From the NCBI GenBank assembly GCA_963844885.1, contig CAWJQA010000018.1, positions 208,675-272,674 on the forward strand: a stretch of 64,000 nucleotides of DNA. Reading direction: 5' to 3'. The DNA comes from an uncultured Holophagales bacterium (GTDB lineage: Bacteria; Acidobacteriota; Thermoanaerobaculia; Multivoradales; UBA5704). The notes under the pieces were generated by a model, which saw nothing but the letters and a program-made list of their open reading frames with translations, had not been told where the DNA came from and did no database searches. The position numbers and the translations under genes are program-made. Shown here one piece after another: positions 1 to 64,000 of this stretch (positions within the stretch are counted from its first letter, which is position 1; each line of letters opens with the position of its first letter).

Positions 1-1
1 C

Positions 2-418
2 TCCTACGTGAGCCTGCAATCGGCCCTGGCCCACTACGGGCTGATCCCGGAGTCCGTGCCGGTGACCACGAGCGTCTCGGCGGACCGGCCATGCCGATGG
101 CAGACGCCGCTCGGAGCCTTCGAGTTTCGCCACATCCAGGGAGAGCTCCTCACAGGCTACCGCTGGACGGAGGTGGCGGAAGGGCAGTCCGCCGATGTAG
201 CGAGCCCCGAGAAAGCCCTGCTCGACCTGATCTATCTGGAGCCCGAAGCGGATTCGTCCCGGTACCTGGAGGGGCTGCGTTTGCAGCACCTGGAGATCCT
301 CGACATGGAAGAGCTGCGCCGTCTGGCCGTGCTCTCGGGCAAACCCAAGCTGAAGCGGGCCGCGGAGCGGATCGCCGATCTCGCGGAGACGGAAGCCGAG
401 GAGTACGAGGCCCTGTGA
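2..418 (+). CDS. AbiEi-family (type IV TA) antitoxin, C-terminal portion; 5' end lies outside the window
   Basis: The frame is open from the window edge (..SYVSLQS..). The translation SLQSALAHYGLIPESVP...EKALLDLIYLEP fits the conserved core I know from AbiEi antitoxins. Its TGA (416-418) overlaps the GTG (415) of the AbiEii-like gene downstream. Confidence 0.6.
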   Translation, partial: SYVSLQSALAHYGLIPESVPVTTSVSADRPCRWQTPLGAFEFRHIQGELLTGYRWTEVAEGQSADVASPEKALLDLIYLEPEADSSRYLEGLRLQHLEILDMEELRRLAVLSGKPKLKRAAERIADLAETEAEEYEAL

Positions 419-1218
419 AGGAGAGACTGAAAGACCTCATCCGCGCCGGCTCGGGCGCAACGGAGGCCCGGAACCGGGTCCGCGAATACCTCCAGGCGGA
501 GATCCTGGGCTCGCTCCAGCGCTCCGGCGCGATGGTCCCCCTCGCCTTCCAGGGAGGGACGGCCTTGCGCTTTCTCTATTCGATCCGCCGGTTCTCCGAG
601 GATCTCGACTTCGCCCTGGAGCGCCCGGACCGGGGATACGACTTCCGGAAGATCCTGAAGGCGGCCCAATCCGACCTGTCCCGGGAAGGGTACGAGACCG
701 AGGCACGGGTCAGCGATCAAAAGGTCGTCCACAGCGCCTTCCTGCGTTTCCCGGGCCTTTTGTCCGACCTCGGCCTGTCGCCGCATGCCAACGAGGTGCT
801 CTCGATCAAGCTGGAGGTGGACACCCGCCCTCCCGCCGGAGCGGTCTTGATGACCACACTTGTCCGCAGGCACCTCACCCTGCGCCTTCAGCATCACGAT
901 CCGGCATCCCTGCTGGCGGGAAAGCTCCACGCCATCCTGCAGCGCCCCTACCCGAAGGGGAGGGACATCTACGATCTGATCTGGTACCTCAGCGATCCGG
1001 GCTGGCCGCCGCCGAACTTGGCCCTGCTCAACAACGCCCTCACGCAGACCGGCTGGAAACAGGAGCCTCTGACGGCGGCCGACTGGCGAGGAGCGGTCAG
1101 GGATCGTCTGGAGGAGCTGGACTGGACGAGGATCGTCGCCGATGTCCGGCCGTTCCTGGAGTCCGCCGGGGACGTAGCGCTCCTGACGCGGGAGAGCCTC
1201 GACCTTCTTTTGCGCTGA
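415..1218 (+). CDS. AbiEii/AbiGii-family nucleotidyltransferase toxin (DUF1814)
   Basis: There is an in-frame GTG at 415 inside track ORF 91..1218. LAFQGGTALRFLYSIRRFSEDLDFAL is the hallmark motif of this family. The first 108 codons of the track ORF are Arg/Pro/Gly-rich shadow sequence overlapping the antitoxin. The GTGA overlap with the upstream gene is typical of TA pairs. Confidence 0.8.
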   Translation: MKERLKDLIRAGSGATEARNRVREYLQAEILGSLQRSGAMVPLAFQGGTALRFLYSIRRFSEDLDFALERPDRGYDFRKILKAAQSDLSREGYETEARVSDQKVVHSAFLRFPGLLSDLGLSPHANEVLSIKLEVDTRPPAGAVLMTTLVRRHLTLRLQHHDPASLLAGKLHAILQRPYPKGRDIYDLIWYLSDPGWPPPNLALLNNALTQTGWKQEPLTAADWRGAVRDRLEELDWTRIVADVRPFLESAGDVALLTRESLDLLLR

Positions 1219-1261
1219 GCGCGCCTGCCTTCGGCGAAGGCTGCCACTGCGGAGCAGATTC

Positions 1262-1555
1262 TCAAGCGAGAGAGGTTTCTTCAAGCAACCCTCTCAACTC
1301 GTCCGCGGAGACGGTCTTGAGCTTCCCCGAGCGCCTCAGCCGGCGATAGCGATCGTCCACGGCTTCCTGCAAAGCGGCGACCTGCTCTGGAGTCGCGCCA
1401 TATTCATGCTGGGCAAAGTCCTTAGACTCCACTTCCACCTTGCGCAGGGCGATGATGTTTGCCCCCAGGATGATGCCGATATCATCACCGCCGGCGGCAG
1501 CCGTCAGCCAGTGACTCAGGTTCTTCCGTGCCTCCGTGATGGTGAGAGTCTTCAT
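1262..1555 (-). CDS. Phd/YefM-like type II antitoxin, apparently orphan (no toxin ORF downstream)
   Basis: An internal ATG of track ORF 1262..2017 gives 97 aa. MKTLTITEARKNLSHWL... is a typical Phd/YefM N-terminus. The rest of the 251-aa track ORF is low-complexity. Only 43 nt separate its stop from the convergent AbiEii stop. Confidence 0.6.
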   Translation of the reverse strand: MKTLTITEARKNLSHWLTAAAGGDDIGIILGANIIALRKVEVESKDFAQHEYGATPEQVAALQEAVDDRYRRLRRSGKLKTVSADELRGLLEETSLA

Positions 1556-1934
1556 AGAGACGTTATACAGTCTCTCCCCGGGAGGATCAAGCCTCGGCAA
1601 GGGTGCAAGAAGCAACCCGGCTTCGTGCGCCCTGAAAGGGCACAGGCATAGAGCCTGGCGCTTCAGCGCCAGGTCAGAACGCCAAAAACCCACCCCGAGT
1701 CCCGAAAGGGACGCAGGCACGGTGAGCCCGTGGCCGAGAGGAAGGCCGCCGAGCATCGGGGAATCGGCCGCATATCTCTCTTCCGCGACAAGAGACACGC
1801 CTTTCCGAAAGCCCGGATCACCCATTTGGGCGGACGGCGGCGGCCTTGGGCTCGGCGGCCGGCTGTCCTTCTCAGCCTTCAAGGGACCACGCAATCGGGG
1901 CTCCCAGATCGCCAAACCCCCGCCGTTCCTCGTT

Positions 1935-2372
1935 TTGAGCCTCTCGATGAGGGCGACGAGCCTCTCGTCGGACTTCACGAGCCTCTCGACGACTTGGACG
2001 AGCCTCTCATCGAACATTTCGAGCCACTCATTGAGGTCGACGAACCGCTCATCGACCTTGACGAGGCTCTCGTCGACTTCGACGAGCCTCCCATCGACCT
2101 CACGAGCCTCTCGTCAAGCTCGTTGAGCCTCTCGTCAAGCTCGTTGAGCCTCTCGTCAAGCTCGTTGAGCCTCTCGGCGAGCTCGACGAGGGCCTCATCG
2201 ACTTCATCGAGCCGCTCATCGAGGTCGACGAGCCTCTCGTCAAGGTCGACGAGGCTCTCCTCAGACTCGTCGAGGGTCTCGTCGGCCTCACGAACCGCTC
2301 GTCGAGCTCGACGAGCCTCTCATTGAGGACGTTGAGAGCCTCGTCAGACTCGTCGAGCCTCTCGTGAGCCAC
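1935..2372 (-). repeat. Degenerate 21-nt (heptad) tandem repeat region encoding an ERL-type coiled coil on the minus strand, broken by two 1-nt frame changes
   Basis: The motif gagcctctc(g/a)tc recurs about every 21 nt. There are three perfect 21-nt copies at 2104-2166. Minus-strand reading gives ..NELDERLNELDERLNELDERL.. Three track ORFs (2100..2372, the middle frame, and the N-terminus of 1262..2017) join if one nt is restored at ~2288 and one at ~2100. Confidence 0.65.
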
Positions 2373-2520
2373 CCTTCAAGGCCTCTCGAGGCGGCCGCGA
2401 AGGGCGACAGTCTGATTCCTTCTCTACGCGCCTGTCAATGGACCTCGGCGCGACTCGATTGCAGGCTGATCGAGGCTGGATGGCTCTGTTTGAGAGCCGA
2501 GATTGCCGTCAAGCTGCTCT

Positions 2521-2604
2521 TGGCGCTCCTTGAAGCGTCCGTCGCTCGACATCCACTTCGACATGGACGGAGTCCTGATCGACTCCAAACTGCTGCGGCC
2601 CTAG
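2521..2604 (+). pseudogene. Possible remnant of a HAD-superfamily hydrolase N-terminus
   Basis: The frame starting at 2521 reads WRSLKRPSLDIHFDMDGVLIDSKLLRP-stop. FDMDGVLIDS is the HAD motif I (DxDGvLxDS). There is no continuation downstream. This is a short match only. Confidence 0.3.
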
Positions 2605-2793
2605 GCCGAGATCGCCGATTTCGTCGAGTCCGGCCTGATCCTGGCCGCGGAGGGCTGGCTCCCGCACCACCGGTCTCCGCATCGATCGACACCTCCTGAA
2701 GAGCGCTTCGCGAGAGAGCTTGACGGCGGTCTATCGTGGTGAATCGCATAGACCGGGTTACACAAAAGGCGGCGGTTCGGGTCTCTATAGAGT

Positions 2794-4902
2794 ATGATTC
2801 CCGCCTCCAACGCCGGAGAGAGTCCTAGGCCGCCTGGGCGCAGCCTCGACCCCTTCGTCTTCCCATCCGAAACTCGTGGCCGGTTTTGGATGCTCGTGGT
2901 CGCAGCTCTGCTCATAGGCGTCAGTCTCACGCTTGTCTTGATGACAGGAATCTTCAGAACGACCTATGTGAACGACATGACAAGCTTTTCTGATCGCACG
3001 GCCGAAGTCATGGGGCACCGCGATCCGCGCGACCTCAGCCCTGATGAGCTCTTGACCGTGAGCAAGCAATTGCCCCGCCTTAATTGGGAAATGCTGCTCA
3101 AACGTATTCCACGGCTGATCATGCTCATCTTATCCGGTCTGTTCATCCCGGCCGTTGCGGCAGTGCTCTACATTCGCCATCCCCGTCGGATCAGGCGGCG
3201 TTATGAGAGCCGGACGCTGACCGCCTGGGAGGCTCCCACCGTCGTATCCTTCCTGCAGAGTTGCACCTCGGCCCTTCGTTTGCCTCCTCTGCGCCTGGAA
3301 GTCGCGGAGGCGAGGTCCAAGCTCGCCATGCCACAGACCTTCGGACGTCCAGGGAAAGAAGTATTGCTCCTGCATGGCGCCCCCGGTTTTCTGGAAGATA
3401 CATGGGGTGATACGGCCAAGACTGTCGTGCTCCACGAAGTTGGCCATATCGTCAATGGAGATGCCCAGGATCGTGAAAAGAGCCGAGCGCTCTGGATCGG
3501 CCTCGTAGCTTTTCTCGGCCTCACGTTCTGCGTGCTGTGGGGCTTTGCCCTGCTGGGAGTTTCTCTCGCGCGAGGCGCAGAGCAGGCAAGCATGACCTTT
3601 GCTGCCGCGAGTCTGGCTATCCTGAGGGCCACCGGCCTCTTCACGCCAATGTTGCTGCTTGTCTGGTTTATCTGGCTCGGGCTGGTCCGCATCCGCGAAT
3701 TCTATGCTGACTACCGGGTGGCGCTTTGGGGGCGTGGCGAATCATTGAGAAAACTGTTGAGAATGCAAGAGTCAAAGAGTCGCTGGTGGGAACGCTCCAA
3801 GTGGTGGGGAATGGTCTGGGAGCAATGGGGGCAACACAAGTGGTGGACATTGTGCGCCGGAGCGCTGGAACGGGCAGCAGAGCGGATCGAACCGATCTGG
3901 AGGAGCCATCCATCCTATCGATTGCGTCGATTGGTTTTGGCAGACCCTACTCAGCTTTTTCGGGTCCCGTCCGACCTGGCCCTCGTGACAGGATTCCTTC
4001 TGTCTCTCCTTATCACCAATTTGATCGCTCCAGCGATAGAGCTGGCGTCTCTACTGAACCTATTGACCGAAACATTCTTCTGGTGGATCGCAGGCCCACT
4101 TCTCGCCGCTCTGTCCTCTCCCTGGAAAGAATTGACTCTGATCCTGGGTAGAGTCATCGTCGTTGTGGGACCATTCCTGGTTTTCTGTTCCCTGCTACTG
4201 GGAATACCCGCGTATCTGGTCGCTCGTGCCATCGGCGTACAGGTGCAGCGAGAAGCCGTGGCCGATTTGGCAGAAGGAAATCGATGGGGATACCTGCGTT
4301 CGCTACGGCCGGCCATCCTTATGGCCTTAGGGGTTGAGGGGGGCTTCCTGCTCACACCGACCGGCGCGGTATTGGGGGGGCTCCATCTCGACGCAGGTAT
4401 GCGGCTGTCCTGGATCGCCGGCATGACTTTCCTTACCTGGCTGTGGCTGGCCTACATGCGGGCGCTGACTCGCTTCACCTTGGGAGTTCATGTCGGGCCC
4501 AGTTTTCCCGGCAAGCTGAGTCGCTTTGTCAATGCCTCGGCAGTAGCGCTGCTCATTGTTCTTTTCTGGCCTGCCGCGTTCACGCGCATGGCTTTTATTT
4601 TGAATTACCGGGAAATGCCTCGATGGGGCATACCGGAGAACGTCACCAACCAAGAATTTATCAATTATATCCATGTGACGGGAATCATGCTTGCGGCTTT
4701 CGCAGTCGCCGCATACGTCTTCTGGACGGGGGGCTGCCTGTTTTTCTGCGCTGCGCGGCTATGGCACATGAAAATCCGTTGCCATTCCTGTGGCGATCCG
4801 TTACCTCGCGGGTTTGCGGTCGGCCGCTCCTGTGCTTCCTGCGGAGAACCGCTCGCTGCCTGGATCTACAATCGACCTGATCCCACTGCGGATCTTTCCT
4901 GA
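2794..4902 (+). CDS. Polytopic M48-family (HtpX/Ste24-like) zinc metalloprotease with C-terminal CxxC..CxxC zinc ribbon (paralogue 1 of 3)
   Basis: 702-aa ORF. It carries HEVGH (HExxH) followed by REFYADYR (the M48 sRxxExxAD-type motif), many hydrophobic segments, and the C-terminus CHSCGDPLPRGFAVGRSCASCGEPLAAW. The N-terminal LDPFVFPSET motif is shared with the genes at 44215 and 46836. Confidence 0.8.
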   Translation: MIPASNAGESPRPPGRSLDPFVFPSETRGRFWMLVVAALLIGVSLTLVLMTGIFRTTYVNDMTSFSDRTAEVMGHRDPRDLSPDELLTVSKQLPRLNWEMLLKRIPRLIMLILSGLFIPAVAAVLYIRHPRRIRRRYESRTLTAWEAPTVVSFLQSCTSALRLPPLRLEVAEARSKLAMPQTFGRPGKEVLLLHGAPGFLEDTWGDTAKTVVLHEVGHIVNGDAQDREKSRALWIGLVAFLGLTFCVLWGFALLGVSLARGAEQASMTFAAASLAILRATGLFTPMLLLVWFIWLGLVRIREFYADYRVALWGRGESLRKLLRMQESKSRWWERSKWWGMVWEQWGQHKWWTLCAGALERAAERIEPIWRSHPSYRLRRLVLADPTQLFRVPSDLALVTGFLLSLLITNLIAPAIELASLLNLLTETFFWWIAGPLLAALSSPWKELTLILGRVIVVVGPFLVFCSLLLGIPAYLVARAIGVQVQREAVADLAEGNRWGYLRSLRPAILMALGVEGGFLLTPTGAVLGGLHLDAGMRLSWIAGMTFLTWLWLAYMRALTRFTLGVHVGPSFPGKLSRFVNASAVALLIVLFWPAAFTRMAFILNYREMPRWGIPENVTNQEFINYIHVTGIMLAAFAVAAYVFWTGGCLFFCAARLWHMKIRCHSCGDPLPRGFAVGRSCASCGEPLAAWIYNRPDPTADLS

Positions 4903-4912
4903 ACAGCGCGCC

Positions 4913-6274
4913 ATGAGCACCACAAAACTGATTGCGTTTCTTCTGGCGCTGACCAGCCTGGCAGGGATGCTGTTTGTCGCTTTCGCATCGGCCGCCATGC
5001 CCATTGTGCTCCGCGACCAGATCTCCGCGCCCCCTCCTCTGGACAAGGCGAGCCCTGGATGCATCGCCTTGTTCGCATTTGTCGCCTGGACCCCCTTGGT
5101 GGCAATACCCGGACTTGTGGGATTCGGTCTCTGGTTTTTTGCTATCCGCAAGCAGGAGGCTGCGGTAGAGCGAGAAGCCGCGACGTTTCCCGAAAAGGAA
5201 ATCGCATTCCAGGCCCGCCTCGACGGCCTCTCCCGACGGTTGCTGGAATGTGGAGGCGATGGCACCGCGCTTGCGCCTGAGATTCCCGTCTGGATACGGG
5301 ATCTCGACGATCTGCAGCAAAGCCGACTGCTCAGCGTGCTTGCCGAAACCAGTCTCAGCACGGCCAACGGGAACGTCGGTTTTCTTTCGAGCCCTGGAAT
5401 CGAGGCGGAAAGAAGTGCGCCGGGTTGTGCTAAGGCCCTCGGCATGGGATTGTTCGTTTTTGCCGGATTCTGTTGGCTCTGGGCCGCGCTCGCGATGTTT
5501 GTGCAGCTCAAAACCTCCCTGGCATCTGTACAAGGTATCGCGCCTAGCCCTGCGACTGCGGTCTACGGAACCTTCGGCTGTTTTGCTCCGGGCTTGGCGG
5601 CGATGATCGGCGGGATCGTGCTCCGTCGGCTGCTCCGGCGAGAAACGGAACGACAAAAACGACGCGAAGCCTTTCGCAATCATGCCCGCGAGATCATGCT
5701 GGAGAGATGTCTTGGTCGCCTGGCACGGCTTTTTTCACATGACAAGGATTCCGCTGCGGCCGAGGAGACTGCAGTCTCCCGGATAGCCCGGGCGGACGTA
5801 GTCTGCACTCTTGCGCAACTGGACGGGCCAGGAAAAGGGCGACTGATCGCCGGGCTTCATGCCGGCGGCTCTCCCTTCCCTTTCTCGCTCGGGCGGGTCG
5901 ACCTGCGGGGCGCCGTCTTCGTGGATGCCGATCTTTCGGGAGCGGATCTCGCCGGCGCAAATCTCTCCGGTTCCCATCTGAGTGGGACCTGCCTGGTCCG
6001 TGCAAACCTTCGCGGCAGTTGTCTCATCGGTGCCGACCTGAGGCGTACCGATGCCACGGAAGCCGTTTTCAGGCAGGCCGACCTCCGGAAGGCTCGGCTG
6101 CATCGGTGCATCCTGCGGCGGGCCGATCTGAGCGGAGCCGACCTGGAAGGAGCGAACCTCTGGCAGGCCGATCTCTCCGGGGCTGATCTCTCCGATGCGC
6201 GTGTGAACGACGCGCAACTACGAGGATCACGAACCGGACTGCTTCCGGATCCCCACGAGGAGGCATTGCCGTGA
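4913..6274 (+). CDS. Membrane protein with C-terminal pentapeptide-repeat domain
   Basis: Internal ATG at 4913 (MSTTKLIAFLLALTSLAG..), 10 nt after the upstream stop. There are several TM-like segments. The C-terminus is ADLSGADLAGANLSGSHLSGTCLVRANLRGSCLIGADLRRTD...ADLSGADLEGANLWQADLSGADLSDARV, which is the classic A(D/N)LxG pentapeptide repeat. Confidence 0.8.
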   Translation: MSTTKLIAFLLALTSLAGMLFVAFASAAMPIVLRDQISAPPPLDKASPGCIALFAFVAWTPLVAIPGLVGFGLWFFAIRKQEAAVEREAATFPEKEIAFQARLDGLSRRLLECGGDGTALAPEIPVWIRDLDDLQQSRLLSVLAETSLSTANGNVGFLSSPGIEAERSAPGCAKALGMGLFVFAGFCWLWAALAMFVQLKTSLASVQGIAPSPATAVYGTFGCFAPGLAAMIGGIVLRRLLRRETERQKRREAFRNHAREIMLERCLGRLARLFSHDKDSAAAEETAVSRIARADVVCTLAQLDGPGKGRLIAGLHAGGSPFPFSLGRVDLRGAVFVDADLSGADLAGANLSGSHLSGTCLVRANLRGSCLIGADLRRTDATEAVFRQADLRKARLHRCILRRADLSGADLEGANLWQADLSGADLSDARVNDAQLRGSRTGLLPDPHEEALP

Positions 6275-6549
6275 AGCCAGCCAGTCGAAATCTCTGGCTT
6301 GAGCTCGCTGCGCTCTGTCTGTTCCTCTTTAGCCTCGTTCTGTTCTTGCTCACAATGTTTTCCGTAGCGACCTTTTTCATGAGCGGTCTTTTGCCCGACG
6401 AGTCGTCGTCGGCGGGAGTCAAGGTGGTGGTCAGCATCGAGGAGGTGCTGGTGGCAGCTCTATCCACCCTTGTTCCCGGCCTGGCCCTGGTCGCGACGGC
6501 CTGGGGACTGCGCTCGCTCCTGGTCGACGAAAAGGAGCCCGACGCATGA
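6271..6549 (+). CDS. Small hypothetical membrane protein (about 3 TM segments)
   Basis: 92-aa ORF with a GTG start overlapping the upstream TGA. Its stop overlaps the next ATG. It has hydrophobic stretches LWLELAALCLFLFSLVLFLL and LVPGLALVATAW. Confidence 0.5.
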   Translation: MKPASRNLWLELAALCLFLFSLVLFLLTMFSVATFFMSGLLPDESSSAGVKVVVSIEEVLVAALSTLVPGLALVATAWGLRSLLVDEKEPDA

Positions 6550-8510
6550 ACGCGGCCGAGTTTCTTGCCGCTCCCTCCCATCTGAGAGCCCTCCGCGATG
6601 CCGTGCTCGCTGTCCAGCGCGAGGTGGCTCCCGAGGAGTGGGAGGTGACGACTGACTACGTAGGGCCGCTAATCGAGTTGGCTGCCCGCGACGAGTTGCC
6701 GACCACCGATACATCTGACGACGCGGGAGGTTTCGGCGCCGCAGACTGGATGCTTCTACCCATCATCTTTATGGTCATGGGCGTCCTGCAGGCTCGCCTG
6801 GAAACCGGAGACACCCGAGACATCACAGAGGCGGAGGTTCGTGGACTGGTGCGCCACAGTGGCTCGCTGCCGGCACGGAAGCTTGTCTCCGAGCTCACGA
6901 GGTCGCTTCAGAAAGCCTTTTCCCAGCACCTGGAAGCCTTCCTCGCGCCCGCTCCGAAGGGAGCCCGGGAAGAGCGCCATACGGACATTTCCTGCCCGCG
7001 CCAGGTCTGGAAAGAGACGCCGAGGTTCAACCTCGTCGTGCGCCTGACCTTGCGGCCGACTCCGTGGAGCGTCGCCCACCGGGCTCTGGACGTCAAAGCC
7101 AGCCAAACGATTCTCGTCTCACTGCAAGCGTCTGCGTTCGACATGCTGACCGCGGCATGCCAGGAAGTATTCCTCCCGCCGGGGCAGGATAGCGCGCCGA
7201 TCGTCTTCGATCTTCGTCCTCGCGAAGCGGGGCCTCAGCGCTTGATTCTGGATTTCTTCCAGGCTTCCCATCCTCTGGGGGCGGTCACCGTGCCCGTGGA
7301 GGTGACCGAGCAGCCTGTCCCGGAATCGCAGATCCAGGTGGCGTCATCTGCCTTCTCCCTCGAATTGGAGATTCCTCCGCCGGATCGGCTCCTGCTGATC
7401 TCCTGGGCCCCAGAGCGGTCGAGTCTGGCCATGAGCCTGATCGCAGGGGGCTCGCTCCAAAACTTCCCTCCTTGGCGGTCGGAGCGCGACCCTGCGCTCA
7501 TGGCCACCCATCTTTTCAATGATTTGAATGCCCTGACCGATGGCTGGGATCCGACGGCTCAGGCCATACGGGGGCAGCAGCGCAGCCTGTCCGCGCAGGC
7601 CATCGACGAAGAGCTGAAGGTAATCGGCCAGAACCTTTGGAGAATTCTGCCCGAGGGATTCCGTAGCCTCTACTCCCGGGAGAAGGAGCGTTGGCGGAAC
7701 AGCAGTCTGCTTATCTACTCCGACGAGCCTCACCTGCCCTGGGAGTTGGTCTGGCCGTACGGAGAGGGGTGGGAAGACGAGGGACCCTGGTGCTCGACGT
7801 TGTGTCTGAGCCGTTGGCTGCGCCAGGATGAGCTGGGGAGTGGCAACGCCGGTCCCCCTGGCCGTCTTCCTCTGACAGCTCTGGCCTGCATCGCCTCCAC
7901 GGACTTGGAGGCCGCTCAGCGGGAGAAGGCTTTCCTGCACGGCTTGCTCGAGCAGCGAGGGGTGCGGGATGTCAGTCCGTCCACTCCTACCCGCGAGGCG
8001 GTGCTGGGTCTGCTGAAATCGGAACCCTGCGACTGGATGCACGTGGCCGCGCATGGCAATTTTCACGCCGATGCCCCTGAGGAGCACTCCGCGCTCTGGT
8101 TGGACGGTCAAGCGATCCTCACCCCCCGGCACATCGTCGGCCCGGCGATCGAAGACCATCTGAGGCAGGCACGCCCGGTGTTTTTCTTCAACGCCTGCCA
8201 CGCCGGCCGTCTCGGTTGGAGTCTCACCCGGATCGGAGGCTGGGCGCAACGCCTGGTCTCCTGCGGCGCGGGCATGTTTCTCGGCCCCCTCTGGGCGGTG
8301 GAGGATGAAAGCGCCTTCCGGGTTGCACAGAGCTTCTACAGGCTCCTGCTCGAAGGGATGACCGTCGCCGAAGCGGCCCGGGAGACCCGCCGGACCGCTC
8401 GCGAGGCCGGGAGCCCGACCTGGCTCGCCTACAGCCTGTATGCCCACCCGAACGCGAAGGTTCTCCTGGTCGCTCCCGAGAACAAGGCTCCTGAGGTTCC
8501 AGGAGCCTAA
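6546..8510 (+). CDS. CHAT-domain (caspase-fold) protease, long form
   Basis: 654 aa. The C-terminal region has DWMHVAAHGNFH (catalytic-His context) and PVFFFNACHAGRLG (catalytic-Cys context) with the spacing typical of CHAT domains. The ATGA overlap couples it to the upstream gene. Confidence 0.8.
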   Translation: MNAAEFLAAPSHLRALRDAVLAVQREVAPEEWEVTTDYVGPLIELAARDELPTTDTSDDAGGFGAADWMLLPIIFMVMGVLQARLETGDTRDITEAEVRGLVRHSGSLPARKLVSELTRSLQKAFSQHLEAFLAPAPKGAREERHTDISCPRQVWKETPRFNLVVRLTLRPTPWSVAHRALDVKASQTILVSLQASAFDMLTAACQEVFLPPGQDSAPIVFDLRPREAGPQRLILDFFQASHPLGAVTVPVEVTEQPVPESQIQVASSAFSLELEIPPPDRLLLISWAPERSSLAMSLIAGGSLQNFPPWRSERDPALMATHLFNDLNALTDGWDPTAQAIRGQQRSLSAQAIDEELKVIGQNLWRILPEGFRSLYSREKERWRNSSLLIYSDEPHLPWELVWPYGEGWEDEGPWCSTLCLSRWLRQDELGSGNAGPPGRLPLTALACIASTDLEAAQREKAFLHGLLEQRGVRDVSPSTPTREAVLGLLKSEPCDWMHVAAHGNFHADAPEEHSALWLDGQAILTPRHIVGPAIEDHLRQARPVFFFNACHAGRLGWSLTRIGGWAQRLVSCGAGMFLGPLWAVEDESAFRVAQSFYRLLLEGMTVAEAARETRRTAREAGSPTWLAYSLYAHPNAKVLLVAPENKAPEVPGA

Positions 8511-8579
8511 CCAACTTCCCGGCTTTGGGGTCTCTATCGGGTGTCGACGCTCGTCCTGGGATGAGAGGAGGACTTTTCG

Positions 8580-10115
8580 ATGCGCCGCATCTCCGAAACC
8601 GCTGTCTTCGTGGCCCTGCTCGCGATTTGGGGCCTGACCCCGTTGCTGATCCTGGGGTTGCTGGTCTTTACTCCGAAGCCGCCCTTGACCTCTCAATTCT
8701 TGTTTTACGCGACGATCGCGTGGTCGGGCGCTTCCGTGGTGCTCTTCGGGATCCTGCTCCACCATGACGACTACTTCGAGAGGCACGGCGTCGAGAGCCT
8801 CATGGGGCTGACCTGCACTCTGGTGGTCGGAATTCCGGCAATGGCCTTCAGCTCCCTTCCTATGGTTGGCTCGCCGGCGGACTTCCTACAAAGCCTGAAT
8901 CCGGAGGGGAACAAGGTTGTCCTTACGGATCTCAAGGCCGATACCAGCAAAACCCTTTACCTGGTGGGAATCGACGTCTCGAAGAGCTTCGTCGAAGGCT
9001 CGTCCGATCCACGGTTGGACGAGGTCTTCACCGCGTTTGATTCGTTCTTCTACCCCATCACCCCGGATTCCTTCGCGGCATCCCAGGGCAACGAGGACGC
9101 GTTGCATGCCTATGTGTTTGCGAAAGACTATCAAGACGTGCTCACCATCAACGATGCCCTCGAACGCCGGCAGCAGATTCCCGAGCGCAGGAATCGCGTC
9201 AATGCCAGCTTTTCCAAGGTCGACCGGAGCACCACCAATCTAGTCGGGTTCTTGAACGATCGCGTCTGCGGCGAAATCGAAACGTTTGGGAAGAAATTCG
9301 ATGACATCAAGGTGATCATCTTCTCGGATTGGATCCAATCCCAGCCTAAAGAGGGGCGTGAGGCCTATCTCCAGGATCAGAAGAGCCGCCTCAAGACGTT
9401 TCAGGATTGTGCCAGGCACGGGAACGTCACATTCCTGGAGCTTCGGGCTCCTTCGCGGAAGAACAGCGAGCCGCAGGCGGACGACGCGGACGCGGATATC
9501 GGCAAGCAGCTCCGCTACAGCCTCGGAGAGGAACGGTGGCAGCACCTAGACCTCCAGGCCTACAACGAGGCGAGTGCCGAGGAGAGGCCGACGCTGCCGG
9601 CCCTTGTCTACTCCAACCACAATCCTTCCGAAAGCATCTATCTTAAGTATCTACCCGACCCCGGGTGGAAGCCCTTCACCTCCCGGATCTACCTTCCGGG
9701 CACCGAGCATTCGGAGAAGCTGTTCATCTCGTTCCGTCCCCTAACTCCAGACGCCTCGCCGGTACGCGTCTATCTCAAGCCCGGCAACAGCGACGAGGTC
9801 GTGATCGACATGAACGAGCAGGACAGGGCCACTCAGATCACGACCGAGAGCGGCCCTCTCCAACTCAGGCTTGCCCAGCGGACCCCCGGCTCTCGGGACG
9901 CGCACATTGAAATGCTCGTCGTGGCTCCTCGGACATCCACGGTGTACCGAATCCCCGTCGTGGTGTTGCCAGTGATGCGGGAGGACGCTCTCAAACTCCT
10001 AAAGCTCGTCATCTTCGCCATGCACCTTCTCCCGGTGGTCCTGGCCGTCAGGATTTTCCGCAGCCGGGCGCAGCGGCTTCGTGAGAAGGCCGCGCCCACC
10101 CCCACTGTTGTATGA
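8580..10115 (+). CDS. Multi-TM protein with vWA-like domain (MIDAS DxSxS = GIDVSKS) and C-terminal TM anchor
   Basis: 511 aa. The N-terminus has 3-4 hydrophobic segments. LYLVGIDVSKSF (DxSxS), TNLVGFL and VIIFSDW are spaced as in a vWA fold. The C-terminal hydrophobic segment is LKLVIFAMHLLPVVLAV. Confidence 0.65.
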   Translation: MRRISETAVFVALLAIWGLTPLLILGLLVFTPKPPLTSQFLFYATIAWSGASVVLFGILLHHDDYFERHGVESLMGLTCTLVVGIPAMAFSSLPMVGSPADFLQSLNPEGNKVVLTDLKADTSKTLYLVGIDVSKSFVEGSSDPRLDEVFTAFDSFFYPITPDSFAASQGNEDALHAYVFAKDYQDVLTINDALERRQQIPERRNRVNASFSKVDRSTTNLVGFLNDRVCGEIETFGKKFDDIKVIIFSDWIQSQPKEGREAYLQDQKSRLKTFQDCARHGNVTFLELRAPSRKNSEPQADDADADIGKQLRYSLGEERWQHLDLQAYNEASAEERPTLPALVYSNHNPSESIYLKYLPDPGWKPFTSRIYLPGTEHSEKLFISFRPLTPDASPVRVYLKPGNSDEVVIDMNEQDRATQITTESGPLQLRLAQRTPGSRDAHIEMLVVAPRTSTVYRIPVVVLPVMREDALKLLKLVIFAMHLLPVVLAVRIFRSRAQRLREKAAPTPTVV

Positions 10116-10136
10116 CTGAGCCCCGCAGGAGGACCC

Positions 10137-12296
10137 ATGCCCCGCCCAAGACCCGCGCGCCGGGACCGGATCGCCGTCGCTCTGCTGGGGATCGCTCTCG
10201 CGGCTCCCCAGCTCGTCTCCGCCCAGGAAACCGCCGTCGCCGACGCGGTGGTCATCGTGGACACCTCCGTCAGCATGCGCGATCCGGGCATGGACCCGGA
10301 GCGCGCCTCTCTCCTCGTCACCAAGCTGCTGTCCGACATCGTCCCCGGCGACCTGGCGGTCGTCCGCCTCCTGGATATCGGCGCCGACAGGGATGTCATC
10401 CCAAGCCGGGAGACGAACGATCAAATCCCGTGCGTGGACAACCCCGGGCAGATGTGTACGCGCGTCGAGCAGGCCATCGACTGGCAGGATGCCGCGCGAC
10501 GCCGCAAGCTGGGAGCCCTCGTACGCCCCTCCCGCGGTGACGCCGATTACAAGCGCCAGCTCGAGAGCCACCTGGAGCAGCGCATCAACAACAGCATGTT
10601 CTATCTCGCCTTGCGCGCCGCCCAGGGCGTATTCGACGAGCATGGCAAGGCCGGAGCTCCGCGGACGGTGGTCTGGCTCTCCGACGGCCGGTCGGACAAC
10701 CCTCCAGTCACCGATCAGGCCATCCGCGAGCTCACCCGGAGCGGAGTGGCGGTGGCGGCCATCGTCTTCGGCCAGGGCGACACGTCGCTCGCCCGCGACG
10801 CCGGCCTCGACGTGGAGCAGGTGTCCAGCCCCGCCGAGATCATGAAGGCGTTCGCCAACGCTTTCCGCCGCATCGTGCAGGCCCCCTACAAGATTGACAA
10901 CCAGGTGTCGGTCCAGCCGGAGTTCGAGATGAAGGCCGCCGTGGACGAGGCGTGGGTGGTGGTCTACGGTGACGACTCTCTCGGCGAGGTCTTTCTGGAA
11001 GGCCCTGCCGGACGGGTCGACGCCAACCATGCCGCTGACCGCTGGCGGGGCGCTGGCGCCTACCGTGTCGCCTATCTCCGAAAACCGGCGCCGGGCCGCT
11101 GGACCGTGCGCGCCTCTGGCGGCGGACCCGGCGTGGCCTATGCCGTGGTCCAGCGCTCCTCCCTCGCCCCCGTGCTCCTGGAGCCGGCCAAGGCCATCTC
11201 CGGCGTCCCCGTGCCCCTCGTCGCGGGCCTCCGTGCCGGCTCGAACGGCGGAATCGTGACCGATCCGGCCGTGCTACGTGGGTTGGAGGTCACCGCGGAG
11301 GTGCAGGGGAAGAATGTGAGGCTCTCGGACGGCGGAACGGCTGGCGACGTCAAGGCCGGCGACGGGCGCTTCACCGGTATGGTCACGTTCCACGGCTCGG
11401 GGAAGGTACCCGTCCGCATTCGCGCCCGAAGCGATCTCCTCGACCGGTCGGCCGACGCGTCCGTGGAGACCTCCGGCAGCTTCCGCTACACCGGCGGCCC
11501 GCCGGAGATCGACCTGGGAACGTTGGCCGCGGGCTTCGAATCGTGCCGGCCCCTGATCCTTCAGGCCGAGCACAAAGGAGAGGTGCCGTTCGAGCTGTTG
11601 GAGCGCAAGAGCCCGCCGTCCGGACACCGCCTGGAGATCCGGACCCCAGGCGGCAAGCTCATCCCGGACGGCGACCCCGTCGCCGTCGCCTCGGGAAACC
11701 GCCTGGAAGTGTGCCTGACCACCTCCGATCGCTCCCCTTCCTCAAAGGCGGAAGGGGAGCCCTGGCTGGAGCTGAGGGTGGCGGAGAGCGAGCGGCCCGA
11801 GCACCGCGTGGAGATCCGGCTGCGCTGGGAGGTGCGGGGGCTTTCGTTCTGGCAACGCTGGGGCTGGCTGATCCTGCTGATCCTCGCGATCCTCGCGGCG
11901 CTCTTCATCATCCTCGGATTCGTGCTACCGCAGCGCTTCTCGGGCACCCTGGCGGTCACCTACGTGCCCGACCGCGCGGAGCTCGACGAGCAGTCGCCGC
12001 AGCCCGTGAAGCAGTGGAGCGGGGTCCGCATCGGCTTCTACCGCAACGCGCGCGCGTTCCTCCATGCGGACTTCCGGCTGTCGGGTAAACCACAGGGCGC
12101 GGTTGCGTGTCTCTATGCGGAGAGAGGCGGTGCGCGGGTGACTCCCGGACGCGGCCTCTCGCTTTACCGGGAGACGTTGGAAGGAGACTGGGAGAGCGTC
12201 TCGGCGGACGGCAGGCGCGCAAGGGCCGGCGACGTGTTCCGCATCGGGGACCGGGGACCTTACTTCCGCATCACGACACATCGGGGGAGAGGATGA
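10137..12296 (+). CDS. Secreted/periplasmic vWA (MIDAS) domain - beta-rich region - single TM - small cytoplasmic tail domain
   Basis: 719 aa. It has a signal-peptide-like N-terminus (..VALLGIALAAPQLVSAQE), then VVIVDTSVSM (DxSxS) and VVWLSDGRSD. The TM segment is WGWLILLILAILAALFIILGFVL. The tail is FYRNARAFLHADFRLSG...GDVFRIGDRGPYFRI. Confidence 0.8.
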   Translation: MPRPRPARRDRIAVALLGIALAAPQLVSAQETAVADAVVIVDTSVSMRDPGMDPERASLLVTKLLSDIVPGDLAVVRLLDIGADRDVIPSRETNDQIPCVDNPGQMCTRVEQAIDWQDAARRRKLGALVRPSRGDADYKRQLESHLEQRINNSMFYLALRAAQGVFDEHGKAGAPRTVVWLSDGRSDNPPVTDQAIRELTRSGVAVAAIVFGQGDTSLARDAGLDVEQVSSPAEIMKAFANAFRRIVQAPYKIDNQVSVQPEFEMKAAVDEAWVVVYGDDSLGEVFLEGPAGRVDANHAADRWRGAGAYRVAYLRKPAPGRWTVRASGGGPGVAYAVVQRSSLAPVLLEPAKAISGVPVPLVAGLRAGSNGGIVTDPAVLRGLEVTAEVQGKNVRLSDGGTAGDVKAGDGRFTGMVTFHGSGKVPVRIRARSDLLDRSADASVETSGSFRYTGGPPEIDLGTLAAGFESCRPLILQAEHKGEVPFELLERKSPPSGHRLEIRTPGGKLIPDGDPVAVASGNRLEVCLTTSDRSPSSKAEGEPWLELRVAESERPEHRVEIRLRWEVRGLSFWQRWGWLILLILAILAALFIILGFVLPQRFSGTLAVTYVPDRAELDEQSPQPVKQWSGVRIGFYRNARAFLHADFRLSGKPQGAVACLYAERGGARVTPGRGLSLYRETLEGDWESVSADGRRARAGDVFRIGDRGPYFRITTHRGRG

Positions 12297-14578
12297 AACG
12301 AATTCTGGCGGCCACCACCGTGCTTCTCAGCCTTGCCGCCGCGCCGGCCGCGGCGGACGAACACGTGCGCGTGGTCCTGGACCTCTCGAAGTCGATGCTC
12401 AAGAACGATCCGGGCAGGATGGCGCTCCTGTCGACGGTCCTGCTCCACGACTTGGCGCGGCCCAACTCCACGCAGGGCGATACGTTCAAGGTCATTCCTT
12501 TCGCGCAGGACTGGCGCTGGAGCGATCCCGCGGCTCCGCCTCCCATGGGCAACCGGCCCCAGATTGTAGCGGTGCATGAGAAGCGTGCCGATTTCGTGAA
12601 GCAGGTTCTGGGGCTGAGCTACGACGCCAACATGACCTATTTCTATCCGGGGCTGCTGGAGGCCGTGGCGGACCTGGAGCGCACCACCGGCAGCACCTCG
12701 GGCGTGCGGGCCATCGTCCTGGTGACGGACGGGGTTCCTGAATCGAAGACCCGCGACCGGGAGCTGGAGCTCATCCAGAAGCAAATTGGGCCGCGTTTGG
12801 GAAAGGCGAATATCCGCCTGTATGTGCTGGCGTTCGGCACGGAGGCGTTCGGAAACCAGGAGTTCTTCCGCAAGATCACCACGGCCGCCTCGGGGCCGCT
12901 GGGCGAGCCGTTCTTCGACCCGCAGGGCCGGGAGCTGCTGAGCAACATGCTGACGATCTTCTCCCGCACCTTCGGCTACTCGAAGGGTGCGCTCCAGCGC
13001 CTGCCCGGTGCCCGGGTGGTGGATCTGGAGGGGTCGATCACACCGGAGACCTCGGTGGCGGTCGTGCTCTCGGATCAGACTCAAGCTGAGCCGTCCCTGC
13101 GGTTGACACCTCCGGCTGGCGGTGCCGTGAGCTCGCCGGACGGCGTGCGGAGCGCCGCCGCGGACGGGGGGAGCTACTCGCTGCAATGGGTCCTGAGTCC
13201 CAATGCGGGGCCTTACAGTCTGGATACCAGCGCGGTACGGGGGAGCGTTGCCGTGCTGCGGCCGGTCCAGCTCACCCTGGAGGTGCTCCCCGTGCCGCCC
13301 CGGAACCAGACGGAGCGGGCCATCGCAGGGATGCCGTTCCCGCTGATTATCCGTGTCAAATGGCCGAACGGCGCCAAGGGCGCTCCCAATCCCGTGGATC
13401 TCTCGTTCCGGACGGTCTCCGGACGGTTCAGGACGGAAGATGGCAAGACAGACTTCCGCTGGAAGAGCAAGGTCGAGGCACCTCCTGCCGGACAGGGAAA
13501 CGTCACTGCGGAAGGCCGGGAGTACAACATCTTGGTCAATTTCGCCGAGCACCCGGAGCACCCGGAGCAGCCCTACGCGGGCTACCTCAAGGTGTACGCC
13601 CGCAATAGCGACCAAGTGCTGGGAAAGGCTGTAGGAAGAGTGGTGGGATCGCTGGAGGGCGACCGGGCGCACCGGGTGGAGGTGCATCCGCGGCTCGCCA
13701 TCACCCCCGTGCTGCTCAGCGACTACGCGAAACGGCCCAACGCCGCCCAACAAGGCCTGGGACGGCGCGAAGAGGGATGCGCTGATGTCCGCTTGGAAGT
13801 CTCGGGTTATCTCCCCCACTCCGGCAAGCCGTCCTACCCACTCCTGGCGCGGATCACCGCCACCGACCCCGCCATCTTCGACCGCGAGTTGCGCCGGGCG
13901 TCGTTCACGCTGGATGGCAAGCAACTGGAAATCGAAGGCAAACCCGCGGATGAGCGGGGGCCTTGGAGCAAAGGCCTCATGCTCACGAAGGAGAAGCTCG
14001 AAGGGAATCACAAGCTCTGCGTCCGCGTCGGCAGGCCGACCGTCGGCAATCCGGCGGCCCAGGTGTCGCTGGCGTTCACGCTCCAGGAGGATCCCTACGA
14101 CGACTTCGGCGTGGTGAAGCCGTTTGTCCTCAAGGTGCCGGTGGCGGAGCCGACGTTCCTGGAGCGGTGGAAGGCCCTGCTGCTGACGGGGCTGGCGCTG
14201 CTGGTACTCGCGGCGCTCCTCTGGTACTCGCGTGCGCGGCCCGGATTCCCTCCGGACATGGCCTACGCCGTGGGCCGGGAAGATGCGGAGGATCTCGTAT
14301 CCCGCCCTTTGGAGGAAGGCTCGCCCATTCCCAATCTCCTCGGCCTCGTCGCTGAGCGGCCGGTGATCGCGGGCACGGAGGACCGCTTGCTGGGCCGCGT
14401 GCGTCCCGTGAACGAAGAGCTTTACCAGATGCGCCCCGCCCGCGGCTTCCGTGTCGAGCCGGTGGGCCGGGAGGAGCCGATCCCGATGCGGCGCGGGCTC
14501 GCCACGTTGGCCGCCCGGAGGCTCTACCGCCTGCGCGGCGAGGACGGCTCGTACCTCTTCCGCCTGGAGTACCAATGA
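12293..14578 (+). CDS. Secreted/periplasmic vWA (MIDAS) domain - beta-rich region - single TM - cytoplasmic tail
   Basis: The internal ATG 12293 overlaps the upstream TGA (ATGA). MKRILAATTVLLSLAAAPAAADE looks like a signal peptide. VRVVLDLSKSM (DxSxS) and AIVLVTDGVPES follow. The TM segment is WKALLLTGLALLVLAALLWY. Confidence 0.8.
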   Translation: MKRILAATTVLLSLAAAPAAADEHVRVVLDLSKSMLKNDPGRMALLSTVLLHDLARPNSTQGDTFKVIPFAQDWRWSDPAAPPPMGNRPQIVAVHEKRADFVKQVLGLSYDANMTYFYPGLLEAVADLERTTGSTSGVRAIVLVTDGVPESKTRDRELELIQKQIGPRLGKANIRLYVLAFGTEAFGNQEFFRKITTAASGPLGEPFFDPQGRELLSNMLTIFSRTFGYSKGALQRLPGARVVDLEGSITPETSVAVVLSDQTQAEPSLRLTPPAGGAVSSPDGVRSAAADGGSYSLQWVLSPNAGPYSLDTSAVRGSVAVLRPVQLTLEVLPVPPRNQTERAIAGMPFPLIIRVKWPNGAKGAPNPVDLSFRTVSGRFRTEDGKTDFRWKSKVEAPPAGQGNVTAEGREYNILVNFAEHPEHPEQPYAGYLKVYARNSDQVLGKAVGRVVGSLEGDRAHRVEVHPRLAITPVLLSDYAKRPNAAQQGLGRREEGCADVRLEVSGYLPHSGKPSYPLLARITATDPAIFDRELRRASFTLDGKQLEIEGKPADERGPWSKGLMLTKEKLEGNHKLCVRVGRPTVGNPAAQVSLAFTLQEDPYDDFGVVKPFVLKVPVAEPTFLERWKALLLTGLALLVLAALLWYSRARPGFPPDMAYAVGREDAEDLVSRPLEEGSPIPNLLGLVAERPVIAGTEDRLLGRVRPVNEELYQMRPARGFRVEPVGREEPIPMRRGLATLAARRLYRLRGEDGSYLFRLEYQ

Positions 14579-16926
14579 CCCGTCCCGCGGCGCGCCTGCT
14601 TCTGCTTGCCGCTCTGGCCTGCCCTGCCGGAGCCTGGGCGGAGGGTCGCCACATCGCGATCGTCCTCGACACGTCGGGCTCCATGGATTCCAACGATCAG
14701 CCCCGGTACACGGTGCAGCTCTCACAGGTGATCTCCGACCTGCTGAACGACGGCGACGAGCTCAACGTGATCCGCATGAAGGACGATTCGTCCTGCTCCG
14801 CCGGCGCCTCGTCGTCCCTCGCCTTCACCCTGGACCCGGGGGACCGGCAGAGCTTCAAGCGGCGCCTGGACCAGGAGATCGCCTACGAGACGGGTACCTA
14901 TTTCGCGGCGCCGATCCGCACCGCGGCGGCCCTGCTCTCCGGTAGCCCGGACTCGCAGCGGATGCTCCTGGTAATCGCCGACTCCGGCGGCCTAGGCTCG
15001 TGCGAGGACGAGCTCACGCGGATCCTCCTGGACCTGAGGCAGAAGGGGGTCACCGTCGCGGCGATCAACCTGGGAGGCACGGCGGGCGCATTCGACAGCA
15101 ACCCGGCCTTCGCCTTCACCACGTCCGCCCTGGACGCCCAGGGCCTGATCGAAGCCGTGGCTCAGGTCTACCAGAAATTCCTCGGCGCGAAGACGGTCCA
15201 GACCGGCCGTGTGCAGGGCCCGATCGAGGTAGATGTCGCGCCATTCGTGGACGAGGCGTTCCTGGTGGTGGCCGCCGACGGTCCCCTGAGCGCCGTCGAG
15301 CCGGCGGGCGGCAACCCCGGCGCTGCGGCCGTCGACCCCGACCACCGCGGCGGCGGAAGCACCCAGGGCCTGGACGGCCGGACCCGCGCCTACCGCATCG
15401 TGCGGCTGGAGCGGCCGGCCCCGGGACGCTGGACGTTCAACGTCCCCGGCCTGTCCGCAACCGCGGGCTGGATGCTGCTTCAGGACTCGTCCGTGGGGCT
15501 GCGCCTGGTGTCGTCCCCAGACATGCCTCGCGGTATCGCTACTCCCATGGAGGTCGAGGTCTTCGACCAGAAGACCGGCAAGCGCATCACGGATCTGTCG
15601 CAACTGCCGGGCCTGAGCGTCACGCTCGACGTGGATGGGAAAAAGGTCACGTTTCAGGACGGCGGACAGGACGGCGACCGCGTACCGGGAGACGGCATCC
15701 TGACGGCCATGACCACCCTCGACCAGGCCGGCGCGCGCAAGCTTCCAGTACGCCTGGAGAGCGACCTCCTGGACCGCACGGTGGAGGTCGAGACCCGGGT
15801 TCTCGACGCGGCCTGGAGCCTCGCCGTGAAGACGCCGCCGAAGGCTACGGTGGACCATCCCGTGCTTCTTGAGGTAGAGCTGAAACCCTTCGGTGATCCG
15901 TCCCGGCTCAAACCGCCCGAGCGCATTGACGCGCTCACCGGCGGCCCGGCGGTAGGCCTGCGCGACGACGGTTCGGAGGGAGACCGCACGGCCGGAGACC
16001 GGATCTACTCGCGCCGCTGGATACCCGCGGAGGTGGGCAGCTTCAAAGTCGAGTACGCACCCATCGGCGGGAGCACCTCTCTGCGCGGCGCCGCTCCGAT
16101 CGAGGTGTTGGGCCGGCTGGACTTCGGACCCCTGCGCCCCATCCGGCTCGGGCAGGCTTGCAGTGGAGCCGAAGTGGGTGACCGCCTGGAGCTCGGCGCG
16201 GCCACCGTCCGCGGTGGCTTCGACGCGACCGTGAGCAGCTCGTTCGAGCTCGACCGGACGGCGCTGGAGATCGACCTCGGCGACGGCTGGGTGCTGCTCG
16301 GGAGCAAGCCCCTGCCGCTACGTCTGACCGAGAGCGGTCCCCGTGCCTGGCCGGTGCGGCTGCGGGTCGGCTCCTGTCCGGAAGGGAACCCGAAGGGTAG
16401 GCGGTTCGACATTGTCCTCGAAGCCGCCGGTCCGGACGGCAAGCCGCTGAAAGCCAACGTTCCGCTGGAAGTGGTCGTGATCGAGGATCCATGGCTGCGC
16501 TGCTGGTGGCCGGTGCTGGCCGCCGGAGCCGGCATCGTGCTGGCCGGCGTCCTGGTGCATGGGTTCTGGTCGCCGTCGCGCTTCTCACCCCGTCTGGGCG
16601 TGACCCTCTCGCCGGAGGAGGACTTGACCGAGGGCTTCTTCCATCCCATCCGCGCCCAGCGAGGCACGGGAAGTGGCTTCTACAGGGACGCGCGGGTGTT
16701 CATCCGCCAGGACTTCCGCCTCTCGGGCAACGCTCGTGAAGCCCTGGCGCGTCTGCGTGCCGATCACAAGCTGGTGCGGATCCAGCCGGTCCACGGCACC
16801 GCGCTCTGGCGCCAGAACGCCGAGGGAGCCTGGGAGCAGGTGCCGCCCGCCGAGACCACCGCCCGCTTCGGCGACCTCTACCGCAACGACACGGGAACGC
16901 TGTTTTTCGAGATTCGGAACGCCTGA
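14575..16926 (+). CDS. Secreted/periplasmic vWA (MIDAS) domain - beta-rich region - single TM - cytoplasmic tail
   Basis: 783 aa with an ATGA overlap to the upstream gene. The signal peptide is ..LLLLAALACPAGAWAEG. IAIVLDTSGSM is a canonical DxSGS MIDAS, followed by MLLVIADSGG. The TM segment is WWPVLAAGAGIVLAGVLV. The tail FYRDARVFIRQDFRLSGNAREALARL...GDLYRNDTGTLFFEI is paralogous to that of the 10137 gene. Confidence 0.85.
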   Translation: MTRPAARLLLLAALACPAGAWAEGRHIAIVLDTSGSMDSNDQPRYTVQLSQVISDLLNDGDELNVIRMKDDSSCSAGASSSLAFTLDPGDRQSFKRRLDQEIAYETGTYFAAPIRTAAALLSGSPDSQRMLLVIADSGGLGSCEDELTRILLDLRQKGVTVAAINLGGTAGAFDSNPAFAFTTSALDAQGLIEAVAQVYQKFLGAKTVQTGRVQGPIEVDVAPFVDEAFLVVAADGPLSAVEPAGGNPGAAAVDPDHRGGGSTQGLDGRTRAYRIVRLERPAPGRWTFNVPGLSATAGWMLLQDSSVGLRLVSSPDMPRGIATPMEVEVFDQKTGKRITDLSQLPGLSVTLDVDGKKVTFQDGGQDGDRVPGDGILTAMTTLDQAGARKLPVRLESDLLDRTVEVETRVLDAAWSLAVKTPPKATVDHPVLLEVELKPFGDPSRLKPPERIDALTGGPAVGLRDDGSEGDRTAGDRIYSRRWIPAEVGSFKVEYAPIGGSTSLRGAAPIEVLGRLDFGPLRPIRLGQACSGAEVGDRLELGAATVRGGFDATVSSSFELDRTALEIDLGDGWVLLGSKPLPLRLTESGPRAWPVRLRVGSCPEGNPKGRRFDIVLEAAGPDGKPLKANVPLEVVVIEDPWLRCWWPVLAAGAGIVLAGVLVHGFWSPSRFSPRLGVTLSPEEDLTEGFFHPIRAQRGTGSGFYRDARVFIRQDFRLSGNAREALARLRADHKLVRIQPVHGTALWRQNAEGAWEQVPPAETTARFGDLYRNDTGTLFFEIRNA

Positions 16927-16953
16927 TGCCGGCCGAAGGCCGAGGAGCTTTGC

Positions 16954-19900
16954 ATGAGTGAGAACGGAGAATACCGCAGCGGTCAGGGCACCATCATTCC
17001 CAGGCTGTTCATCGGCCTCGGGGGCGTGGGCTCGCGGATCGTCGACCGGATCGCCGGACGGACGGCCTACCTGCCCAACTGGGAGAGCCAGCTTCGCCCG
17101 CTCACCAACTTCATCTCGATCGACACCAACGAGCTCGACCAGCACAAGCTCAAGCATGTGCCGGACGGCAACCGGTTGAACATCGCCGCGTTCGACAAAG
17201 CCAAGGCCATCGAATACCTGCGGCGCTCCAAGGATCCGCAGGCTCTGCAGTGGCTGGACCGTGGATATCAACCGCGCCCGGTTTCAAGCCTGGCGCCGGC
17301 CAGATCCGGGTGGAAGCGCGCCTCGGCTTTTTCTATCACTCCCTGGAGATCCGCCAGCGCATCAAGGAGCTGATCCATGAGACGCTGCGCCCCGGCATCA
17401 CGTGGCGGCAGTCGAACCCGCCGAAGTACAACGTGTATCTGTTCTGCACGCTCGCCGGCGGCACCGGCTCCGGCAGCTTCCTCTCGGTGGCCTATCTGAT
17501 CAACGCACTGCTAGGCGAGCAGGGGTGGCAACCCCGGGTCATCGGCAACCTGCTTCTGTCCACGCTGATGCTGGACCAGGTCGGCCCCGAGCTCCACCCC
17601 GACATCCACGCCAACACCTACGCGGCGCTCAAGGAGTTGGAGCACCTCACCAAGCTCGACTACAAGCAGGTGAAGGACGAAGGCCGTGTCTCCGATCAAT
17701 TCGTCTACTGCCGGGACGAGAACAACCGGGCGGTGCAGAACGTCGCAACGCGTCCGTTCTTCCTGTCGTTCGTCTTCGACCGTCCCGCGCACCTCGGCCT
17801 GCCGAATCCCGAGACGGCCATCGCGGACGCGGCGTTTCTCCAGATCTTCACGCCGATCATCGACAACCTGGCCGGCGAGCTCGACAACTACGAGAAGAAC
17901 CTCGAGGGACTGACGCGCTTCCCCGGCGATCTCAAGAACGTAGGCCTTGGCTATACCAAGAACTTCGGAGCGTTCGGCGCCGCCGCTCTGGTGCTGCCCG
18001 GCCACGACTTCCTGGAGTACGCCGTGGCGCGCTTCGCCGCGCAGGCGATCCGCAGCCAGATCACCTTCGGCGCCGATCCGGCCAACCCCGGCGACGATCG
18101 GGCGCGCGCCCTGGCGCGGCTGGCGGTCGACTACTCGGACCCCAAATTCCTCAACATGTCGGACGAAGGGCGGGAGCGGACGATCAACCAGTCGTTCCTC
18201 TCCTCGGTGCAGGAGATGGCCCGCCAGGACGAGCGGCAGGAGCTTCTGGAGGGCTACTGGTACCGGCTGGCGGAGTCGGTCGACCAGGGCCGCAAGACCG
18301 GCGTCGACGACAAAGGCGAGGAGGTCCGCGGCGAATCGCAGATCCGCTGGGTAGAGCGCAAGCTGGAAGAGACCCGCCGCGACCTGCTCAACCGGGTGTC
18401 GATCAAGGAGAGGGCGTTCGTCTTCCACCGCGAAGGAGTGAACCAGTACGTGGAGCTGGTCAGCCGGCTGATCGAGGACATCCGGGGCGCGCGCCAGATC
18501 GTGGACGAAGGGGTGCGCGGCCTGGAGGCCGCCGCCCTCGAAGGCGAGGTCGTCTCCGAGCTGAAGCTCGATCCAATCGCCGAGCGCTACCTGGCGATCC
18601 GGCTGCTCGACCGTTGTGAGCAACAGTGGATCCCCGAGGCCCAGCAGCAGCTCGAAAAGGCCCGCGCCCGTGACATCGGCAACCCCAAGGTCCGCGAGCG
18701 GCTGGAGCGCGAGCTCTTCGAGTCGCTCCAGGAGGCGGCCTCGAAACGCGCGATCTTCAACCGTGATCAGGCGTTCCTGAGCGTCCGCGACGAGGCCCAG
18801 GAATACTTCCGCAGCGTGGCCACCGCGGCCCGCAATACCTTCGACGCGGAGATCCGGCTGCGGCAGCTCCGGTCCCTCCTGGAGTACCTGCAGCGCCGTT
18901 CGCGGCAGTACGCCCGGCTCGCCACCCGCATGGACGCTCTGGTGCAGGATCTGGAGCGCGACGCCGAACGCCTGCGCCGCGGCGAAGCCGCCGTGGTCGC
19001 TCCGCTCGCCCTGCGCGTCGAGGTCTTCGAGACGCTCGACGAGCCCCACCGCCGCATCTGGGACCGCGTCTACCTGGCGCTCTTCGTCGAGGGTGGGCGC
19101 TACATGGCCACCTTCGACCGCCAGGCGCTCGCTGAGACCATCTCCCGCGAGCTCAAACCGGTCGTACGCGGCGACGGTACCGTGACGGAAAAGACCCTGG
19201 ACCAGACGGTCAACGACCTGCGCCGCGCCCTGCGCGAGTTGGGCGCTCAGCGGCTGCGCCCGGCCATCCTCGGCGGCGACGGGCAGCCCGGGCTCGACCT
19301 CGTGCGCGGGTTGGAGCTGGAGGGCCGCTTGATCCTCCAGCCCGGCAAGCCGCCGGGCCAGGAGGTCACCGAGGACGAAATCGACGAGTACCGCCGCAAG
19401 AAGTTCCGCGCCCTCGCCCAGGTGGCCGGTGTGCTGGCCCGGGTCAGCTCCACCGAGACCAAGGCCCTGGACGACGGCGTGAAGACGAACCGCACCCGCC
19501 AGCTCATCGTGGGCATCGGCGCCGGCGGCGGCACCGCCTCCCAGCGTTTCGTCGACGAGCTCAACGCCGTACTGGCGACGAGCGGCCGGCAGGTCAAGGA
19601 GGACGAGTGGCACGATCCGCGGATCGCCATCGTCCACGACGTGGAGATGCCGATCCCGCTCTACTACATAGAGCCGGTGACCTCCGAGATCGAGGACGCC
19701 TACCTCGCCCTCGCCGCGGACGAGCGCCGCGCCTACAACCTCCACACGGACTACAACTGGGAACGGTCGCTGCCCAATCTGAACCCCCGCCGTTCGGAAA
19801 TCACCGTGGGCTGGTCGCTGCGCATGCTCGCCGAGGGCCTCCTCACCCACGTCGTCGGCCGGCAGGACGGCTTCTGGGTCTGGCAGATCGACGGCAGCGG

Positions 19901-20246
19901 CGAGGTCGAGCGGCTCGGACGAAACCTGTCGAGCACCCTCTACCGCCTGGGCGAGATCCACCGCATCGAGGATCTCCAGAAGAGGTTGGAGGCGCGGCTC
20001 CGCGAGGCGAAGTCGCTGGTGGACTTCGCGCGGGAGGAGCAGCGGCGCAAGGAGATCCGCGAGCTCGCTGACTCGCTCCTCGCCGCCATGGGCCGGCGCG
20101 AACTGCACGGAGAGATGGCCCGCGAGGACAGTCTGGACCGCCCGATCCTGCGCGCCCTGCTGCAGGAGCTCGACCGTCCGGGCGACGACAGGACTTCGAT
20201 GGCCTCCCCCGATGAACGGCTCTACGAAGGGTTGCGGCTCCCGTGA
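16954..20246 (+). CDS. Giant tubulin/FtsZ-superfamily GTPase (Tubulin_2-like N-domain plus ~700-aa helical/coiled-coil extension); one frame break near 17272 as sequenced
   Basis: Track ORF 16954..17373 gives RLFIGLGGVGSRIVDRI (a GxGxxG nucleotide loop). Track ORF 17250..20246 gives GAGQIRVEARLGF and FCTLAGGTGSGSFLSV, the tubulin signature GGTGSG at 17457-17474. The two frames join at ..WLDRGYQP/APGFKPGAGQ.. if one nt is restored in caacc-gcg (17269-17276). Confidence 0.8.
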
Positions 20247-22738
20247 CGCCCGACACCTCGGTCTCGCCTCAGCGCGCCACGATCCTCGTCGGCTACGGCG
20301 AGCTCGGCCGCGACGTGCTTCGCCGCCTCCTGGCCAGCACCGCACTGCGGGGTGTGCTGGTCTGGGAGGAGCCTCACGGCGGCGCGGACGCCGCCGAGCG
20401 CTCGCTCCAGGATCTGGCCCTCCTCTGGGTGCGCGACCGTGTCGGCGCCGCAGGGCCGGAGCCGGAGGACGACACGCACGGGGAAAGCTCGTTCGAGATG
20501 ATGCGCGACCTTTACCGGCAGATCCAGCAGGTGCCCGAAGCCGGCAGCCCGGAAACCGACTTCGCCGAGGCCCTGTCCGCGGCGGCGGAGAAGCTGCTGT
20601 CGGCTTCGGTGCGGGCGTCGCGCCGCGGCGTCCTGCCGCTCGGCCTGGACGTGGTCGTGATCGCCCGACCCACCGGCCCCGAGGTGATCGGCAGCCTCGA
20701 CCGCATGCTCGTCCGCGGCATGGAGCGGCTGGCGAACAACGCCAATCTGGAGCGCGCGGTGCAGGGATCCGAAGCCCTGAGCTTCCTCAAGATCCTGGAC
20801 TTCGAGAACTACTGGGACCGCGGCGACCGCGGGCGCAGGGTCCGCGAAGCGGTCCACAACTCGGTGGAGCAGTGGTGGAAGCGGCGGATCGACGGCAAGC
20901 CCGCCTTCAGCCGCTTCTATCTCGTGGACGGGCGCACCGCGGACGGCATCCGCGACACCTCGAATCGCATGGACGAAATCAGCCTCTTTCTCGAGCTTCT
21001 GCTCTTCGAGGGCCAGCGTAGCGGCACGCTCCAAAAGCTCTATCAGTCGCAAGGCGCCATCGAGTCGCCGCTGGGGACGTTCGGCATCCGCCTCATGGAG
21101 CGCAGCGCCGGCCTGTTGAGCCGCCTGGCTGCCGCGCGCTTCGGCGTCGGCTGGCTCGCCTACCTGGCGCAGGACGGCGCCGGCACCGGCGGCCGGCCGG
21201 CGGAGCACCTGCGCACACGGCTCGCACCCTATCAGCCAGCCGAGCTGGACCGGCTGCTCGGCCGCGACGAGCTGCGCGCCCTGGTGGATGCCGAGCTGGC
21301 AGCCCTGGAGGCGGAGCTCGTGGCCATCCCGTTCGACCTTCCGGACTGGCCGGAGCGCGTCCGCGCCAGTCACGGTAAAGCCTTGCGCCGTCTGGAAGCC
21401 CGCCTCTCCGAGCGCGTTCGGATCCGCATGGCCGAAATCGGCCGCGAGCGCCTGGCCGGGCTCGCGGAAGATCTCCACGCCGGCATCGAAGATGACCTTC
21501 ACGATTCGCGCGACCCAGTGCCCTTGGGCACCGTCCTCGCCGAGGTCGAGCGCACGCTCGACGATCTCGCGGGCAGAGAGGACGACTCGCCGCAGGCCCC
21601 TTCCGCGGACGCCCTGTTCGCCCGGGTCGCCTCCGTCCACTCCAGCTATCTCCGGTTCTCCTACGACCGCGTGAGCCCCGAGCATCTGCGCCGGTGGTGG
21701 CCGGTCCTCGGCATCGCCCTGTCCGCCGTGCTGACCCCGCTGGTCAGCGAGCTCCTGGCGGACGTTCAGAAACCCGACCCCTTGAAGCTCCTCCAGACCC
21801 GGGCGTGGGATCTTCTGCAATGGATCGCGAAGCCGCCGGTCGTCGGGATTCTCCTGTTCCTTGCCGCCTGGGGGCTCGGCGCCTGGCTTCTGCAACGGTC
21901 GGTCGCGGCGCGCATCGACCGCGCGCGGCGCTTCTTCAGCGACCCGCAGCGCGGTCGGTTCGTGGAGCGGCTGCGCCAGGGCCTGGAGCCGGGCGGCGCG
22001 CTACGCAGCCCTGTCGACCAAGCCGTCGACCGCATGGTGCGGGACATGTCCATCAGCGTCCGCGGAGAGGTTCGGCGCGAGCTGGCGCGGGCGGCGTCCG
22101 TGCTGCGGGAGCGCCGCCGTGAGCTTCTCTGGCTGCGCGAGCAGCTCCGCGAGCTCCTCCGGCTCCATGGCCTGTCGGCCGAGGAGCGCCAAAGCGACCT
22201 CGAACGCGTCCTGCGCAACAATACCGGCGTCACCGGCATCCGTTACTCTCTGGAGCGCGCCGAGGACTTTGAGCGCATGCTACGGAGCAACCCTCCCAAC
22301 TCCGCGCGCTTCCGGTCGACCCAGGGCGCTCAGTCGCCCTTCAATGGCTGGGACCGCCGCTACAGCCGCGCGTTCCTCCACCCGATCACCTTCCTCGACA
22401 GACTGAGCCGCATCTACAAGGACCCGTTCCAGCAGGAGCTGGCGGTGCCCGGCACCGGCCCCGAGCAGCAGCGGCGAGCCGACGAGCTCCTGGAGTTCCT
22501 GCGCCGCCAGGGCTCTTTCGACCTGGCCTTCCAGTGGAAGGCAGAGGCGGGCGTCTCTCCCGACCGCCGCTTCTGCCTCCTGCCCACCATATGGCGCCAG
22601 CTTCCTGGTGTCTTGCCGACGCTCTCCGGCCTGCGAGTAAGCGAGGAGTCAATCCTCCCGGGGAGTGACGTAGCGCGCGCCTACCTGCTGCGGGTACAGA
22701 CCGGCGTCGAGCCGGAATGCCTTCTCAAGAAACGGTGA
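20243..22738 (+). CDS. Large hypothetical protein, possibly a degenerate tubulin-like partner, with two central TM segments
   Basis: 831 aa. The GTG start overlaps the upstream TGA. ATILVGYGELGRDVLRRL parallels FIGLGGVGSRIVDRI of the upstream protein. VVVIARPTGPEVIGSL (20663-20683) sits where GGTGSG would be. Hydrophobic segments are WWPVLGIALSAVLTPLV and VVGILLFLAAWGLGAWLL. The functional call is by-eye and weak. Confidence 0.55.
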   Translation: MTPDTSVSPQRATILVGYGELGRDVLRRLLASTALRGVLVWEEPHGGADAAERSLQDLALLWVRDRVGAAGPEPEDDTHGESSFEMMRDLYRQIQQVPEAGSPETDFAEALSAAAEKLLSASVRASRRGVLPLGLDVVVIARPTGPEVIGSLDRMLVRGMERLANNANLERAVQGSEALSFLKILDFENYWDRGDRGRRVREAVHNSVEQWWKRRIDGKPAFSRFYLVDGRTADGIRDTSNRMDEISLFLELLLFEGQRSGTLQKLYQSQGAIESPLGTFGIRLMERSAGLLSRLAAARFGVGWLAYLAQDGAGTGGRPAEHLRTRLAPYQPAELDRLLGRDELRALVDAELAALEAELVAIPFDLPDWPERVRASHGKALRRLEARLSERVRIRMAEIGRERLAGLAEDLHAGIEDDLHDSRDPVPLGTVLAEVERTLDDLAGREDDSPQAPSADALFARVASVHSSYLRFSYDRVSPEHLRRWWPVLGIALSAVLTPLVSELLADVQKPDPLKLLQTRAWDLLQWIAKPPVVGILLFLAAWGLGAWLLQRSVAARIDRARRFFSDPQRGRFVERLRQGLEPGGALRSPVDQAVDRMVRDMSISVRGEVRRELARAASVLRERRRELLWLREQLRELLRLHGLSAEERQSDLERVLRNNTGVTGIRYSLERAEDFERMLRSNPPNSARFRSTQGAQSPFNGWDRRYSRAFLHPITFLDRLSRIYKDPFQQELAVPGTGPEQQRRADELLEFLRRQGSFDLAFQWKAEAGVSPDRRFCLLPTIWRQLPGVLPTLSGLRVSEESILPGSDVARAYLLRVQTGVEPECLLKKR

Positions 22739-22740
22739 CC

Positions 22741-25641
22741 ATGGACATGCTCGACCAGATCCTGCTCCCCTTCGGCTTTCTCGCGGCTGCCGCAGCCGTG
22801 GCATACGGCGCGGACCGCGCCGCGCTCGCCCGCCGCAGGGACGGCGACCGGGGCGATTTCTGGGCTCGGATCGTCCAGTGGCTCTGCCTGGGCCTCGGAG
22901 TCCCCCTGCTCCTCTCGGGCTTCCTGCAGACGCTCTTTCCGCGGTACTGGCGCCTCGGCCGGCACCTCCAGCTCGATCTGACAGGCGCCTTCGGCTGGAC
23001 GCTGGAAACTTGCTACCGTCTGGCGCTCTTCCTGCCCTTCGCGGCTTGGCTCGCATTGCTGGCCTTGGGCCTCGCGCGCAAGCCGGGGGACCGCGACGAG
23101 GCGCGTTGGCTCGCGGGAGGGATCGGCTTCGGCGGCTCGCGGCTCTGGGTCCTCCTGTGCGCGGCCCCCTTCGCCATCCTCCTGGTGCTGACGCCCGACC
23201 GTCTCGGAGGCGGCGACGGCGCCTACCCCGGCGCCTCCTGGGCGACGGCGGCGGTGCTCCTGCTCTCTCTGGCCGGCGTCGCCCTGAGCGCAGGACGGCC
23301 GGAAGCGGCGCCGTTGGCCCGTCCCGCCGGCTCGTCCCAAGCCACGGCCCCCCCGTCTCTCCAGCCCTGGCCGCAGGCGCTCGCTACGCACGGCGTGAGC
23401 GTCCGCGGAGTAACTTCGTGGTCCGCCAGCGGCCCCGCCCGCGCGCCCCGGCCGGTCGCCGGCAGCGACCTGGCCGAGCGGCTCCGCCACCTGGGAGCGG
23501 GCGAGGTGGCGCCGGAGTTGGTCGAAGCTGTGGGCGCTCTCCTGGAGAACGGGCCAAACGAGGGCGAGCACGGCCCGGCCCGGATCGTCTTCGCCCCCGA
23601 CCACTGCGGCCAGATCGAAACCGTGGCTGTGGCCGCCGCCATGCTGGAGCAGCGGTTCCACGCCACGACCCTCGTGGTCACCGCCCGCGACGCCGAGGCC
23701 CTGGCGGACCAGTTCCGCCTCTGGCTGCCGGCACCCGGCGCCGTCGGCGTCTTCGCCGGCACGGGCGAGCCTCCCTGGGGCGCGGTGGTGTGGATCGTCG
23801 AAGCCCAGATCCTCTCTGACCGGCTGCTCCCGATCCTCAAGGACCCCCTCCAGGCGCGGCGATTCGGCTTCATCGTCTGGTGGCACCTGGAGGCCTTCAG
23901 CGGCGTCTTCGCGGCCAATCTGTGGGCGATCTCGCGGCGGCTCCACCGCCTCCTCCAGGCGCTGGGGCGGCGCGACGTCCGCACGCTGGCCCTGGTCCGT
24001 AGCGCCCCGCACGGCGCGGCCCAGCTCGCCTCGTTCGTGCGGCGCCTCCTTCCGCACTCCTTTCCGGGCGGCGCGGAGGTCCACGTCAGCCAGCGATTCC
24101 CACGCCAGGTCTACCTTCACGCGCTGGAGTCCCACCAGGGCTACTTCGCCCGGGGGGAGGGACGGGATGTCCAGGAGCGCCACCGGCACCTCCCGCTGAT
24201 TGCCGCCCGGGTCTCCGCCGATGAGGGCTGGCCGACGGTCCTGGAGGTCCCGGCCGACGTGGCCAGGCCCGACATCGAAGCCGTTCTTCAGCTCGCGTCC
24301 GGAGGGTCGGTCCTCCGCGACCGCCTGGAGACCGACCCGAGCCGCGCCGGAGCGCGTCTCCTCGGTGTCGAGGCCGGCGATATCCTGTCGCTGCCGGAGA
24401 TCGTCAGCCAGGGTGGACGCTGCGCTCCCGCGGGCCTGCCGCATCACGTGGGGCTCTCGCTGCCGCCGAACCCGTACGCGGCCCACCTCGTCGACCGAAT
24501 GGCGGAAGCCGACGCCGCCTTCCCGACCTCCCGCCGCCTGGTCGCCGCCGAGGCGCTCTCCACTGTGGTCCGCCGGCACCTCCTCCTGGCCCTCAACGAG
24601 CTGCCCGACACCCGCAGCGGGCTGCTCAAGGACTTCCTCTGGAACGACGAGGTCATCAGAAGCACGCTGGACGAGATCGCCCGCGACGGCAAGCTCGTCC
24701 GCCGCGAGGTGCGCTTCCTCACCGAGGGCGGACGCCTGCGGATCGATCACGAGTACAGCAGCCAGCGCCCGCCCAACGACGAGCAGCGCCCGCTCGACAC
24801 GGTAGGTTCCTGGCTGGTTGACGTCCGCGAGCTGGCCGGCGGCTACGACGGCGGCGGCGTGCGTCTGCGCGTCGATCCCGAGCGGCTGACCATCCAGGCC
24901 TACCCGAACCGCGTGTTCCTCCAGGACGGCCGGCGCTACCGCGTGCGCGACTGGAGCTCGATCGAGTCCGTGCTCCGCAGCCGCTCGATCGCCTGCGACC
25001 GCGAGGACGTCCACAGTCTCACCTGGCGCATCCGCAACCCTCTCGTCTTCGGCATCGAGCCGTCGCGGGCGCCGAGCGGCGTGGGCCGTACCGGCAAGCT
25101 CCTCACCTGCTTCCCGGCCCGCCTCACCTACGAGGAGGAGGTGGTGGGAGCCCTGCGGTTGGCGCCGGACCTGGGCACCGGCCTGCCGCCGCGCACCGAG
25201 ACACTGCGCCTCGCGCGGCCGATCACCCAGAGCTTTTCCACCCGTGCCCTGATTCTGCGCTTCCCGGATGAAGAGGAGCACGTCGCTCTCGCGTCGCTCG
25301 CCCAAGCTCTGCGCCACGTCCTCCCCGTCCACCTCGGCGTCGACGAGGACGCGCTCGAGGTCGTGCCGCTAACCGGTGAGATCATCAGCGACCTGCCCAC
25401 CTACGGTCTCGCCGTGGTCGACCTCTACCCCGGTGGCATCGGTCTCGTGGACGAGATCGGCGACGACAGCCCCTTCCTGCTCCAACTCCTCGAATGGACC
25501 GACGGCTGGCTCAAGGCTTGTCCTTGCCAGAGCGACGCCGGCTGCGACCGCTGCCTGCGCTCGCCGGCCGCGCTGGCGGCCAACATCGATCAACCCCCAC
25601 TGCGGAAGGCGGCCCTCGGCCTCCTCCGTCAAGTCCTTTGA
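22741..25641 (+). CDS. Five-TM N-terminal domain fused to a helicase-like core with degenerate Walker A, and a C-terminal DUF1998 (MrfA/YprA-type Zn-binding) domain
   Basis: ATG 22741 lies 2 nt after the upstream stop (alternatives: GTG 22735, ATG 22717). Five hydrophobic segments lie in the first ~190 aa. ARIVFAPDHCGQIETVAV lacks GK[ST], and GFIVWWHLEAFSG sits at the DExH position. The C-terminus VVDLYPGGIGLVDE...CPCQSDAGCDRCL...NIDQPPLRKAA (Cys cluster 25519-25554) matches the DUF1998 pattern. Confidence 0.7.
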   Translation: MDMLDQILLPFGFLAAAAAVAYGADRAALARRRDGDRGDFWARIVQWLCLGLGVPLLLSGFLQTLFPRYWRLGRHLQLDLTGAFGWTLETCYRLALFLPFAAWLALLALGLARKPGDRDEARWLAGGIGFGGSRLWVLLCAAPFAILLVLTPDRLGGGDGAYPGASWATAAVLLLSLAGVALSAGRPEAAPLARPAGSSQATAPPSLQPWPQALATHGVSVRGVTSWSASGPARAPRPVAGSDLAERLRHLGAGEVAPELVEAVGALLENGPNEGEHGPARIVFAPDHCGQIETVAVAAAMLEQRFHATTLVVTARDAEALADQFRLWLPAPGAVGVFAGTGEPPWGAVVWIVEAQILSDRLLPILKDPLQARRFGFIVWWHLEAFSGVFAANLWAISRRLHRLLQALGRRDVRTLALVRSAPHGAAQLASFVRRLLPHSFPGGAEVHVSQRFPRQVYLHALESHQGYFARGEGRDVQERHRHLPLIAARVSADEGWPTVLEVPADVARPDIEAVLQLASGGSVLRDRLETDPSRAGARLLGVEAGDILSLPEIVSQGGRCAPAGLPHHVGLSLPPNPYAAHLVDRMAEADAAFPTSRRLVAAEALSTVVRRHLLLALNELPDTRSGLLKDFLWNDEVIRSTLDEIARDGKLVRREVRFLTEGGRLRIDHEYSSQRPPNDEQRPLDTVGSWLVDVRELAGGYDGGGVRLRVDPERLTIQAYPNRVFLQDGRRYRVRDWSSIESVLRSRSIACDREDVHSLTWRIRNPLVFGIEPSRAPSGVGRTGKLLTCFPARLTYEEEVVGALRLAPDLGTGLPPRTETLRLARPITQSFSTRALILRFPDEEEHVALASLAQALRHVLPVHLGVDEDALEVVPLTGEIISDLPTYGLAVVDLYPGGIGLVDEIGDDSPFLLQLLEWTDGWLKACPCQSDAGCDRCLRSPAALAANIDQPPLRKAALGLLRQVL

Positions 25642-25653
25642 GGACCGGACATC

Positions 25654-26889
25654 ATGTTCAGACCCAAGATCCACGGCGAGCTCGAAACCATCCACGAGCG
25701 CCTGCGCGGCTGGGAGACCTCGGTCCCGGCGCGCGCCCGTCGCTTCCACGCTCTGCGCGGAAGCCTGGAGGAGCAGGCCCGCAAGCTCCTGGGTCAGTTC
25801 GTGGTCTGGAGCGGGAACGAGACCCTCCAGCGGCTCAAGGACCGGACCGACCGGCTCAGCATGGTTGCCGAGCCGCTGGCGACCCTGATTCGGGACGCCG
25901 AACGCCTCGAACAGGAGATCAAGCTCCTCGCCCAGCGTGCCCGGGACGCCGGCAGTCCCGAGGTCGCTCGTGGCCTCGAGCAGCGCTGCCGCGACTGGTC
26001 CATCCTCATCGGCAGCCTGGGTACGGACTGCGACCGGGAGCCGGAGCTGCAGCGCGACCAGCTCCGCCTGCGCGGCACCGAGGAGGTGGTCCGCCTCCAC
26101 GACCAGGCGGTTTCCTGGCTCCAGGAGGCCCGGCGGGTGCTCTCCGACCTGGGCTCGGACCTCAAGGCCGCGCCCCTGGCCGCGGCCCTCCCGGACTTCG
26201 ACCTGCGTCTCCTGCGCGACGGCGCTACTCTGGAATGGGTTCAGGAGCTCAAAATGCTGGTCCAGCCGCTCAAGGATCTGGCCCGCCGCATCCAGGACCC
26301 TCCCCAGGAGCTCAAGACCGTGTCGCTGCTCCTCACCGACCTCCGCGGCTGGTCGCGGCAACTCAAGGAGAAGGAGGACCGCGTCGAGCAGCTCAAGCAG
26401 CGGCACCACTTCTACGCGGCGGACTGGAGCCCGGCCGGCCTCGACGACCTCGCCCGCGATGCCGAAACACTCCGCGACGAGCTAGTGGCCCAAGCCCGCG
26501 ATTTGCGCCGGCGAAAGCTCGAAGAGCTCAAGGACCGGGTCGAGGAGCTCATCCAGGCCTGCGGCCCACAGCCCGAGCTGGACGAGCGCATGTCCGAGGT
26601 CGAGACGCTGTCGTTCGACCGCTATCAACTTTTCCGCGAGTGGGCGGCCCGCTTCAAGCGTGTGGAAGACTACTTTCAGGCCATCGCCAACACCCATGAA
26701 GGTGCGCTCGAACGGCGCCTGTCCGAGCTCGTGGACGGGCTCCGCCAGGGCCTGGGAGCGCTCCGTTCCCAACCCCTTTCCGATCAGGTCCGCGGCGAGG
26801 CCGACGCTTTGAGCACGACCTGCGCGAGCTCGCCCAGATTTCCGGAGCCGAGCCGATGCTGCGCGCTCTCGGCCGGAGCGGCGAGATGA
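25654..26889 (+). CDS. Coiled-coil protein (hypothetical)
   Basis: 411 aa, rich in E/R/L/Q with long heptad-like stretches. The last ~25 aa (STTCASSPRFPEPSRCCALSAGAAR) look out of frame. The next gene's frame is already open from 26700, so the two ORFs may be one ~770-aa protein. Confidence 0.6.
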   Translation: MFRPKIHGELETIHERLRGWETSVPARARRFHALRGSLEEQARKLLGQFVVWSGNETLQRLKDRTDRLSMVAEPLATLIRDAERLEQEIKLLAQRARDAGSPEVARGLEQRCRDWSILIGSLGTDCDREPELQRDQLRLRGTEEVVRLHDQAVSWLQEARRVLSDLGSDLKAAPLAAALPDFDLRLLRDGATLEWVQELKMLVQPLKDLARRIQDPPQELKTVSLLLTDLRGWSRQLKEKEDRVEQLKQRHHFYAADWSPAGLDDLARDAETLRDELVAQARDLRRRKLEELKDRVEELIQACGPQPELDERMSEVETLSFDRYQLFREWAARFKRVEDYFQAIANTHEGALERRLSELVDGLRQGLGALRSQPLSDQVRGEADALSTTCASSPRFPEPSRCCALSAGAAR

Positions 26890-27962
26890 AGAGGACGCTC
26901 GACCGGCTCACGCGCCAGGCTCGGGAGGACTCCGAGGAGCTCTCGCGGCAGCAGGAAGCGCTGCGGGAAGCCTACCGGGATCTCCGTCTTCGGGCGAGTG
27001 AGGCCGGCCACACCCTTCCGGACCTCGCGGAGCGCATCGAGGATCTGTCGCGCGGCAAGGACGAGCCTTCGCTGGAGAGGGCGCGGCAACTCGCCGCCGA
27101 CCTTGCGGCCGAGCTGGACCGGCAGCGGCAGGAGGTGCTCCGGTGGTGCCGTTCGCTGCTCGACCGGCGGATGGCCGAAATCCGCGCCACCGCCGAGGCG
27201 CTGCGCCGCACCGGCACGCCCTTCACTCTTCCGGAAATCCCACTCCTGCAAGAAGACGCCAGCCCCGGCGACGCGATCCTGGCTCTGAAGCGCGCCGAAG
27301 AGGTCGGGGCCCTCCTTCTCGCGGCCGTGGAGACGGCGCTTCACTCCTGCGAAGAGCGGCGGCTCCAGGCCCAGGCCGCTCTCCAGCAGCTCCGTCCGGA
27401 GTCGCTCGGACCCGACGAGCGGGAGACCGTAGCTCAGCTTCTCCAGGAGCTGGACAAGGGATCCTGGGCCGACTCCGAAAACCTTGTCGAGCGCTTCGAG
27501 CTCCTGTCCCAGGTGGTCGAGATGTGTGACCTCCTCTTTCAGCGGCTGAACGAGGAAGAGCGCTCCGCCCGTTCCCGGCGCGAAGCCCTCCGCCGCCGGC
27601 TCCAACGCCACACCGAGAACCAGATGCGGCGTTTCTCTCCCGACCTCACCGACCGCGTCGCGGACCTGGTTTACGGCATCCCCGACGAGCCGGCCTCCTG
27701 GCGGGCTGTCCAGGAGCAGCTCGGCGTGGCGGAGCTCCTGCTCGCCCGCATCGAAACGCACGCGGCGCGCCTCGCGGCCGAAGAGCTCGACCGCGCCGCC
27801 GAAACCCTCCGCGGCCGGCGCGGCCGGTCCGCCACGCCCGAAGTCCGAACCCTTCTGGCCGATCTGGAGCGCTACTCCGACGAGGAGCTGCCGCCGGTGA
27901 TCCTGCGGACGCGCATTGTGAACGCGGCCCGGAAAGCCGCCCAAGGAGACCCCCGCCCATGA
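26886..27962 (+). CDS. Coiled-coil protein (hypothetical); possibly continuous with the preceding ORF
   Basis: ATG 26886 overlaps the upstream TGA (ATGA). 358 aa of E/R/L/A-rich helical sequence. Its stop overlaps the next ATG. Confidence 0.6.
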   Translation: MKRTLDRLTRQAREDSEELSRQQEALREAYRDLRLRASEAGHTLPDLAERIEDLSRGKDEPSLERARQLAADLAAELDRQRQEVLRWCRSLLDRRMAEIRATAEALRRTGTPFTLPEIPLLQEDASPGDAILALKRAEEVGALLLAAVETALHSCEERRLQAQAALQQLRPESLGPDERETVAQLLQELDKGSWADSENLVERFELLSQVVEMCDLLFQRLNEEERSARSRREALRRRLQRHTENQMRRFSPDLTDRVADLVYGIPDEPASWRAVQEQLGVAELLLARIETHAARLAAEELDRAAETLRGRRGRSATPEVRTLLADLERYSDEELPPVILRTRIVNAARKAAQGDPRP

Positions 27963-29641
27963 CACCCGGCAGCCCGCTCCCGGCCTGGCCCGCACTCGAC
28001 GCGGGCGACCATCCTTTTCCTCAACGTCTCGGCTACGAGCGCGCGGTCTGGGGCAAAGTCCACGCCTCTCCCGGAGACTATCGATGGATCGCGGCCTCGC
28101 CGTCCTTCGCCCCCGCCCTCCAGCAGATCGAGCGCGAATTGCAGCTCGGCAGCGAGGACGTGCCAGAGCGGGCCACCCACTGGCGCAACACCGGCGAGCA
28201 CTGCCTCGCCATGGTCTGCTACCCCAGCCGCGCCGCCGACGCCGCCGGCCGTTCCAACTTCCTGGAAAAGCAGATCCTTGCCTGGAGGCGCCCCGCCGAG
28301 GTTCCGGCGGTGCTCGGAGCCCTCCTCCTCTTGCCGCGGATCGCGCAGGCGGATGACGACATCTGGTGGGACAAGCCCGCGCAGAGCCGCTGGTCGGAGG
28401 ACGACACCCTTTCCATCCCTCCGGAGGACCATCCGCCCGTCCCCGTTTCACCGGATACGCTCGCCGAAGCCGTCGCCCGGGGGACGGCCGAGCTGCGTGC
28501 AGCCCTCCACGAAGACTCCCTCACCGATCTTTACGCCCACATCCTGGCCGGTCATCGCGCCGTGCCCCTGGCCGGCCTCGCCGCGCCGCTCGGCCCTGAA
28601 GCCGTGGCCGCCCTCCTGCTGCCGCTCCCGCGCGCCCTCGCCGACGGCTACTCCGTCGCCGGCTGGCTCCCTTCGCGGCGGTTGCCCGACCTGGCCGAGC
28701 TGCAGCGGTGCTGGGGCGTCGTGCTCGGAGGCGCCACTCTGCCGCCGCCACCGCCCGTGTCGCCGTCTCCCGAACAGCGCCGCCAGGCGCAGACGCTGGC
28801 CCAGGCCATCCTGGCCAACGACCCGGCCATCCTCACCGGCGCGCCGACCCCTGCCGCCGCCCCGGTGGCTGTTTCCGGAGGCCCTTCCCCGATCCGCCTC
28901 GCCATGTGGGGCCCCTCTTCCGCCGGCAAGACGGCGCTCCTCGCCAAGCTCTACCTGGAAGACGACGAAGAGATCGACTGGGAGGTCTTCCCGACCGCGA
29001 CCTCGCTCCAATTCATCCAGGACATGCGCGCCCACATGCGGACGAGCAACGCCTTCCCGCCGGCCACTACCGGCTCCGTCGAACAGATCGAATATCAGTT
29101 CCGCCACCGCTTGGCCGGAACCGAGGCCTCCCTCCGCCTGGAAGACCGGGCCGGCAGCGAGTCCGAGAAACTCACCGACGCGATCCGCGTGCAGCTAGGC
29201 GAGGCGCACGGGCTCGTCCTCGTCTTCGATCCCCTGGCCGAAGGGTCGTCTCTGGAAAGCCAGGTCTGGCGTACCCTCGAGCACGTCCACGTGGCGAGCG
29301 GCCGGCGCGTCCACAAAGACAGCCGCCCCATCGCCGTCTGTGTCTCCAAGGCGGACGTCCTCATCGAGACGATCGACGACCTGAGGAGCGCGCGGGAAGA
29401 CCCCGACGGCTTCGTCCGCCGGCGTGATCGTATGGGCCTGGTCAAGGCTCTGGACCGGTTCTGCAGCAACTACCGGCTATTTCCCGTCTCCGCCGCCGGC
29501 ATCCGGGTGCGCCACGGTGTGATCGAGCCCGTGGTCTTCTACGATGAAGGCCTGAGCCCCCGCCTCTGTCCCGGAGGCCGTCCTCTCAACGTCAAGGCGC
29601 CTTTCGCCTGGCTTCTGGAACAAGTGACGAGTCGATCGTGA
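27959..29641 (+). CDS. Ras-like (TRAFAC-class) P-loop GTPase with a ~310-aa unknown N-terminal domain
   Basis: 560 aa. G1 is AMWGPSSAGKTALL (28910-28933), G3 is LEDRAGSE, G4 is CVSKADV and G5 is FPVSAAG. The N-domain (ERAVWGKVHASPGDYRWIAAS...) is repeated in the next locus. Confidence 0.75.
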   Translation: MTPGSPLPAWPALDAGDHPFPQRLGYERAVWGKVHASPGDYRWIAASPSFAPALQQIERELQLGSEDVPERATHWRNTGEHCLAMVCYPSRAADAAGRSNFLEKQILAWRRPAEVPAVLGALLLLPRIAQADDDIWWDKPAQSRWSEDDTLSIPPEDHPPVPVSPDTLAEAVARGTAELRAALHEDSLTDLYAHILAGHRAVPLAGLAAPLGPEAVAALLLPLPRALADGYSVAGWLPSRRLPDLAELQRCWGVVLGGATLPPPPPVSPSPEQRRQAQTLAQAILANDPAILTGAPTPAAAPVAVSGGPSPIRLAMWGPSSAGKTALLAKLYLEDDEEIDWEVFPTATSLQFIQDMRAHMRTSNAFPPATTGSVEQIEYQFRHRLAGTEASLRLEDRAGSESEKLTDAIRVQLGEAHGLVLVFDPLAEGSSLESQVWRTLEHVHVASGRRVHKDSRPIAVCVSKADVLIETIDDLRSAREDPDGFVRRRDRMGLVKALDRFCSNYRLFPVSAAGIRVRHGVIEPVVFYDEGLSPRLCPGGRPLNVKAPFAWLLEQVTSRS

Positions 29642-31111
29642 AAAATCTTTCGCAATGGCCTTCCCTCGCCGCCGGCACAGGAGCCGGCTGGCCCGACAAG
29701 CTTCATTACTCCCGCGCCGTCTGGGGAAAAGTCCACGGCGCCCGCTCGGACTATCGCTGGATCGCCCTCAGCGCCGGTTTAGTCCCCGAGCGGGACCTTC
29801 ACGAGCAGCTCAATGTGGGCGTCGAGGATGAACCGGAGTCGACATTGCTCTGGCGGAACCTCAGCGGACGCTGCCATGCCGTGAGCTGTTACTCCGAGCC
29901 GGGCCACGGATGTCTCGGGTCGAGGAAATTTCCTGGAAAAGCAGGTGCTTTCCTGGGACCGAAGTGACCTCCCGGCAGCCCTGGGAGCCCTGCTTCTCCT
30001 TCCGCACGCCGCCGGCCTCACCGACAGCCATCTGGTGGAGCCGCTACGAAGGCCAGCCCTGGACGGAGGAGGGCTTCTCCTTGCCGATCGAGGCTTCGGA
30101 CCATGAGCCGCTCCCCGTCAATCAAGAGACCTCGCCTCGACCATGAAAATGGGACTTGCCGAGATCCGGAGCAACTTCGGGATCGAGCCTCTCCAGACCC
30201 TTTATTCCGCTCTTCTTGCCGGCAGCAAACCAGCCTTTCTGACTGGCGCGCCCAGCCTCTGTCGGCCGCAGCGCTGGCGGCGCTCCTCCTTCCTCTCCCG
30301 CGCGAGCATGCCGACAGCCTTTCTCTGGCGGCCTGGGTCCCGTCACGCCGCGTCTCGGAGAAACAGGCAAAGCTCTGGGATGTCATCGTCCTTCCTCCCG
30401 GACGGGCTGATCTGGGGGTGAAGCCGGCCGTGGTGGATCGTCATTGCCGGGACGAGGGACGGCGTCTGGCTGAGTACTCCTTGGCCTGGGCTCTGAGCCT
30501 CTGGCGGGTCTGCCGCCGCAGTCCTTCGGGCCGGTGGAGGAACTCCCTTCGCCACCGAGAAAGCCGGAGCCGACCGCGGTGCCTTCCGGGCGGCCAGTCC
30601 CGGGACACACGATCGAGCTGAGGCCCCAGCTGCCCGGGGCGGTCGAAGCTTTGAAAAATCTCCACGCTTTCGCCATGCGCGACGGATCGCCGCTGGCTCG
30701 ATGCCGATGCGCTGGCGGGTTGAAGCCCGGCCAGATCCAGCTCCGGGATTCTCCGATCCCGGCTGGCTCCAAACTCTCCGATAAGCAGCGCCCCACCTGG
30801 GTGGACAAACACAGTGGGCCGTCAAGCTCGACCTGCTGCGCTGCGCCGCCCTGGTCCTCCACCCCCATCCTAACGCCGCCATGCCGAAGACCGTAAGATT
30901 CCGCCGCTCCATTTCGCCTATCGCTGTCCCGACCAATCTCGACCTTTTGGGCAACCTCGGACCGACGAAGCTCCAAGAGGCTCTGGAACAGAGTCTGAAC
31001 CTAGGGCGCAATCCGCGGACAAAAAGAATGAGGGAGCTTGCTCGTGCGCTGGAGAAACCGAGACGAAACGGCGGGATCTGGATATCAGGAGATGGTCGAG
31101 CGACACCTTGA
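29638..31111 (+). pseudogene. Decayed paralogue of the preceding gene (N-domain recognisable, P-loop lost), needing at least 4 frame changes
   Basis: GTG 29638 overlaps the upstream TGA. SRAVWGKVHGARSDYRWIALS..LLWRNLSGRCHAVSCY parallels ERAVWGKVHASPGDYRWIAAS..THWRNTGEHCLAMVCY. Homology continues in other frames: GNFLEKQVLSW..ALGALLLLP at ~29920-30000, and AALAALLLPLPREHADSLSLAAWVPSRR at ~30265-30350. At the expected P-loop position (~30612) the sequence reads IELRPQLPGAVEAL. The last open frame ends at 31111. Confidence 0.55.
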
Positions 31112-31114
31112 AAT

Positions 31115-32216
31115 CTACTTCGGCGTGAGCTCGACCACGTACCCCGGAGCGGCACCGCGGGCTATCACGCCCTCGCGCGCCTTCAAAACGGCGGCTGCCG
31201 CGTCCGGAACAAAAGAGGACGACTCGAAAGCGAGCGAAGGAAGGGAAGCAAGGCGGGCGTACTGGTTGCGAACGCCCTGGAGCAGATCGCGCCGGAACTC
31301 GATCGCGGCGAGGCCGAGGTCCATCGGCGGATCGTGATAGATCGTCACCAGCTCGATGCCCGCGCGATGCAAGGCCATGACCTCCATATCTACATCTAGG
31401 GCCCTGGCGCTCACGTCGGCACCCTTGGGCAGCGGATGTTGGATGGATTGGCCGGGAGAGTCGCCCCAGATCACAACCACCTTGCGCGCATCGCCATTCC
31501 AACGCAGCCGCTGGCAAGCGTGCAGCGCGTCCGCCAACGCATCCACGAAATCCCCGCCTGGCGTGGGAGGGATCGCCGTCAGCGCTGATCGCAGTCGAGC
31601 CGCGTCCAGCGGCCGGAACCCTCGCTCGTCCTCCCTGGGATGCAGCTCGTAGATGGGCGCAAGATCCGGAGCCACAGCCCCATCGGGCATGCGGTCTCCA
31701 AAAGCGAGGACAGCGAAACGGGCATCGGAAGCACCTTCGGCGCAGGTTTCGGCGAACCGGACCAGCCGATCGATCTGCTCTTTCCAGGCGTCGCCGTCCT
31801 TGAGCAGCAGGTCTGCCGCAAGCCCTTTCTCATGCTTGAACCGGCGGGTCGTGGCGTCCACGACCAGAGACCAGGTCGAGGCTCTCCGTGTGCGAAACGG
31901 TCCCCAGCAGCGGCAACAAATCGTGACGGCCTTCCACCGGTAGAGTGAGCACGCTCCGCCCGGGGCTGGTGACCTGGAGGCCACCGCTCTCCCCGGTCTC
32001 CACCTCAATCGACACCGACTCTCCGCTTTCTGCCTGAACCTCAGCACGAAGCACGACCTCGCCGCCTTGAGTAAACACCAGGTGCAACCCAGAGGCACCG
32101 GGCAGGCACGCCAGACGAAGCGAGCACGTCGAGCCGGCGCCGTTCAGTGGGAGCGGGACTTCCTCTGGAGAGCCCTTCGGCAGAGAGACGACGCGTAGGG
32201 TGAAGGTGGTCATCAA
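31115..32216 (-). CDS. Beta-sandwich N-domain plus vWA-like domain with degenerate MIDAS; one frame break near 31862
   Basis: Track ORFs 31830..32216 (MMTTFTLRVVSLPKG...TESLDLV) and 31115..32098 (..SLVVDATTRRFK...VVVIWGDSPG...) join as ..LDLVSLVVDATT.. if one nt is restored in tct-tgg. A beta-1 strand followed by DxTxR, and later an hhhhGD motif, fit a vWA fold. Its ATG overlaps the stop of the upstream gene. Confidence 0.55.
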
Positions 32217-34402
32217 TGGTTACCCTCGAGCTGCGTGCCCAGGCCGGATGTCATTGGCTCAGTCGTATTCAATGGATCTGCCGCCTTGTCACCACCACCC
32301 TTAGCGACGGGGGGCTTTCCTTCAGAAGGCTTAGTCAACCTTAGCCCGCGAACGAACGCGGGCAGCTTCTCTAGTGCTGGCAGAGCTTTCTCGGGAGGAA
32401 ACTCAGTGCATGTCTTTCCCAAGCCAAAATCAAAAGCGGGCACCTCTTGTTTGGATTTTGTTGTCGTGGGCACTTCTGGTAAAGGAGGATCCCAGATCAA
32501 ACAAGAGACCGATGCAAGCATCCTTCCGCTGTCGTTATCTCTGAGTTGTCTTGCATCTATAGTCTTAAGTGCCGTCTTAACGGCAGTGCGGCTGTCATAG
32601 ATATTCCAAACATTAGGATTAACCGCCCCTGGACTCAGGCGTATGACTTCCAGCTTCATAACCCCGAATAGGAGAGGGCCAGCCCAGTCTGGCTTTGCCC
32701 TTCCCCTCCTTCCCCTAAGGACCGACGTTAGCTCATACTGTCTGTCCTGCAAACCTGCAAAGCGCGCGAAGTGAAGGTTGTAGAAAATTTTAACATTGGG
32801 CTCTTGGCGCTTTTCTGCCTCCGCCAGGATTGCATCCACGATTGTTACAAACTTCGTTTCATTCTCAGTGATCTCCGGCGTTTCTGCTGCCGGAGTGCCA
32901 GTCGCTTCCGCTGGCGGAGTCTCTGGCGGAGTCTCTGCCGGAGTCTCTAACTCGGGCTTTTTTCGCATCTCCTGCATGTAGTCAATCAAGCTATTCGACA
33001 GCGGAATGATGCTCAAGCCCACAAGCAATCCCAAACCTGCAGCAAAGAGCGGCCCACGGAGGAAACTCTTCCAAGACCATCTATCAGTAAAGCCCCACAA
33101 GCCTTTCTTGCCGCCCGCCGTTCTACGCGTGACTTCAAGCGGGAGTTTGCCGGAAGCTTTCTCCAACTCGGAGACCCGCTCCTCCAGACTCGGCCTGACC
33201 AGGGCGTACAGGACCACCGACTCGAAGTCTTCAGGAAACCAGGAGAGGTTTTCCGTGAAGGCCCGGAGCTGCTCTTCTGCGCGCCCGTCCACCGGGCAGA
33301 CGAGATGGCAGCCGGCCGGGATCGTTTGCCGGCTTTCCTCGATCGCGACGAGCCTTGGAGGGCGAACCGGCTCCACCACCAGGAAGCTCGACGCGGACAG
33401 CTCGCCACCCTCTCCCTTGACCGAAGAGACGCGCACGGTCCGGTTACCTTTCCTGGATTCGCTGAGAGCCACAATGAGACCGCCCTTGGCCCGCAACGCC
33501 TTCTGCAAATCCAGGACGGCTGAGTTGAGCTGATCGATTCCCTTGAGAGGCACGTCCGTGACGAGGTGATCCGGAAGGCGCTCGTTGGCATGCACGAAGA
33601 GGCGGTAAGCTTCTTTCGGCGTGGAGAGTGTGACAGTGAAATCGTAGGTTTCAGCAGGGCTCTGATCGCGCCGGTAGAAGAAGCTGACAGGCTTGCTCAT
33701 GGTCACGCCACTCCAATCTCTTGCGGTAAGGTTTTCATTCTTTAATGCTTGGGAGAAAACTCCTCTCTCCCTGTCAAATTGTTCCATGCCACGGATGTGG
33801 CGGCACAGAGCCGCGAACGCCAGATCCTGACGGTCGTCGACGCTTTGGGTGCCTGTCCATCGCTTCCACTCACGAAGGCCTCGCACCAAGGCTCGCCACC
33901 AATCCAGGTTGGTGCGCTTTGTAGCGTATCCTTCGAGCTGAACAACCTCGACGGCCGCTCTGCCGAGGGCTCCCGGTGGATGAAGGCTGGCCGCCAGCTC
34001 GAAGACGGGGAGGGCACCGTTGAAATCCGCTCCCATGTCCAGAAGCCCGGGTCGCGTTCTCGACACCACCGCAAACGTCTTCCAACCCCGCTCCCGCAGA
34101 GCGCTTCTAACCTCCCTGGGCTCCGCCCGGATCCGAGCCGCCAACTGAGACACAGGATGCGGCGCGCGCCTTGCCGGTAGCGTCTGGATCCACATACGCA
34201 CGTTTTCGGCGAGATCGCTCCAGCAGGCATCCTCGCTCCGCCCTCCGATCGAAGCTTGGACGAAAGTATCCCGGGTTGTCTGCGCGCCCGCCTCCACATA
34301 AATCCTCTCGAAGAGACCTGCCGCGTTTCTGTAACCCGCGTCCAACAGCTCTTGAACGAGGCGGGCCGAGACCCGCGGAGGCTGAGACGGCTTGCAGGCC
34401 AC
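32213..34402 (-). CDS. Large hypothetical protein with a central TM segment and a Pro/Glu/Thr-rich linker
   Basis: Intact 729-aa ORF. The TM-like segment is LFAAGLGLLVGLSIIPL. The linker is PELETPAETPPETPPAEATGTPAAETPE. The C-terminal third is encoded by visibly AT-richer DNA. I recognise no family. Confidence 0.65.
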   Translation of the reverse strand: MACKPSQPPRVSARLVQELLDAGYRNAAGLFERIYVEAGAQTTRDTFVQASIGGRSEDACWSDLAENVRMWIQTLPARRAPHPVSQLAARIRAEPREVRSALRERGWKTFAVVSRTRPGLLDMGADFNGALPVFELAASLHPPGALGRAAVEVVQLEGYATKRTNLDWWRALVRGLREWKRWTGTQSVDDRQDLAFAALCRHIRGMEQFDRERGVFSQALKNENLTARDWSGVTMSKPVSFFYRRDQSPAETYDFTVTLSTPKEAYRLFVHANERLPDHLVTDVPLKGIDQLNSAVLDLQKALRAKGGLIVALSESRKGNRTVRVSSVKGEGGELSASSFLVVEPVRPPRLVAIEESRQTIPAGCHLVCPVDGRAEEQLRAFTENLSWFPEDFESVVLYALVRPSLEERVSELEKASGKLPLEVTRRTAGGKKGLWGFTDRWSWKSFLRGPLFAAGLGLLVGLSIIPLSNSLIDYMQEMRKKPELETPAETPPETPPAEATGTPAAETPEITENETKFVTIVDAILAEAEKRQEPNVKIFYNLHFARFAGLQDRQYELTSVLRGRRGRAKPDWAGPLLFGVMKLEVIRLSPGAVNPNVWNIYDSRTAVKTALKTIDARQLRDNDSGRMLASVSCLIWDPPLPEVPTTTKSKQEVPAFDFGLGKTCTEFPPEKALPALEKLPAFVRGLRLTKPSEGKPPVAKGGGDKAADPLNTTEPMTSGLGTQLEGNH

Positions 34403-34413
34403 TTTCGAATCGA

Positions 34414-36908
34414 TCAGGAAGCGGCATCTCTTCCGATCTCAGCCAGAGAGCCGCGTCGCCGCATCCAATCCGCGACGCTGGTCACGAAGTCGGGATTGGT
34501 CCAAAAATCGAACTGTCAGCTCCCCTCAAAGCGCTCAGAGCGTAGGAGCCGAGAGCCTCTTCGACCGACCTGCGCCTGGCCGCCAAAGCCTGCGGCTGGC
34601 GTTGCCCGGCGTTCTCGTAAAGGAGCGCGGACTGCGCAAGATCGAGAGCCGGAAGCGACCAGGGATCGCGCGACATGGCGAGGAGAGGTCGAAGGCTTGT
34701 CGAATGTACCGGCGAATTCCGAGTACTTCAGGACGAGAACGTGGGCTTCGCGTCCCTGGAAGAACGGCTCGTTCCGGATCGTCTCCACCAGCACCGCGAG
34801 TGCTCCCAGGTCGGCCGCCTTCCGAGCCAGGTCTCCGATCTGATCTTCTTCAAAGGGTGGATCCAGGGCCACGAGCGGCGCTCCAGGAATTTCGCTTCTA
34901 TCGCTTATTTGGGGGGAGATCGCAGACCACCTTTTTCCACGCCTCCAGGTGAGCCTCCCGGCCTTTCGTCCAGGCGTCACCGGTGATCCATGCCATGGCT
35001 CGGCCTGAAGCTGAGCATGATCCAGCTTAGGCTCCTGCCTCCATGCGTACCACCAGCCGCTTTCGATCAGGGCGCGAGTCGTTTCCTCCAACCTCTCCAG
35101 CATCAGCCTGTCGAGGATGCGGAAAAACCGCGGGAAATCATCCTCCTGTATCGTTCGGGGAAGCTCGGTGAGCAGGCGCTTCGCGAAGCCGTTCTCCGAG
35201 CCGGGTGATTGGGTGCCCCGAAGACCTCGGTCAGGAGGAGATAGAGTCCCGGGTCTGCCGTAGGCCGGAGATCCTTGCCGGCTGCGAAGAGGAGAGGTGC
35301 CAGATCGCGTGGCAGGTCCGGGTGACGATCCGGACCGGCTCGAGCACCTGGCGCGGCAGATCTCGCCAGGTTTTCGGAAACAAAAAGTCCGGAATCGCCA
35401 GGAAGCGGCGAGCCATCTCGATAGAGCCCGCCTCCTCGGTCCTTGCGAAGAGCTCGCCAGCCCAGTCAGAGGCGACTCCTCCTTTGCGGACCTCGTCCGC
35501 GAGGAAAGTGAAAACCCTCTTATCCGCCGCCAGGTCCGCGAGCCGGCGTGCCGGGAGCTTGCACATCCGCGCCGCCGCTGCCGCATTGCTCACGAGCTTT
35601 CGGTCCAACAGATCCATCAGCTTCCGGACCTTGCCGAGATCGGCGCCGTCCCACCACTCGTCCAGCCGTTCGTCGATGCTCCATCCCTTCTTCTGGGCCA
35701 GGATCTCTTCCACGGTCCCCTGAAAACCCTGTGCTCCTGGAGGCATGGAGCTTGTATCGAGAAGCACCAGCGCCTGCAAAGCGTCGGATGGAAAGGCGGA
35801 CCATTCCTCGGGAGTGATCAGTCGATCCCAGATCTCTCCCGGGCCGAGCCACTGAGCAACCTTCGGCAGGTAGCTCAACAGGAGTTGTTTCCGGTCTTCC
35901 AGGCTCCCAGCCAGAACCACCGCAAGGTTGTAGGTCGGCTCGATCGCCCGCACGCTCTCCGGATCGGGGAGGCTGCGAGACGGCAAAGGCGCCTCGAACC
36001 GCTTACTGAACCGCTCACTGAACAGGCCGAGGCCCTCGGGGATCTTGACCGCTCTTTTCAGCCACCGCCTCGGCATAGGCGAGCGCGGACCGCTCCACGG
36101 CCGGTCCTGCCAGACGCCCACCGTTCCGATCAAGCAGGATGGCCTCGCGGCGGACTCCGAGAGCCTGGCTCGCCACCTCCTCCGGCACCACCACCAAGGT
36201 GGCCTTGAGATGACCAAGGAAAAGCTCGGGTGTCCGGGTGTAGAGGCGGACGCTGCAGTCGCGTTTGAGCCCGGCAGGCAACGCCCCCACGGGCAAACGA
36301 AACCAGGGCATGAAGAGGTGATCCGGCGGCAAACTCCATCACCGGTGCCGCGATGATCAGCGGGCGCCTCTGAACACAGGCCTGAAACAGATGAGCCAGA
36401 AAAGAAACAGCCGCCGGGGAATTCCCTTCGACATCCTTCGGCCGGGTCATCCATGGGGCAGACTCGACGCGGCCGAGCTTCCGGTGTACGCATGCCCGGA
36501 TCCTTGTCCCGCCAGGGTTTCTCAAACGCTTCGCTCTGTCCTCGAAGAGCCTGGATCAAAACCCGGCGACATCGGCGAGTCGAGGTCCCAGGCAAAGCCC
36601 TGGGAGAAGTAGGCGACCCGGAGGTCGTAGACTCCCGCCGGGCACCAGCCGTTACCACGAATTGCCGGCCGGACGCGCTGAAGCAGGACCAGGCTTCCAG
36701 GCCATCCTTCAACCTCTCGTGATCGACCCGGTTCCGAGTCCAAGGTCATCCACGGCCGGATGACCTCGAGCAGCTTCGCGTCTTTCAGGTTTTTGCTCGC
36801 GTCCAGGTACTGCTCGCCATGCGCCACGGACTGACCGGGACCTTCCCCGATCCCTTTCGTGGACTGGCCCCGGTAGACCCAGTCAAGCCTTGGACGATTG
36901 TCATCCAT
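34414..36908 (-). pseudogene. One or two heavily frameshifted genes of unknown function (at least 6 frame changes)
   Basis: Protein-like segments are scattered over all three minus frames. These include MDDNRPRLDWVYRGQSTKGIGEGPGQSVAHGEQYLDASKNLKDAKLLEVIRPWMTLD (36908 down), RPLIIAAPVMEF, and LPPDHLFMPWFRLPVGALPAGLKRDCSVRLYTRTPELFLGHLKATLVVVPEEV. Further segments are AVKIPEGLGLFSERF...VLEPVRIVTRT, FAKRLLTELPRTIQEDDFPRFFRILDRLMLERLEETTRALIESGWWYAW, and DPPFEEDQIGDLARKAADLGALAVLVETIRNEPFFQGREAHVLVLKYSEFAG. The last one, DFVTSVADWMRRRGSLAEIGRDAAS, ends at the stop at 34414. Confidence 0.45.
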
Positions 36909-36917
36909 GCCGCAAGC

Positions 36918-38084
36918 TCACATCAACGCGTTGTCACGTTCGCACAGCGCCACAAGCAAGGGCAGCTCCACATGAACCGGCACCGGGGCCTTCATTCCGG
37001 GCTGCCGCTTCTCAGGAGTCATCTGATCGAGCTTCGATCCCTCGATTGCACTGACTGGAACCAGCCAGGGACGGCCTCCGAAGTCGAGCCGCTGAGGAAT
37101 TGCGGCGACCCGGGGATCCTCGCTCGACAGCAACTCCTCATGAAGGGCCTCGGACACCTGCCGGGCATTGGCCAGATAGCGGGCCACTCCTGAGCCTTTT
37201 CTTAGCTGTCTGAGGTAAGTCATCGGAGAATCCGTGTCCGGAGAAATCCAGTTGTCGTAGATCTTGGAGAGGACGCTGCGACGATCGTCCGCCTGTGTCA
37301 AAGCGAGGATGGTCTTGACCGGCTGGCGCTGCTTCGCCTCTTCCCGTACGTCCGTGTAGTTTTCCACCACCTGCTCCAGGCCGTTCAGGAGTACCTCCCG
37401 GTCCTGCCAATCCTTTGGAGTCATGTTGCTGGACGGAAACGCCGCCCACAACGGAAGGCAGAACACCATCACGCTGGCATGGAGATATCCCTCTTTCCAG
37501 ACTTTTCGGTTCTCCTCGTTGAGCGGCGCCTCGAAAAACTCCCCCGCTCCGTCAAAAAACTCAACGTCCATGACGGCCCGATCCCGTCCAAGGAGACCCG
37601 TTCGGTACCGGAGCCGCAGGCGGTACCAATATTGCGCCGAGCGGTTCGTCGGAGGGAGCCGCTCCCAAAGCCTGTATTTTTCAGCGAATTTGCCGATCTG
37701 AAGAGTCCGGGCCTGCTCTCCGCGCTGCAGCGCCCAGAAGAGACGAATTCCATCCAGATAGTAGTTGAGGGCCCCTGCATGAGCTCCCGCCAGAGTCCGG
37801 TAAACCATCGATTGGAACAGATAGCTCTTCCCGACGGACTTGCCGCCGACAATGCCGAGCTTTTCGGTGCCCGGCAGGTCGAAAGGCTCACTGTCCGGAT
37901 CGAAGTCATCGCCGGAATAGGGAAGAGGCTCCGCCGGTTCCTCCGGGGTGACTATGGCCTCCTCTGCTCGAACCGGAAATGGGACGAGACGGTTCTCCAG
38001 CCCCACTCCACCAGGAACGCTTTCGTCTGGAACGTCTCCGCCCCACCGATCGTTCACGCCTGCGTCTTGATCGCTCATCACCAT
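36918..38084 (-). CDS. Ras-like (TRAFAC-class) P-loop GTPase, second copy in the window
   Basis: 388 aa. G1 is LGIVGGKSVGKSYLF, G3 is EFFDGAGEF, G4 is ALTQADD and G5 is VPVSAIEG. It has the same motif order as the 27959 protein but is highly diverged. Confidence 0.75.
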   Translation of the reverse strand: MVMSDQDAGVNDRWGGDVPDESVPGGVGLENRLVPFPVRAEEAIVTPEEPAEPLPYSGDDFDPDSEPFDLPGTEKLGIVGGKSVGKSYLFQSMVYRTLAGAHAGALNYYLDGIRLFWALQRGEQARTLQIGKFAEKYRLWERLPPTNRSAQYWYRLRLRYRTGLLGRDRAVMDVEFFDGAGEFFEAPLNEENRKVWKEGYLHASVMVFCLPLWAAFPSSNMTPKDWQDREVLLNGLEQVVENYTDVREEAKQRQPVKTILALTQADDRRSVLSKIYDNWISPDTDSPMTYLRQLRKGSGVARYLANARQVSEALHEELLSSEDPRVAAIPQRLDFGGRPWLVPVSAIEGSKLDQMTPEKRQPGMKAPVPVHVELPLLVALCERDNALM

Positions 38085-38087
38085 CTC

Positions 38088-39744
38088 CTATCTACGCACC
38101 ACGCGGACCACAACAGCCCACTGATCCTGGAACAACTGCTCCAGTTCCGGGGGCTTGACCGAGATATCCTTCCCGACCTGGAACCCGTTTACTGCCGAGC
38201 CGCTCATTGGGAACGAGACTGGCGCCGACGAGACAGCCCGCGCCGCGTTTTCCAGATCAATCATCACCTTAGCTCGGTAATGTTCGCTGTCCATCTCGCC
38301 AGAAATCGGAAAGAGAAAGTAAATCTCCTCCGGAGCCTGGTAGGGTTCAAGGCTGCAATTGCCGCAAAAGGACTTATACACCAGGCGCATCTCGACCCGG
38401 AGCTCCGCTCCCAGCCCGCGCTTCCGGGGGAGATAGGAGTAACAATCGAGCCGGAAATACTGGAAGAAGCCCCTGGAATACCGTCCCGTCTCCCGGCAGC
38501 CCTGAAGGCGGTGCCTCTCCTCGACATCCCGCAACGTGAGCCGCATCAAGTTGGGCAGATCCGCCGGACGGAGCGCGTCCTCGCCGCCTCCGGTCATTGA
38601 GGTCTGGAGGAGGTCGACGAGAGGGATTTCCGAGCGTGCCAGAAGCGCTTCATGAGACGGGACTCGATATACCGCCCACCCGTCGGTCCACGTGCCTTCC
38701 TGGTCGTGCAGGTGTTGCCTCAACATTTCCTTCGCGGCGCTGCAATGTTGCTTGAGGTCTACCCAGGCGTGGCTCGCGGGTGGCGCGCCTTCGAGCTCGA
38801 CCTCGTCGAAGATTCGGCCGATCTCTTGATGATAGAGGCCCACCACCTCGCTGGCTGGTGGGAATGCGAGCCCGATCTCCCACCGGTCCGAATCGGTATT
38901 CCAGAAGATCGCGGGCTCCTGGAAGGTGGAGACGAGAGGCACCTTGTCCGGATCGAGACCAGCCACTGCCGCGTCCGCCAGTCCGGAAGCCGCCGCGGCG
39001 AGATCGCCGTCCTTGCCGAGGATGGCCGCCTCCTGCCAGAGCTGTGCATTCCCGAGCAGGACGTTCGGCCGGACCGGATCGAGTCGGTTCACGGCCTTCG
39101 AAGCAGCCTCCGGATCGGCTTCCAGGTGAGCCCAGTCGTGCCGGCTCACCTCCTGGACCTCGGTTGTCCAGAGGCGCAGTTGATCGATCGCCTGATCTAT
39201 GCCGACCCTCTTCTGGTTGACGATTCCCGGCCCGTCCAGGCAACGCCGGGAACAACCACGAGGAGGACCAGCAGAAGCGACAGTGGAGCACTGTGCTGCA
39301 CCCAGGCGCTGTCCGGCCGGAGCTTGACGAGGCGGGGCAGTAGAGTCACCGCCGCCGCCAGCCCCGCGACCGCCAGAGCATCCAGAAGGGAGTTCTCCCG
39401 GATCCGGGTCGACAGCACACAGAGAGCTGTATTGACGACCGCCAGAAACAGGCACCACCAGCGAGGCCAGGGCCGTCCGGCCGCCGGCGGCACGCGAAGA
39501 CGACGTACCAGGCCAGCAGGGCAGCGACCAGCGATACAGTCAAACCCGCGCGGCCAGGCAGTACGAACAGCGCCCGCATCTCCCGGTCGTGCATCAGGAA
39601 GGCCAGGACCAGCACGAACACGGCCGCTGAAGCAACGGACAGCGCCACCGCCGGGAGCGCCAGGGTCCATAGTTTCCGGACACCCTTCGCCTCCAGCGGG
39701 TCCGGGATCTCCGTCTCCAACTCGCGATGACCTACGTCGGGCAC
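38088..39744 (-). CDS. Multi-TM N-terminus plus ~400-aa soluble domain, unknown function; two frame breaks (~39480 and ~39230)
   Basis: Three track ORFs in three frames are involved. ORF 39346..39744 has TM segments. ORF 39197..39670 has more TM segments (WWCLFLAVVNTALCVL, LSLLLVLLVVVPGVAW). ORF 38088..39458 encodes the soluble part from ..GIVNQKRVGIDQAIDQL... Together they read as one protein if single nucleotides are restored. It ends 3 nt before the GTPase gene. Confidence 0.55.
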
Positions 39745-39840
39745 GTCTCCTCCCTTCCTCGGGATGGAACCTCGGTGCTCCTATATAGTCACCAGCCGCG
39801 GCAGAAGGTTTAGTCTGGATCGAGGTTCCGTCACCGCCGC

Positions 39841-40065
39841 GGAAAGGAACGTTCTCGCGGTGAACAGGAACGTCTCCGCATGAAAACGAAGCGTAACTCG
39901 CGAGGAAAAGAACGCGGCAAAATGAAAATGGAGCGTAATGTAGTGAAATCGAAGCGTATCATCCGAGGAAGGGAACGACGAAAAAGAAGAACAGAGCGTA
40001 AGTTTTGGGGAAGAGAACGTCCGTGCATGAAAATAAGGCGTAAATCTTGAGGCCGCGAACGCCTC
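39841..40065. repeat. Eleven tandem ~21-nt degenerate repeats (GAA-N4-5-GA(A/G)CGT-like unit) in an AT-richer intergenic region
   Basis: Cores gaacg/gaagcg/gagcg/aggcg start at 39847, 39868, 39888, 39910, 39931, 39951, 39973, 39994, 40015, 40036 and 40057, with spacing of 20-22 nt. The array lies between the start of the 39744 gene and the stop of the 40144 gene, both on the minus strand. It also contains a 56-codon K/R-rich + strand ORF (39880-40050). Confidence 0.75.
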
Positions 40066-40143
40066 CGCATCGCTCGGAGACGTTGCCGGCCAAGACGGGG
40101 AGGATGCCAAAGGGAAGATTGGCGTTGCGTGGCGGGGTGAAAC

Positions 40144-40881
40144 CTAGCCGCAGAAGTCCACATCAGGAGCGTAGTTGGGAAGACCGATGAAGAGGATCTC
40201 TACATCCACACTTCGAAACTGCCCACCCTTATCTCCATGCTCACGCCCCTTCAAGTCGACCTTGACCGGCATCTTCTTCATGAGATCCTGCGCCAGCGCG
40301 GCAGCCCTGGCGCAGGCAAGAAGCTCGTTGTCCAGCGTTTTCTCTCCGGCCTCCAGAGTCCGGTTTCTACCGCCCACGAAGCACGGCAGGGGCAAGCCTT
40401 CATAGTCAAGCCCGCCGCTAACCGGTATGGAATCCGCAGTTCCTGTGGACGACAAAGCGATCTTGAGTCGGTTTGTCGGGACGCCGCGAAATAATCCGTA
40501 GACATCCGCAAAGCATGACGCCAGCATAGCCGCGTCCGGTGAATCGGCAAGTTTGAACTTTCCCGGGGCATAAAAGTCCCGCTTCGCGATGATCCGAACG
40601 GTCGTTGTGTCACCGTTTTGCACTTGATCGCATGTAACGCCGGGCACGAGGTTCTTCACGGTGTTCTGGATCACGATACGGCTCTTCTCTGTCCCTTGCC
40701 GCACGGCGCTCGCTACCTGTGCTTCGTCCGGCACGGCTGGCACGGGCGTCGGCGCCGGCTGGCCTACCGGCGCAGAAGCTCTCCATAGGATGGCGGCAAT
40801 CAGGCCGAGATAACCGACAACCGTCGCCACGACAGCGAAAGCCCTTCGAGTGACATCACCCTCGCTTCCTTCGGCACCCAT
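40144..40881 (-). CDS. Membrane-anchored protein with divergent OmpA/MotB-like C-terminal domain
   Basis: 245 aa. The N-terminal TM segment is AFAVVATVVGYLGLIAAILW. FYAPGKFKL..RLKIALSSTGTADSIPV..DNELLACARAAALAQDLMKK..FRSVDVEILF follows the OmpA_C pattern (FxxGsxxL / GhTD / NxxLSxxRA / RRVEi) but is degenerate. Confidence 0.5.
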   Translation of the reverse strand: MGAEGSEGDVTRRAFAVVATVVGYLGLIAAILWRASAPVGQPAPTPVPAVPDEAQVASAVRQGTEKSRIVIQNTVKNLVPGVTCDQVQNGDTTTVRIIAKRDFYAPGKFKLADSPDAAMLASCFADVYGLFRGVPTNRLKIALSSTGTADSIPVSGGLDYEGLPLPCFVGGRNRTLEAGEKTLDNELLACARAAALAQDLMKKMPVKVDLKGREHGDKGGQFRSVDVEILFIGLPNYAPDVDFCG

Positions 40882-41035
40882 AGCTTGCTCCCTGCCTACT
40901 TTACCTGCAGCAGAAAAGAGCCGCTGCCCGAAGAGGCTTGATCCCTGTATTCGACAGCCCCATTGACGATCACCTCACAGATCCGGGTCGCGCTCGGAGT
41001 ATCCACCGACCACCAGAGTGAATGGCTTCCAGAAG

Positions 41036-41497
41036 TCAAACCCGGTAACCGAGCGCGACCGTGGACTGCCGGGAGCTGATTCCCGTCGACCCCCAGTCGG
41101 ACCGTGTCCCGGGATTCGCAGGATCCTGGCAGGAAAGCTCAACGCTATCGGCGCTACTGGCGTCTACGATCCCTGGCTGAATCGACTCGACTGAGATGCG
41201 GGCCGAAGAAACCGGCAGCTTCGGAACGTCTCCGGGCTTGTTCAGGAGAGCCGTAATCTTCCCTGACGAATCTTCGAGCAATCCGGTTTCGATCAGGAAG
41301 CGCAGGTTCGTTGCACTGTCCTTCACGTTACCAGTCTCGATTGCCTTCAGGATCAGGCTCGATTGGGCCTTGTCTTTTTCGAGCTGACCATTGAAGTAGC
41401 CCTGGATGGCAGTCGAAAGCACTCCGCCTACGAGACTCAGCACCGCAACCCATATTGGAATAAGAATCGCCGACTTTCCACCAGTATCCAGGGACAC
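41036..41497 (-). CDS. Hypothetical membrane-anchored protein; the C-terminus may continue to ~40905 in other frames
   Basis: 153 aa, with N-terminal TM segment ILIPIWVAVLSLVGGVL. Downstream of its stop, other frames read FDFWKPFTLVVGGYSERDPDL and VIVNGAVEYRDQASSGSGSFLLQVK, which look protein-like and may reflect frame breaks. Confidence 0.5.
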   Translation of the reverse strand: MSLDTGGKSAILIPIWVAVLSLVGGVLSTAIQGYFNGQLEKDKAQSSLILKAIETGNVKDSATNLRFLIETGLLEDSSGKITALLNKPGDVPKLPVSSARISVESIQPGIVDASSADSVELSCQDPANPGTRSDWGSTGISSRQSTVALGYRV

Positions 41498-41677
41498 AGC
41501 CTCTCCTTCCGCTCAACCTTCCTCAGGGAGGGGGCTGAGCCCGGACAAACTTTTGTTCTGTTGGCTGAATGCTATGGCTCTTCCCGGCGGCTGTCAAGGA
41601 GGGCTGACCGGCAGCGGTGGGCTAACGCGGAGCCGGCAGGGCCATGGGCACCTCCCGGTCGTCTCCAATAGACAGTT

Positions 41678-42175
41678 CTAGGCCTCGGCCCCCCTTCCCT
41701 CGCTCACAACTCCCGCCCTCCACATGGAAAGGAGGCCCACGAGTCCGCCTCCGATCTCGCCGACGATGAGCCCCCCAATCCCGGCGGCCAGACAGCCCAA
41801 GACCATGATGGAGAGGATGACGGTCCAGACAGTCCCGCCTACTCCCTGGGTAAGCGAAAACATGAGGGCCAGCATCAGGCAGAGGATGACGCTCTTGACG
41901 AATTGGCTCGCCAGGCTTGCCAGCAGGCCTACCATCGCGCCGCCAACTGCGCAGGCGGAAAGACTCGCGCCCGAACGGCGTCGCAAGGTCAGGGCATACA
42001 TACCGGCCCCCGTGAGAAGTACCGCCTGGGACAATCCGATCATGGCGAAGGCCATCCTAACCTGCCGATCGAATGGCTGGCCGAATAATGCAAGCGGGAA
42101 CACGAGCTCGATGAAAAATTGAAGGATCGCGACAACAAAGGCCGGGAGGATCGCTCGGCGAAAGATGTTTTTCAT
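41678..42175 (-). CDS. Small polytopic membrane protein (module B), paralogue of 44288..44782
   Basis: An internal ATG of track ORF 41678..44248 gives 165 aa (MKNIFRRAILPAFVVAILQF...). The ATG overlaps the TGA of the upstream protease frame (ATGA at 42172-42175). RRRSGASLSACAVGGAMVGLLASL parallels RRRSDAGLSACFLDGAMIGLLSNL in module A. Confidence 0.65.
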   Translation of the reverse strand: MKNIFRRAILPAFVVAILQFFIELVFPLALFGQPFDRQVRMAFAMIGLSQAVLLTGAGMYALTLRRRSGASLSACAVGGAMVGLLASLASQFVKSVILCLMLALMFSLTQGVGGTVWTVILSIMVLGCLAAGIGGLIVGEIGGGLVGLLSMWRAGVVSEGRGAEA

Positions 42176-44215
42176 GACAGCGCCTCGATGAACAGCCATG
42201 GCGCCAAGCTGTTTCCACAGGCCGGGCAACGGTCGGCCACCGAGGCCTTCCCCGCATCTTTTCCGCAATGCGGGCACCGCGGTCTTCTTCCGTCCTCCCG
42301 GCGGACCTCCCGGACGGCCAAGGCGAAGAGCATCAAGGCCAAAAGGAAGAGGAATCCCAGTAGCCCGACCGACCCCATGGCTAAGGCTCCCATCACCTTG
42401 ATCATTTTCATCGACGGCCAGATCCAGAACTGGCCACCCAGTAGAATCAGGACCAGCGGCCACAGGAGGATCGTCGAAGCCCACTTCAAGATCCGAAGCT
42501 GTCGCGCTGGCTTTTGAGCCGCGAGGTGGGTACCCAGCAACCGCCTGGCGAAGAGTCGAATCGTCGACAGCCACGCCCAGAAAGGCAGGGTTGCGAACAG
42601 CACCCACAGGATCAGTCCCAGGAACCCCCAGGATTGCCCGGGCAGCGCCGGCGTCATCGGCAACAGGATCAGTCCGGCCTCGAATCCCAGGGCGGTGAGG
42701 AAGGCTGGCTTCAGCAGGGACCTGTACGGATGAGGATTGCGAAGGTCTTGCGCTACCTGAAGCACGCTCTCTCTGCGCCTGCACGCCGAGGGTTCCAGCC
42801 AGAAAGTACGACACGGCGGACAAGAGGCTGAAAGCGGAGACAAAAATCAGAGCTCCCCAAACGAAGCCACCCAAGGGGTAGTATAGCCGCATGGCGGCGG
42901 CCATGCCGTGGGACTGGATGAATCCTTCGATGATCGAGTTGGTCATCAGGACACCCAGAGCATCGGTGATGAGCACGATCACGCTCGTCATGGTAAGGGT
43001 GCCGCCGATAAGGTAGCCAAACAGGATTCCCGCCAGGAAAGGGACATCTCCGCTGATGCCGAGCACCTGGTTCGAATGATCGAGGACGTCTCGCCGCTCC
43101 GCGAAGGTGGGGTGTTTTCGCCAGAGACGGGCAAGGCGCTGCAAAAGCGCGCCCGGTTTGACAGGCCGGCTCTCGTTCTTCTCTTCGAGCGCGGATCGTA
43201 AAGGCTCTCCCGCGTTCCAGAGCAGGGCGGTCCGCAGATCAGCATCATGCTCGCGCCCGCGCAGGATGCCGCGACGGATCAATTCGACGACAAGCAGTGT
43301 CGCGAGCACGTGCAGGGAGACGACGACTGGAAGCCAGCCCGGAACCGGCGAAGCGCCTCCAGAGAACCAGAAAATCCAAAGAGCACCGATCAGGATGGCA
43401 AGGACCGGCACAAGCACAATCCACGACGCCTCTGCCCAATAAGACCGTGTAGTATCACGGTTCGCCAGGTGGGAAAGCTCGTGAAGAACCATGGCTCGCG
43501 AAGAATAGGGTTTCCCGTGTTCCCGGATCTCTTTGCGCAGGATGGCGGGAACCGCCCGGGTCAGGACGATGACTGGACGCTTTGATGATCCATACGCCTG
43601 TCCGTCGCCAACCGCACCCCGGGAGAGCAGAAACTTCGGCCATGGCAAAGAGCGTTCACCAAGCTTGCGTTGCAGCTCCTGGGCTTCCTCGACCAGGGCG
43701 TGCATGATTTTTTGAAACTCCGGCCGTTCTTCAGCCGTCGATCCGGCGAGGCGCGTGAACCAGAGAAGGTGTGCGCGAATGAAATAGAACGCAAGAATGC
43801 AGAGAAGCGAAAGAAGCAGGAAGAGAAGTGGGAACAAGAGATACGGCACCATGACTGCCAGCCGGTAGCGAGCTGACCGCGACAATTGCGCGAGCGCCGC
43901 TTCTGTCCGGGCCAACTCCCCGGGCTTCTCCAGATCCATGTACTCTTGGCCGAGGCCTTGCAACCACGCTGTAAGGTCTTCCGGCGAGGGAAGAATCGAA
44001 GGCTGATCGTCTTCCACATCCAGGATGTCGCGATCCAGCTTCGGCAGCGCATCGATGGCCGGCCACCTCAGGTTTTCGGCAAGAACCTTGGCGAAGAAAA
44101 ACCCGATCCCCCAGCACAGGCTCAGAATCGCCCATATCAGGAGGATGGACCGTAGTTGGGTCTCGCTGGGAAAAGCGAACGGGTTGAGGAGCCTTCCGGG
44201 TTTCTCTTCGGCCAT
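42172..44215 (-). CDS. M48-family metalloprotease with C-terminal zinc ribbon (paralogue 2, module B); frame break in a (CT)4/(AG)4 run at 42767-42774
   Basis: It starts MAEEKPGRLLNPFAFPSETQL with a GGAGGGAGAG Shine-Dalgarno upstream of ATG 44215, and carries HELSHLANRD and GREHDADLR. After ..GTLGVQAQRE the homology to module A (QRESVLQ...HPYR..PAFLTALGFEAG...RCPHCGKDAGKASVADRCPACGNSLAPW) continues in track ORF 42172..42843. Confidence 0.75.
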
Positions 44216-44287
44216 GTCTCTCCCTCCGGCGGTTGAGGATGTAGACACCTCCCTGCGGCCGTTGTGTAGGCCTTTCGGCTCAGGCTT

Positions 44288-44782
44288 CTACAGGACCGCC
44301 GCTTCCGAGCCTTCCGACTTCCGCTTGTTTCCCGATCCAGCCCTCGAAACGAGCCCGACGAGCCCTCCTCCCATTCCACCGAGAACAAGTCCCGTGAAGG
44401 CGTAGATCAGCACAATCACCGAGGAGAGGACGAGAAAAGAAATCCACCAGCCCGGGTCCGCTCCGCTGGAACGCGGCACGAGGGATTCCATCAGCGGAAC
44501 GCTCGCTCCGATGAATGGGATCTGCACGACGAGGTTCGAGAGCAGGCCGATCATGGCGCCGTCCAGGAAACAAGCGGAGAGACCGGCGTCCGACCTGCGC
44601 CGCAAGAGAACGGCGTGTACGGCGCCTCCGGCAAAGCTCGTCATCATGAACAGCGCCAGGAGAAGACAATCTTTCGAGAACCAGCCTGTGCGCGGAATTA
44701 CAACCGGCATCGAAAGGACCGCGAGCTGGCTCACTGCGACCACGAGAGTCGGCACCAACGTTCTCCGCATTAGCATTTTCAT
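44288..44782 (-). CDS. Small polytopic membrane protein (module A)
   Basis: An internal ATG of track ORF 44288..44857 gives 164 aa (MKMLMRRTLVPTLVVAVSQL...). It has an ATGA overlap with the upstream protease stop (44779-44782). Confidence 0.65.
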   Translation of the reverse strand: MKMLMRRTLVPTLVVAVSQLAVLSMPVVIPRTGWFSKDCLLLALFMMTSFAGGAVHAVLLRRRSDAGLSACFLDGAMIGLLSNLVVQIPFIGASVPLMESLVPRSSGADPGWWISFLVLSSVIVLIYAFTGLVLGGMGGGLVGLVSRAGSGNKRKSEGSEAAVL

Positions 44783-46836
44783 ACCGGGGCACCCTCCCCA
44801 CTTGCCTGTGCATCGATGAGCAGCCACGGGGCCAGGCTCTTGCCGCAGGTCTGACAACTCTCTGCGATCGTGATGGCACCGGGATCGCTCTTACAGACCG
44901 GACATCGCGGCCTCCGCGCTCCCTCCCGGCCGGCCTGCCAGATGCCCAGCGCGAAAAGCATCGAGGCCAGGAGAATCACGTACAGCACAAGCCCGATGAC
45001 TCCGAACGCCACGGCTGTGACGCCTGTTGCGGACCCTGGCCAGATCCACAACTGCCCACCCATGAGAGCCAGGAGCAACGGCCAGAGCAAGATCGTCGAG
45101 GCGATTTTCATCCCCTTGATGCGTCTGCCCGGCTTGCGCATTGCGACATGCCTGCCCAGGATTCTTCTGGCAAAGAATCGGATGGTCGCCAGCCATAGCC
45201 AGAAGATCAGCGTCGCGTAGCCCAGCCATGGGAGAATGCCCGGGATGGCCCAGGGTGTTCCAGGCAGCGCAAGGCTGAACGGCACCAGGAGCAGGCCGGC
45301 CTCGAAGCCGAGCGCGGTGAGGAAGGCGGGCATGCGAAGGGCCCGGTAGGGATGGGGATGGAGACGGCCCTCCATCATCTGCAGCACGCTCTCCCGTTGG
45401 GTCTGCACACCCAGCGTCCCGGCCAGAAGATAGGCTGGCATCAAGGGGAGGCCATAGACGGCGGCGATTGAAATGCATCCCCAGCCGGGCAGGCCGACCC
45501 TATAGTAGAACTGCATCGCGTAGACAAGGCCTTTCTCCGCGGCGTATTTCCGCGCCAGACCGGTGATCGCCAGAAGGGCCGAAGCGTCGACGGCGCTCAC
45601 GAGAACGCCCGTGAACAAAATGGCCACGATGAACAGGCTTCCGAACAAGAGGCCCGCAAGAACAGGAGCATCTTTCCCGATGCCAAAGACCAAGCCCGGG
45701 TTGTCAAGAACCTCTCGCCGCTCTTCGAAGGTGGGGTGTTTTTGCCAAAGGCGGATAAAGGGATGCAAGGGGCCGATCGGTTCGGCGGAGCCGTTCCCGT
45801 CGCCACGGTGAAGAGCGGCGCGGAGGAGATCGACTGCATTCCAAAGGAGGCCGGCCCGCAGATCGGCAAAGTGCTCGCGGCTTCGCAGCAGGCCTCTCCG
45901 GATCAGCTCGATGGCGAGCAGCGTTCCCAGAACCTGGAGGGAAACCACGATGGGGTGATACCTCGGTTCGTCGATACCCTCCGAGGACCAGGTCAGCCAA
46001 AGCGCGGCGATCAAGGTAACCAGGAGCGGGAGGAGGGCGACCCAGGATACCTCCGCCAAATAAGAGCGGTTGAGGTCACGGTTCGCAAGGTGCGCGAGCT
46101 CATGGAACATGAAAGCCCGGATGGAAGACGGCTTTCCGTGCTGCCGGATTTCCTTCCGCAGAAGCAGCGGGATTGCCCTGGATAGGACGAGGAGAGGTTT
46201 CCTGGAGGTTCCGTAGACCTGCCCTTCGCCTCTCGCCCCCCTGGAGATCAGGAATTTCGGGCGTGACAACGGCTTTTCTCCAAGATCGAGCTGCCGGCCT
46301 TGGACCTCCTCGACGAGACCGTACAAGGCGTCCTGATACTCAGTGCTTTCCCGGTGTTTCGATCCGGCGAGGCGGACAAACCAGAGGCGGCGGGCGCGGA
46401 CGAAGTACAACGCGAGGATGAACAGAAGCACCAGCAACAAGAAGGCAAACGGCAGGAAGAGATAGGACAGCGTGACGATCGCCTGGTCGTGTGCCCCTTT
46501 GGAAAGCCGTACCAGAGCCGCTTCTGTCCGGTCACGCTCCACTGGATCTGACAAAGACGAAAGCCGCTGCGCCAGCGCCTTCTCCCGCTTCTCGAGAGCG
46601 TCTGGCCCGGACATGAGCGAGCCGCCCTGAGCCTGAATCCCCCAGACGTCCCGCTCCAAATTAGGCAGGTCTCCGAGGGTCGGCAACCCGGCGCTGCTCG
46701 CCACGACGGAGATGAAGAAAAACCCCAGCTCCCAGCAAAGGCTCACGATCGCCCAGATCAGCAGGATGGACCGCAACTCGGTCTCGCTGGGGAAGGCGAA
46801 CGGGTTGAGGAGCCTTCGGTGTCTCTCTTCGGCCAT
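44779..46836 (-). CDS. M48-family metalloprotease with C-terminal zinc ribbon (paralogue 3, module A), intact
   Basis: It starts MAEERHRRLLNPFAFPSETEL at ATG 46836 and carries HELAHLANRD and SREHFADLR. It is polytopic. The C-terminus is RCPVCKSDPGAITIAESCQTCGKSLAPW. Confidence 0.8.
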   Translation of the reverse strand: MAEERHRRLLNPFAFPSETELRSILLIWAIVSLCWELGFFFISVVASSAGLPTLGDLPNLERDVWGIQAQGGSLMSGPDALEKREKALAQRLSSLSDPVERDRTEAALVRLSKGAHDQAIVTLSYLFLPFAFLLLVLLFILALYFVRARRLWFVRLAGSKHRESTEYQDALYGLVEEVQGRQLDLGEKPLSRPKFLISRGARGEGQVYGTSRKPLLVLSRAIPLLLRKEIRQHGKPSSIRAFMFHELAHLANRDLNRSYLAEVSWVALLPLLVTLIAALWLTWSSEGIDEPRYHPIVVSLQVLGTLLAIELIRRGLLRSREHFADLRAGLLWNAVDLLRAALHRGDGNGSAEPIGPLHPFIRLWQKHPTFEERREVLDNPGLVFGIGKDAPVLAGLLFGSLFIVAILFTGVLVSAVDASALLAITGLARKYAAEKGLVYAMQFYYRVGLPGWGCISIAAVYGLPLMPAYLLAGTLGVQTQRESVLQMMEGRLHPHPYRALRMPAFLTALGFEAGLLLVPFSLALPGTPWAIPGILPWLGYATLIFWLWLATIRFFARRILGRHVAMRKPGRRIKGMKIASTILLWPLLLALMGGQLWIWPGSATGVTAVAFGVIGLVLYVILLASMLFALGIWQAGREGARRPRCPVCKSDPGAITIAESCQTCGKSLAPWLLIDAQASGEGAPV

Positions 46837-46957
46837 GGGTGTCCCTTCGGCGGCTGGGGAGGTAGACACGTCCCGGCGGCCGTTGTGTAGGAGCGCCCGG
46901 CTCCGGCTCAACAAAGAAGCGGGAGAGAGTGTCTAACGGGCGGAAGGAGGACAAGGA

Positions 46958-47998
46958 ATGATTCTCGAGAGTCGGAAGGGCCAGGAGCTGGCCAAGTATC
47001 TGGCGCGGCCGATCGTCGCGCAGGTGGCGCCGGATGAGATCGAGGACTTCGAGGATCTCGCGGAGGACTTCTTTGAAGACCCCCGGCTGGAAGGCGACCA
47101 CACTCTCGGCAGCGGGCTCGAGCTGCTGCCGGATCTCGTGGTTATTTTGATGTTCGTGTCGGCGACGCTGGAGCATCTCCTGGCCAGGAACGGCTCGGCG
47201 TCTCCGAAGACTCTGCTGGAACGCCTGTCCAAGGCCCTCGTTCACGGACAGGAGGTCGATCGCAGTCCCTGGTTTTCACCCCAGGAGCTGCCGCCCGCTT
47301 TCGAGATCGCGAGCCAGAAGGCCCGGAATCTCACACCTCACATGCGCACACGGATCGAAGATCTCCTGCGCAAGCTCCTGCCGGTCGAGATCCAGTTTCT
47401 GTTCCTCGGCGCGAGCCCGGACACGCGCGAACGAATCAGGGTCGACCGCGAGCTCAGCCAGATCTCCGCTGTCCTCCGCGAAGCGCCTCTCGGGAAGCGG
47501 ATCGTCCTGCACCCAGCCCTCGCCGTCACACCGGACGAGCTTCAACGGACTCTCGTCGCCCACCATCCTCAGATGGTCCACTTCAGTGGACATGGAACCG
47601 AGACGAACGCCATCGTTGTCGAGGAGGCTTCCGGCCAGCCGCGGACCATCCCGGGTGACGGCCTTCTCGAGTTGCTCCAGATCTTCAAGGATGGGCTCCG
47701 TCTTGTGGTTCTCAACGCCTGCCACTCGGAGGCCCAGGCCCGAGACATCGCCGCCTATGTCGATGCGGCTGTCGGAATGGCCGGCTCCATCAGCGACGAC
47801 GCGGCCATGAGCTTCTCGCGGGCGTTTTACCGGGCGGTGGCCCATGGCGAGCACCTTCAACGGGCGTTCGAGCTCGGTTGTTCCCAGATCGGGTTGGACA
47901 AGTTTCCCGAGGAAGCCGGCATCCCCCGCCTTTTCGTCTTGCGTGAAGATCCTCGCGACATCGTCCTGGTCGATGTCGCCGAGGAGCCCGCAGCCTGA
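46958..47998 (+). CDS. CHAT/caspase-fold protease, short form, divergent from M48 module A
   Basis: 346 aa. QMVHFSGHGTE (His) and LRLVVLNACHSEAQA (Cys) form the caspase-like dyad. The ~100-aa N-terminal region weakly resembles the N-terminus of the 6546 CHAT protein. Confidence 0.8.
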   Translation: MILESRKGQELAKYLARPIVAQVAPDEIEDFEDLAEDFFEDPRLEGDHTLGSGLELLPDLVVILMFVSATLEHLLARNGSASPKTLLERLSKALVHGQEVDRSPWFSPQELPPAFEIASQKARNLTPHMRTRIEDLLRKLLPVEIQFLFLGASPDTRERIRVDRELSQISAVLREAPLGKRIVLHPALAVTPDELQRTLVAHHPQMVHFSGHGTETNAIVVEEASGQPRTIPGDGLLELLQIFKDGLRLVVLNACHSEAQARDIAAYVDAAVGMAGSISDDAAMSFSRAFYRAVAHGEHLQRAFELGCSQIGLDKFPEEAGIPRLFVLREDPRDIVLVDVAEEPAA

Positions 47999-48114
47999 GC
48001 TGAGCGCGGTAAATTGCCCTCCCCCTCCCGACCGCGATAGCATCGCGGGCCGGCTCGTTGCGCCGGCCTTGCGATCCGCATCCTGACGCGCCGGCGAGCC
48101 AAGTGACGCCCGAG

Positions 48115-48543
48115 ATGCCCGAGGAGGAAGCCGTGGACTTTTCCCTGACCGACGAGCAGCGTGCCATCCAGGCGACCGCGCGGGAGTTCGCTCGCCGCGA
48201 GGTCGATCCCATCGTGGACGAGTTCGACGAGAGCCAGAAGTTCCCCCGCCAGGTCATGGCCAAGGCGGGTGAGCTCGGTTTCCTCGGCATCCTCTTCCCC
48301 GAGGAGTATGGCGGCGCCGGGCTCGGCTATATCGAATACGTGCTGGTCGTCACCGAGCTGTCCAAGGTCGACCCGTCGGTCGGCATCAGCGTGGCGGCCC
48401 ATAACTCGTTGTGCAGCAATCACATCTACAAGTTCGGCTCCGAGGAGCAGCGGCGCCGCTGGCTGGTTCCCCTGGCCAAGGGGGAGAAGATCGGCGTTTG
48501 GAGCCTCACGGAACCCGGCTCGCTCACCACGATCGCCGAGTAG
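48115..48543 (+). pseudogene. Truncated duplicate of the acyl-CoA dehydrogenase 5' end (first ~135 codons)
   Basis: [75 protein letters not shown]... is near-identical to the start of the 50320 gene. Homology ends at ~48517 and is followed by an unrelated tail and a stop. Confidence 0.75.
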
Positions 48544-48599
48544 CTCCTGGACCAGAATGTCCCCGGCCAGCCGACCAGGTCGCTGACCTCGCGAGCTAG

Positions 48600-48713
48600 C
48601 TACGTCAAGAGTTGGACCAAAGCCGCGTCGGTCTTCGAGAAGTCATTGCCTTGAAGAGGAGCGGCGGCCTCTCCCAGGAGGATGGCCAGGAGGGCCGAGG
48701 TGTCGAGAACCAT
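48600..48713 (-). pseudogene. VapC/FitB-like PIN toxin remnant with in-frame internal deletion (37 codons)
   Basis: My own translation is MVLDTSALLAILLGEAAAPLQGNDFSKTDAALVQLLT. It joins the PIN N-terminus (MvLDTSAliA) directly to the family's C-terminal pLlfkGdDFskTD motif, leaving out the ~95 aa in between. The ATG shares one nt with the vapB stop. Confidence 0.5.
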
Positions 48714-48967
48714 CAGCCGAACGCGCCTCTCTCGTTGTACCCCAGGATCTTGTTGGCGTCCCGGGTATCGAGGTCGGGCAAAGAGTTGCAGCGCCGGCTG
48801 ATCGCCATGAGGGATTCGACAAGGTCGGGAGCGGACTGCCGGCCTTTCAGCCGCTCCAGGCGCTCTTCGAGAGCGTGGATGATCGCGTCCGTGAGGCTCT
48901 CACCCGCCTCGGCGGCCACCTGACGAGCCAGTTTCTCCGCCTTGTCATTCTTCAGGCTGATGCCCAT
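48713..48967 (-). CDS. vapB: VapB/FitA-like type II antitoxin
   Basis: 84 aa. MGISLKNDKAEKLARQVAAEAGESLTDAIIHALEERLERLK is the pattern of the antitoxin family that pairs with FitB/VapC PIN toxins. It lies immediately upstream of the PIN remnant. Confidence 0.65.
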   Translation of the reverse strand: MGISLKNDKAEKLARQVAAEAGESLTDAIIHALEERLERLKGRQSAPDLVESLMAISRRCNSLPDLDTRDANKILGYNERGAFG

Positions 48968-48999
48968 GGAGGGCCCTCCTGCCGACCAAACCCCTCTCC

Positions 49000-49563
49000 C
49001 TAGTAGAAGATCTCGGAGAGAGGTATCTCTAGCCCTGGGAGGAGAGGGCTCGCCAGGAGACCCCCCGCTTCTTCTGTGATCTCCGCGGCTTTCAGAAGGC
49101 GCTCCCCGGACCGGCGGTAGACGCGGGCCACCTCGCGCTCCGGATCGACGATCCAGTACTCCTGGACACCGAGGAGCTCGTAGCGTTCCAGCTTGATGCC
49201 CTCGTCTCTCCTGCGTGTCGAAGGGGAGAGAACCTCGATGACGAGGTCCGGTGGCCCTTGGACGTTCTTCTCCGTTAGAATCCGCGCTCTCGCTTGGGAG
49301 ACGAACAGGAGATCCGGCTGGACGATGTCATTCTCGCTCAGCAAGACGTCGGCAGGAGCCACGTAGAGACGGCCGAGACGGCGGCGGCGAACGAAAGGCG
49401 CGATCCAGGAGGTCAACTCGACAACGACGCTTTGATGCCGCAGGTACGGGGCCGCCGTCACAAAGTACTCCCCATCGAGGATCTCGTGGCGGTTCCCGTC
49501 GTCCGGGAAGAGCAGATAGTCCTCGTAGGTGAGCTTGCGATGGGCTGGGTCTCGAACGGCCAT
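49000..49563 (-). CDS. Uma2-family (DUF820) putative endonuclease
   Basis: An internal ATG gives 187 aa. YEDYLLFPDDGNRHEILDGEYFVTAAP...QPDLLFV...PPDLVIEVLSPST..D...K...Y...GVQEYWIVDP is the characteristic Uma2 pattern. Confidence 0.8.
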   Translation of the reverse strand: MAVRDPAHRKLTYEDYLLFPDDGNRHEILDGEYFVTAAPYLRHQSVVVELTSWIAPFVRRRRLGRLYVAPADVLLSENDIVQPDLLFVSQARARILTEKNVQGPPDLVIEVLSPSTRRRDEGIKLERYELLGVQEYWIVDPEREVARVYRRSGERLLKAAEITEEAGGLLASPLLPGLEIPLSEIFY

Positions 49564-49785
49564 GGCGATTCCTCTACCAACGTCCTGGAACAGTCTAGCA
49601 TCGGTGCTCTCCTCGACCGGGTCGGCCAAAGCATTTTTATCTCCACGCATCGGTGATTTTCTCCGCCAATATGCAGACATTCACGGTGGTCCATATAGCG
49701 CCTTCGGGTATCCTAGCATGGTATCCACGAGTTTTCGACCAGGACCCCGATAAGAAGAGGCATGCCTCCATGATACGATCCCTGC

Positions 49786-50250
49786 ATGGTTATGACGACG
49801 GGGCCCGTCGGGCAAGTCATCCGGGATTGGCGCGAGCGCCGAAATATGACCCAGAGGGAGTTGGCGGAGAAGTCCGGGCTTCACATCACGTCTCTCGGGG
49901 CTTATGAGCGAGGAGAGCGAACCCCTAAATTGGATTCCCTGGCCAGGCTCTGCTTCGCGCTGGACATCGAGCCCTCGGCTTTCTGCCTGGACGTGGCTCG
50001 GGCTGAGGCAGGCCGTTTGGCTCCGTTGGTGGACCAATTGAAGAAGAAGGCCGGACTGGAAATGCCCGAGAGGCCTCAGCAGGCTGGGCGAGTCGAAGAG
50101 CTTCGATGGGCTTCGGACCTCGTCTTCGATGGCATGAAGGATCTCTTCTTCTACATGATCCAGGATCTCTACGGAAAGAGGGAAGTAGAATACGAGGGGA
50201 TGCCCGCAAAGAAAAAAGAGACCTTCGACACGCCGAGGAGCTTCCGCTGA
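49786..50250 (+). CDS. XRE-family helix-turn-helix transcriptional regulator
   Basis: 154 aa. GQVIRDWRERRNMTQRELAEKSGLHITSLGAYERGERTPKLDSLARLCFALDIEP is a canonical Cro/C1-type HTH. Confidence 0.75.
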   Translation: MVMTTGPVGQVIRDWRERRNMTQRELAEKSGLHITSLGAYERGERTPKLDSLARLCFALDIEPSAFCLDVARAEAGRLAPLVDQLKKKAGLEMPERPQQAGRVEELRWASDLVFDGMKDLFFYMIQDLYGKREVEYEGMPAKKKETFDTPRSFR

Positions 50251-50319
50251 GGCCCAACCCCTCGTTGCCATCCCCCTCCCTCCCGCGATAGCATCACCGG
50301 CCGGCTCTTGACGCCCGAG

Positions 50320-51485
50320 ATGCCCGAGGAGGAAGCCGTGGACTTTTCCCTGACTGACGAGCAGCGTGCCATCCAGGAGACCGCGCGGGAGTTCGCCCGC
50401 CGCGAGGTCGATCCGATCGTCGAGGAGTATGACGAGAGCCAGAAGTTCCCCCGCCAGGTCATGGCCAAGGCGGGTGAGCTCGGCTTCCTCGGTATCCTCT
50501 TCCCCGAGGAGTATGGTGGCGCAGGGCTCGGCTATATCGAATACGTGCTGGTCGTCACCGAGCTGTCTAAGGTCGACCCGTCGGTCGGCATCAGCGTGGC
50601 GGCCCATAACTCGTTGTGCAGCAATCACATCTACAGGTTCGGCTCCGAGGAGCAGCGGCGCCGCTGGCTGGTCCCCCTGGCCAAGGGGGAGAAATCGGCG
50701 CCTGGAGCCTCACGGAGCCCGGCGCCGGCTCGGATGCCGCCGGCACCCGCACGCGCGCCGAGAAGGTCGAGGGCGGCTGGGTGCTCAACGGCTCGAAGAC
50801 GTTCACCACCCACGGCAGCGTCGGCGACATCTGCGTGGTGTTCGCCGTGACCGACTCCCAGGGGCCGCGACATCACAACATCTCGGCCTTCGTGCTGGAG
50901 AAGGGGATGGAGGGCTTCCGCCCCGGCAAGAAGGAGAACAAGCTCGGCATCCGGGCCTCGGATACGACCGAGGTGGTGATGGAGAGCTGCTTCGTCTCGG
51001 ACGACCGGATTCTCGGCGAGCCGGGCGAAGGGTTCGTGCAGGCGCTCAAGATTCTCGACGGCGGCCGCATCTCGATCGCCGCGCTCGGGCTCGGCACGGC
51101 CATCGGCGCCTATGAGACGGCACTGAGCTACGCCAAGCAGCGCGAGCAGTTCGGCCAGCCCATCGCCGGATTCCAGGCGATCCAGTTCGCTCTCGCCGAG
51201 ATGGCCACCCGCATCGCGGCGGCCGAGATCCTCACCTATGCCGCGGCCGAGGCGATGGACCGCGGCCGTCCAGTGTCGCGACTGGCGTCGGAAGCCAAGC
51301 TCTACACCGGCGAGGCGGCGGTGTTCTGCTCGGAGCGCGGGGTCCAGATTCACGGCGGCTATGGGTTCATCAAGGACTATCGGGCCGAGAAGTACTACCG
51401 CGACGCCAAGATCTGCACCATCGGCGAGGGGACGAGCGAGATCCAGCGGCTGGTGATCGCGCGGCAGTTGTATAAGGGAAGGTAA
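50320..51485 (+). CDS. Acyl-CoA dehydrogenase; one frame break near 50693 as sequenced
   Basis: Track ORFs 50308..50850 and 50616..51485 join at ..[23 protein letters not shown].. The duplicate copy at 48480 reads gagaagatc where this copy reads gagaaatc, a 1-nt deletion. The C-terminus is ..YRDAKICTIGEGTSEIQRLVIARQL. Confidence 0.85.
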
Positions 51486-51487
51486 GC

Positions 51488-52453
51488 GTGAGGGCCAAAC
51501 TGGACGACCTCGTGCCGCGGCTGCTGGAGCGGCAGCCGCGGGCGGTGGCGCGCGCCATCTCGGTGGTGGAAGATGGCGGCGAGGGCCAGCGCGAGCTGGT
51601 GCGCCGCGTCTATCCGCATACGGGCCGGGCGCGCGTGGTCGGCATCACCGGTCCTCCGGGCGCCGGCAAGAGCACGCTGGTCGACCGCATCGCTCGCCAC
51701 TGCCGGGCTCGCGGCGAGACGGTCGGCATTCTGGCCGTCGATCCGACCAGTCCCTACACCGGCGGCGCCTTGCTTGGCGACCGCATCCGCATGCAATCGC
51801 TCTACACCGACCCGGGCGTGTTCATCCGCTCGATGGCCACCCGCGGCGCCATGGGCGGGCTCGCCCGGGCTTCGCGCGACGCGGTGGACCTGCTCGATGC
51901 CGCGGGGTTCGACTGGGTCCTCCTGGAGACGGTGGGCGTCGGCCAGGACGAGGTGGACGTGGTGCGCACGGTGGATACGGTGGTGGTGGTCACCGTCCCC
52001 GGACTCGGCGACGACATCCAGGCCATCAAGGCCGGAATCCTGGAGATCGCGGACGTGTTCGTGGTCAACAAGGCGGACCGCGAAGGGGTCGACCGCGCGG
52101 CCCGCGACCTGGAGATGATGCTTTCTCTCGGCGAGCATGGCGCCTGGCTGCCGCCGATCCTGAAGACCGTGGCCGCCCGCGACGAGGGGGTGGACCAGGT
52201 GCTGGCCGCGGTCGAGCGCCACCGCGAGCATCTCCTGGAGTCCGGCGAGCTCGACCGCCGCCGCCGCGCCCATCTCCGCCTGCGGGTGGAGACGATCCTC
52301 AAGGAGCGCATCGTGGCCGCGGCCGACCGGGTGCTCGGGGTGGAGCGCGAGGTCGAGCGCGGCTTCGGGCAGCGGATGGACCCCTACCGCGTGGCGGACC
52401 GGCTGTTCTCGGGCGTGCTGCACTCGGAAGAGATCGCGGAAGGCGTGAAATGA
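51488..52453 (+). CDS. meaB: Methylmalonyl-CoA mutase-associated GTPase MeaB/ArgK
   Basis: 321 aa. It carries VGITGPPGAGKSTLV, GILAVDPTSPYTGGALLGDRIRM and VVNKADREG. Confidence 0.85.
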   Translation: MRAKLDDLVPRLLERQPRAVARAISVVEDGGEGQRELVRRVYPHTGRARVVGITGPPGAGKSTLVDRIARHCRARGETVGILAVDPTSPYTGGALLGDRIRMQSLYTDPGVFIRSMATRGAMGGLARASRDAVDLLDAAGFDWVLLETVGVGQDEVDVVRTVDTVVVVTVPGLGDDIQAIKAGILEIADVFVVNKADREGVDRAARDLEMMLSLGEHGAWLPPILKTVAARDEGVDQVLAAVERHREHLLESGELDRRRRAHLRLRVETILKERIVAAADRVLGVEREVERGFGQRMDPYRVADRLFSGVLHSEEIAEGVK

Positions 52454-52857
52454 TCGGACGCATCGACCACATCGGCATCGCGGTTCGCTCGATCGAGGAA
52501 GGACGGAAGTTCTACGAGGCGCTGGGGCTGACGGTGGAGAGTATCGAGGAGGTTACGGACGAAGGGGTGCGCGTGGCGATGATGCGCTGCGGCGAGTCGC
52601 GGATCGAGCTGCTCGAGCCTCTGTCCGCCGACTCCGTCGTGGCGAAGTTCCTCGAAAAACGCGGCCCGGGCGTCCACCATCTCTGCTTCGCGAGCGACGG
52701 CTTGCCGGCCGACGACGCCGCGCTGCGGGAGGCGGGGATCGAGCCGATGCGTCCGGAGCCCACCCGCGGGGCCGGAGGCTGTTGGGTCCAGTTCGTTCAT
52801 CCGAAGAGCACGGGCGGAGTGCTGGTCGAGCTGTCTCAAGGGGCCGGGGAGGACTGA
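52450..52857 (+). CDS. mce: Methylmalonyl-CoA epimerase (VOC/glyoxalase fold)
   Basis: 135 aa. IDHIGIAVRSIEE..IELLEPL...FLEKRGPGVHHLCF..V. It has an ATGA overlap with meaB. Confidence 0.85.
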   Translation: MIGRIDHIGIAVRSIEEGRKFYEALGLTVESIEEVTDEGVRVAMMRCGESRIELLEPLSADSVVAKFLEKRGPGVHHLCFASDGLPADDAALREAGIEPMRPEPTRGAGGCWVQFVHPKSTGGVLVELSQGAGED

Positions 52858-53199
52858 ATGCTCCGGCCCGGCTCCATCGTCATCGTCCACCTCATCAATC
52901 CGACGGAGAAGCTCTTCGGCATCCTGCAAGACCTTGCCGTGGCGGGCGTGACCTTCCGCGGTATCAGCCTGTCCAGCTTCGACGACTGGATGGCCCAGGC
53001 CGCCCGGCCCGGCGATCAGACGCTGGGGTTGTCGACCGTATTCGTCCCCCTGTTCCGGGTGGAGCGGATCTTTCTCGACGAGGCGGTGGGGGAGGTCGAG
53101 AGCTACCGCCAGCGCTTCTCGAAGCGGGTCGGCCTGGCGGTGGAGCGCTACCTGGGACTGGAGGAGGGGGAGGAGGAGGCGGGCGAGGTGCCTTCCTAG
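52858..53199 (+). CDS. Hypothetical protein
   Basis: 113-aa ORF starting directly after the mce stop. I recognise no family. Confidence 0.5.
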   Translation: MLRPGSIVIVHLINPTEKLFGILQDLAVAGVTFRGISLSSFDDWMAQAARPGDQTLGLSTVFVPLFRVERIFLDEAVGEVESYRQRFSKRVGLAVERYLGLEEGEEEAGEVPS

Positions 53200-53203
53200 G
53201 TTC

Positions 53204-54130
53204 TCAGGGGATTCCGTACCTCTTTCTTTTCTCCCACAGGGCTTTGCGGCTGATGCCGAGCAGATCGGCGGCGTGGCCTTGGTGCCCTCGGGTGTAGGCG
53301 AGGGCCTTGCGGATCGCGTCGATCTCCATCTCCAGGAGAGGCCGCGGCCGGCCTTCGCCCGAGCCTTCCGGGGGCGGCGGATCGATGGGACCGGTTCCGG
53401 CGGCGTCAGCTAGAATCATCCCCCGCTCCAGGACGTTGCGGAGCTGCCGGAGGTTGCCCGGCCAGGGATGCTCCAGCATCCAGGACTGGGCCGATGGCGC
53501 GAGCCGCGGGTCCGGCCGGCCGAAGCGGAAGCCGAGATCCGACAGCAGGTGGTCCAGGATGGCCGGCAGGTCGCGCCGTCTTTCCCGCAGCGGCGGCAGG
53601 AGGAAGGCCAGCACCTCCAGCCGGTAGAAGAGGTCGGGACGGAAGGTCTGGCGCTCGACCCGGACCGGGAGGTCGTCCGGCGCGATGGCCACGAAGCGCA
53701 CGTCGGCGCTCCGCTCCGCGGCGCCGAGCGGCGAGTAGCGGCGCTCGGCGATGAGCCGCAGGAGCTTGGGCTGGATCGGCAGCGGCAGCTCCTCGACGTG
53801 GTCGAGGACGAGCGTCCCCCCTTCGGACCGCCCCATGCGGCCTTCGCTCGCCTGCTCGGCGCCGGTGAAGGCGCCGGCCCGGTAGCCGAAGAGCTCGCTC
53901 TCGAAGAGGGTGCCGGGGATCGCTCCCACGTCCACCTCCAGGAGCGGGCCGGCGGCGCGCCGGCTCGCCTCGTGGAGGGCGCGCGCCAGGGTGGAGCGGC
54001 CGGTCCCCGGCTCGCCGAGGATCAGCACCGGCGCGTCGGTGGCCGCGGCGCGCTCCGCCCCCTTCAGGCTTTCCGCCAGGACGGGGAAATCCCGGGTGAG
54101 CCTGGAGAGGGAGAGCGCGGTATTAGCCAC
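53204..54130 (-). CDS. Sigma-54-dependent transcriptional activator consisting only of an AAA+ domain and a C-terminal Fis-type HTH (PspF-like architecture)
   Basis: 308 aa. It carries VLILGEPGTGRSTLA (Walker A), ESELFGYRAGAFTGA (the GAFTGA loop), GGTLVLDHVEEL (Walker B) and a C-terminal HTH (..AADLLGISRKALWEKRKRYGI). Only ~20 aa precede the AAA+ core. Confidence 0.85.
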   Translation of the reverse strand: MANTALSLSRLTRDFPVLAESLKGAERAAATDAPVLILGEPGTGRSTLARALHEASRRAAGPLLEVDVGAIPGTLFESELFGYRAGAFTGAEQASEGRMGRSEGGTLVLDHVEELPLPIQPKLLRLIAERRYSPLGAAERSADVRFVAIAPDDLPVRVERQTFRPDLFYRLEVLAFLLPPLRERRRDLPAILDHLLSDLGFRFGRPDPRLAPSAQSWMLEHPWPGNLRQLRNVLERGMILADAAGTGPIDPPPPEGSGEGRPRPLLEMEIDAIRKALAYTRGHQGHAADLLGISRKALWEKRKRYGIP

Positions 54131-54156
54131 GGGGTCAGGGCCACGGGGTCAGGTGG

Positions 54157-54540
54157 TCACGCGCGGAATTCGTTCGTGACGTCGGGAGCGTCGCCCCAGA
54201 GGCGCTCGAGGGAGTAGAACCGCCTCGGCTCCTCCTGGAAGACGTGGACCACGAAGTCGCCGTAGTCGAGGAGGACCCATTGGCCGCGGTTGTAGCCCTC
54301 GACGTGGAGCGGGCGCACGCGCTCTTCCCGCATGCGCTCCTGCACGGCGTCGGCGATGGCCTGGACCTGGCGCTCGCTGGTGCCGCTGCAGATCAGGAAG
54401 TAGTCGGTGAAGTCGCTGACCTTCTCCAGGTGCAGCACCCGCAGATCGACCGCCTTGCGGTCCTCCGCGGCGGCGACGGCTTCACGCACTCGGGCTTGGG
54501 AATCGAGGAGAGGGGTGGGATTCGTGGCTTCCATTCTCAT
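54157..54540 (-). CDS. rsfS: Ribosomal silencing factor RsfS
   Basis: Internal ATG overlapping the nadD stop. The sequence reads DRKAVDLRVLHLEKVSDFTDYFLICSGTSERQVQAIADAV..GYNRGQWVLLDYGDFVVHVF..R.FY.LE.LW. Confidence 0.85.
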   Translation of the reverse strand: MRMEATNPTPLLDSQARVREAVAAAEDRKAVDLRVLHLEKVSDFTDYFLICSGTSERQVQAIADAVQERMREERVRPLHVEGYNRGQWVLLDYGDFVVHVFQEEPRRFYSLERLWGDAPDVTNEFRA

Positions 54541-55139
54541 GTGTACAGGCCGTACTTTTGCACGTATCGTACCACCGAGTGGGGCACCGTTTCCGCCGGT
54601 GGGGCCTCCCCCAGGGCGAACAGCTCCCGCAATCGGGTCGAGGAGACGTCGACAGGCGGCTGGCGCAGGAAATCGACCCGGCCGCCGCGCGCCAGGGCGG
54701 CTAGCTCCGGGGACAGCGGCGGCTCCTCCAGAGTCCACCCCGGCCGCGTGAGCACGGCGAGGCGGGCCAGGTCCGGGATCTCCTGCCAGCGCACCCAGTG
54801 GTCCAGCTCGGCGTAGGAGTCGCCGCCGACGATCAGGTAGAGCTCCGCGCCCGGCTGCGTCCGCCGGAAGTGCTCCAGGGTCTCCACGGTGTAGGCCGGG
54901 CGCTCCAGGGTCAGCTCGAAGGTGGAGGCGTAGAGCCCCTCTTCGTCCAGGAGCGCCATCTCCACCATGGCGTAGCGGGCGTGGGCCGGCGCCAGGGCCC
55001 GTCCCGGCTTGTGCGGCGGCAGCGCGGTGGGCAGGTAGATGACGCGGTCGAGCCGCAGCTCCCGGCGCGCGGCCTGGACGGGATCGACGTGCCCGCGGTG
55101 GATCGGATCGAAGCTGCCTCCGAAGAGACCGATCCTCAT
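54537..55139 (-). CDS. nadD: Nicotinate-nucleotide adenylyltransferase
   Basis: MRIGLFGGSFDPIHRGH...YLPTALPPHK...GGDSYAELDHW. The ATG overlaps the obg stop (ATGA). Confidence 0.85.
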   Translation of the reverse strand: MRIGLFGGSFDPIHRGHVDPVQAARRELRLDRVIYLPTALPPHKPGRALAPAHARYAMVEMALLDEEGLYASTFELTLERPAYTVETLEHFRRTQPGAELYLIVGGDSYAELDHWVRWQEIPDLARLAVLTRPGWTLEEPPLSPELAALARGGRVDFLRQPPVDVSSTRLRELFALGEAPPAETVPHSVVRYVQKYGLYT

Positions 55140-56176
55140 GGGTTCACGGTCTCCTCCACACATGCCTCTTCCCGCGATGCCCGCAGGCCGCGGGCGAGCT
55201 CCGCGATCAGCGCCGGGATGCCTTCATGAGTGGCCGAGCTGATCTCCAGGTAGGGCAGGCCGCGCGCTTCGGCCTCGCGGCGCAGCGCCTCCCGGCGCTC
55301 GGGGAGGGCGGCGTCCAGCTTGCTGCCGGCGATCAGCCGGGGCCGTTGGAGCAGCTCCTCGTTGAACGCCCCCAGCTCCGCCTCGACCGTCGCCAGGTCG
55401 GCGGCGGCATTTCCGGGTCCCTCGGGGCTGGAGAGGTCGACCAGGTGGAGGAGCACGCGGCAGCGCTCGACGTGGCGCAGGAACTGGAAGCCGAGGCCGG
55501 CGCCCTGGGCCGCACCGGCGATCAGGCCGGGCAGGTCGGCGATGACGAACGGCTCGGCCAGCGGCCCCTCGGCCACGACGCCGAGCTGCGGCACCAGGGT
55601 CGTGAACGGGTAGTCGGCGATCTTCGGCTTCGCCGCGGAGATGACGCTGATCAGGGTCGACTTGCCGGCGTTGGGCAGGCCGATGACGCCCACGTCGGCC
55701 AGGAGCTTGAGCTCCAGCCGCAGGCGGCGCTCCCCGCCTTCGCCTCCGGGCTCGGCGCGGCGCGGCGCCTGGTCCGTGGCGGTGGCGAAGCGGGCGTTGC
55801 CGCGTCCGCCGCGCCCGCCCCCGGCGACCTGGAGGCGCTCGCCGTCCTCGACGATCTCGCCGAGCATCTCTTCGGTATCGTCGTCGTAGGCCACGGTGCC
55901 GAGGGGGACCGGGATCACCAGGTCCTCCGAGGTCTTGCCGCTCTTGTTCGAGCCCTCGCCGTGACGGCCGCGGCCGGCCGCGTACAGCGACTGGAACCGG
56001 AGGTGATAGAGCGTGTTGCGGTTGTTCTCGCCGGCCAGGTAGACGGCGCCGCCGTCGCCGCCGTCGCCGCCGGACGGGCCGCCCCGCGGCACGTACTTCT
56101 CGCGCCGGAACGCGACACATCCGTTCCCGCCCCGCCCTCCGCGGACGTGGATCCTGGCTTCGTCGATGAAGATCAA
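55136..56176 (-). CDS. obg: GTPase Obg/CgtA
   Basis: 346 aa. FIDEARIHVRGGRGGNGCVAFRREKYVPRGGPSGGDGGDGG is the Obg fold, followed by ADVGVIGLPNAGKSTLIS. It has a TTG start. Confidence 0.9.
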   Translation of the reverse strand: MIFIDEARIHVRGGRGGNGCVAFRREKYVPRGGPSGGDGGDGGAVYLAGENNRNTLYHLRFQSLYAAGRGRHGEGSNKSGKTSEDLVIPVPLGTVAYDDDTEEMLGEIVEDGERLQVAGGGRGGRGNARFATATDQAPRRAEPGGEGGERRLRLELKLLADVGVIGLPNAGKSTLISVISAAKPKIADYPFTTLVPQLGVVAEGPLAEPFVIADLPGLIAGAAQGAGLGFQFLRHVERCRVLLHLVDLSSPEGPGNAAADLATVEAELGAFNEELLQRPRLIAGSKLDAALPERREALRREAEARGLPYLEISSATHEGIPALIAELARGLRASREEACVEETVNP

Positions 56177-56228
56177 GGTTGCTTTCGGTGAGGGAGCCGG
56201 GGGACCCGGCTCCCTTGGGAGATCGAGA

Positions 56229-56507
56229 TCAGGAAACCGCTTCGGAAGACTCGGCAGGGAGCAGGATGTGGATGAACTTCCCGCGCCGGCCCTTGTCCTG
56301 GAACTTCACCACGCCGTCGCGCTTGGCGAACAGGGTGTCGTCCTTGCCGCGGCCGACGTTCAGGCCGGGGAAGAAGACGGTCCCGCGCTGGCGCACGAGG
56401 ATCGTGCCGCCCGTGACGCGCTCGCCGCCGTAGGCCTTGACGCCGAGGTGCTGGGCGTTCGAGTCGCGGCCGTTGCGGCTGGAGCCCTGTCCTTTCTTGT
56501 GTGCCAT
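56229..56507 (-). CDS. rpmA: 50S ribosomal protein L27
   Basis: [43 protein letters not shown]. Confidence 0.95.
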
Positions 56508-56537
56508 GACTTGAGTACCTCTCAGAAGCGAGCCGCC

Positions 56538-56864
56538 TCAGGGCAGCTCGATGCCTTCGATACGGATCCGCAGGAGATCCTGGCGGTGCCCCGTCGTGCG
56601 GCGGTAGGTCGTCCGCTTCTTCTTCTTGAAGACCCGGATCTTGGGACCCCGGACCTCGCCGACGACCGACGCCTTGACCAGCGCGCCGGCGAGCGCCGGG
56701 CTGCCGAGCTGCGCGCCGCTGTCGCCGTTGACCATCAGAACGCGGTCGAACCGGAGCGAGCCGTCGCCCTCTGTGGTTCCCGCCACGCGCTCCACGTCGA
56801 TCACGTCGCCCGGAGCGACGCGGTATTGCTTGCCACCCGTTTCGATCACTGCGTACATAGACAT
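56538..56864 (-). CDS. rplU: 50S ribosomal protein L21
   Basis: MYAVIETGGKQYRVAPGDVIDVE... The true start may be the second Met at 56858. Confidence 0.9.
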   Translation of the reverse strand: MSMYAVIETGGKQYRVAPGDVIDVERVAGTTEGDGSLRFDRVLMVNGDSGAQLGSPALAGALVKASVVGEVRGPKIRVFKKKKRTTYRRTTGHRQDLLRIRIEGIELP

Positions 56865-57094
56865 TGCTCCCAGAATCGACTCCCAAAGGCGTCTGCTCAG
56901 ACGCGTGGACGGCGAAACCTACCACAGGGCCGCGCTTCGGTCAACCACCCGGGCCGTGCTGTATCCTCACGCCATGCTGCTGCGCCTCTTCTACGCCCCG
57001 GCCGCGCGCCAGACCGTCCCCACCGTCCCAATCGCGGCCAAAACGGCCTAGAATCCCTCCGCGAAGCTCTTGGACTCAGAGGAAGGAGGCGTCC

Positions 57095-57256
57095 ATGGCC
57101 AGCCCGGAGTACGTCATCTGTCTCGACTGCGAAAGCCCCTGCTACGAGTTCGAATGGGAGGACGGCGAGATCAGCGAGGCCCTCTGCACGACGTGCGGCA
57201 ACGACCACGCCGACCAGTTCGTCCTGCCCGAAGACTTCGACGAGATGACCTCCTAG
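57095..57256 (+). CDS. Small acidic zinc-ribbon-like protein (53 aa)
   Basis: Internal ATG preceded by ggaaggagg. MASPEYVICLDCESPCYEFEWEDGEISEALCTTCGNDH contains CxxC...CxxC. The upstream part of track ORF 56864..57256 is shadow sequence. Confidence 0.45.
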   Translation: MASPEYVICLDCESPCYEFEWEDGEISEALCTTCGNDHADQFVLPEDFDEMTS

Positions 57257-57319
57257 CGCTCCCGGTTTGCACCCCGCTTTGCAGCCAAGACTTTTTCCTC
57301 TAAGATCCACGCCCTGCCC

Positions 57320-58639
57320 ATGGCGAAACGACGTCTTCCGCTGCACACGCGCATCCTGCTCGGCGGCCTCTTCGGGGCCGTCGCCGGGATCGTCGCGCAC
57401 CTGCTGCTCGCCACGCCGGAGGGGATCTCGCCCGGCCTCGGGCGGTTCATCCACTTCGTCACCGGGCCGATCGGGCAGATCTTCCTGCGCCTCCTCTTCA
57501 TGCTGGTGGTGCCGCTGATCTTCTCCGCGCTCGTCCTGGGGGTGGTGGAGATGGGCGACCCCCGCCGGCTGGGGCGCATCGGGGTCAAGACTCTCGCCTA
57601 CACCGTCGTGGTCTCGGCGATCGCGGTCCTCATCGGCGTCACCCTGGTCAACGTGCTGCAGCCGGGCGCGGGCATCTCTCCCGAGATGAAGGCGCGGCTG
57701 ACGGCCGGCGCCGCGGCGCGGGCCTCGTCCGTGTCGTCCGCGTCGTCTGGCTCCTCGGCCGCCGCGCCCAAGACCGGCATCGACCTGCTCGTCCAGATCG
57801 TCCCCGGCAACCCCATCAAGGCCGCCGCCGAAGGCGACATGCTCGGGGTGATGTTCTTCTCGCTGATGATCGGGATCGCGCTCTCGATCGTCCGCACCGA
57901 AGCCACGGCGCGGCTCCAGGAGGCGGTCCAGGGCCTCTACGACGTCACCATGTGGCTGATCGGGTGGGTCATCTCGCTCGCTCCGGTCGGGGTGGCGGCG
58001 CTGCTGTTCAACCTCACCGCGGAGCTCGGCTACGAGATCCTGCGGCAGCTTGCGTTCTTCGTCGGCGTGGTGGTTCTGGCGCTCGCCATCCACCAGTTCG
58101 TGGTCTACTCCCTGGCCGTCCGCCTGTTCGGCGGCATGAGCCCCCTGTTCTTCTTCCGCGGTATCGAGGAGGCGATGATCACCGCCTTCTCGACCGCGTC
58201 GAGCAACGCCACCCTCCCGACCGCCCTCAAGGTGGCGGAGGAGAACCTGCGCCTTCCGGCGTCGGTCAGCCGCTTCGTCCTGACGGTCGGTTCGACGATG
58301 AACCAGAACGGGACGGCGCTGTTCGAGGGGGTGACGGTGCTGTTTCTCGCTCAGTTCTATGGCGTACACCTGTCCCTCGGGGAGCAGATCACGGTGGTGC
58401 TGATCTGCATCCTGGGGGGGATCGGCACGGCGGGCGTGCCCGCGGGCTCGATCCCGGTGGTGGCGCTGATCCTCGGCCTGGTGGGGGTGCCGGTGGAAGG
58501 GATCGGCCTCATCCTGGGGGTCGACCGGTTCCTGGACATGTGCCGGACCACCCTCAACGTGACAGGGGACCTGGCCGCGGCAGTCGTGGTATCCCGCGGG
58601 GAGGGGCCGGACCTGCCGGCGCCCGCTCCCGCGATCTGA
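57320..58639 (+). CDS. Dicarboxylate/amino acid:cation symporter (DAACS family)
   Basis: 439 aa. It carries FSTASSNATLP, VGSTMNQNGTALFEG, AGVPAGS and DRFLDMCRTTLNVTGD. Confidence 0.85.
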   Translation: MAKRRLPLHTRILLGGLFGAVAGIVAHLLLATPEGISPGLGRFIHFVTGPIGQIFLRLLFMLVVPLIFSALVLGVVEMGDPRRLGRIGVKTLAYTVVVSAIAVLIGVTLVNVLQPGAGISPEMKARLTAGAAARASSVSSASSGSSAAAPKTGIDLLVQIVPGNPIKAAAEGDMLGVMFFSLMIGIALSIVRTEATARLQEAVQGLYDVTMWLIGWVISLAPVGVAALLFNLTAELGYEILRQLAFFVGVVVLALAIHQFVVYSLAVRLFGGMSPLFFFRGIEEAMITAFSTASSNATLPTALKVAEENLRLPASVSRFVLTVGSTMNQNGTALFEGVTVLFLAQFYGVHLSLGEQITVVLICILGGIGTAGVPAGSIPVVALILGLVGVPVEGIGLILGVDRFLDMCRTTLNVTGDLAAAVVVSRGEGPDLPAPAPAI

Positions 58640-58712
58640 GAAATGGAAAGAGGCTCACCTCCGGGAACCAAATCGGAGGTGCTCCCATCTAATGTGGCGG
58701 AGAGGTGAACCA

Positions 58713-59555
58713 ATGAAAAGACCGCTTCCCATCCTTCTCGCCCTTCTTATGCTGGTCCCGGTCCTTGGCGGATGCCAGAAGGTCCGGGCCCGCGCCGAGA
58801 TGAAGAAGGGCAACGAGATGTACCACGACGAGGCTTACCGCGAGGCCCTCGCCCAGTACCAGAAAGGCCTCGAGCTCGACCCGAGCGCGACCTTCGCCTG
58901 GCGCTCGGTCGGCCTGAGCGCCCTCGCCCTCTTCCGGCCCGGCGAGAACAGCAAGGCCAACCGGGAGATGGGCGACCTGGCGATCAAGGCGTTCGAGAAC
59001 TATCTCGTGGACTACCCCGACGACCAGAAGGTCCGGGACTACCTGATCTCCACTTACGTCAACACCAAGAAGTACGACCAGGCGCTCGCCTACCTCGAGA
59101 AGCAGGCCAAGGCGAACCCCCAGGACGCCACGCTCAAGGCCTCTCAGGTGCGCCTCCTGATCGAGTCCGACCGCCTGCCCAGGGCCACCGAGGTGGCGCG
59201 CAGCATGCCCGACGGGCAGCCCAAGGCCGAGGCCCTGTACTCGGTCGGCGTCTCCACCTGGGACAAGTCCTACCACGGCACGGACCTCCCCATCGAGGAG
59301 CGCCAGAAGTTCGTGGACCTGGGCCTGGGCGCCATGGGCGACGCGCTCAAAATCAATCCCGAGTACTTCGAGGCTCTGGTGTACAACAACCTCCTTCTCC
59401 GCGAGAAGGCGAAGATGGAGCTGGACGGTACCAAGAAGCTCGAGTACATCGCCAAGGCCGACGAGTTCGTGGCCAAGGCGAAGGAAGTGCGCAAGAAGCA
59501 AGTCGAGGAAGAGAAGAAGAAGCAGGCCGAGCAGGCCAAGACGACCCAAAGCTAG
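58713..59555 (+). CDS. TPR-like lipoprotein
   Basis: MKRPLPILLALLMLVPVLGGC is a lipobox-type signal. Helical repeat sequence follows (YREALAQYQKGLELDP..). It lies upstream of tonB-exbBD. Confidence 0.6.
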   Translation: MKRPLPILLALLMLVPVLGGCQKVRARAEMKKGNEMYHDEAYREALAQYQKGLELDPSATFAWRSVGLSALALFRPGENSKANREMGDLAIKAFENYLVDYPDDQKVRDYLISTYVNTKKYDQALAYLEKQAKANPQDATLKASQVRLLIESDRLPRATEVARSMPDGQPKAEALYSVGVSTWDKSYHGTDLPIEERQKFVDLGLGAMGDALKINPEYFEALVYNNLLLREKAKMELDGTKKLEYIAKADEFVAKAKEVRKKQVEEEKKKQAEQAKTTQS

Positions 59556-59570
59556 AACAGGTGGGGAACC

Positions 59571-60344
59571 ATGTTCGAAGACTCTTTGCTAGAGCTGGAC
59601 CAGAAGAGAAAGAAGAAGAGCGGCCTCGTCCGTCTCATCGTCTTGCCGCTCGCCATCCTGATTCACCTGGCGGCGGGAGGCGCGTTCCTCTTCGCCAACT
59701 ATTGGCAGGTGGATCCGGTCCCGGAGCCGCCGATCAACGTCGTGTTCTTCAGCGCGGCGGCCCCGCCGCCTCCGCCGCCTCCTCCGCCGCCGCCACCGGC
59801 GGCTCCCAAGGCGACGCCCAAGGCGGAGGTGCCGAAGGAGGTGCCGATCGTCCGGCCGACCGAGCCGGTACAGCCGGTCGAGGTGCCTGAGAACCTGCCG
59901 AAGCCCGGACAGGTCGAAGAGGTCGCCGGCGGCGTCGAGGGTGGCGTCGAGGGTGGTGTCGAGGGCGGCGTGGCCGGCGGTGTGGTCGGCGGCGTCGTCG
60001 GCGGCACCGTCGGCGGTACGCCCGGCGGCGTGCCCGGCGGCGTGGTCACCGACGAGCCGCTGCGGGTGGGCGGCGCGGTCACCCGGCCCGAGAAGACCTC
60101 CGGCTCCCCGCCGGTCTACACCGAGCTGGCGCGCAAGGCCCGGGTGACGGGCGTGGTGATCGTGGAAGCGATCATCGACGAGCGCGGCAACGTCGTGAAC
60201 GCCCGGGTGCTCAAGGGGCTGCCGATGGGTCTCGACAAGTCCGCTCTGGACGCCGTGGAGCGCTGGAAATTCAAGCCGGCCACCCTGCAGGGCAAGCCGG
60301 TCAAGGTCTATTACACGCTAACCGTCAATTTCACCATGCAGTAG
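59571..60344 (+). CDS. tonB: Energy transducer TonB
   Basis: It has an N-terminal TM segment, a poly-Pro run (PPPPPPPPPPPPP), a GGV(E/V) repeat linker, and the C-terminal TonB domain (PVYTELARKARVTGVVIVEAIIDERGNV..ALDAVERWKFKPA). Confidence 0.85.
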   Translation: MFEDSLLELDQKRKKKSGLVRLIVLPLAILIHLAAGGAFLFANYWQVDPVPEPPINVVFFSAAAPPPPPPPPPPPPAAPKATPKAEVPKEVPIVRPTEPVQPVEVPENLPKPGQVEEVAGGVEGGVEGGVEGGVAGGVVGGVVGGTVGGTPGGVPGGVVTDEPLRVGGAVTRPEKTSGSPPVYTELARKARVTGVVIVEAIIDERGNVVNARVLKGLPMGLDKSALDAVERWKFKPATLQGKPVKVYYTLTVNFTMQ

Positions 60345-60378
60345 GCGCCGCGGCGCTCGCACAAAGGAGAGAACGAGT

Positions 60379-61059
60379 ATGGATTTCAGTCCTCTAGCCC
60401 TCTGGGAGACCATGACCCCCATTGCCCGGGGCGTCGTGGTCGCGCTGCTCATCCTGTCGGTCTGGTCGCTGTACATCTCGGTCGAGCGGGTCCTGGTCTT
60501 CCGCAAGGCCCAGAAACAGTCGCTCGCGTTCGCCAAGCTCGCCACCGAGCACCTGAAGCACGACCGGCCCCAGGCGGTGATCGACGCCGCCAGCAAGTAT
60601 CCCGGCAGCCACCTGGCCCGCGTCGTCAGCGCCGGCCTGCAGGCATTCCAGTTCGAGGTTCAGACGAGCCCGCTTTCCGAGCTCGAAGTGGTCGAGGCCG
60701 CCAGCCGCGCCGTCGAGCGCTCCACGCTGCTCACCGTTTCCGACTTCAAGCGCGGCATCGGCCACCTCGCGACGATCGCCACGACGGCCCCCTTCATCGG
60801 CCTGTTCGGCACCGTGATCGGCATCATCAACGCCTTCCGCGGCATGGCCATGAGCGGCTCGGGTGGTATCGGCGCGGTCTCGGCCGGTATCGCCGAAGCG
60901 CTCGTCACCACGGCTCTCGGCCTGTTCGTGGCCATCCCGGCCGCCTGGATGTTCAACTACTTCACCAACAAGCTCGAGCGGCTTCAGGTCGAGATGTCGA
61001 ACTCGTCCTCCGAGCTGATCGACTTCTTCATGAAAAAGCAGAAGAAAAATGCTGCTTAA
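60379..61059 (+). CDS. exbB: MotA/TolQ/ExbB proton channel protein
   Basis: 226 aa. ATTAPFIGLFGTVIGIINAF..IAEALVTTALGLFVAIPA. Confidence 0.85.
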   Translation: MDFSPLALWETMTPIARGVVVALLILSVWSLYISVERVLVFRKAQKQSLAFAKLATEHLKHDRPQAVIDAASKYPGSHLARVVSAGLQAFQFEVQTSPLSELEVVEAASRAVERSTLLTVSDFKRGIGHLATIATTAPFIGLFGTVIGIINAFRGMAMSGSGGIGAVSAGIAEALVTTALGLFVAIPAAWMFNYFTNKLERLQVEMSNSSSELIDFFMKKQKKNAA

Positions 61060-61078
61060 ACTCGGCAGGAAACACACG

Positions 61079-61489
61079 ATGGAAGCTCCGGAGGTCCGGA
61101 GCGACATCAACGTCACACCCCTGGTGGACGTCTGCCTCGTGCTCCTGATCATCTTCATGGTGGTGACGCCTCTCCTTCAGAAGGGCGTCAACGTCACCCT
61201 GCCGTCCACGGGCGACCCCGAGAAGATGCCGGAGAACGAGAAGCAACTGGAGGTCTCGATCAAGGCGGACGGCAATGTCTTCCTGGGACAGAACTGGGTC
61301 TCCGACGATACCCTCCCGGGTGCTCTGAAAGAGGTCTACGACACCAACCCTGAGCGGCAGGTGGTGGTGAAGGGCGACAAGCGCCTCAAGTACAAGGAGG
61401 TCCGCAAGGTGATGCGGCTGATCAACGAGGCCGGCTTCACCCGCGTCGGCCTCATCACCGAGAAGAGGGACACTGGCGGCGCGGCCTAG
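61079..61489 (+). CDS. exbD: Biopolymer transport protein ExbD/TolR (copy 1)
   Basis: DINVTPLVDVCLVLLIIFMV... An alternative ATG lies at 61049. Confidence 0.8.
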   Translation: MEAPEVRSDINVTPLVDVCLVLLIIFMVVTPLLQKGVNVTLPSTGDPEKMPENEKQLEVSIKADGNVFLGQNWVSDDTLPGALKEVYDTNPERQVVVKGDKRLKYKEVRKVMRLINEAGFTRVGLITEKRDTGGAA

Positions 61490-61514
61490 CGTCCACCGCT
61501 GGAGGTAACGCAAA

Positions 61515-61976
<462 letters not shown>

Positions 61977-62172
61977 GGGTTGATCCCGTTCCCCCTCTCC
62001 CCAACCCTCTCCCCCGTTCCGGGGGAGAGGGAGCACGGGAGGCCGGAGGACGGGAGCAGGACTGAAGGGGCGTAGGGGCGTGGCCTGGCCAGGCTGCGTC
62101 CCTTTGTTTTTCTGGCCCCCTCTCCCCCGGCACGGGGGAGAGGGCTGGGGAGAGGGGGAACGGGATCAACCC
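61977..62172. repeat. Pair of inverted 55-nt repeat units (53/55 identical), each with an internal 11-bp-stem hairpin, separated by 86 nt; REP/MITE-like element between convergent genes
   Basis: The left unit at 61977-62031 is gggttgatcccgttccccctctccccaaccctctcccccgttccgggggagaggg. The right unit at 62118-62172 is its reverse complement with 2 mismatches. The internal hairpin is ccctctccccc-N5-gggggagaggg. Confidence 0.75.
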
Positions 62173-62178
62173 AGAGCT

Positions 62179-62634
62179 TCAACCCAACAGGGCGCGGAGG
62201 CGGCCCAAGACCCGGTTGACCAGGTTGCTCCGCGAGAGGAAGGGGATCATCGGCCCCTGGCGGATCCCCAGGTCGCGGTAGAGGGCCAGCAGATCCAGGC
62301 TCTGCGGATCGACCTTGAGGCCCTTGCGGACGGCCCGCACCGCTCCCCGCCGGTCCCGCGCCAGCAGGCAGGTGCGCGCCAGGTTCAGGAAGTTCTCCGA
62401 CTCGTAGAACTCCACCTTGATCGAGTGGTGGCAGAGCTGCAGCCCTTCCTTGACCTTCCCCTGGCAGCGGGCGATCCCATAGCCGAGATAGGAGTAGAAA
62501 AGGCCCGGCATGGCACGCTCGCCCGACTCCGCCAGCCGGCCCAGGTGGTAGAGGCCGCTGTCCCAGTCACCGGCCCGGCAGAGATAGAGGGCACGGCCCA
62601 GGGCATCCGAGATCTCGCGTCGAACGGCCTTCAT
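62179..62634 (-). CDS. Hypothetical protein, TPR-like helical repeats
   Basis: 151-aa ORF with helical repeat-like sequence (GLYHLGRLAESG..FYSYLGYGIARCQGKVKEGLQLC..NLARTCLLARDRRGAVRAVRKGLKVDP). Confidence 0.5.
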   Translation of the reverse strand: MKAVRREISDALGRALYLCRAGDWDSGLYHLGRLAESGERAMPGLFYSYLGYGIARCQGKVKEGLQLCHHSIKVEFYESENFLNLARTCLLARDRRGAVRAVRKGLKVDPQSLDLLALYRDLGIRQGPMIPFLSRSNLVNRVLGRLRALLG

Positions 62635-62738
62635 GGTTGGATGACTCCAAAATATTCCCCAATCTACATAAGAAGATGCCGGATGGCAAGGGCCTCTCTC
62701 CGTGCTAAACTCGGTGGCTGGTTTGAAGAAGGGGCTGT

Positions 62739-64000
62739 ATGAGTGATCCTCAGACTTCCCGCAACGGGCGGGACATGCTGCGCGAGGGTTTCCGGCGCAA
62801 CGCCATCGACGCCGCCCAATTCGTGGGGCTGGCCCACCTCTATGCCGAGAAGGGTGAGAGCGCGCGCGCCGTCGAGTGCCTGGAGGTCTCGAAGGCCAAG
62901 GGGCTGGCGAACCCGTCCTCCCACAAGCTGCATGGCCGGCTGCTGTTCCGGCGCAAGGACTTCGACGGCGCCGTCGAGGAGCTCGACCAGGCGCTCCGCT
63001 TCAATCCGTTCGACCGCGAGACCGCGGAGAGCCTCGGCCGGGCCGAGTATGAGCGCAAGCGGTACGAGCCCGCGCTGCGCTCCACGGTCCACGCCTTCCT
63101 GCTGCTCAACGAGGGCGACGAGGAGGGGGTGCGCCGCCTGCGCCGCCGCATCCAGACGCTGAAGCAGATCCTCGGCTGGGGCAACCGCGAGCTGTCGCAG
63201 GTCTTCAAGGAGCGCCAGGAGCAGATTCACACCGCCTTCGACCGGCTGGAGTGGCACCGCGAGCTCTTCATGGAGGAGGCGGGCCTGCAGAGCGTGGTCT
63301 TCCCGAACGGGCCGGCCATGGCTCGACTGGAGCGCGGCGGACGGCTCGAGCTGGCAACCCGGCTGCGCCGGATGAAGCCCTGGGTCCACTTCACCGACGA
63401 GCAGATCTTCCGCCTCACCCAGGCCGTGGAGGAGGAGATCCACGACGCCGGCAGCCTTGTCTTCACGCACCGCGGCTCCGGCCGCGACCTTTACATCCTG
63501 GAGCAGGGCGAGATCACGGTGCAGCGCACGACCACCTACGGCACCTACGCGCTGGGCACGATCGAGCCGGGAAACCTGTTCGGCGAGGGGAGCTTCGTCG
63601 GCGGCTACGAGCGCACGTCGGACGTGATGGTCACCCAGCCGAGCCAGCTCCTGCGCTTCAACGCCGAAGCGCTCCTCGACATGGTCGAGGCCAACCCGGA
63701 GCTGGGGGTGCAGCTCTACTGGAGCCTCTGGCACAGCCTGGCCCGCAAGCTGCGCAGCACGAACGAGCAGCTCAGAACCTTCTTCCCCACCGAGGCCGTG
63801 CCCGAGAGCTTCATACCGCTGCGCAAGCCGGCCGCGGGCACGGGGACGGCGGTCCAGGTGAAGAAGGACGACAAGGTCCGCCTCTTCCGCGAGCAGGGGA
63901 TCTCGCGCCGGGAGCTGATCACGCTGGCGGCCTTCTCGAAGGAGAAGCGCTTCGCGGCCGGCGCCGCGCTCTTCCAGGAGGGGGACGAGGGCTCGGAGAT
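62739..64000 (+). CDS. TPR plus tandem cyclic-nucleotide-binding-domain protein, 3' end outside the window
   Basis: This ORF is not in the track because it has no stop in the window. My own translation from ATG 62739 is MSDPQTSRNGRDMLREGF...HLYAEKGESARAVECLE... It then reads ..LVFTHRGSGRDLYILEQGEITVQ...GNLFGEGSFVGGYERTSDVMV.. (a cNMP-binding FGE..R[ST] motif). A second domain begins ..AGAALFQEGDEGSE at the window end. The overlapping track ORFs 62743..63162 and 62664..63734 are shadow frames. Confidence 0.75.
   Translation, partial: MSDPQTSRNGRDMLREGFRRNAIDAAQFVGLAHLYAEKGESARAVECLEVSKAKGLANPSSHKLHGRLLFRRKDFDGAVEELDQALRFNPFDRETAESLGRAEYERKRYEPALRSTVHAFLLLNEGDEEGVRRLRRRIQTLKQILGWGNRELSQVFKERQEQIHTAFDRLEWHRELFMEEAGLQSVVFPNGPAMARLERGGRLELATRLRRMKPWVHFTDEQIFRLTQAVEEEIHDAGSLVFTHRGSGRDLYILEQGEITVQRTTTYGTYALGTIEPGNLFGEGSFVGGYERTSDVMVTQPSQLLRFNAEALLDMVEANPELGVQLYWSLWHSLARKLRSTNEQLRTFFPTEAVPESFIPLRKPAAGTGTAVQVKKDDKVRLFREQGISRRELITLAAFSKEKRFAAGAALFQEGDEGSE

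Follow-up and report, generated by a model that had tools for sequence, protein, structure and literature searches.

A tubulin, vWA and GTPase gene cluster of Acidobacteriota and Gammaproteobacteria related to FtsZl1 operons and DO-GTPase systems

Relation to described systems

Two groups of described systems lie closest to the cluster studied here. Operons combining FtsZl1, vWA proteins and a diverged GTPase were predicted to form a 'membrane remodelling system' (Makarova & Koonin 2010, PMC2875224), and DO-GTPase systems that also contain tubulin, coiled-coil and vWA genes were predicted to be conflict systems (Kaur, Burroughs, Iyer & Aravind 2020, PMC7159879). We analysed a 64,000-nucleotide stretch of DNA from an uncultured Holophagales bacterium (hereafter, the window), in which the original prediction had seen an undescribed system. 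The core association was already reported in the first paper and the combination of DO-GTPase, tubulin and vWA in the second; what is new with respect to both is the architecture and the phyletic range of the cluster.

As in the FtsZl1 operons, an FtsZl1/Tubulin_2 protein is encoded beside membrane-associated vWA proteins with intact MIDAS, together with a diverged P-loop GTPase (Walker A/B and [NST]KxD motifs) and many transmembrane (TM) components, and the function is inferred from genome context only. Unlike those operons, the window cluster has no OmpA-like protein or kinase. Its additions are a second tubulin-fold protein that is degenerate and has a TM hairpin, an MrfA-like helicase that is apparently dead, a set of three paralogous receptors and a module of five convergent genes; the tables of that paper hold no helicase, DUF1998 or Acidobacteria entries. 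With the GAP1-N2-type, tubulin-theme systems of Kaur et al. the cluster shares a TRAFAC GTPase of the DO-GTPase family and tubulin-domain proteins extended by coiled coils or helices, of which the Firmicutes version has two. Also common to both are vWA proteins that are bound to the membrane and contain a beta-rich domain, variable effector-like genes and a conserved partner gene that either follows the GTPase gene immediately or is fused to it. However, the GAP1-N/M/C, FNIII and N-terminal Zn-ribbon domains were not detected in the window cluster (GAP1 and FNIII define the Kaur systems), and the position of GAP1 is taken here by g15, an unrelated N-domain protein. Moreover, that paper confines the theme to Firmicutes and Actinobacteria, while the present cluster occurs in Acidobacteriota and Gammaproteobacteria, and the paper makes no mention of a dead helicase/MZB component or a convergent module (PMC7159879).

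Single components recall other systems. g11 is homologous to MrfA/YprA DExH helicases (E 3.9e-11), the similarity covering the motif II region and the MZB domain, but it lacks the DExH, shows no apparent Walker A lysine and has gained five N-terminal TM helices. DUF1998 proteins also occur in DISARM and Druantia; g11 matches DruE weakly over the same domain, and the window cluster has no methylase, PLD or SNF2 partner. g9 and g10 resemble BtubA/BtubB and eukaryotic alpha/beta-tubulin in being adjacent, translationally coupled tubulin-fold genes of which one keeps the full GTPase signature; in contrast, g10 lacks the GGTGSG loop and any profile-level similarity to g9, and both proteins carry 500-700-aa helical extensions, one of the two proteins being membrane-inserted. 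Finally, vWA-MoxR ternary systems likewise join vWA proteins to an NTPase and to accessory genes of protease or NADase type, but no MoxR AAA+ ATPase is present here, as originally stated, and the vWA proteins are predicted periplasmic receptors rather than cytoplasmic co-chaperones.

Gene content of the locus

The + strand array runs unbroken from position 2794 to about 31111 (Table 1). It had been described as sixteen genes with gaps of 0-69 nt; the single-strand array holds, while the intergenic gaps range from -22 to +69 nt. The ATGA/GTGA tetranucleotides were found at all eight positions given for overlaps (6271, 6546, 12293, 14575, 20243, 26886, 27959 and 29638). Seven are true stop/start overlaps, but 26886 is internal to one ~770-aa gene, because a 1-nt deletion splits this gene in the window. 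Once the two split genes are rejoined and 29638-31111 is read as one multiply frameshifted gene, the array therefore comprises 14 genes instead of 16, three of them disrupted. Both the frameshifts, which are widespread in the window, and a conserved convergent cluster at 31-40 kb had been overlooked. Pfam supported the calls of Tubulin_2, VWA_2, MZB/DUF1998, CHAT, Pentapeptide and DO-GTPase2.

Table 1. Features of the window, in positions counted from its first nucleotide
Feature	Coordinates	Strand	Description
g1	2794..4902	+	Multi-TM M48-like metalloprotease (HExxH) with C-terminal Zn ribbon; not conserved with core
g2	4913..6274	+	4-TM protein, C-terminal pentapeptide repeats; Pfam Pentapeptide E 6.5e-37
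g3	6271..6549	+	92-aa two-TM protein; GTGA overlap; not conserved with core
g4	6546..8510	+	CHAT (caspase-like) protease; Pfam CHAT E 1.1e-14
g5	8580..10115	+	TM segments at N- and C-terminus; DxSxS string; vWA assignment not supported
g6	10137..12296	+	Predicted vWA receptor, paralog 1
g7	12293..14578	+	Predicted vWA receptor, paralog 2; architecture as g6
g8	14575..16926	+	Predicted vWA receptor, paralog 3; architecture as g6
g9	16954..20246	+	Tubulin_2 (FtsZl1-type) GTPase, ~700-aa helical C-terminal extension; split here
g10	20243..22738	+	Predicted tubulin-fold pseudo-GTPase (residues ~10-310), helical region, TM hairpin (488-542), C-terminal domain
g11	22717..25641	+	Five N-terminal TM helices, MrfA/YprA-like helicase core, MZB (DUF1998) domain
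g12/13	25654..27962	+	One ~770-aa coiled-coil protein; split by 1-nt deletion near 26808-26811
g14	27959..29641	+	~300-aa N-domain fused to DO-GTPase2-type Ras-like GTPase
g15	29638..31111	+	Multiply frameshifted copy of a 487-520-aa protein
Convergent five-gene cluster	31121..39744	-	Travels with the system
Pieces of the convergent cluster	about 31121-32213, 32321-33688, 33713-36878, 36921-38078, 38121-39744	-	Several frameshifted

By sequence, g6, g7 and g8 are full-length paralogs and represent three vWA receptors. The predicted layout of g6 consists of a signal peptide, a periplasmic vWA domain with MIDAS, a beta-rich region, a TM segment and a cytoplasmic tail of ~110 aa. Profile comparison with hhalign joined the g6 and g8 families at probability 100 (E 2e-131) and g7 to both at 99.2-99.5, and g8 matches Pfam VWA_2 (E 5.4e-8) and VWA (E 7.7e-6). 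The DxSxS motif is invariant in 23/23 members of the g6 family and in 26/26 of the g8 family; in that of g7 the D and the final S are kept in 26/26 and the middle S in 25/26, with one T. In g6 and g8, conservation is higher in the cytoplasmic tail than in the periplasmic beta-rich region, the tail being the best-conserved segment of g8. The order of g6 is kept across related loci. Four MIDAS-bearing vWA proteins had been proposed. The three above stood; g5, considered as the fourth, matches neither Pfam nor the profiles of the vWA families and has the DxSxS string only.

The original reading of a ~1,100-aa tubulin-like GTPase holds for the family (Pfam Tubulin_2 E 1.1e-42 for frame-corrected g9) and for the length of the intact orthologs (1092-1100 aa), but in the window g9 is not one ORF: its start is read in 16954-17373 and the rest, in a different frame, in 17250-20246, and CCCGGG lacks one G near 17277-17280. 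Across 13 orthologs the T1 GxGGxGS, GAGQIR, GGTGSG and ELDNYEK motifs are invariant, and conservation of the tubulin domain is very strong, with a mean identity of 73%. The degenerate tubulin partner postulated next to it was borne out by structure prediction. The AF2 model of g10 (pLDDT 86, pTM 0.76) places it as a tubulin-fold pseudo-GTPase, translationally coupled to g9: its first ~310 residues retrieved tubulins, gamma-tubulin, FtsZ, CetZ and BtubB as top Foldseek matches (probability 1.0, E about 1e-3). Among 1.84 billion proteins, the g10 family is closed and comprises 172 clusters at 50% identity. Weaker Foldseek matches include dynamin-like Mgm1, IniA and alpha-pore-forming toxins (probability 0.4-0.8).

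The 5-TM helicase-like DUF1998 protein was confirmed in g11, as the MrfA/YprA match cited above (family profile against PDB 6znp) is accompanied by Pfam MZB/DUF1998 (E 2.3e-7). W-[DH]-L-[HE] stands in place of DExH, the candidate Walker A reads GQxE, without Lys, and the Cys4 Zn site is retained in only about half of the orthologs; from these motifs, the helicase core is predicted to be catalytically dead. The ~770 aa of coiled coil belong to one gene, intact in relatives as a single gene of 764-786 aa. The 769-aa ortholog of the nearest relative (L036) aligned to g12/13 in two frames, residues 1-386 in frame 1 and the remainder (386-769) in frame 3, and at the break the window reads TTGAG where the DNA of relatives reads TTGGAG.

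The Ras-like GTPase was likewise recovered: g14 scores 29.3 bits with Pfam DO-GTPase2 (cut-off 27; E 8.5e-7), which is matched in 60/60 family members, and its AF2 model (pLDDT 88) retrieved Rab/Ras/Ran with Foldseek (E 1e-6, TM 0.6-0.7). Its conserved motifs are G1, the Walker B EDRAG, SKAD and SAAG. The first ~260-290 residues of g15 are paralogous to the g14 N-domain, and g15 evolves faster than g14. It is intact in seven related loci (L036, L037, L039, L040, L041, L042 and L043), and a tblastn search with the intact L039 and L040 proteins found the window copy in frames 1, 2, 1, 3 and 2 over 29638-31030.

Conservation, modularity and neighbours

Gene order is kept across two phyla, in metagenomic contigs and in 31 loci of GTDB species representatives; as the scan of 185,579 species representatives used two exact tubulin peptide patterns, 31 is a lower bound. 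The identity of the tubulin protein is 41-86% across loci, and similarity across phyla is 41-73%. Co-occurrence is strong: g10 and g11 lie downstream in 25/25 loci, the GTPase lies downstream in 20/20 and at least two vWA paralogs lie upstream in 23/25. The order of g6-g14 recurs across other genomes, thus the array is more than chance, and the part conserved among 40 related loci of Acidobacteriota and Gammaproteobacteria is g6-g15 (10137-31111).

The reading of a single 16-gene operon was not supported by this comparison. No counterparts of g1, g2 or g3 were found in the 40 related loci, and g3 matches no Pfam family; g4 has weak upstream CHAT matches in two (L005 and L032). The GC and GC3 of g1-g5 also differ from those of the core (GC about 0.60 vs about 0.70). 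The pentapeptide-repeat membrane protein and the CHAT protease were correctly named, while the M48 call is supported through a paralog: g1 scores 18.5 bits for Peptidase_M48, under the Pfam cut-off of 20.3, and the protein encoded at 44779-46914, which aligns to g1 at 26% identity (E 4e-28), scores 27.4 bits. This paralog is part of a second M48-ZnR and CHAT pair at 44779-47998, away from any tubulin gene, which suggests that the proteases form their own module. CHAT genes unrelated to g4 lie upstream of the core in L005 (E 1e-68) and L021 (E 3e-66), so that CHAT is a recurrent yet non-orthologous accessory in Thermoanaerobaculia. g5 has a homolog directly upstream of g6 in L036 (50% identity) and weak matches (25%) in L008 and, on the opposite strand, in L037; L036 is its only clear recurrence. 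Overall, g1-g5 resemble variable accessories or a protease module distinct from the core.

Beyond g15, homologs of the convergent cluster keep order and orientation in L039, L040, L041 (Gammaproteobacteria) and L042. The L039 products measure 367, 550, 1082, 386 and 549+ aa, and in the window at least three of the five genes show frame changes. The product of 36921-38078 carries P-loop GTPase-like motifs (GGKxVGKS, DGSGE and TQAD) colinear with those of g14; none of the convergent-cluster proteins matched a Pfam, PADLOC or NCBIfam family.

The system divides into Module A (the three vWA receptors, g9, g10 and g11), Module B (the ~770-aa coiled-coil protein, the Ras-like DO-GTPase and the fast-evolving N-domain protein) and Module C (the convergent cluster). 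L003 and L004 have Module A only, Lamprocystis (L043) has Module B only, and L042 combines B and C. Between the vWA block and the tubulin gene lies a fixed slot whose content varies. L002 (Methylovulum) and L016 have SIR2_2+TPR there, L017 has GmrSD_N and L031 has transglutaminase+Ig; L023 has a fourth vWA (E 3.6e-4), whose ~770-aa counterpart ORF in L022 gave no Pfam match, and in relatives a transposase also occurs. Upstream genes vary as well, with CHAT or extra vWA genes in the Thermoanaerobaculia loci L005, L021, L009 and L010 and a dynamin-family GTPase directly upstream in L020. Mobile neighbours in relatives include a resolvase and an ISL3 transposase, and the window carries AbiEii. 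L003, L042 and L043 have housekeeping surroundings, no copies were found on known plasmids or phages, and no cluster protein matched PADLOC-DB v2 defence models above noise. Taken together, these comparisons indicate a rare, patchy, horizontally transferred and modular membrane-associated GTPase system.

Possible function and state of this copy

We judge the chances to be about even that the system is an envelope-sensing variant, in Acidobacteriota and Gammaproteobacteria, of two described groups, the FtsZl1(Tubulin_2)-vWA-GTPase neighbourhoods and the 'GTPase-centric' conflict systems with a DO-GTPase, and an envelope-sensing conflict system is its most likely predicted function. The periplasmic vWA receptors would bind a ligand reporting an insult to the envelope (for example a toxin, or a phage that attaches or injects), and their cytoplasmic tails may contact the membrane-anchored tubulin/pseudo-tubulin pair and relay the signal, with the DO-GTPase and its N-domain partner as a putative threshold switch. 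GTP-dependent assembly of the pair at the membrane could then remodel or permeabilise it; alternatively or additionally, lineage-specific effectors (SIR2-TPR, transglutaminase-type protease or CHAT) may be activated. In favour of a conflict role we count the family assignments, the conserved gene order, the modularity, the topology and conservation pattern, the variable slot and upstream genes (SIR2, GmrSD, transglutaminase or CHAT within or beside the cluster in relatives), the mobile and defence neighbours, the rarity and patchiness, and the published prediction of a conflict role for systems joining a DO-GTPase, tubulin and vWA (PMC7159879). Against it, the GmrSD and transposases of the slot could be independent insertions and not effectors; the lack of PADLOC-DB v2 matches, of plasmid or phage copies and of GAP1 and FNIII, and the housekeeping genes around three loci, weigh on the same side.

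Those housekeeping surroundings would suit a developmental or housekeeping machine without a conflict role, in which the membrane-anchored tubulin pair gives the inner membrane its shape, repairs it or forms vesicles from it, with the vWA proteins as periplasmic scaffolds and the small GTPase as a regulator of polarity or assembly. Makarova & Koonin read the FtsZl1 operons in this way (PMC2875224), and the TM hairpin of g10 inside long helical bundles with its weak matches to Mgm1, IniA and pore-forming toxins, the dynamin-family gene of L020 and the strong conservation of the tubulin domain point in the same direction. We nevertheless consider such a machine unlikely, given the very patchy distribution (at least 31 loci among the species representatives), the similarity across phyla, the variable SIR2, GmrSD and protease genes inside the operon, the flanking mobile elements, the separate occurrence of modules and the apparent loss or decay of copies. 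Improbable altogether is the original proposal that all ~16 genes of 2794-31111 build one envelope-spanning machine with M48/CHAT effectors and a tubulin replacing MoxR. The tight spacing on a single strand does include g1-g5, no terminator-like site above background separates g5 from g6, CHAT and extra vWA genes recur upstream in four loci and g5 is retained in the nearest relative; but the missing counterparts of g1-g3, the GC contrast and the stand-alone protease pair speak against it, and the conserved neighbourhood runs the opposite way, to 39.7 kb. Nor does 'envelope-spanning' fit, as topology predictions yielded inner-membrane and periplasmic parts and no outer-membrane component.

Whether or not the family is an envelope-sensing conflict system, three core genes are frameshifted here, and the window copy may therefore be inactive or mis-assembled. 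That it is a decaying relic, with real mutations and a system non-functional in this organism, is a serious possibility, though we lean against it. g9 and g12/13 each carry a single-base deletion relative to intact orthologs, the convergent genes are affected too, the disrupted region lies within a low-GC island, and g15 has three to four frame changes and shares 38-66% identity with its L039 ortholog, against 83% for g14 and its ortholog P0225 on the same contig. Conversely, the frameshifts are single-base and scattered over at least 22 kb, which fits the indel errors of an error-prone assembly, as do the frameshifts in L042, whose 5.9-Mb contig is named in long-read style, and elsewhere in the core six genes (13.6 kb) remain intact, with high GC3. 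Moreover, g15 is fast-evolving in every lineage, and its low identity is therefore not by itself a sign of decay.

Conservation and limits of the gene array

A test of the original prediction was whether the array recurs in other genomes, and its core part did. In 31 species-representative genomes and additional metagenomic contigs the loci have the order vWA-vWA-vWA-[slot]-tubulin-partner-putatively dead helicase-coiled coil-GTPase-N-domain protein, which corresponds to the core genes g6 to g15 of the window. The g10 and g11 genes (partner and helicase-like protein) were found in 25 of 25 loci with at least 5.5 kb of downstream sequence, the GTPase in all 20 loci with at least 9.5 kb downstream, and at least two vWA paralogs in 23 of the 25 loci with at least 7 kb upstream. 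The orthologs of the tubulin gene g9 are intact (1092-1100 aa) and come from Thermoanaerobaculia, other Acidobacteriota and Gammaproteobacteria (Methylovulum, Methylumidiphilus, Competibacteraceae, Chromatiaceae and Thiosymbion). This is a well-defined variant, with nine to ten collinear core genes in two phyla and tubulin identities of 41-86%.

Coordinates of the features in the window, with family assignments
Feature	Position	Strand	Assignment or remark
AbiEii-family nucleotidyltransferase toxin gene	91-1218	+	type IV toxin-antitoxin/abortive infection; Pfam E 2.3e-30; ~1.6 kb 5' of the array
Acido-Lenti-1 RNA motif (RF01687)	1628-1673	-	38.8 bits, gathering score 37
Array g1-g15	2794 to ~31111	+	unbroken
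g1			Pfam M48, 18.5 bits, sub-threshold
g2			Pfam Pentapeptide, E 6.5e-37
g4			Pfam CHAT, E 1.1e-14
g5			no Pfam match
Core g6-g15	10137-31111	+
g8			Pfam VWA_2, E 5.4e-8
g9, first ORF	16954-17373	+	both ORFs, frame-corrected: Tubulin_2 (PF13809), E 1.1e-42, full-length match 1-356/356
g9, second ORF	17250-20246	+	different frame from the first
g11			Pfam MZB/DUF1998 (PF09369), E 2.3e-7
g12/13, first part	25654-26811	+	frame 1
g12/13, second part	26808-27959	+	frame 3
g14			DO-GTPase2 (PF19993), 29.3 bits, cut-off 27
g15	29638-31111	+	frames 1, 2, 1, 3, 2
Convergent cluster	31121-39744	-	five genes
386-aa member of the convergent cluster	36921-38078	-	P-loop GTPase-like motifs
Second M48-TM-Zn-ribbon protein	44779-46914	-	711 aa; 26% identical to g1 over 516 aa, E 4e-28
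Second CHAT protease	46958-47998	+	divergent from the preceding gene
Acyl-CoA dehydrogenase, N domain	48058-48543	+
Uma2-family putative endonuclease	49000-49680	-
HTH regulator	49786-50250	+
Acyl-CoA dehydrogenase, middle and C domains	50616-51485	+

The original domain reading was good, but the limits of the array as a single unit were wrong on both sides, since g1-g5 are poorly conserved and the conserved neighbourhood continues to 39744. No counterparts of g1-g3 were found in any related locus compared, g4 had weak CHAT matches in two loci only, and g5 recurred clearly only in the nearest relative (L036, 50% identity). The two parts also differ in composition, with a GC of ~0.60 and a GC3 of 0.74-0.78 in g1-g5 versus 0.70 and 0.82-0.91 in the core. 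In other Thermoanaerobaculia loci the region 5' of the core encodes non-orthologous CHAT proteases, additional vWA proteins or a GTPase of the dynamin family; in L020 this last gene (261-2879) lies directly 5' of the vWA genes. On the other side, five convergent genes follow g15 in L039, L040, L041 (Gammaproteobacteria) and L042 as well as in the window, where several of them are frameshifted. Their products in L039 (367, 550, 1082, 386 and at least 549 aa) gave no family assignment. The 386-aa member has the motifs GGKxVGKS, DGSGE and TQAD, colinear with those of the GTPase g14; this order of motifs is common to both proteins, which showed no significant profile similarity (probability 0.8).

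Among the accessory genes, the pentapeptide (g2) and CHAT (g4) calls were borne out by Pfam. The M48 call for g1 fell below the Pfam threshold, but its homolog at 44779-46914 is above it. As this second M48-TM-Zn-ribbon gene diverges from a second CHAT gene, the pairing occurs twice in the window, and it may represent a self-standing two-protease module.

The core itself is modular, and its modules are separable. The block from the vWA genes to the helicase-like gene stands on its own in L003 and L004, while in Lamprocystis purpurea (L043, KB902362.1 7668-13281) the coiled coil, the N-domain-DO-GTPase and the N-domain protein form a separate trio in a genome that also carries the full system (L017). 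L042 has the coiled coil, GTPase, N-domain protein and convergent cluster without the tubulin. Variation is also found in the slot between g8 and g9. Methylovulum and Methylumidiphilus have a SIR2_2+TPR protein there, Lamprocystis a GmrSD_N protein and Thiosymbion an Ig-domain protease of the transglutaminase type. L023 has a fourth vWA gene in this place (E 3.6e-4), for which the corresponding ORF of L022 had no Pfam match, and an NMT1-like protein or a transposase fills the slot in other loci. The intact core of Methylovulum psychrotolerans, with its SIR2-TPR gene, spans about 3781831-3804224 of CP022129.1 (L002); its g14-like gene encodes 481 aa, in which tblastn detected the N-domain only. 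Some copies are flanked by resolvase and ISL3 transposase genes.

Reading frames of the window copy

ORF listing and translation gave intergenic distances of -22 to +69 nt along the array. The + strand array of the original prediction was found in place, and so were all eight ATGA/GTGA tetranucleotides, but the one at 26886 falls inside a gene: the two presumed coiled-coil genes are one, as a single 769-aa ortholog in the nearest relative matches both frames, and this "overlap" is therefore no gene junction. The break lies at 26808-26811, where the window reads TTGAG and the relative TTGGAG. Likewise, the predicted ~1,100-aa tubulin gene exists as such in the orthologs but is split in the window by a 1-nt deletion, with a CCCGGG one G short at 17277-17280; joining the two ORFs at 17277 gave LDRGYQPRPGFKPGAGQIR, an exact match to the ortholog consensus. 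In g15, intact 487-520-aa proteins of the relatives match across five successive frame segments.

Programmed frameshifting in g9 and g12/13 was rejected because each of their orthologs is one uninterrupted ORF. Compared with intact orthologs, the window has single-base frameshifts mostly within 17-40 kb, at the g9, g12/13 and g15 positions and at ~31868, 33713-36878 and ~39203-39233, so they are also found outside the core, where the neighbour genes at 31-40 kb are broken at several places compared to contig L039. Another large contig, L042, has the same pattern. As a same-strain comparison, L038 (with an intact tubulin, P0121) was only 86% identical to the window in DNA, and L001 was 100% identical, but over an alignment that excludes the frameshift sites. 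The window copy is damaged or mis-assembled, with three genes not intact, and is not the best representative of the system; either the assembly is prone to indels (long-read-like) or the genomic island is decaying. A promoter and terminator scan of positions 1-12000 gave nothing above the shuffled background.

Proteins of the core

The three genes g6, g7 and g8 encode full-length paralogs (hhalign probability 99-100) with the DxSxS signature of the MIDAS, whose D and final S are invariant in all orthologs; the middle S is a T in one g7 ortholog. We confirmed three vWA proteins and not the four first counted, because g5 had neither a Pfam match nor profile similarity to vWA families and was rejected. 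The predicted topology of g6-g8 consists of a signal peptide, a periplasmic vWA domain, a beta-rich region of ~400 aa, one transmembrane helix and a cytoplasmic tail of ~110-130 aa. This tail is the most conserved segment in g6 and g8, while the beta-rich region, which had no FN3 match in Pfam, is the least conserved in g7 and g8.

The tubulin call for g9 was confirmed by its full-length Tubulin_2 match, a domain present in all orthologs, in which T1 (GxGGxGS), GAGQIR, GGTGSG and ELDNYEK are invariant; the last motif is probably T7-like. Its neighbour g10 had been taken as a degenerate tubulin partner, a description backed at the level of the predicted fold because its AlphaFold2 model (pLDDT 86, pTM 0.76) matches tubulins and FtsZ by Foldseek. 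For the first ~310 residues the matches were tubulins, gamma-tubulin, FtsZ, CetZ and BtubB and almost nothing else, with probability 1.0, E-values of 1e-3 to 2e-2 and target-normalised TM scores of 0.31-0.40, modest values for a predicted structure. The family keeps GxGxxG at the T1 position and has ARPTGPE in place of the T4 signature GGTGSG, and a transmembrane hairpin is predicted at residues 488-542. Only the predicted fold carries the likeness: g10 had no family assignment, its sequence did not show a likeness (profile-profile probability of 1% with g9), and a search of 1.84 billion proteins with its profile recovered its own closed family (172 clusters at 50% identity) and no bridge to Tubulin_2 proteins. 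A tblastn search of plasmid and phage collections with g10 gave no match. Residues ~311-831 had weak Foldseek matches (probability 0.4-0.8) to SmhB and AhlB, components of tripartite alpha-pore-forming toxins, and also to dynamin-like Mgm1 and IniA.

The helicase-like DUF1998 protein with five transmembrane helices also held up, with its MZB match, five predicted N-terminal helices and a profile of 28 orthologs that matched Bacillus subtilis MrfA/YprA (6znp) at E 3.9e-11, once around motif II and once over the MZB domain. Its motif II reads W-[DH]-L-[HE], aligned by profile to DELH of MrfA, and the candidate Walker A, placed by motif and not by alignment or structure, is G-Q-x-E without Lys. 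Judged from these motifs, g11 appears to be a helicase that is catalytically dead. Of the 28 orthologs, only 15-21 keep the Cys4 zinc site of the MZB domain (residues 935-946 in the window), so zinc binding is no conserved requirement in the family.

The predicted Ras-like GTPase was recovered as g14, which fuses an N-domain of ~300 aa without family match to a small GTPase. All 60 homologs matched DO-GTPase2 (best E 9.7e-14), and 38 of them also PF19975. These 60 sequences share the G1 motif GxxxxGKT, the Walker B motif EDRAG and SKAD; SAAG is conserved too. The AlphaFold2 model (pLDDT 88) matched Rab, Ras, Ran, Arl and MglA at E 1e-6 and TM scores of 0.6-0.7. Some loci fuse the GTPase to the N-domain, and in others it stands separate, with an N-domain protein next downstream. 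The system has a single DO-GTPase domain, absent from g15, and g14 has no Zn ribbon. The partner at the position of GAP1 is either the fused N-domain of g14 or the downstream g15; Pfam, which we take to include GAP1 models, gave no match to any family at this position at E ≤ 1 in g15 and the N-domain of the window, six full-length g15-type proteins and the 60 g14 homologs. Sequence and profile searches of the PDB with g9, g10, g14 and the 1082- and 386-aa convergent proteins returned nothing significant.

Known systems and possible function

The general type of this system has already been predicted computationally, and its core association is not new. An association of FtsZl1, vWA proteins and a diverged GTPase was described in 2010 and predicted to act in membrane remodelling (Makarova and Koonin, PMC2875224); a 2020 paper described systems that combine a DO-GTPase with tubulin, coiled-coil and membrane vWA genes and predicted them to be conflict systems, with the tubulin theme in Firmicutes and Actinobacteria only (Kaur et al., PMC7159879). 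Calling the array undescribed was therefore an overstatement, as was calling it envelope-spanning. What is added here is a second tubulin-fold subunit in the membrane, as predicted from the model of g10, an apparently dead MrfA-like helicase, three vWA paralogs and the Acidobacteriota/Gammaproteobacteria range; both papers are silent on a DUF1998 or dead-helicase component and on Acidobacteria. Our literature search found no experimental work on the cluster, including tests of the 2010 or 2020 predictions.

Like the FtsZl1 neighbourhood of 2010, the cluster has a Tubulin_2 homolog, vWA proteins with an intact MIDAS in the same predicted operon, and a diverged P-loop GTPase with Walker A/B and a TxKD/NKxD-type motif (SKAD in g14). 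Unlike it, g1-g15 gave no Pfam match to an OmpA-family protein or Ser/Thr kinase, which are frequent but not universal there. With the GAP1-N2 type of 2020 it shares a DO-GTPase-family GTPase and tubulin-domain genes together with coiled-coil and membrane vWA genes, but Pfam found no GAP1 (GAP1-N, -M or -C) downstream of or fused to the GTPase, and there is no second paralogous DO-GTPase and no N-terminal Zn ribbon. The rapidly evolving FNIII repeats of that type were not detected by Pfam, and the beta-rich regions of g6-g8 have no family assignment. Tubulin and FtsZ resemble g10 in predicted fold, but it lacks their GGGTGSG (T4) signature. The DUF1998 helicases of MrfA, DISARM and Druantia share the MZB domain with g11, which lacks the SF2 catalytic DExH and GK[ST] in its candidate Walker A. 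Pfam found no MoxR AAA+ gene in the array, and none is listed among the genes of related loci, which agrees with the original prediction and separates the cluster from vWA-MoxR ternary systems. A named defence system was rejected as of PADLOC-DB v2.0 (2023), in which the cluster and convergent proteins had only noise-level matches to DruE (MZB region), LmuB and mad8; an NCBIfam scan of the core and convergent proteins gave nothing useful.

In the mechanism that we propose, the three vWA ectodomains would form a periplasmic ligand-binding receptor and their conserved tails would contact the cytoplasmic machinery. There, g9 and g10 would make a heteromer that is anchored in the membrane and whose assembly depends on GTP, a threshold may be set by the DO-GTPase together with its fast-evolving N-domain partner, and the output could be membrane remodelling or permeabilisation and/or activation of the effectors encoded in the slot. 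We favour a role in conflict or immunity, with about even confidence, because the distribution is patchy and cross-phylum, SIR2, protease and nuclease genes vary inside the operon, mobile elements flank copies, and g14 is homologous to the DO-GTPases of predicted conflict systems. The main alternative, the membrane-remodelling or cytoskeletal role proposed in 2010 (PMC2875224), draws on the hairpin borne by the helical bundles of g10, on their weak dynamin-like and pore-former fold matches and on the dynamin gene of L020; we consider it rather unlikely. The two can merge, for instance in a system for membrane repair, or for abortive membrane disruption on envelope attack.

A more far-reaching reading, which we regard as improbable, is an outside-in signalling machine with an integrin-like logic. 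Binding in the periplasm at the MIDAS-bearing vWA ectodomains of the single-pass receptors would be passed on by their conserved cytoplasmic tails to a heterodimeric tubulin anchored in the membrane (an active subunit and a pseudo-GTPase subunit) and gated by the Ras-like GTPase; the tubulin polymer, together with the dead helicase, would act as the immune effector by remodelling or breaching the inner membrane. If true, no tubulin-based mechanism of immunity or abortive infection would precede it, and the pair would be a new class of heteromeric bacterial tubulin. FtsZl1/Tubulin_2 is, to our knowledge, among the small number of tubulin-superfamily branches without a known function. The conflict reading and the cytoskeletal one become directly testable with this system, and its membrane tubulin-fold partner, putatively dead helicase, three vWA paralogs and slot with SIR2, protease or nuclease genes sharpen the hypotheses. 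It is conserved and rare, its unusual g9/g10 pair could serve structural studies as a candidate heteromeric bacterial tubulin, and two cultured species carry it, Methylovulum psychrotolerans and Lamprocystis purpurea (DSM 4197, NZ_KB902491).

The surroundings of the array form a GC mosaic, with ~0.60 at 2-10 kb and 31-50 kb, ~0.70 at 10-30 kb (the core), and 0.65-0.72 at 50-64 kb, where housekeeping genes including acyl-CoA dehydrogenase and MeaB are located. The apparently split acyl-CoA dehydrogenase, whose halves are separated by ~2 kb containing the Uma2-family and HTH genes, marks an insertion or rearrangement on the border of the low-GC island (48058-51485). At the other end of the window, the Acido-Lenti-1 RNA motif fits an acidobacterial origin and, with the closest homologs, is the basis for assigning the window to Thermoanaerobaculia; an AbiEii-family toxin gene precedes the array.

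Follow-up and report, generated by a model that had tools for sequence, protein, structure and literature searches.

Within the window, the whole 64-kb stretch of DNA that was analysed, three paralogous and translationally coupled genes follow one another on the same strand (10137, 12293 and 14575, named here, like the other genes, by their first nucleotide; Table 1). Their start and stop codons overlap as ATGA, implying co-translation. Each product runs from a signal peptide through a vWA domain and ~360-425 aa of beta-rich sequence to one transmembrane (TM) segment and a tail of 123, 115 and 122 aa, respectively. The N-termini are basic and then hydrophobic with AxA-type sites (VSA↓QE, AAA↓DE and AWA↓EG), after which the motifs DTSVSM, DLSKSM and DTSGSM appear at ~residues 31-45, and TM heuristics find one strong hydrophobic segment near each C-terminus. 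The MIDAS is complete in all three: DxSxS is joined by the T/S position in GTYF, MTYF and NSMF and by the later Asp in ADSGG, TDGVPE and SDGRS.

Table 1 Features of the locus, in window coordinates for nucleotides (nt) and protein coordinates for residues
Feature	Position	Strand	Detail
Accessory 4-TM protein, candidate divergent vWA	8580..10115	+	511 aa; TM heuristics, 6 homologues
vWA receptor 1, A-type tail	10137..12296	+	719 aa; tail-A HMM E=1.6e-27
Receptor 1 signal peptide	residues 1-29
Receptor 1 vWA/MIDAS DTSVSM	~residues 35-250		hhalign to both vWA families
Receptor 1 choice-of-anchor-X motif within beta-rich region	residues 396-430		NCBIfam choice_anch_X 2.5e-7
Receptor 1 TM	residues 578-596, nt 11868-11924
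Receptor 1 predicted cytoplasmic FHA-fold tail	residues 597-719, nt 11925-12293
vWA receptor 2, B-type tail	12293..14578	+	761 aa; ATGA overlap with upstream gene
Receptor 2 signal peptide	residues 1-21
Receptor 2 vWA/MIDAS DLSKSM, then beta-rich region	~residues 22-260		hhalign
Receptor 2 TM	residues 628-646, nt 14174-14230
Receptor 2 tail, distinct sequence family, predicted small beta-sandwich	residues 647-761, nt 14231-14575
vWA receptor 3, A-type tail	14575..16926	+	783 aa; 110 homologues
Receptor 3 signal peptide	residues 1-22
Receptor 3 vWA/MIDAS DTSGSM	~residues 25-215		Pfam VWA_2, VWA
Receptor 3 beta-rich region			two choice-of-anchor-X motifs
Receptor 3 TM	residues 643-661, nt 16501-16557
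Receptor 3 predicted FHA-fold tail	residues 662-783, nt 16558-16923		AF2, Foldseek
Tubulin_2 / FtsZl1-type tubulin-like GTPase, long helical C-terminal extension	16954..20246	+	PF13809 both pieces
Conserved cassette protein, two central TM, no recognisable domains	20243..22738	+	831 aa; position kept
Conserved cassette protein, C-terminal MrfA-type Zn-binding (MZB) domain	22717..25641	+	974 aa
Two proteins, no significant Pfam/NCBIfam family	25654-26889 and 26856-27962	+
DO-GTPase2 family P-loop GTPase, last cassette gene	27959..29641	+	560 aa; PF19993

Sequence comparisons support vWA identity for all three receptors. The 14575 product matches Pfam VWA_2 (5e-8, above the cut-off) and VWA (8e-6), and its family profile matches PDB vWA domains, BatB included. 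The 12293 family aligns with the 14575-family vWA at 98.7% probability (hhalign, E=5e-16), and the N-terminal domain of 10137 aligns with both of these families (97% and 96%). Further, the receptor layout described in the original prediction is kept across ~100 homologues each of 14575 and 12293: signal-peptide-like N-termini were found in 89 of 99 and 104 of 112, respectively, exactly one late TM in 89 of 99 and 101 of 112, and DxSxS at a median position of 34 and 31.

Heuristics on sequence place the vWA domains outside, in the periplasm, and the tails in the cytoplasm. This predicted topology, which agrees with the one first proposed for the MIDAS sites and the small tail domain, follows from the signal peptide, the single stop-transfer TM, the charge bias of the 14575 family (K/R 0.58 before the TM vs 1.98 after) and conserved cysteines. 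The receptor ectodomain and the TM start hold four almost invariant cysteines (Cys74, Cys143, Cys601 and Cys643), consistent with export. Charge across the TM is neutral in the 12293 family (K/R 2.5 vs 2.5).

The tails begin ~12 residues past the TM and are of two types. Those of 10137 and 14575 (A type) are paralogous, as claimed, with 40% identity over 115 aa (E=2e-24), but the 12293 tail (B type) has no detectable sequence similarity to either (hhalign probability 8.9% and 0.5%), so that a tail domain said to be common to the three holds for two of them at the sequence level. Structure prediction shows an FHA fold for the A type: the AF2 model (pLDDT 91, pTM 0.84) returned FHA domains as all of its top 24 Foldseek matches in the PDB (probability 0.99-1.00, TM up to 0.69), the best being those of APLF, KIF1A, Rv0020c and Ki67. 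The early guess of an FHA-like tail lacking the canonical phosphothreonine-binding residues thus proved apt on both counts. When 38 tails were compared with the Pfam FHA and Yop-YscD_cpl profiles, none matched, even at a threshold of E<=10. Nor are the phosphothreonine-binding residues conserved together: 72% of sequences (71/99) have S/T in the Ser-equivalent column and 20% have Ala, and the His and Asn positions show no conservation. R43 is nearly invariant (96/99) and many other arginines are fully so, and the Arg register is ambiguous, with a forced alignment placing F41 on the FHA Arg. The same AlphaFold and Foldseek check was less decisive for the B-type tail (pLDDT 88.7), whose first six strands are ordered similarly to those of tail A and whose FHA matches are weak (best E=0.34, probability 0.77), although the matches with TM 0.4-0.5 are FHA domains only. 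We regard it as a separate sequence family with a predicted small beta-sandwich, for which the same fold as tail A is not demonstrable.

The gene upstream, 8580, had been counted as a fourth consecutive vWA protein. Its product does have the multi-TM N-terminus ascribed to it, with three N-terminal TM segments followed by a predicted external domain, a C-terminal TM (474-492) and a short basic tail, and D132-x-S134-x-S136...T219...D250 is invariant among its 6 homologues. However, neither Pfam nor PDB profiles revealed vWA similarity and hhalign gave 1.4% probability, though with the alignment in register, leaving three proven vWA proteins and one candidate. The gene lies directly upstream of the cassette in close relatives only (seen in L026) and is absent from 25 loci in other genomes (L001-L025); it is probably a lineage-specific accessory outside the widely conserved cassette.

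Downstream of 14575, the tubulin-like GTPase noted originally was identified by Pfam as Tubulin_2; its orthologues end in a variable linker and then a short aromatic/hydrophobic motif. The 22717 product, whose position is conserved, matches PF09369 (2.3e-7) and the YprA C-terminus in the PDB (1.7e-4), and its N-terminal region reads as hydrophobic in the translation. The 25654 gene, the first of a pair, is kept in related loci. By eye, the 25654 and 26856 products look charged, repeat-like and coiled-coil. The 27959 product scores 29.3 bits against PF19993 (cut-off 27), with the GTPase at ~residues 315-473. The order vWA(A)-vWA(B)-vWA(A)-Tubulin_2 and five more genes recurs at ~20 loci in Acidobacteriota, Gammaproteobacteria and others, and the series through 20243, 22717 and 25654 was found in Thermoanaerobaculia, Bryobacterales, Terracidiphilus, Competibacteraceae, Methylumidiphilus and Lamprocystis. 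The A-B-A tail pattern is present in 20 cassettes and spans phyla. This conserved order places the locus among the vWA/FtsZl1 operons and the tubulin/vWA DO-GTPase systems, in which vWA proteins, FtsZl1/tubulin, GTPases and TM proteins have already been tied into one predicted membrane-associated system (PMC2875224; PMC7159879). The gene association itself is thus known from the literature, a point that the original prediction missed.

Tail A also occurs well beyond this cassette. A search of 1.84 billion proteins with its profile gave only 214 cluster representatives, and in almost all of them the tail forms the very C-terminus. Of the 77 representatives that are full-length, 61 are vWA-type and the others carry different ectodomains with a signal peptide and the same late TM. 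CHAT, IgGFc-binding and other ectodomains bear the tail in loci without Tubulin_2, and Tubulin_2 was not found within 9-10 kb of the tail-A genes at L027, L029, L032 and L034. Tail A is therefore not a dedicated tubulin adaptor, and a tubulin-specific role for it as a general rule is unlikely, which weakens the contact with the tubulin-like GTPase suggested in the original prediction. Because other ectodomains elsewhere carry the same TM plus tail, this module is best read as serving receptor output or anchoring in general; the FHA-fold tail would be a general cytoplasmic docking module, with tubulin contact as one candidate.

We propose, at a probability of roughly 0.5, that the three co-translated paralogues are type-I inner-membrane proteins forming the membrane-spanning arm of a conserved ~20 kb cassette (three vWA proteins, the Tubulin_2 (FtsZl1) GTPase, two TM proteins, two proteins with no domain that could be recognised and the DO-GTPase), with tails that dock cytoplasmic partners. 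The metal sites of the periplasmic vWA heads would bind a protein or envelope ligand, and the tails, as peptide-docking modules, would recruit or organise cytoplasmic partners and so may couple an outside event to the way the cassette's NTPase machinery assembles in the cytoplasm. One candidate partner, by analogy with the FtsZ C-terminal peptide and its membrane tethers, is the conserved short peptide at the C-terminus of the Tubulin_2 protein. The tails might also dock on a phosphorylated site, or on cytoplasmic domains of the proteins encoded by 20243 and 22717.

Alternatively, the A-type tails could genuinely read phosphothreonine, placed on a cassette component or some other protein by an unlinked Hanks-type Ser/Thr kinase. 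In that case the receptors would be nodes of Ser/Thr phosphosignalling and not direct cytoskeleton tethers. The modelled FHA fold, the conserved R43 and other arginines, and the frequent S/T in the Ser-equivalent column are consistent with this. So are two non-vWA tail-A genes beside Ser/Thr kinases: P0360 is convergent with a Pkinase-TPR gene, and downstream of P0242 lie two TPR-CHAT genes, a Pkinase, an FHA-FHA-ABC transporter, a PP2C and another FHA protein. Kinases are also frequent in vWA/FtsZl1 operons (Makarova and Koonin 2010, PMC2875224). Yet the adjacency amounts to these two cases, no Hanks kinase motif was found in the window or the cassette loci (the sole match, at L012, lies outside the cassette), and the silent FHA profiles, the unconserved His and Asn positions, the Ala substitutions and the ambiguous Arg register all argue against phosphothreonine reading, which we consider unlikely.

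We give still less credence to a periplasm-only vWA adhesion or scaffold complex whose tails, having no soluble partners, either bind the three receptors into a hetero-oligomer or rest on anionic lipids. Oligomerisation is mediated by the FHA domains of TIFA and MDC1, for example, and both are among the fold matches of the tails; strict A-B-A stoichiometry with translational coupling suggests an obligate hetero-complex, the arginine-rich tails lie close to the membrane, and tail A sits on unrelated ectodomains outside tubulin cassettes. Such a complex would, however, hardly explain why tight linkage to five proteins, cytoplasmic or TM and including two GTPase families, holds across phyla, and a conserved, folded domain of 120 aa exceeds what a lipid anchor needs. 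Finally, the locus may be a decaying remnant in this genome, since a 1-nt deletion at 17278-17279, relative to the L026 orthologue, splits Tubulin_2 into two frames, whereas all 19 related loci keep it in a single frame and L026 has it intact (1096 aa). The cassette may then be inactive here, with Tubulin_2 a pseudogene and the vWA genes out of transmembrane coupling. But the deletion stands alone, in a GC-rich CCC run of an 820-kb contig, as is typical of assembly or consensus error. Apart from it the two pieces, 86-90% identical to the L026 orthologue, are undamaged, and the remaining cassette ORFs have their full length and resemble their orthologues, making decay improbable.

The cassette resembles the vWA/FtsZl1 operons (Makarova and Koonin 2010, Biol Direct 5:33, PMC2875224) in linking an FtsZl1-type (Pfam Tubulin_2) gene to MIDAS-intact vWA proteins, some with signal peptides or TM segments there, and in its divergent P-loop GTPase, further TM proteins and predicted membrane association. 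In contrast to those operons, no OmpA-family or protein kinase gene was found in this cassette, and their description, which calls the domains fused to vWA mostly uncharacterised, does not include the type-I topology, the FHA-fold tail or the A-B-A triad. With the GAP1-N2-type DO-GTPase conflict systems that have tubulin and vWA components (Kaur, Burroughs, Iyer and Aravind 2020, eLife 9:e52696, PMC7159879), it shares a DO-GTPase2 family GTPase, a tubulin-family protein with a helical C-terminal extension, membrane-bound vWA proteins with external vWA and beta-rich domains, and conflict-type neighbours (CHAT and AbiEii here; GmrSD and a UvrD-like helicase inserted in L019). It differs from those systems in that no GAP1 domain was detected in any cassette protein and Pfam found no FNIII repeats; the DO-GTPase sections of that paper do not mention an FHA-like tail.

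BatA/BatB aerotolerance-type proteins, which go with MoxR/DUF58, are likewise membrane-anchored bacterial vWA proteins, and BatB and aerotolerance-protein vWA structures were among the few PDB sequence matches of the 14575-family profile. The Bat proteins differ in topology and lack the long beta-rich stalk and FHA-fold tail, and the cassette has no MoxR ATPase or DUF58 gene. Non-canonical, membrane-tethered cytoplasmic FHA domains occur in T3SS YscD/EscD and T7SS EssC. The A-type tail model shares the 11-strand-type beta-sandwich of FHA domains and recalls YscD, a single-pass membrane protein with a cytoplasmic FHA domain and a large external part. In YscD, too, the phosphothreonine-binding residues are not kept. 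There, however, the domain is N-terminal to the TM; the A-type tail is C-terminal to it (type I), lies outside the sequence profiles and forms a small family (214 clusters). The comparison with integrins, the eukaryotic alpha-I/beta-I receptors, is one of analogy, common descent being evident in the vWA fold alone, and where integrin tails are short peptides, these receptors end in a folded FHA-like domain. Even so, both have a MIDAS vWA head, an Ig-like stalk, a single TM helix and a cytoplasmic tail, and the receptors described here appear to act as a paralogous subunit set and adjoin a cytoskeletal-family gene whose product is a candidate partner.

Three consecutive genes of the window, named here by their start positions (10137, 12293 and 14575), encode co-translated paralogues that each combine an exported-type MIDAS-vWA head, an Ig-like stalk, one TM segment and a folded beta-sandwich tail, two of the tails being modelled with an FHA fold. 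They lie in a tightly packed run of genes on the + strand from 8580 to 29641, in which 12293, 14575 and 27959 begin in ATGA start/stop overlaps and 20243 in a GTGA overlap, while Shine-Dalgarno-like motifs precede 8580 and 10137 (GGAGG) and 16954 (GAGGAG). As originally predicted, all three receptor products have N-termini that are basic then hydrophobic and end in an AxA-type site, as in signal peptides. The motifs DTSVSM (10137), DLSKSM (12293) and DTSGSM (14575) stand directly after this site and the first vWA strand, and a single strong hydrophobic segment was likewise found near each C-terminus, at residues 578-596, 628-646 and 643-661, respectively, followed by tails of 123, 115 and 122 residues. 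A lipoprotein signal in the 14575 product was considered and rejected because Cys16 varies among the homologues and does not sit in a canonical lipobox.

Features of the window by position
Feature	Position	Strand	Description
Toxin gene and adjoining ORF	91-1218 and 1262-2017	+ and -, respectively	AbiEii-family nucleotidyltransferase toxin (Pfam 2e-30); ORF with a weak Phd/YefM-like match
Three genes directly upstream of the cassette	2794-8510	+	Multi-TM M48-like HExxH peptidase (Cys-rich C-terminus), TM pentapeptide-repeat protein, CHAT (caspase-like) protease
10137 tail	11925-12293	+	Type A
12293 tail	14231-14575	+	Type B
14575 tail	16558-16923	+	Type A
Tubulin_2 gene	16954-20246	+	Pfam 2e-32; three vWA genes directly upstream
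Deletion in Tubulin_2 gene	17278-17279		1 nt, in the run CGC-CC-GGT (CCC run)
20243 product		+	Two TM segments
22717 product		+	C-terminal MrfA-type Zn-binding domain (MZB)
Last cassette gene	27959-29641	+	DO-GTPase2 (PF19993), 29.3 bits (cut-off 27)
Seven large ORFs	30343-44248	-	270-856 aa; no Pfam match at E<=0.001
Second M48-like peptidase	44779-46914	-	3.5e-6; divergent from the next gene
Second CHAT-domain protein	46958-47998	+	8e-11

We found 110 database relatives of the 14575 product and ~120 of the 12293 product, mostly in Thermoanaerobaculia MAGs and otherwise in Methylovulum (P0090), Candidatus Kentrum and further Gammaproteobacteria; one of them, P0001, is 100% identical to the 14575 product. 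Among ~100 full-length members per family, a signal-peptide-like N-terminus is present in 89/99 of the 14575 family and 104/112 of the 12293 family, the DxSxS motif has a median position of 34 and 31, exactly one late TM segment is found in 89/99 and 101/112, and the median tail length is 122 and 116 aa, respectively. Heuristic scans of both the single genes and the families support a predicted type-I topology. By the same kind of heuristic, the charge bias across the TM segment favours a cytoplasmic tail in the 14575 family (K/R 0.58 vs 1.98) and is neutral in the 12293 family. Almost all members of the 14575 family keep Cys 74, 143, 601 and 643, a pattern that would fit an exported domain. 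Choice-of-anchor-X motifs were found in the beta-rich stalks of 10137 and 14575, and fn3 gave no Pfam match in any cassette protein. One homologue, P0227 (752 aa), is a chimera whose N-terminal ~60% is 12293-like and whose C-terminal stalk, TM segment and tail are 10137-like, with an A-type tail (E=7e-15), which suggests recombination between paralogues.

The run had been described as encoding four vWA proteins, and profile similarity upholds this for 10137, 12293 and 14575 but not for 8580. The 14575 product exceeds the Pfam VWA_2 threshold (5e-8) and its family profile matches vWA domains in the PDB, BatB among them. The N-terminal domain of the 12293 family aligns to the 14575-family vWA with an hhalign probability of 98.7%, and that of 10137 aligns to both families at 96-97%. 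The MIDAS set is complete in all three, comprising DxSxS, a later T/S and an Asp after strand beta-4, and D32, S34, S36 and D136 are invariant in the 14575-family alignment (A1). The 8580 product is indeed unlike the other three, with three N-terminal TM segments and GIDVSKS, and it also has one C-terminal TM segment followed by a short basic tail. Searches for a vWA domain in it returned nothing significant: Pfam had no match at E<=5 for 8580 and all 6 family members, a PDB profile search with the family had no match, and hhalign against both vWA families was negative (probability 1.4%), although that alignment was in register. Only six relatives were found, and D132, S134, S136, T219 and D250 are kept in all of them (D-x-S-x-S...T...D), so we treat 8580 as a candidate divergent vWA protein. 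A homologue lies directly upstream of the cassette in a close relative, outside the widely conserved unit.

The tails, defined as the C-terminal domains after the TM segment, had been predicted to share one domain. This held for 10137 and 14575 (type A; 40% identity, E=2e-24), whereas the 12293 tail (type B) belongs to a separate sequence family. For type A the earlier suggestion of an FHA-like fold is supported by modelling. From 38 sequences, AlphaFold2 confidently models the 14575 tail as an all-beta domain (pLDDT 91.1, pTM 0.84), and the 24 best Foldseek matches of this model in the PDB are all FHA domains, including those of APLF, KIF1A, Rv0020c/FhaA, Ki67, CEP170 and MDC1, with SMAD MH2, of the same fold class, lower down the list. 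These FHA matches have probabilities of 0.99-1.00 and TM scores of 0.44-0.69 at E values of 2e-3 to 4e-2, none reaching E <= 1e-3. Because a confident model and the 24 best matches agree, we consider the predicted FHA fold solid. By sequence, the A-type tail falls outside the FHA family: 0/38 A-type tails match the FHA profiles PF00498 or PF16697 (Yop-YscD_cpl) at a Pfam E<=10, and a PDB profile search found no FHA domain.

The canonical phosphothreonine-binding residues, namely the Arg of GR, the Ser and His of SxxH and the Asn of NG, whose absence had also been proposed, are not conserved in the 99 aligned A-type sequences when compared with the verified Rv0020c FHA sequence. The Ser-equivalent column holds S in 55, T in 16 and A in 20 (S/T in 71/99), the Asn-equivalent column is variable and there is no conserved His. 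R43 is conserved in 96/99 sequences. It cannot be securely equated with the FHA Arg, since in a forced alignment F41 faces the Arg of Rv0020c.

Homology between the A- and B-type tails was rejected after BLASTP and two hhalign runs (probabilities 8.9% and 0.5%) proved negative. The 12293 tail is also confidently predicted to be a small beta-sandwich (pLDDT 88.7, pTM 0.80) whose first six strands have the order and spacing of type A. Its best PDB fold match is the FHA domain 2lc1 (E=0.34, probability 0.77, TM 0.42-0.46), and the matches at TM 0.4-0.5 are only FHA domains (2lc1, MDC1, APLF), while 0/40 B-type tails match PF00498 or PF16697 (Pfam, E<=10). These fold matches are weak, and a common fold for the two tail types is no more than plausible.

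The receptor triad keeps a constant place upstream of a cassette with a tubulin-family GTPase. Scanning one genome per species gave 25 loci, and where there is enough flanking sequence the order 10137-type, 12293-type, 14575-type, Tubulin_2, 20243-type, 22717-type and 25654-type is kept, in ~19 loci. Carriers include Thermoanaerobaculia, other Acidobacteriota (Bryobacterales and Terracidiphilus), Competibacteraceae, Methylumidiphilus, an unclassified Pseudomonadota MAG and the cultured Lamprocystis purpurea DSM 4197; in Thiodictyon (L015) the cassette is present but lacks the 10137-type gene. HMMs of both tail types identify a strict A-B-A tail pattern in 20 cassettes, the window included. Three loci (L007, L013, L014) have four receptors instead of three, the additional one being a second 14575-type gene whose product also ends in an A-type tail; it follows the third vWA gene and precedes Tubulin_2.

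Neither 8580 nor the M48-like peptidase, pentapeptide protein and CHAT protease genes upstream of it belong to the conserved unit, and the latter three do not accompany the cassette in other genomes; the M48/CHAT pair at 44779-47998 echoes the pair upstream of the cassette. A Bat/MoxR-type system was rejected because the window has neither a MoxR nor a DUF58 gene. We also considered 20243 and 22717 as a second tubulin, but hhalign showed no similarity of either to the Tubulin_2 family in an alignment that began ~100 residues into the tubulin domain, so an N-terminal G-box resemblance may still exist. No PADLOC defence-system model matches the cassette proteins, save for a weak DruE-like match on the MZB region. 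In L. purpurea (L019), insertions at 5637-9551 and 12788-14782 between the vWA genes and Tubulin_2 encode a UvrD-like helicase, an ADP-ribosylglycohydrolase-glyoxalase fusion and a GmrSD-type restriction endonuclease, an insertion pattern typical of defence islands.

The A-type tail also occurs away from tubulin genes. Its profile recovers no more than 214 cluster representatives from 1.84 billion proteins, nearly always at the extreme C-terminus. A DxSxS motif lies near the N-terminus in 61/77 full-length representatives; the remainder join other ectodomains, again with a signal peptide and the same late TM segment, to the tail. These are TPR-CHAT (P0304, P0315 and P0360; loci L027-L031), IgGFc-binding (P0268; L032 and L033) and others of unknown type, and Tubulin_2 was not found within the available flanks of the non-vWA loci. 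Tubulin contact cannot therefore be the sole role of the A-type tail. Because the tail joins other ectodomains away from tubulin genes, we rate a general receptor output or anchor module above a tubulin-specific adaptor. The ~214 clusters define a small, unannotated domain family that acts like a portable cytoplasmic module, combined with exported domains of several kinds.

We propose that the heads may bind a periplasmic ligand through their metal site and that the tails, ~12 residues from the membrane, would act as peptide-docking modules for cytoplasmic partners, thereby tying assembly of the NTPase machinery to an external event. One candidate partner is the Tubulin_2 protein, through its C-terminus. 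In the orthologues (L003-L021; ~20100-20243 in the window) a conserved helix (LDRPILRAL) is followed there by a variable linker of ~20 residues, and the protein ends in a short aromatic/hydrophobic motif, for example LYEGLRL, LFQQFDF or GYRLEL, a layout resembling the C-terminal docking peptide of FtsZ, which binds FtsZ's membrane tethers. A contact between tail and tubulin is plausible, and the 20243 product, the 22717 product or a phosphorylated site may be further candidate partners. FHA domains can bind partners independently of phosphorylation, as GarA/OdhI do with target enzymes and as YscD-type domains do, and GarA/OdhI is among the Foldseek matches of the 14575 tail.

The tails might instead be true phosphothreonine readers driven by an unlinked kinase. 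Kinases are reported in FtsZl1 operons (PMC2875224, in its accessible text), and two A-tail proteins lie in kinase-rich neighbourhoods: the P0360 gene converges on a Pkinase-TPR gene and adjoins a MoxR-DUF58-vWA operon, and downstream of P0242 (L034) come two genes for TPR-CHAT proteins and others for a Ser/Thr kinase, an FHA-FHA-ABC transporter, a PP2C phosphatase and a further FHA protein, the FHA genes of this locus being canonical. However, the binding residues are missing from A-type tails and the cassette has no kinase, the sole match of a Hanks kinase motif scan over the 64-kb window and all cassette loci lying outside the cassette in L012, and we regard this explanation as doubtful. 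That the tails serve purely in receptor oligomerisation or lipid binding strikes us as more doubtful still. Decay of the locus in the window genome would account for the 1-nt deletion that splits Tubulin_2 into two frames, where the orthologue in a close relative (L026) reads ...YQPR-A-GIKPGAGQ...; the gene is in one frame in 19/19 related loci, as in L026. The split reflects either an error in the consensus or a pseudogene of very recent origin, and decay of the locus seems improbable.

Beyond the docking role proposed for the tails, the cassette might be a bacterial integrin-like outside-in device in which the receptors bind a periplasmic ligand, the FHA-fold tails nucleate or anchor FtsZl1 filaments there, the DO-GTPase is the switch and the TM segment plus FHA-fold tail forms a portable output module. 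We consider this unlikely as it stands. If true, the ligand could be, for example, a phage or an envelope-damage signal, and the TM segment with its FHA-fold tail would be a previously unrecognised receptor output that exported CHAT proteases and IgGFc-binding-type ectodomains share.

Finally, the window cassette is a variant of the known FtsZl1/DO-GTPase class. FtsZl1/Tubulin_2 systems have been known since 2010 from comparative genomics, and our literature search found no experimental study of them. In the accessible text of Makarova and Koonin 2010 (PMC2875224), the FtsZl1 family was defined, its operons were described as encoding vWA proteins with an intact MIDAS, a part of which have signal peptides or TM segments, alongside a divergent GTPase, OmpA-like proteins and protein kinases, and a membrane-remodelling role was proposed. 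A reviewer of that paper objected by asking how vWA proteins in the periplasm and a tubulin homologue in the cytoplasm could act together. In the accessible text of Kaur et al. 2020 (PMC7159879), tubulin/vWA neighbourhoods appear among GAP1-N2-type DO-GTPase conflict systems, with membrane-bound vWA proteins whose vWA domain is external. The window shares with the FtsZl1 operons described in 2010 a Tubulin_2 gene with adjacent vWA genes, a GTPase and a TM protein, and with the conflict systems a GTPase of the DO-GTPase family (PF19993). It differs from the latter as described in having no FNIII repeats detectable with Pfam and no detectable GAP1 domain (no GAP1 Pfam family at E<=0.01 in the cassette proteins or the small ORF at 29638-29967), and from the class as so far described in its Gram-negative lineages. 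The receptor triad with FHA-fold tails is a feature of the window cassette not found in the examined passages of either paper, and the novelty lies in the family of FHA-fold tails and the modular way in which it is used. Single-pass vWA proteins with a predicted cytoplasmic FHA-type domain offer a testable answer to the reviewer's objection, in a widespread Gram-negative version of the system whose cultured carriers, Lamprocystis purpurea DSM 4197 and Methylovulum psychrotolerans, make experiments feasible.

Follow-up and report, generated by a model that had tools for sequence, protein, structure and literature searches.

To our knowledge, no branch of the tubulin superfamily is more divergent than FtsZl1/Tubulin_2, whose sequences have been known since 2010. 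In the accessible part of its founding description, the family is defined by an operon link with vWA genes, and T6-H7 could not be identified in its members (Makarova and Koonin, 2010, Biol Direct 5:33; PMC2875224); the Pfam family Tubulin_2 is the FtsZ-like family of these authors (PMC9871819). In DO-GTPase conflict systems, tubulin genes, pairs of them included, have also been described together with two vWA genes (Kaur, Burroughs, Iyer and Aravind, 2020, eLife 9:e52696; PMC7159879). A search of the accessible literature returned no experimental study of any FtsZl1 or DO-GTPase system. An earlier note on the DNA described here denied a link between known bacterial tubulin relatives and vWA proteins and regarded a tubulin-like pair in such surroundings as unusual; the denial is wrong in view of the 2010 definition of FtsZl1 (PMC2875224, PMC9871819), and tubulin genes with two vWA genes have been known from DO-GTPase conflict systems since 2020 (PMC7159879).

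The window, a stretch of 64,000 nucleotides from an uncultured Holophagales bacterium (Acidobacteriota), contains a tubulin-like gene (gene A) followed by a gene for a membrane protein (gene B). Both belong to a conserved ten-gene, envelope-spanning operon on the forward strand, which comprises, in order, three genes for exported vWA proteins, gene A, gene B, a gene for an MZB protein, two uncharacterised genes, a DO-GTPase gene and a paralogue of the latter. This order is kept in 31 genome loci, which belong to Acidobacteriota and Gammaproteobacteria. vWA1 (10137..12296) has a signal peptide, an extracytoplasmic vWA domain with the MIDAS motif DTSVS, one transmembrane helix (approximately residues 571-603) and a cytoplasmic tail of about 115 residues; its matches to Pfam VWA and VWA_2 are weak and are accompanied by an NCBIfam choice_anchor_X match, and the gene is syntenic in most of 34 comparison loci. 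Its paralogue vWA2 (12293..14578) starts at ATG 12293, in an ATGA overlap with the vWA1 stop codon, as judged from the start codon and Shine-Dalgarno sequence, and has the signal peptide MKRILAATTVLLSLAAAPAAA, the MIDAS motif DLSKS, a transmembrane helix near the C-terminus and a cytoplasmic tail; its VWA matches are weak (E 0.08-0.3), and synteny supports the assignment. vWA3 (14575..16926), likewise syntenic, is the clearest by profile (Pfam VWA_2 5.4e-8, VWA 7.7e-6; choice_anchor_X 1.2e-15) and carries a signal peptide, the MIDAS motif DTSGS, a transmembrane helix at residues 643-666 and a cytoplasmic tail like that of vWA1. The description of the surroundings as a vWA/protease operon holds for the three vWA genes directly upstream of gene A, but is not supported for the protease: the CHAT gene (6546-8510) was not seen in L001 and L002, the two loci with listed upstream genes on which its conservation was judged, most other loci ending at vWA1.

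Downstream of genes A and B, the polytopic MZB protein (22717..25641) has about five to six N-terminal transmembrane helices and a large cytoplasmic part that ends in a four-Cys zinc domain of the MrfA/DUF1998 type (Pfam MZB 2.3e-7; PDB YprA/MrfA 6znp 1.7e-4), with the motif CPCx5CxxC at C935, C937, C943 and C946. Gene 7 (25654..26889; 411 residues) and gene 8 (26856..27962; 368 residues) were assigned to the operon by synteny; gene 7 gave only sub-threshold matches, to coiled-coil families, and gene 8 gave no significant match in Pfam and further family searches. The DO-GTPase2 protein (27959..29641) consists of an N-terminal domain of about 300 residues and a P-loop GTPase domain with the Walker A motif GPSSAGKT at residue 318 (PF19993, 8.5e-7, 29.3 bits against a cut-off of 27; 5.1e-8 for the L008 orthologue). 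The last gene of the operon, gene 10, is a paralogue of the N-terminal domain of this protein; a tblastn search with the intact L008 orthologue located its remnant at 29566..31000, where it is spread over at least three frames, the open reading frame there being only 109 residues long, and the gene is therefore decayed in this genome. The ten genes are not one indivisible unit, because the DO-GTPase gene, found in 19 loci, is missing from some others and because pairs of gene B and the MZB gene exist without gene A. The MZB gene always adjoins gene B, including in these stand-alone pairs.

Gene A (16954..20246) occupies two frames in the window and encodes, after repair, a protein of 1097 residues, in agreement with its more than 100 intact orthologues (1092-1100 residues, 59-86% identity). 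Every feature that the earlier note had listed was found where it had been placed. These include the T1 loop FIGLGGVGSRIV with GLGGVGS (17008-17043), the segment GAGQIRVEARLGF (17292-17330) and the T4 signature AGGTGSG (17454..17474, the GGTGSG part being 17457-17474). Both fragments of gene A match PF13809 Tubulin_2 above its gathering cut-off of 27 bits (E 2.2e-32 and 113.1 bits for the open reading frame 17250-20246; E 6.4e-7 and 29.4 bits for that at 16954), a profile match far beyond chance, and PF13809 is carried by all orthologues. The T1 and T4 glycines are invariant in the orthologue alignment: T1 residues G19, G21, G22 and G24 in 41 orthologues, and GGTGSG in 116 of 116 full-length sequences. 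An invariant D309 and a near-invariant E312 (in ELDNYE) lie at the end of an H7-like helix and could be a candidate T7 equivalent. The fold comparison that had been proposed as a test recovered a tubulin fold for gene A by way of an orthologue: the AlphaFold2 model of P0003, which is 83% identical, matched TubZ (2xkb, 5.3e-4) and CetZ (3zid, 8.9e-4) best in Foldseek, and matched FtsZ with a probability of 0.91-1.0, at TM-scores of 0.32-0.46 against families of the tubulin superfamily. The same model shows a helical stalk at about residues 380-840 and then an alpha/beta C-terminal domain at about 845-1000, so that the 700 or so residues beyond the GTPase domain, thought to be helical, are so in the stalk but not in the C-terminal domain. 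Gene A very probably encodes an FtsZl1/Tubulin_2 protein of the tubulin/FtsZ superfamily, and its product of about 1100 residues is predicted to be cytoplasmic and to consist of a tubulin-fold GTPase domain followed by a helical stalk and a C-terminal domain.

Gene B (20243..22738; 831 residues) begins with a GTG at 20243 that overlaps the TGA stop codon of gene A (20244-20246) as GTGA. Its product contains an N-terminal domain (residues 1 to about 310), a helical region, a membrane hairpin, a long helix and an alpha/beta C-terminal domain. The hairpin, located by a hydropathy scan (residues 487-506 and 531-551; 21701..21895), coincides with helices predicted by AlphaFold2 at 479-506, 516-528 and 531-566. 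The product thus sits in the inner membrane via a helical hairpin, as the two transmembrane segments recognised earlier had indicated, and Arg-rich flanks on both sides of the hairpin suggest that the N- and C-terminal domains are both cytoplasmic. The N-terminal domain is the best-conserved part of the protein. At the T1 position, between predicted strand S1 (12-18) and helix H1 (19-34), lies the loop LVGYGELGRDVL (20285..20320), poorer in glycines than a canonical T1; G17 and G22 are invariant in the family alignment, G19 is conserved in at least 90% of members, and 147 of the 166 full-length members carry GxGxxG. At the T4 position, between predicted S4 (135-141) and H4 (146-164), lies the loop IARPTGPEVIGS (20660..20695), which includes ARPTGPE (20663-20683); the family consensus there is ARPxxxExxG, glycine-poor, and GGG[ST]G is absent from the first 260 residues of 165 of the 166 full-length members. 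The T5-position motif LDFENYW is strongly conserved. The family is previously unannotated and a sequence orphan: gene B has no Pfam, NCBIfam or PADLOC match, 102 homologues were found, the gene was not found on plasmids, and among the best 150 of the 171 matches from an HMM search of 1.84 billion representative proteins all belonged to the family itself, with no bridge to any tubulin family.

The fold of gene B was approached by structure prediction (AlphaFold2; pLDDT 85.4, pTM 0.75). The N-terminal domain of the model has six strands in an alternating beta/alpha arrangement, and the order of its elements is collinear with that of gene A through S1-S6 and the following helices. Foldseek matched the model to tubulin, FtsZ, CetZ and gamma-tubulin in the PDB with a probability of 0.99-1.0 over 290-325 columns, although with E-values of only 2e-3 to 3e-2, TM-scores of 0.32-0.41 and an rmsd of 6-10 Å; these TM-scores are close to those of the Tubulin_2 orthologue against the same families. 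Every alpha/beta match among the top 50 in the PDB was a tubulin, FtsZ or CetZ protein, CetZ1 (4b46) among them, and a second library (BFVD) returned phage tubulin/FtsZ proteins, with a few dehydrogenases low in the list. The similar scaffold perceived in the two proteins was therefore recovered in the predicted structure, with GxGxxG following S1 and ARPxxxExxG exactly at the place of T4, but it is invisible to sequence profiles beyond S1-T1-H1: hhalign aligned gene B with the gene A family at a probability of 5-13% and with a broader Tubulin_2 set at 41% (E 2.8e-4), in both cases over S1-T1-H1 only, and the profile-profile alignment of gene A with gene B was confident over just 23-32 columns. 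It is likely that the N-terminal domain of gene B has a tubulin/FtsZ fold without the T4 signature. The suggestion that the protein is catalytically dead agrees with the loss of this signature, the motif loss being its whole basis; because the GxGxxG loop and the conserved LDFENYW are kept, the protein is not necessarily dead and may still be able to bind a ligand.

Gene B is an obligate neighbour of gene A: the two are adjacent in every locus that has both, and their divergence is correlated across 24 loci (Spearman 0.97). Their description as an active/inactive tubulin-like pair is supported at the level of prediction. Such a pairing may be modelled on alpha/beta tubulin and BtubA/BtubB, which are likewise adjacent or co-expressed tubulin-fold paralogues of unequal nucleotide chemistry, one partner being without GTP turnover. 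Both subunits of these pairs keep the GGGTGSG loop, bind GTP and are soluble, whereas gene B lacks the loop, its product is integral to the membrane, and no sequence similarity to gene A is detectable. TubZ, PhuZ and CetZ are soluble, stand-alone polymer formers of 300-480 residues whose roles are in the positioning of DNA or in cell shape; this group includes the best structural matches of the gene A orthologue, but the A and B proteins are two to three times larger and are encoded within an operon of vWA and membrane proteins. Bacterial dynamin-like proteins are often tandem paralogues and are linked to membrane stress. Pairs such as IniA/IniC and DynA also combine a G-domain, a helical stalk and a hydrophobic hairpin into the membrane, but the G-domain here has a predicted tubulin rather than a dynamin fold and the matches to IniA, Drp1 and MxA are weak (probability at most 0.5), so that the likeness is an analogy of architecture only.

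The operon resembles both described systems without coinciding with either. As in FtsZl1 operons, the gene A product has an N-terminal FtsZ/tubulin-like GTP-binding domain with the family-specific insert between T1 and T4, a coiled-coil or helical middle part and a C-terminal domain in about 1050-1100 residues; the vWA proteins of the operon have an intact MIDAS and signal peptides or transmembrane segments, and further membrane proteins and a divergent P-loop GTPase are encoded nearby. The accessible part of the 2010 description mentions lineage-specific uncharacterised neighbours, but no second cryptic tubulin-fold gene (PMC2875224); the OmpA and protein-kinase neighbours are absent from the present operon, and the present subfamily adds an MZB membrane protein. 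Like the DO-GTPase systems, the operon has a PF19993 gene, a tubulin-domain protein extended by helices at its C-terminus, several vWA proteins whose vWA domain lies outside the membrane and many transmembrane components; Firmicute versions even have two tubulin-domain genes, and both systems are predicted to form cytoskeleton-like complexes in biological conflict. The present operon differs in having a single clear GTPase, its neighbour sharing the N-terminal domain only, in the MZB protein at its core and in a second tubulin-fold protein predicted to be inserted in the membrane and to lack T4. GAP1 (N2/M/C) was not detected in the operon products with Pfam (E up to 1 for genes 7, 8 and 10), a search that a very divergent GAP1 could escape, and FNIII was not detected with Pfam or NCBIfam, the vWA proteins matching a choice-of-anchor-X beta-sandwich instead. 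Moreover, the published tubulin theme is described as confined to Firmicutes and Actinobacteria, whereas the present operon occurs in Acidobacteriota and Gammaproteobacteria. What appears to be new is gene B as a cryptic tubulin-fold partner and a Gram-negative variant of the tubulin/vWA/DO-GTPase systems that is GAP1-less by Pfam.

Several observations bear on the role of the operon. Genes for SIR2_2-TPR, GmrSD_N and Mrr_cat proteins occupy the slot between vWA3 and gene A in some loci, and some inserted genes are not related to defence (e.g. an NMT1-like gene). AbiEii and CHAT genes lie within the window, and vWA-Tubulin_2 modules on Thermales megaplasmids adjoin BrxL, HEPN, WYL and helicase genes. 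Gene A is 45-74% identical across two phyla, which suggests horizontal spread. In PADLOC-DB 2.0, genes A and B and the vWA genes had no match, and the only matches were marginal (DruE to the MZB domain, 1.9e-4; LmuB, 3e-3). The chance that the operon has a conflict-system role is about even. The operon would then encode an NTP-gated apparatus for conflict or defence, in the class that Kaur et al. (2020) predicted. The outward-facing vWA proteins would detect an envelope or invader ligand, and the signal would pass the membrane to gene B and the MZB protein. Gene B might serve as the membrane-bound, non-hydrolysing partner of gene A (nucleator, cap or adaptor), in loose analogy to the non-hydrolysing subunit of alpha/beta tubulin, and the gene A product would assemble in a GTP-dependent manner at the membrane. 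The DO-GTPase could set the threshold of the switch, and the output would be membrane remodelling or the variably inserted effectors (SIR2, GmrSD, Mrr). The specific mechanism in which gene B nucleates or caps gene A is tentative and less likely than not. Taken as a whole, this explanation is given a probability of roughly 0.55, a figure that blends those of its parts.

Three other readings were weighed against it. The gene B product may be no relative of tubulin, its N-terminal domain being a generic Rossmann-like alpha/beta domain of a membrane adaptor without paralogy to gene A. GxGxxG is also the classic dinucleotide-binding motif, and this sharing, together with the few dehydrogenases low in the viral list, the low TM-scores and high rmsd, the missing HMM bridge (best 150 of the 171 matches from 1.84 billion proteins) and profile comparisons that lose significance past the first strand-loop-helix, would fit such a domain. 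Yet the alpha/beta matches among the top 50 in the PDB are exclusively of the tubulin superfamily and extend over about 300 columns, which exceeds a Rossmann core; the phage tubulin/FtsZ proteins come from a second library, the quality of the matches equals that of a genuine Tubulin_2 protein, and the collinearity with gene A runs through S1-S6 and the helices beyond. A Rossmann-like adaptor is therefore considered improbable. The reading of the operon as a housekeeping machine, in which membrane-attached filaments of A and B shape, repair or vesiculate the inner membrane on vWA-sensed cues and no conflict with phages or mobile elements is involved, is somewhat less improbable, though still unlikely. 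Nearly all components are membrane-bound, the G-domains and stalks (with the hairpin in B) recall dynamin-like proteins, including through the weak IniA, Drp1 and MxA matches, and the tubulin and vWA genes lack a PADLOC match; membrane remodelling is also the hypothesis found for FtsZl1 operons in the accessible part of the published description (PMC2875224), and it fits the same anatomy equally well. Against it stand a patchy distribution over two phyla that looks like horizontal transfer, the restriction-type and SIR2 genes inserted inside the operon, the toxin-antitoxin, CHAT or BrxL neighbours and the loss or breakage of the operon without obvious consequence, as in the window; the dynamin-like matches, moreover, have an rmsd above 19 Å.

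The third reading concerns the state of the locus in this genome. The sequence problem suspected near 17272 is real: one nucleotide is missing from gene A in the C/G run CGCCCGGTTTC (17273..17283), as located by frame comparison and orthologue junctions, and the gene is thereby divided between two frames. The frames part at CCGCGCCCGGTTTC, and one added base restores ...LDRGYQPRPGFKPGAGQ..., the junction found in P0090, P0003 and P0004; the pattern Y[QRK]P[RK]xGxKPGAGQ is matched by 94 of 116 full-length orthologues. The frameshift stems either from an error of the assembly or from a recent mutation that inactivates the gene, and the system may be inactive in this genome because gene A and gene 10 are both disrupted. 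That the locus is a dead relic, with both lesions true mutations and no functional tubulin-like pair made here, is a serious possibility at somewhat less than even odds. Two of the ten genes are disrupted while eight long neighbouring open reading frames are intact, a pattern that speaks against errors throughout the assembly; in gene 10, the frame changes are several and the identity is low, as is typical of decay, and the public gene call for gene A is a truncated product of 937 residues (P0002). On the other hand, gene A has a single 1-nt loss and is otherwise fully conserved, being 86% identical to P0001 with all motifs intact, as would be expected from an error in sequencing or assembly or from an event that is very recent; P0090, a Thermoanaerobaculia protein 96% identical to it, is intact at the junction, and gene B and the other genes show no decay.

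If gene B is a true membrane-embedded, signature-less tubulin-fold partner, it would provide a testable model for the anchoring and nucleation of these giant tubulin relatives, the superfamily would gain a pseudo-enzyme member, and tubulin/vWA/DO-GTPase conflict systems would extend to Gram-negative phyla in a GAP1-less form. A further-reaching proposal, which we regard as doubtful, is that gene B founds a new tubulin/FtsZ branch of integral-membrane pseudo-GTPases in one-to-one association with FtsZl1, and that A and B form a heterodimeric tubulin-like module on a dynamin-like plan that would respond to a signal from extracellular vWA sensors by GTP-driven assembly at the inner membrane, serving defence or the repair of membranes. 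Partners that are likewise unrecognisable may exist in other FtsZl1 operons, a possible example being the 680-residue gene that follows Tubulin_2 in Meiothermus. Intact copies of the present operon occur in two cultured strains, Methylovulum psychrotolerans (CP022129) and Lamprocystis purpurea DSM 4197, from which they could be cloned and tested.

The new part of this locus appears to be a family of cryptic, membrane-inserted proteins with a predicted tubulin fold lacking the T4 loop, together with their fixed pairing with FtsZl1. Gene B (20243-22738, forward strand), the representative of this family in the window, has no match in Pfam, NCBIfam or PADLOC. Its start codon overlaps the stop codon of gene A as GTGA, and a motif scan located LVGYGELGRDVL at 20285-20320 and ARPTGPE at 20663-20683, all in agreement with the earlier note. 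The two transmembrane segments proposed there correspond to hydrophobic helices at residues 487-506 and 531-551 with arginine-rich flanks; in the topology obtained from hydropathy, they form a membrane hairpin with both globular parts in the cytoplasm. The B family is compact, comprising proteins of ~800-860 aa in 102 clusters at 90% identity. A search with the HMM of the B alignment against 1.84 billion representatives gave 171 matches, the 150 best of which are all B-family proteins or fragments and provide no bridge to tubulins or other families, and tblastn of B against plasmids gave no match. Conservation within B is highest in the N-domain (mean column identity 0.62), which is under selection rather than decaying. 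In the 166 full-length B proteins, GxGxxG is found at the T1 position in 147, and any form of GGG[ST]G in only one. Some ligand may still be bound, given the retained GxGxxG and the strongly conserved LDFENYW at the T5 position. A conserved FLELLLFEGQR (E251, E256), at the place matching ELDNYE of A, is a candidate T7-type element. The C-terminal 37 residues of the B profile (792-828) are matched 33 times along P0337, a protein of 2081 aa; this protein may be a repeat protein of the C-terminal element of B, or a low-complexity artefact.

The partner, gene A, belongs to Tubulin_2 (PF13809), which is the FtsZl1 family of Makarova and Koonin according to Santana-Molina et al. (2023; PMC9871819). 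The T1 loop FIGLGGVGSRIV at 17008-17043, the motif GAGQIRVEARLGF at 17292-17330 and GGTGSG at 17457-17474 were all found by motif scan at the positions previously noted. Gene A is divided between two forward-strand ORFs in different frames (16954-17373 and 17250-20246), and both fragments match Tubulin_2 above the Pfam gathering score (profile positions 1-50, E 6.4e-7, for the first match, and 115-356, E 2.2e-32, for the second), so that its likeness to tubulin is no chance motif match. A sequence problem had been suspected near 17272, rightly: addition of one base in the CGCCCGG run (17273-17283) joins the frames into a protein of 1097 aa, whose junction LDRGYQPRPGFKPGAGQ is the same in orthologues with an unbroken gene, among them a Thermoanaerobaculia protein of 96% identity. 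Programmed frameshifting is excluded because the more than 100 orthologues (1092-1100 aa, 59-86% identity) are all encoded by single ORFs. Either misassembly or a recent mutation is responsible for the break. For comparison, the type example of FtsZl1 given by Makarova and Koonin (2010; PMC2875224) is 1051 aa long.

Among 41 aligned orthologues of A, neither the T1 glycines nor G167-G168-T169-G170-S171-G172 vary, and all 116 full-length orthologues have GGTGSG. ELDNYE, with an invariant D309 and a near-invariant E312, lies at the end of an H7-like helix and is a candidate T7-type element. The AlphaFold model of P0003, an orthologue with 83% identity to A (pLDDT 78), shows the S1-H1...S6-H7 order of the tubulin/FtsZ GTPase domain, followed by helices at ~380-840 and an alpha/beta C-terminal domain. 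A Foldseek search of the PDB with this model returned TubZ (E 5e-4) and CetZ (E 9e-4), both with a probability of 1.0, and more weakly FtsZ and tubulins (E 2.5e-2 and above, probability 0.91-1.0); target-normalised TM-scores were 0.32-0.46 for these families. Other searches were uninformative. NCBIfam and PADLOC applied to the operon yielded nothing useful for A, the A and B family profiles each retrieved only coiled-coil noise from PDB sequences (e.g., SMC5 and apolipoprotein A-I), and the C-domains of both proteins have no Pfam match at E up to 1.

Is B a tubulin relative? Comparison of the A and B families with hhalign gave a probability of 5% for the full-length proteins, with B 13-190 collinear with the T1-to-T4 region of A. 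For the N-domains only the probability was 12.7%, and for B against a broader Tubulin_2 set 41%, with the S1-T1-H1 stretch alone aligned in both cases. As only this stretch aligns, at probabilities of 5-41%, sequence alone cannot establish homology of A and B. The AlphaFold model of B (pLDDT 85.4, pTM 0.75; most N-domain blocks >85) contains six alternating strand-helix units, with GYGELG between S1 and H1 at the T1 position and ARPTGPEVIGS between S4 and H4 at the T4 position. Foldseek matched this model to tubulin, FtsZ, CetZ1 and gamma-tubulin in the PDB with a probability of 0.99-1.0 over 290-325 aligned columns (E 2e-3 to 3e-2, TMt 0.32-0.41), a match quality similar to that of a genuine Tubulin_2 protein against the same families. 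The top 50 PDB matches include no alpha/beta fold of any other kind, and phage tubulin-like and FtsZ proteins were matched in a second structure library. The earlier note had described an active/inactive tubulin-like pair with one member tethered to the membrane. Structure prediction supports the pair and the tethering, and loss of the T4 loop in B suggests the inactivity. Kinship of the helical parts with ClyA-type pore-forming toxins (MakA, AhlB, SmhB) or with dynamins was also considered and was rejected, with rmsd values of ~20-46 Å and low TM-scores; these matches are treated as helical-bundle noise, or at most as an architectural analogy.

Within a conserved operon, A takes the fourth position and B the fifth. 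A scan that took one genome for each species located a relative of B at 31 loci in Acidobacteriota (Thermoanaerobaculia, Terriglobia and Bryobacterales) and Gammaproteobacteria (Competibacteraceae, Methylococcaceae and Chromatiaceae), including cultured strains such as Methylovulum psychrotolerans and Lamprocystis purpurea DSM 4197. When the proteins of the window were compared with these loci by tblastn, a recurrent order was observed: vWA1 (starting at 10137), vWA2 (12293), vWA3 (14575), A (16954), B with its predicted cryptic tubulin fold and transmembrane hairpin (20243), a protein with 5-6 N-terminal transmembrane helices and a C-terminal four-Cys MZB zinc domain as in MrfA/YprA (22717-25641), two genes of unknown function (25654-26889 and 26856-27962), DO-GTPase2 (PF19993; 27959-29641) and a paralogue of the DO-GTPase N-domain (29566-31000). 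The DO-GTPase N-domain itself matches no known Pfam family at E up to 1. Each of vWA1, vWA2 and vWA3 has a signal peptide, the MIDAS motif DxSxS, one transmembrane helix near the C-terminus and a cytoplasmic tail of ~115 aa. Divergence of A and B across 24 loci is strongly correlated (Spearman 0.97), as is that of B and the MZB protein (Pearson 0.97, 24 loci). B+MZB pairs also stand alone in Lamprocystis and other Chromatiaceae, suggesting that these two proteins form a sub-module. In the source genome, two of the ten genes of the operon are disrupted, namely A by its frameshift and gene 10, which is spread over at least three frames with a 109-aa ORF (29638-29967) as all that remains; the intact orthologous operons of cultured strains are therefore a better experimental entry.

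Bacterial tubulin relatives had been said not to be linked to vWA proteins, but the literature and direct genome checks contradict this. In Makarova and Koonin (2010; PMC2875224), FtsZl1 is defined largely by its operon link to vWA proteins, many of which are exported or membrane-bound with an intact MIDAS; its other neighbours there include a divergent GTPase, protein kinases and OmpA-like proteins. Among DO-GTPase conflict systems, those of the GAP1-N2 type include tubulin-domain proteins with helical C-terminal extensions as well as two vWA proteins, and their Firmicute versions have two tubulin genes (Kaur et al., 2020; PMC7159879). The general link was confirmed by an adjacent vWA and Tubulin_2 pair in a Bacillus genome, and by Thermales megaplasmids with vWA, Tubulin_2 and a 680-aa unknown beside BrxL, HEPN, WYL and helicase genes. 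Several features set the present operon apart from the published DO-GTPase/tubulin systems: no GAP1 or FNIII component is detectable, the second gene with a predicted tubulin fold lacks T4 and encodes an integral membrane protein, and an MZB membrane protein is part of the core. Furthermore, the tubulin theme as published is described as confined to Firmicutes and Actinobacteria, whereas the present operon is found in Acidobacteriota and Gammaproteobacteria. The searchable literature yielded no experiments on FtsZl1 or DO-GTPase systems, and the locus is of a computationally predicted, experimentally untouched kind.

Beyond the domain identities, predicted folds, hydropathy topology, gene order, correlated divergence, motif statistics and variable effector slot described here, a mechanism may be proposed. 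The three vWA proteins would sense something at the envelope, and B with the MZB protein would be a partner on the membrane side that does not hydrolyse GTP and that serves as nucleator, cap or tether for assemblies formed by A in a GTP-dependent way. The DO-GTPase could serve as a threshold switch, and the output might be membrane remodelling or activation of inserted effectors. Membrane remodelling was proposed for FtsZl1 operons in the 2010 paper (PMC2875224), and this reading and a role in defence are not mutually exclusive. Three features give the edge to the reading as a conflict system: SIR2 and restriction genes are inserted, the locus lies in an island, and its occurrence across phyla is patchy. 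What lies between vWA3 and A varies with the lineage. In this variable slot Methylovulum has SIR2_2, Methylumidiphilus SIR2_2-TPR, Lamprocystis GmrSD_N, Thiodictyon an Mrr-type endonuclease and Competibacteraceae an NMT1-like periplasmic-binding gene. In the coordinates of the comparison loci, the slot lies at 8090-9937 in L001, 4765-6615 in L016 (SIR2_2 with TPR), 4444-6438 in L019, 4118-5335 (minus strand) in L021, 5537-6622 in L011 and 1791-2828 in L017. Taken as a whole, the window resembles an island of conflict genes, with an AbiEii toxin gene (91-1218) and two separate sets of an M48-like peptidase and a caspase-like CHAT protease (2794-8510 and 44779-47998), the first of which includes a pentapeptide-repeat protein (4790-6274). 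No CHAT gene was seen upstream of the operon in L001 and L002, the two loci with upstream genes listed; most other comparison loci end at vWA1.

Several minor observations concern related loci. The orphan B+MZB pairs (L023, L024, L030 and L031) have B at ~10001-12394 and the MZB gene directly downstream, and tubulin-like and vWA genes are absent from their surroundings. Genes for AcrB/HlyD efflux, an AAA-PDDEXK protein and LysE neighbour the pair in L031. Lamprocystis purpurea has such a pair in addition to a full operon (L019). Plasmids of Meiothermus taiwanensis (L037, 7009-15086) and Allomeiothermus silvanus (L038, 7069-16161) carry vWA, Tubulin_2 (~905 aa), a 680-aa hypothetical gene and BrxL, flanked by Swt1-HEPN, DUF1156, WYL and helicase genes. 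In both, the position of B is occupied by the 680-aa gene, which encodes no transmembrane helix; in Meiothermus this gene was rejected as a B homologue, as an HMM comparison showed no similarity to B. On Azospirillum sp. TSA2s plasmid p2 (L035, 9614-13258), a 1214-aa Tubulin_2 gene with no B-like partner lies amid caspase-family, OmpA, DUF4384 and PEGA genes; this is a different type of FtsZl1 neighbourhood, matching the OmpA theme of the 2010 paper (PMC2875224).

In the window itself, an FHA-like domain was considered for the vWA cytoplasmic tails and rejected, as no Pfam match was obtained at E up to 1. The tails of vWA1 (11949-12293) and vWA3 (16573-16923) share the motif GFYRxARxF..DFRLSG..., which suggests a common small domain. 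Just upstream of vWA1, a 511-aa protein (8580-10115) with no family match and no counterpart found in the comparison loci has several N-terminal transmembrane helices, a C-terminal transmembrane helix and a MIDAS-like DVSKS. Downstream, the minus strand of 32000-44300 carries a run of long ORFs (729, 356, 493, 388, 456 and 856 aa) with no Pfam match; the GC content of this block is 0.575-0.63, compared with ~0.70 in the operon, and the block may be a separate acquisition.
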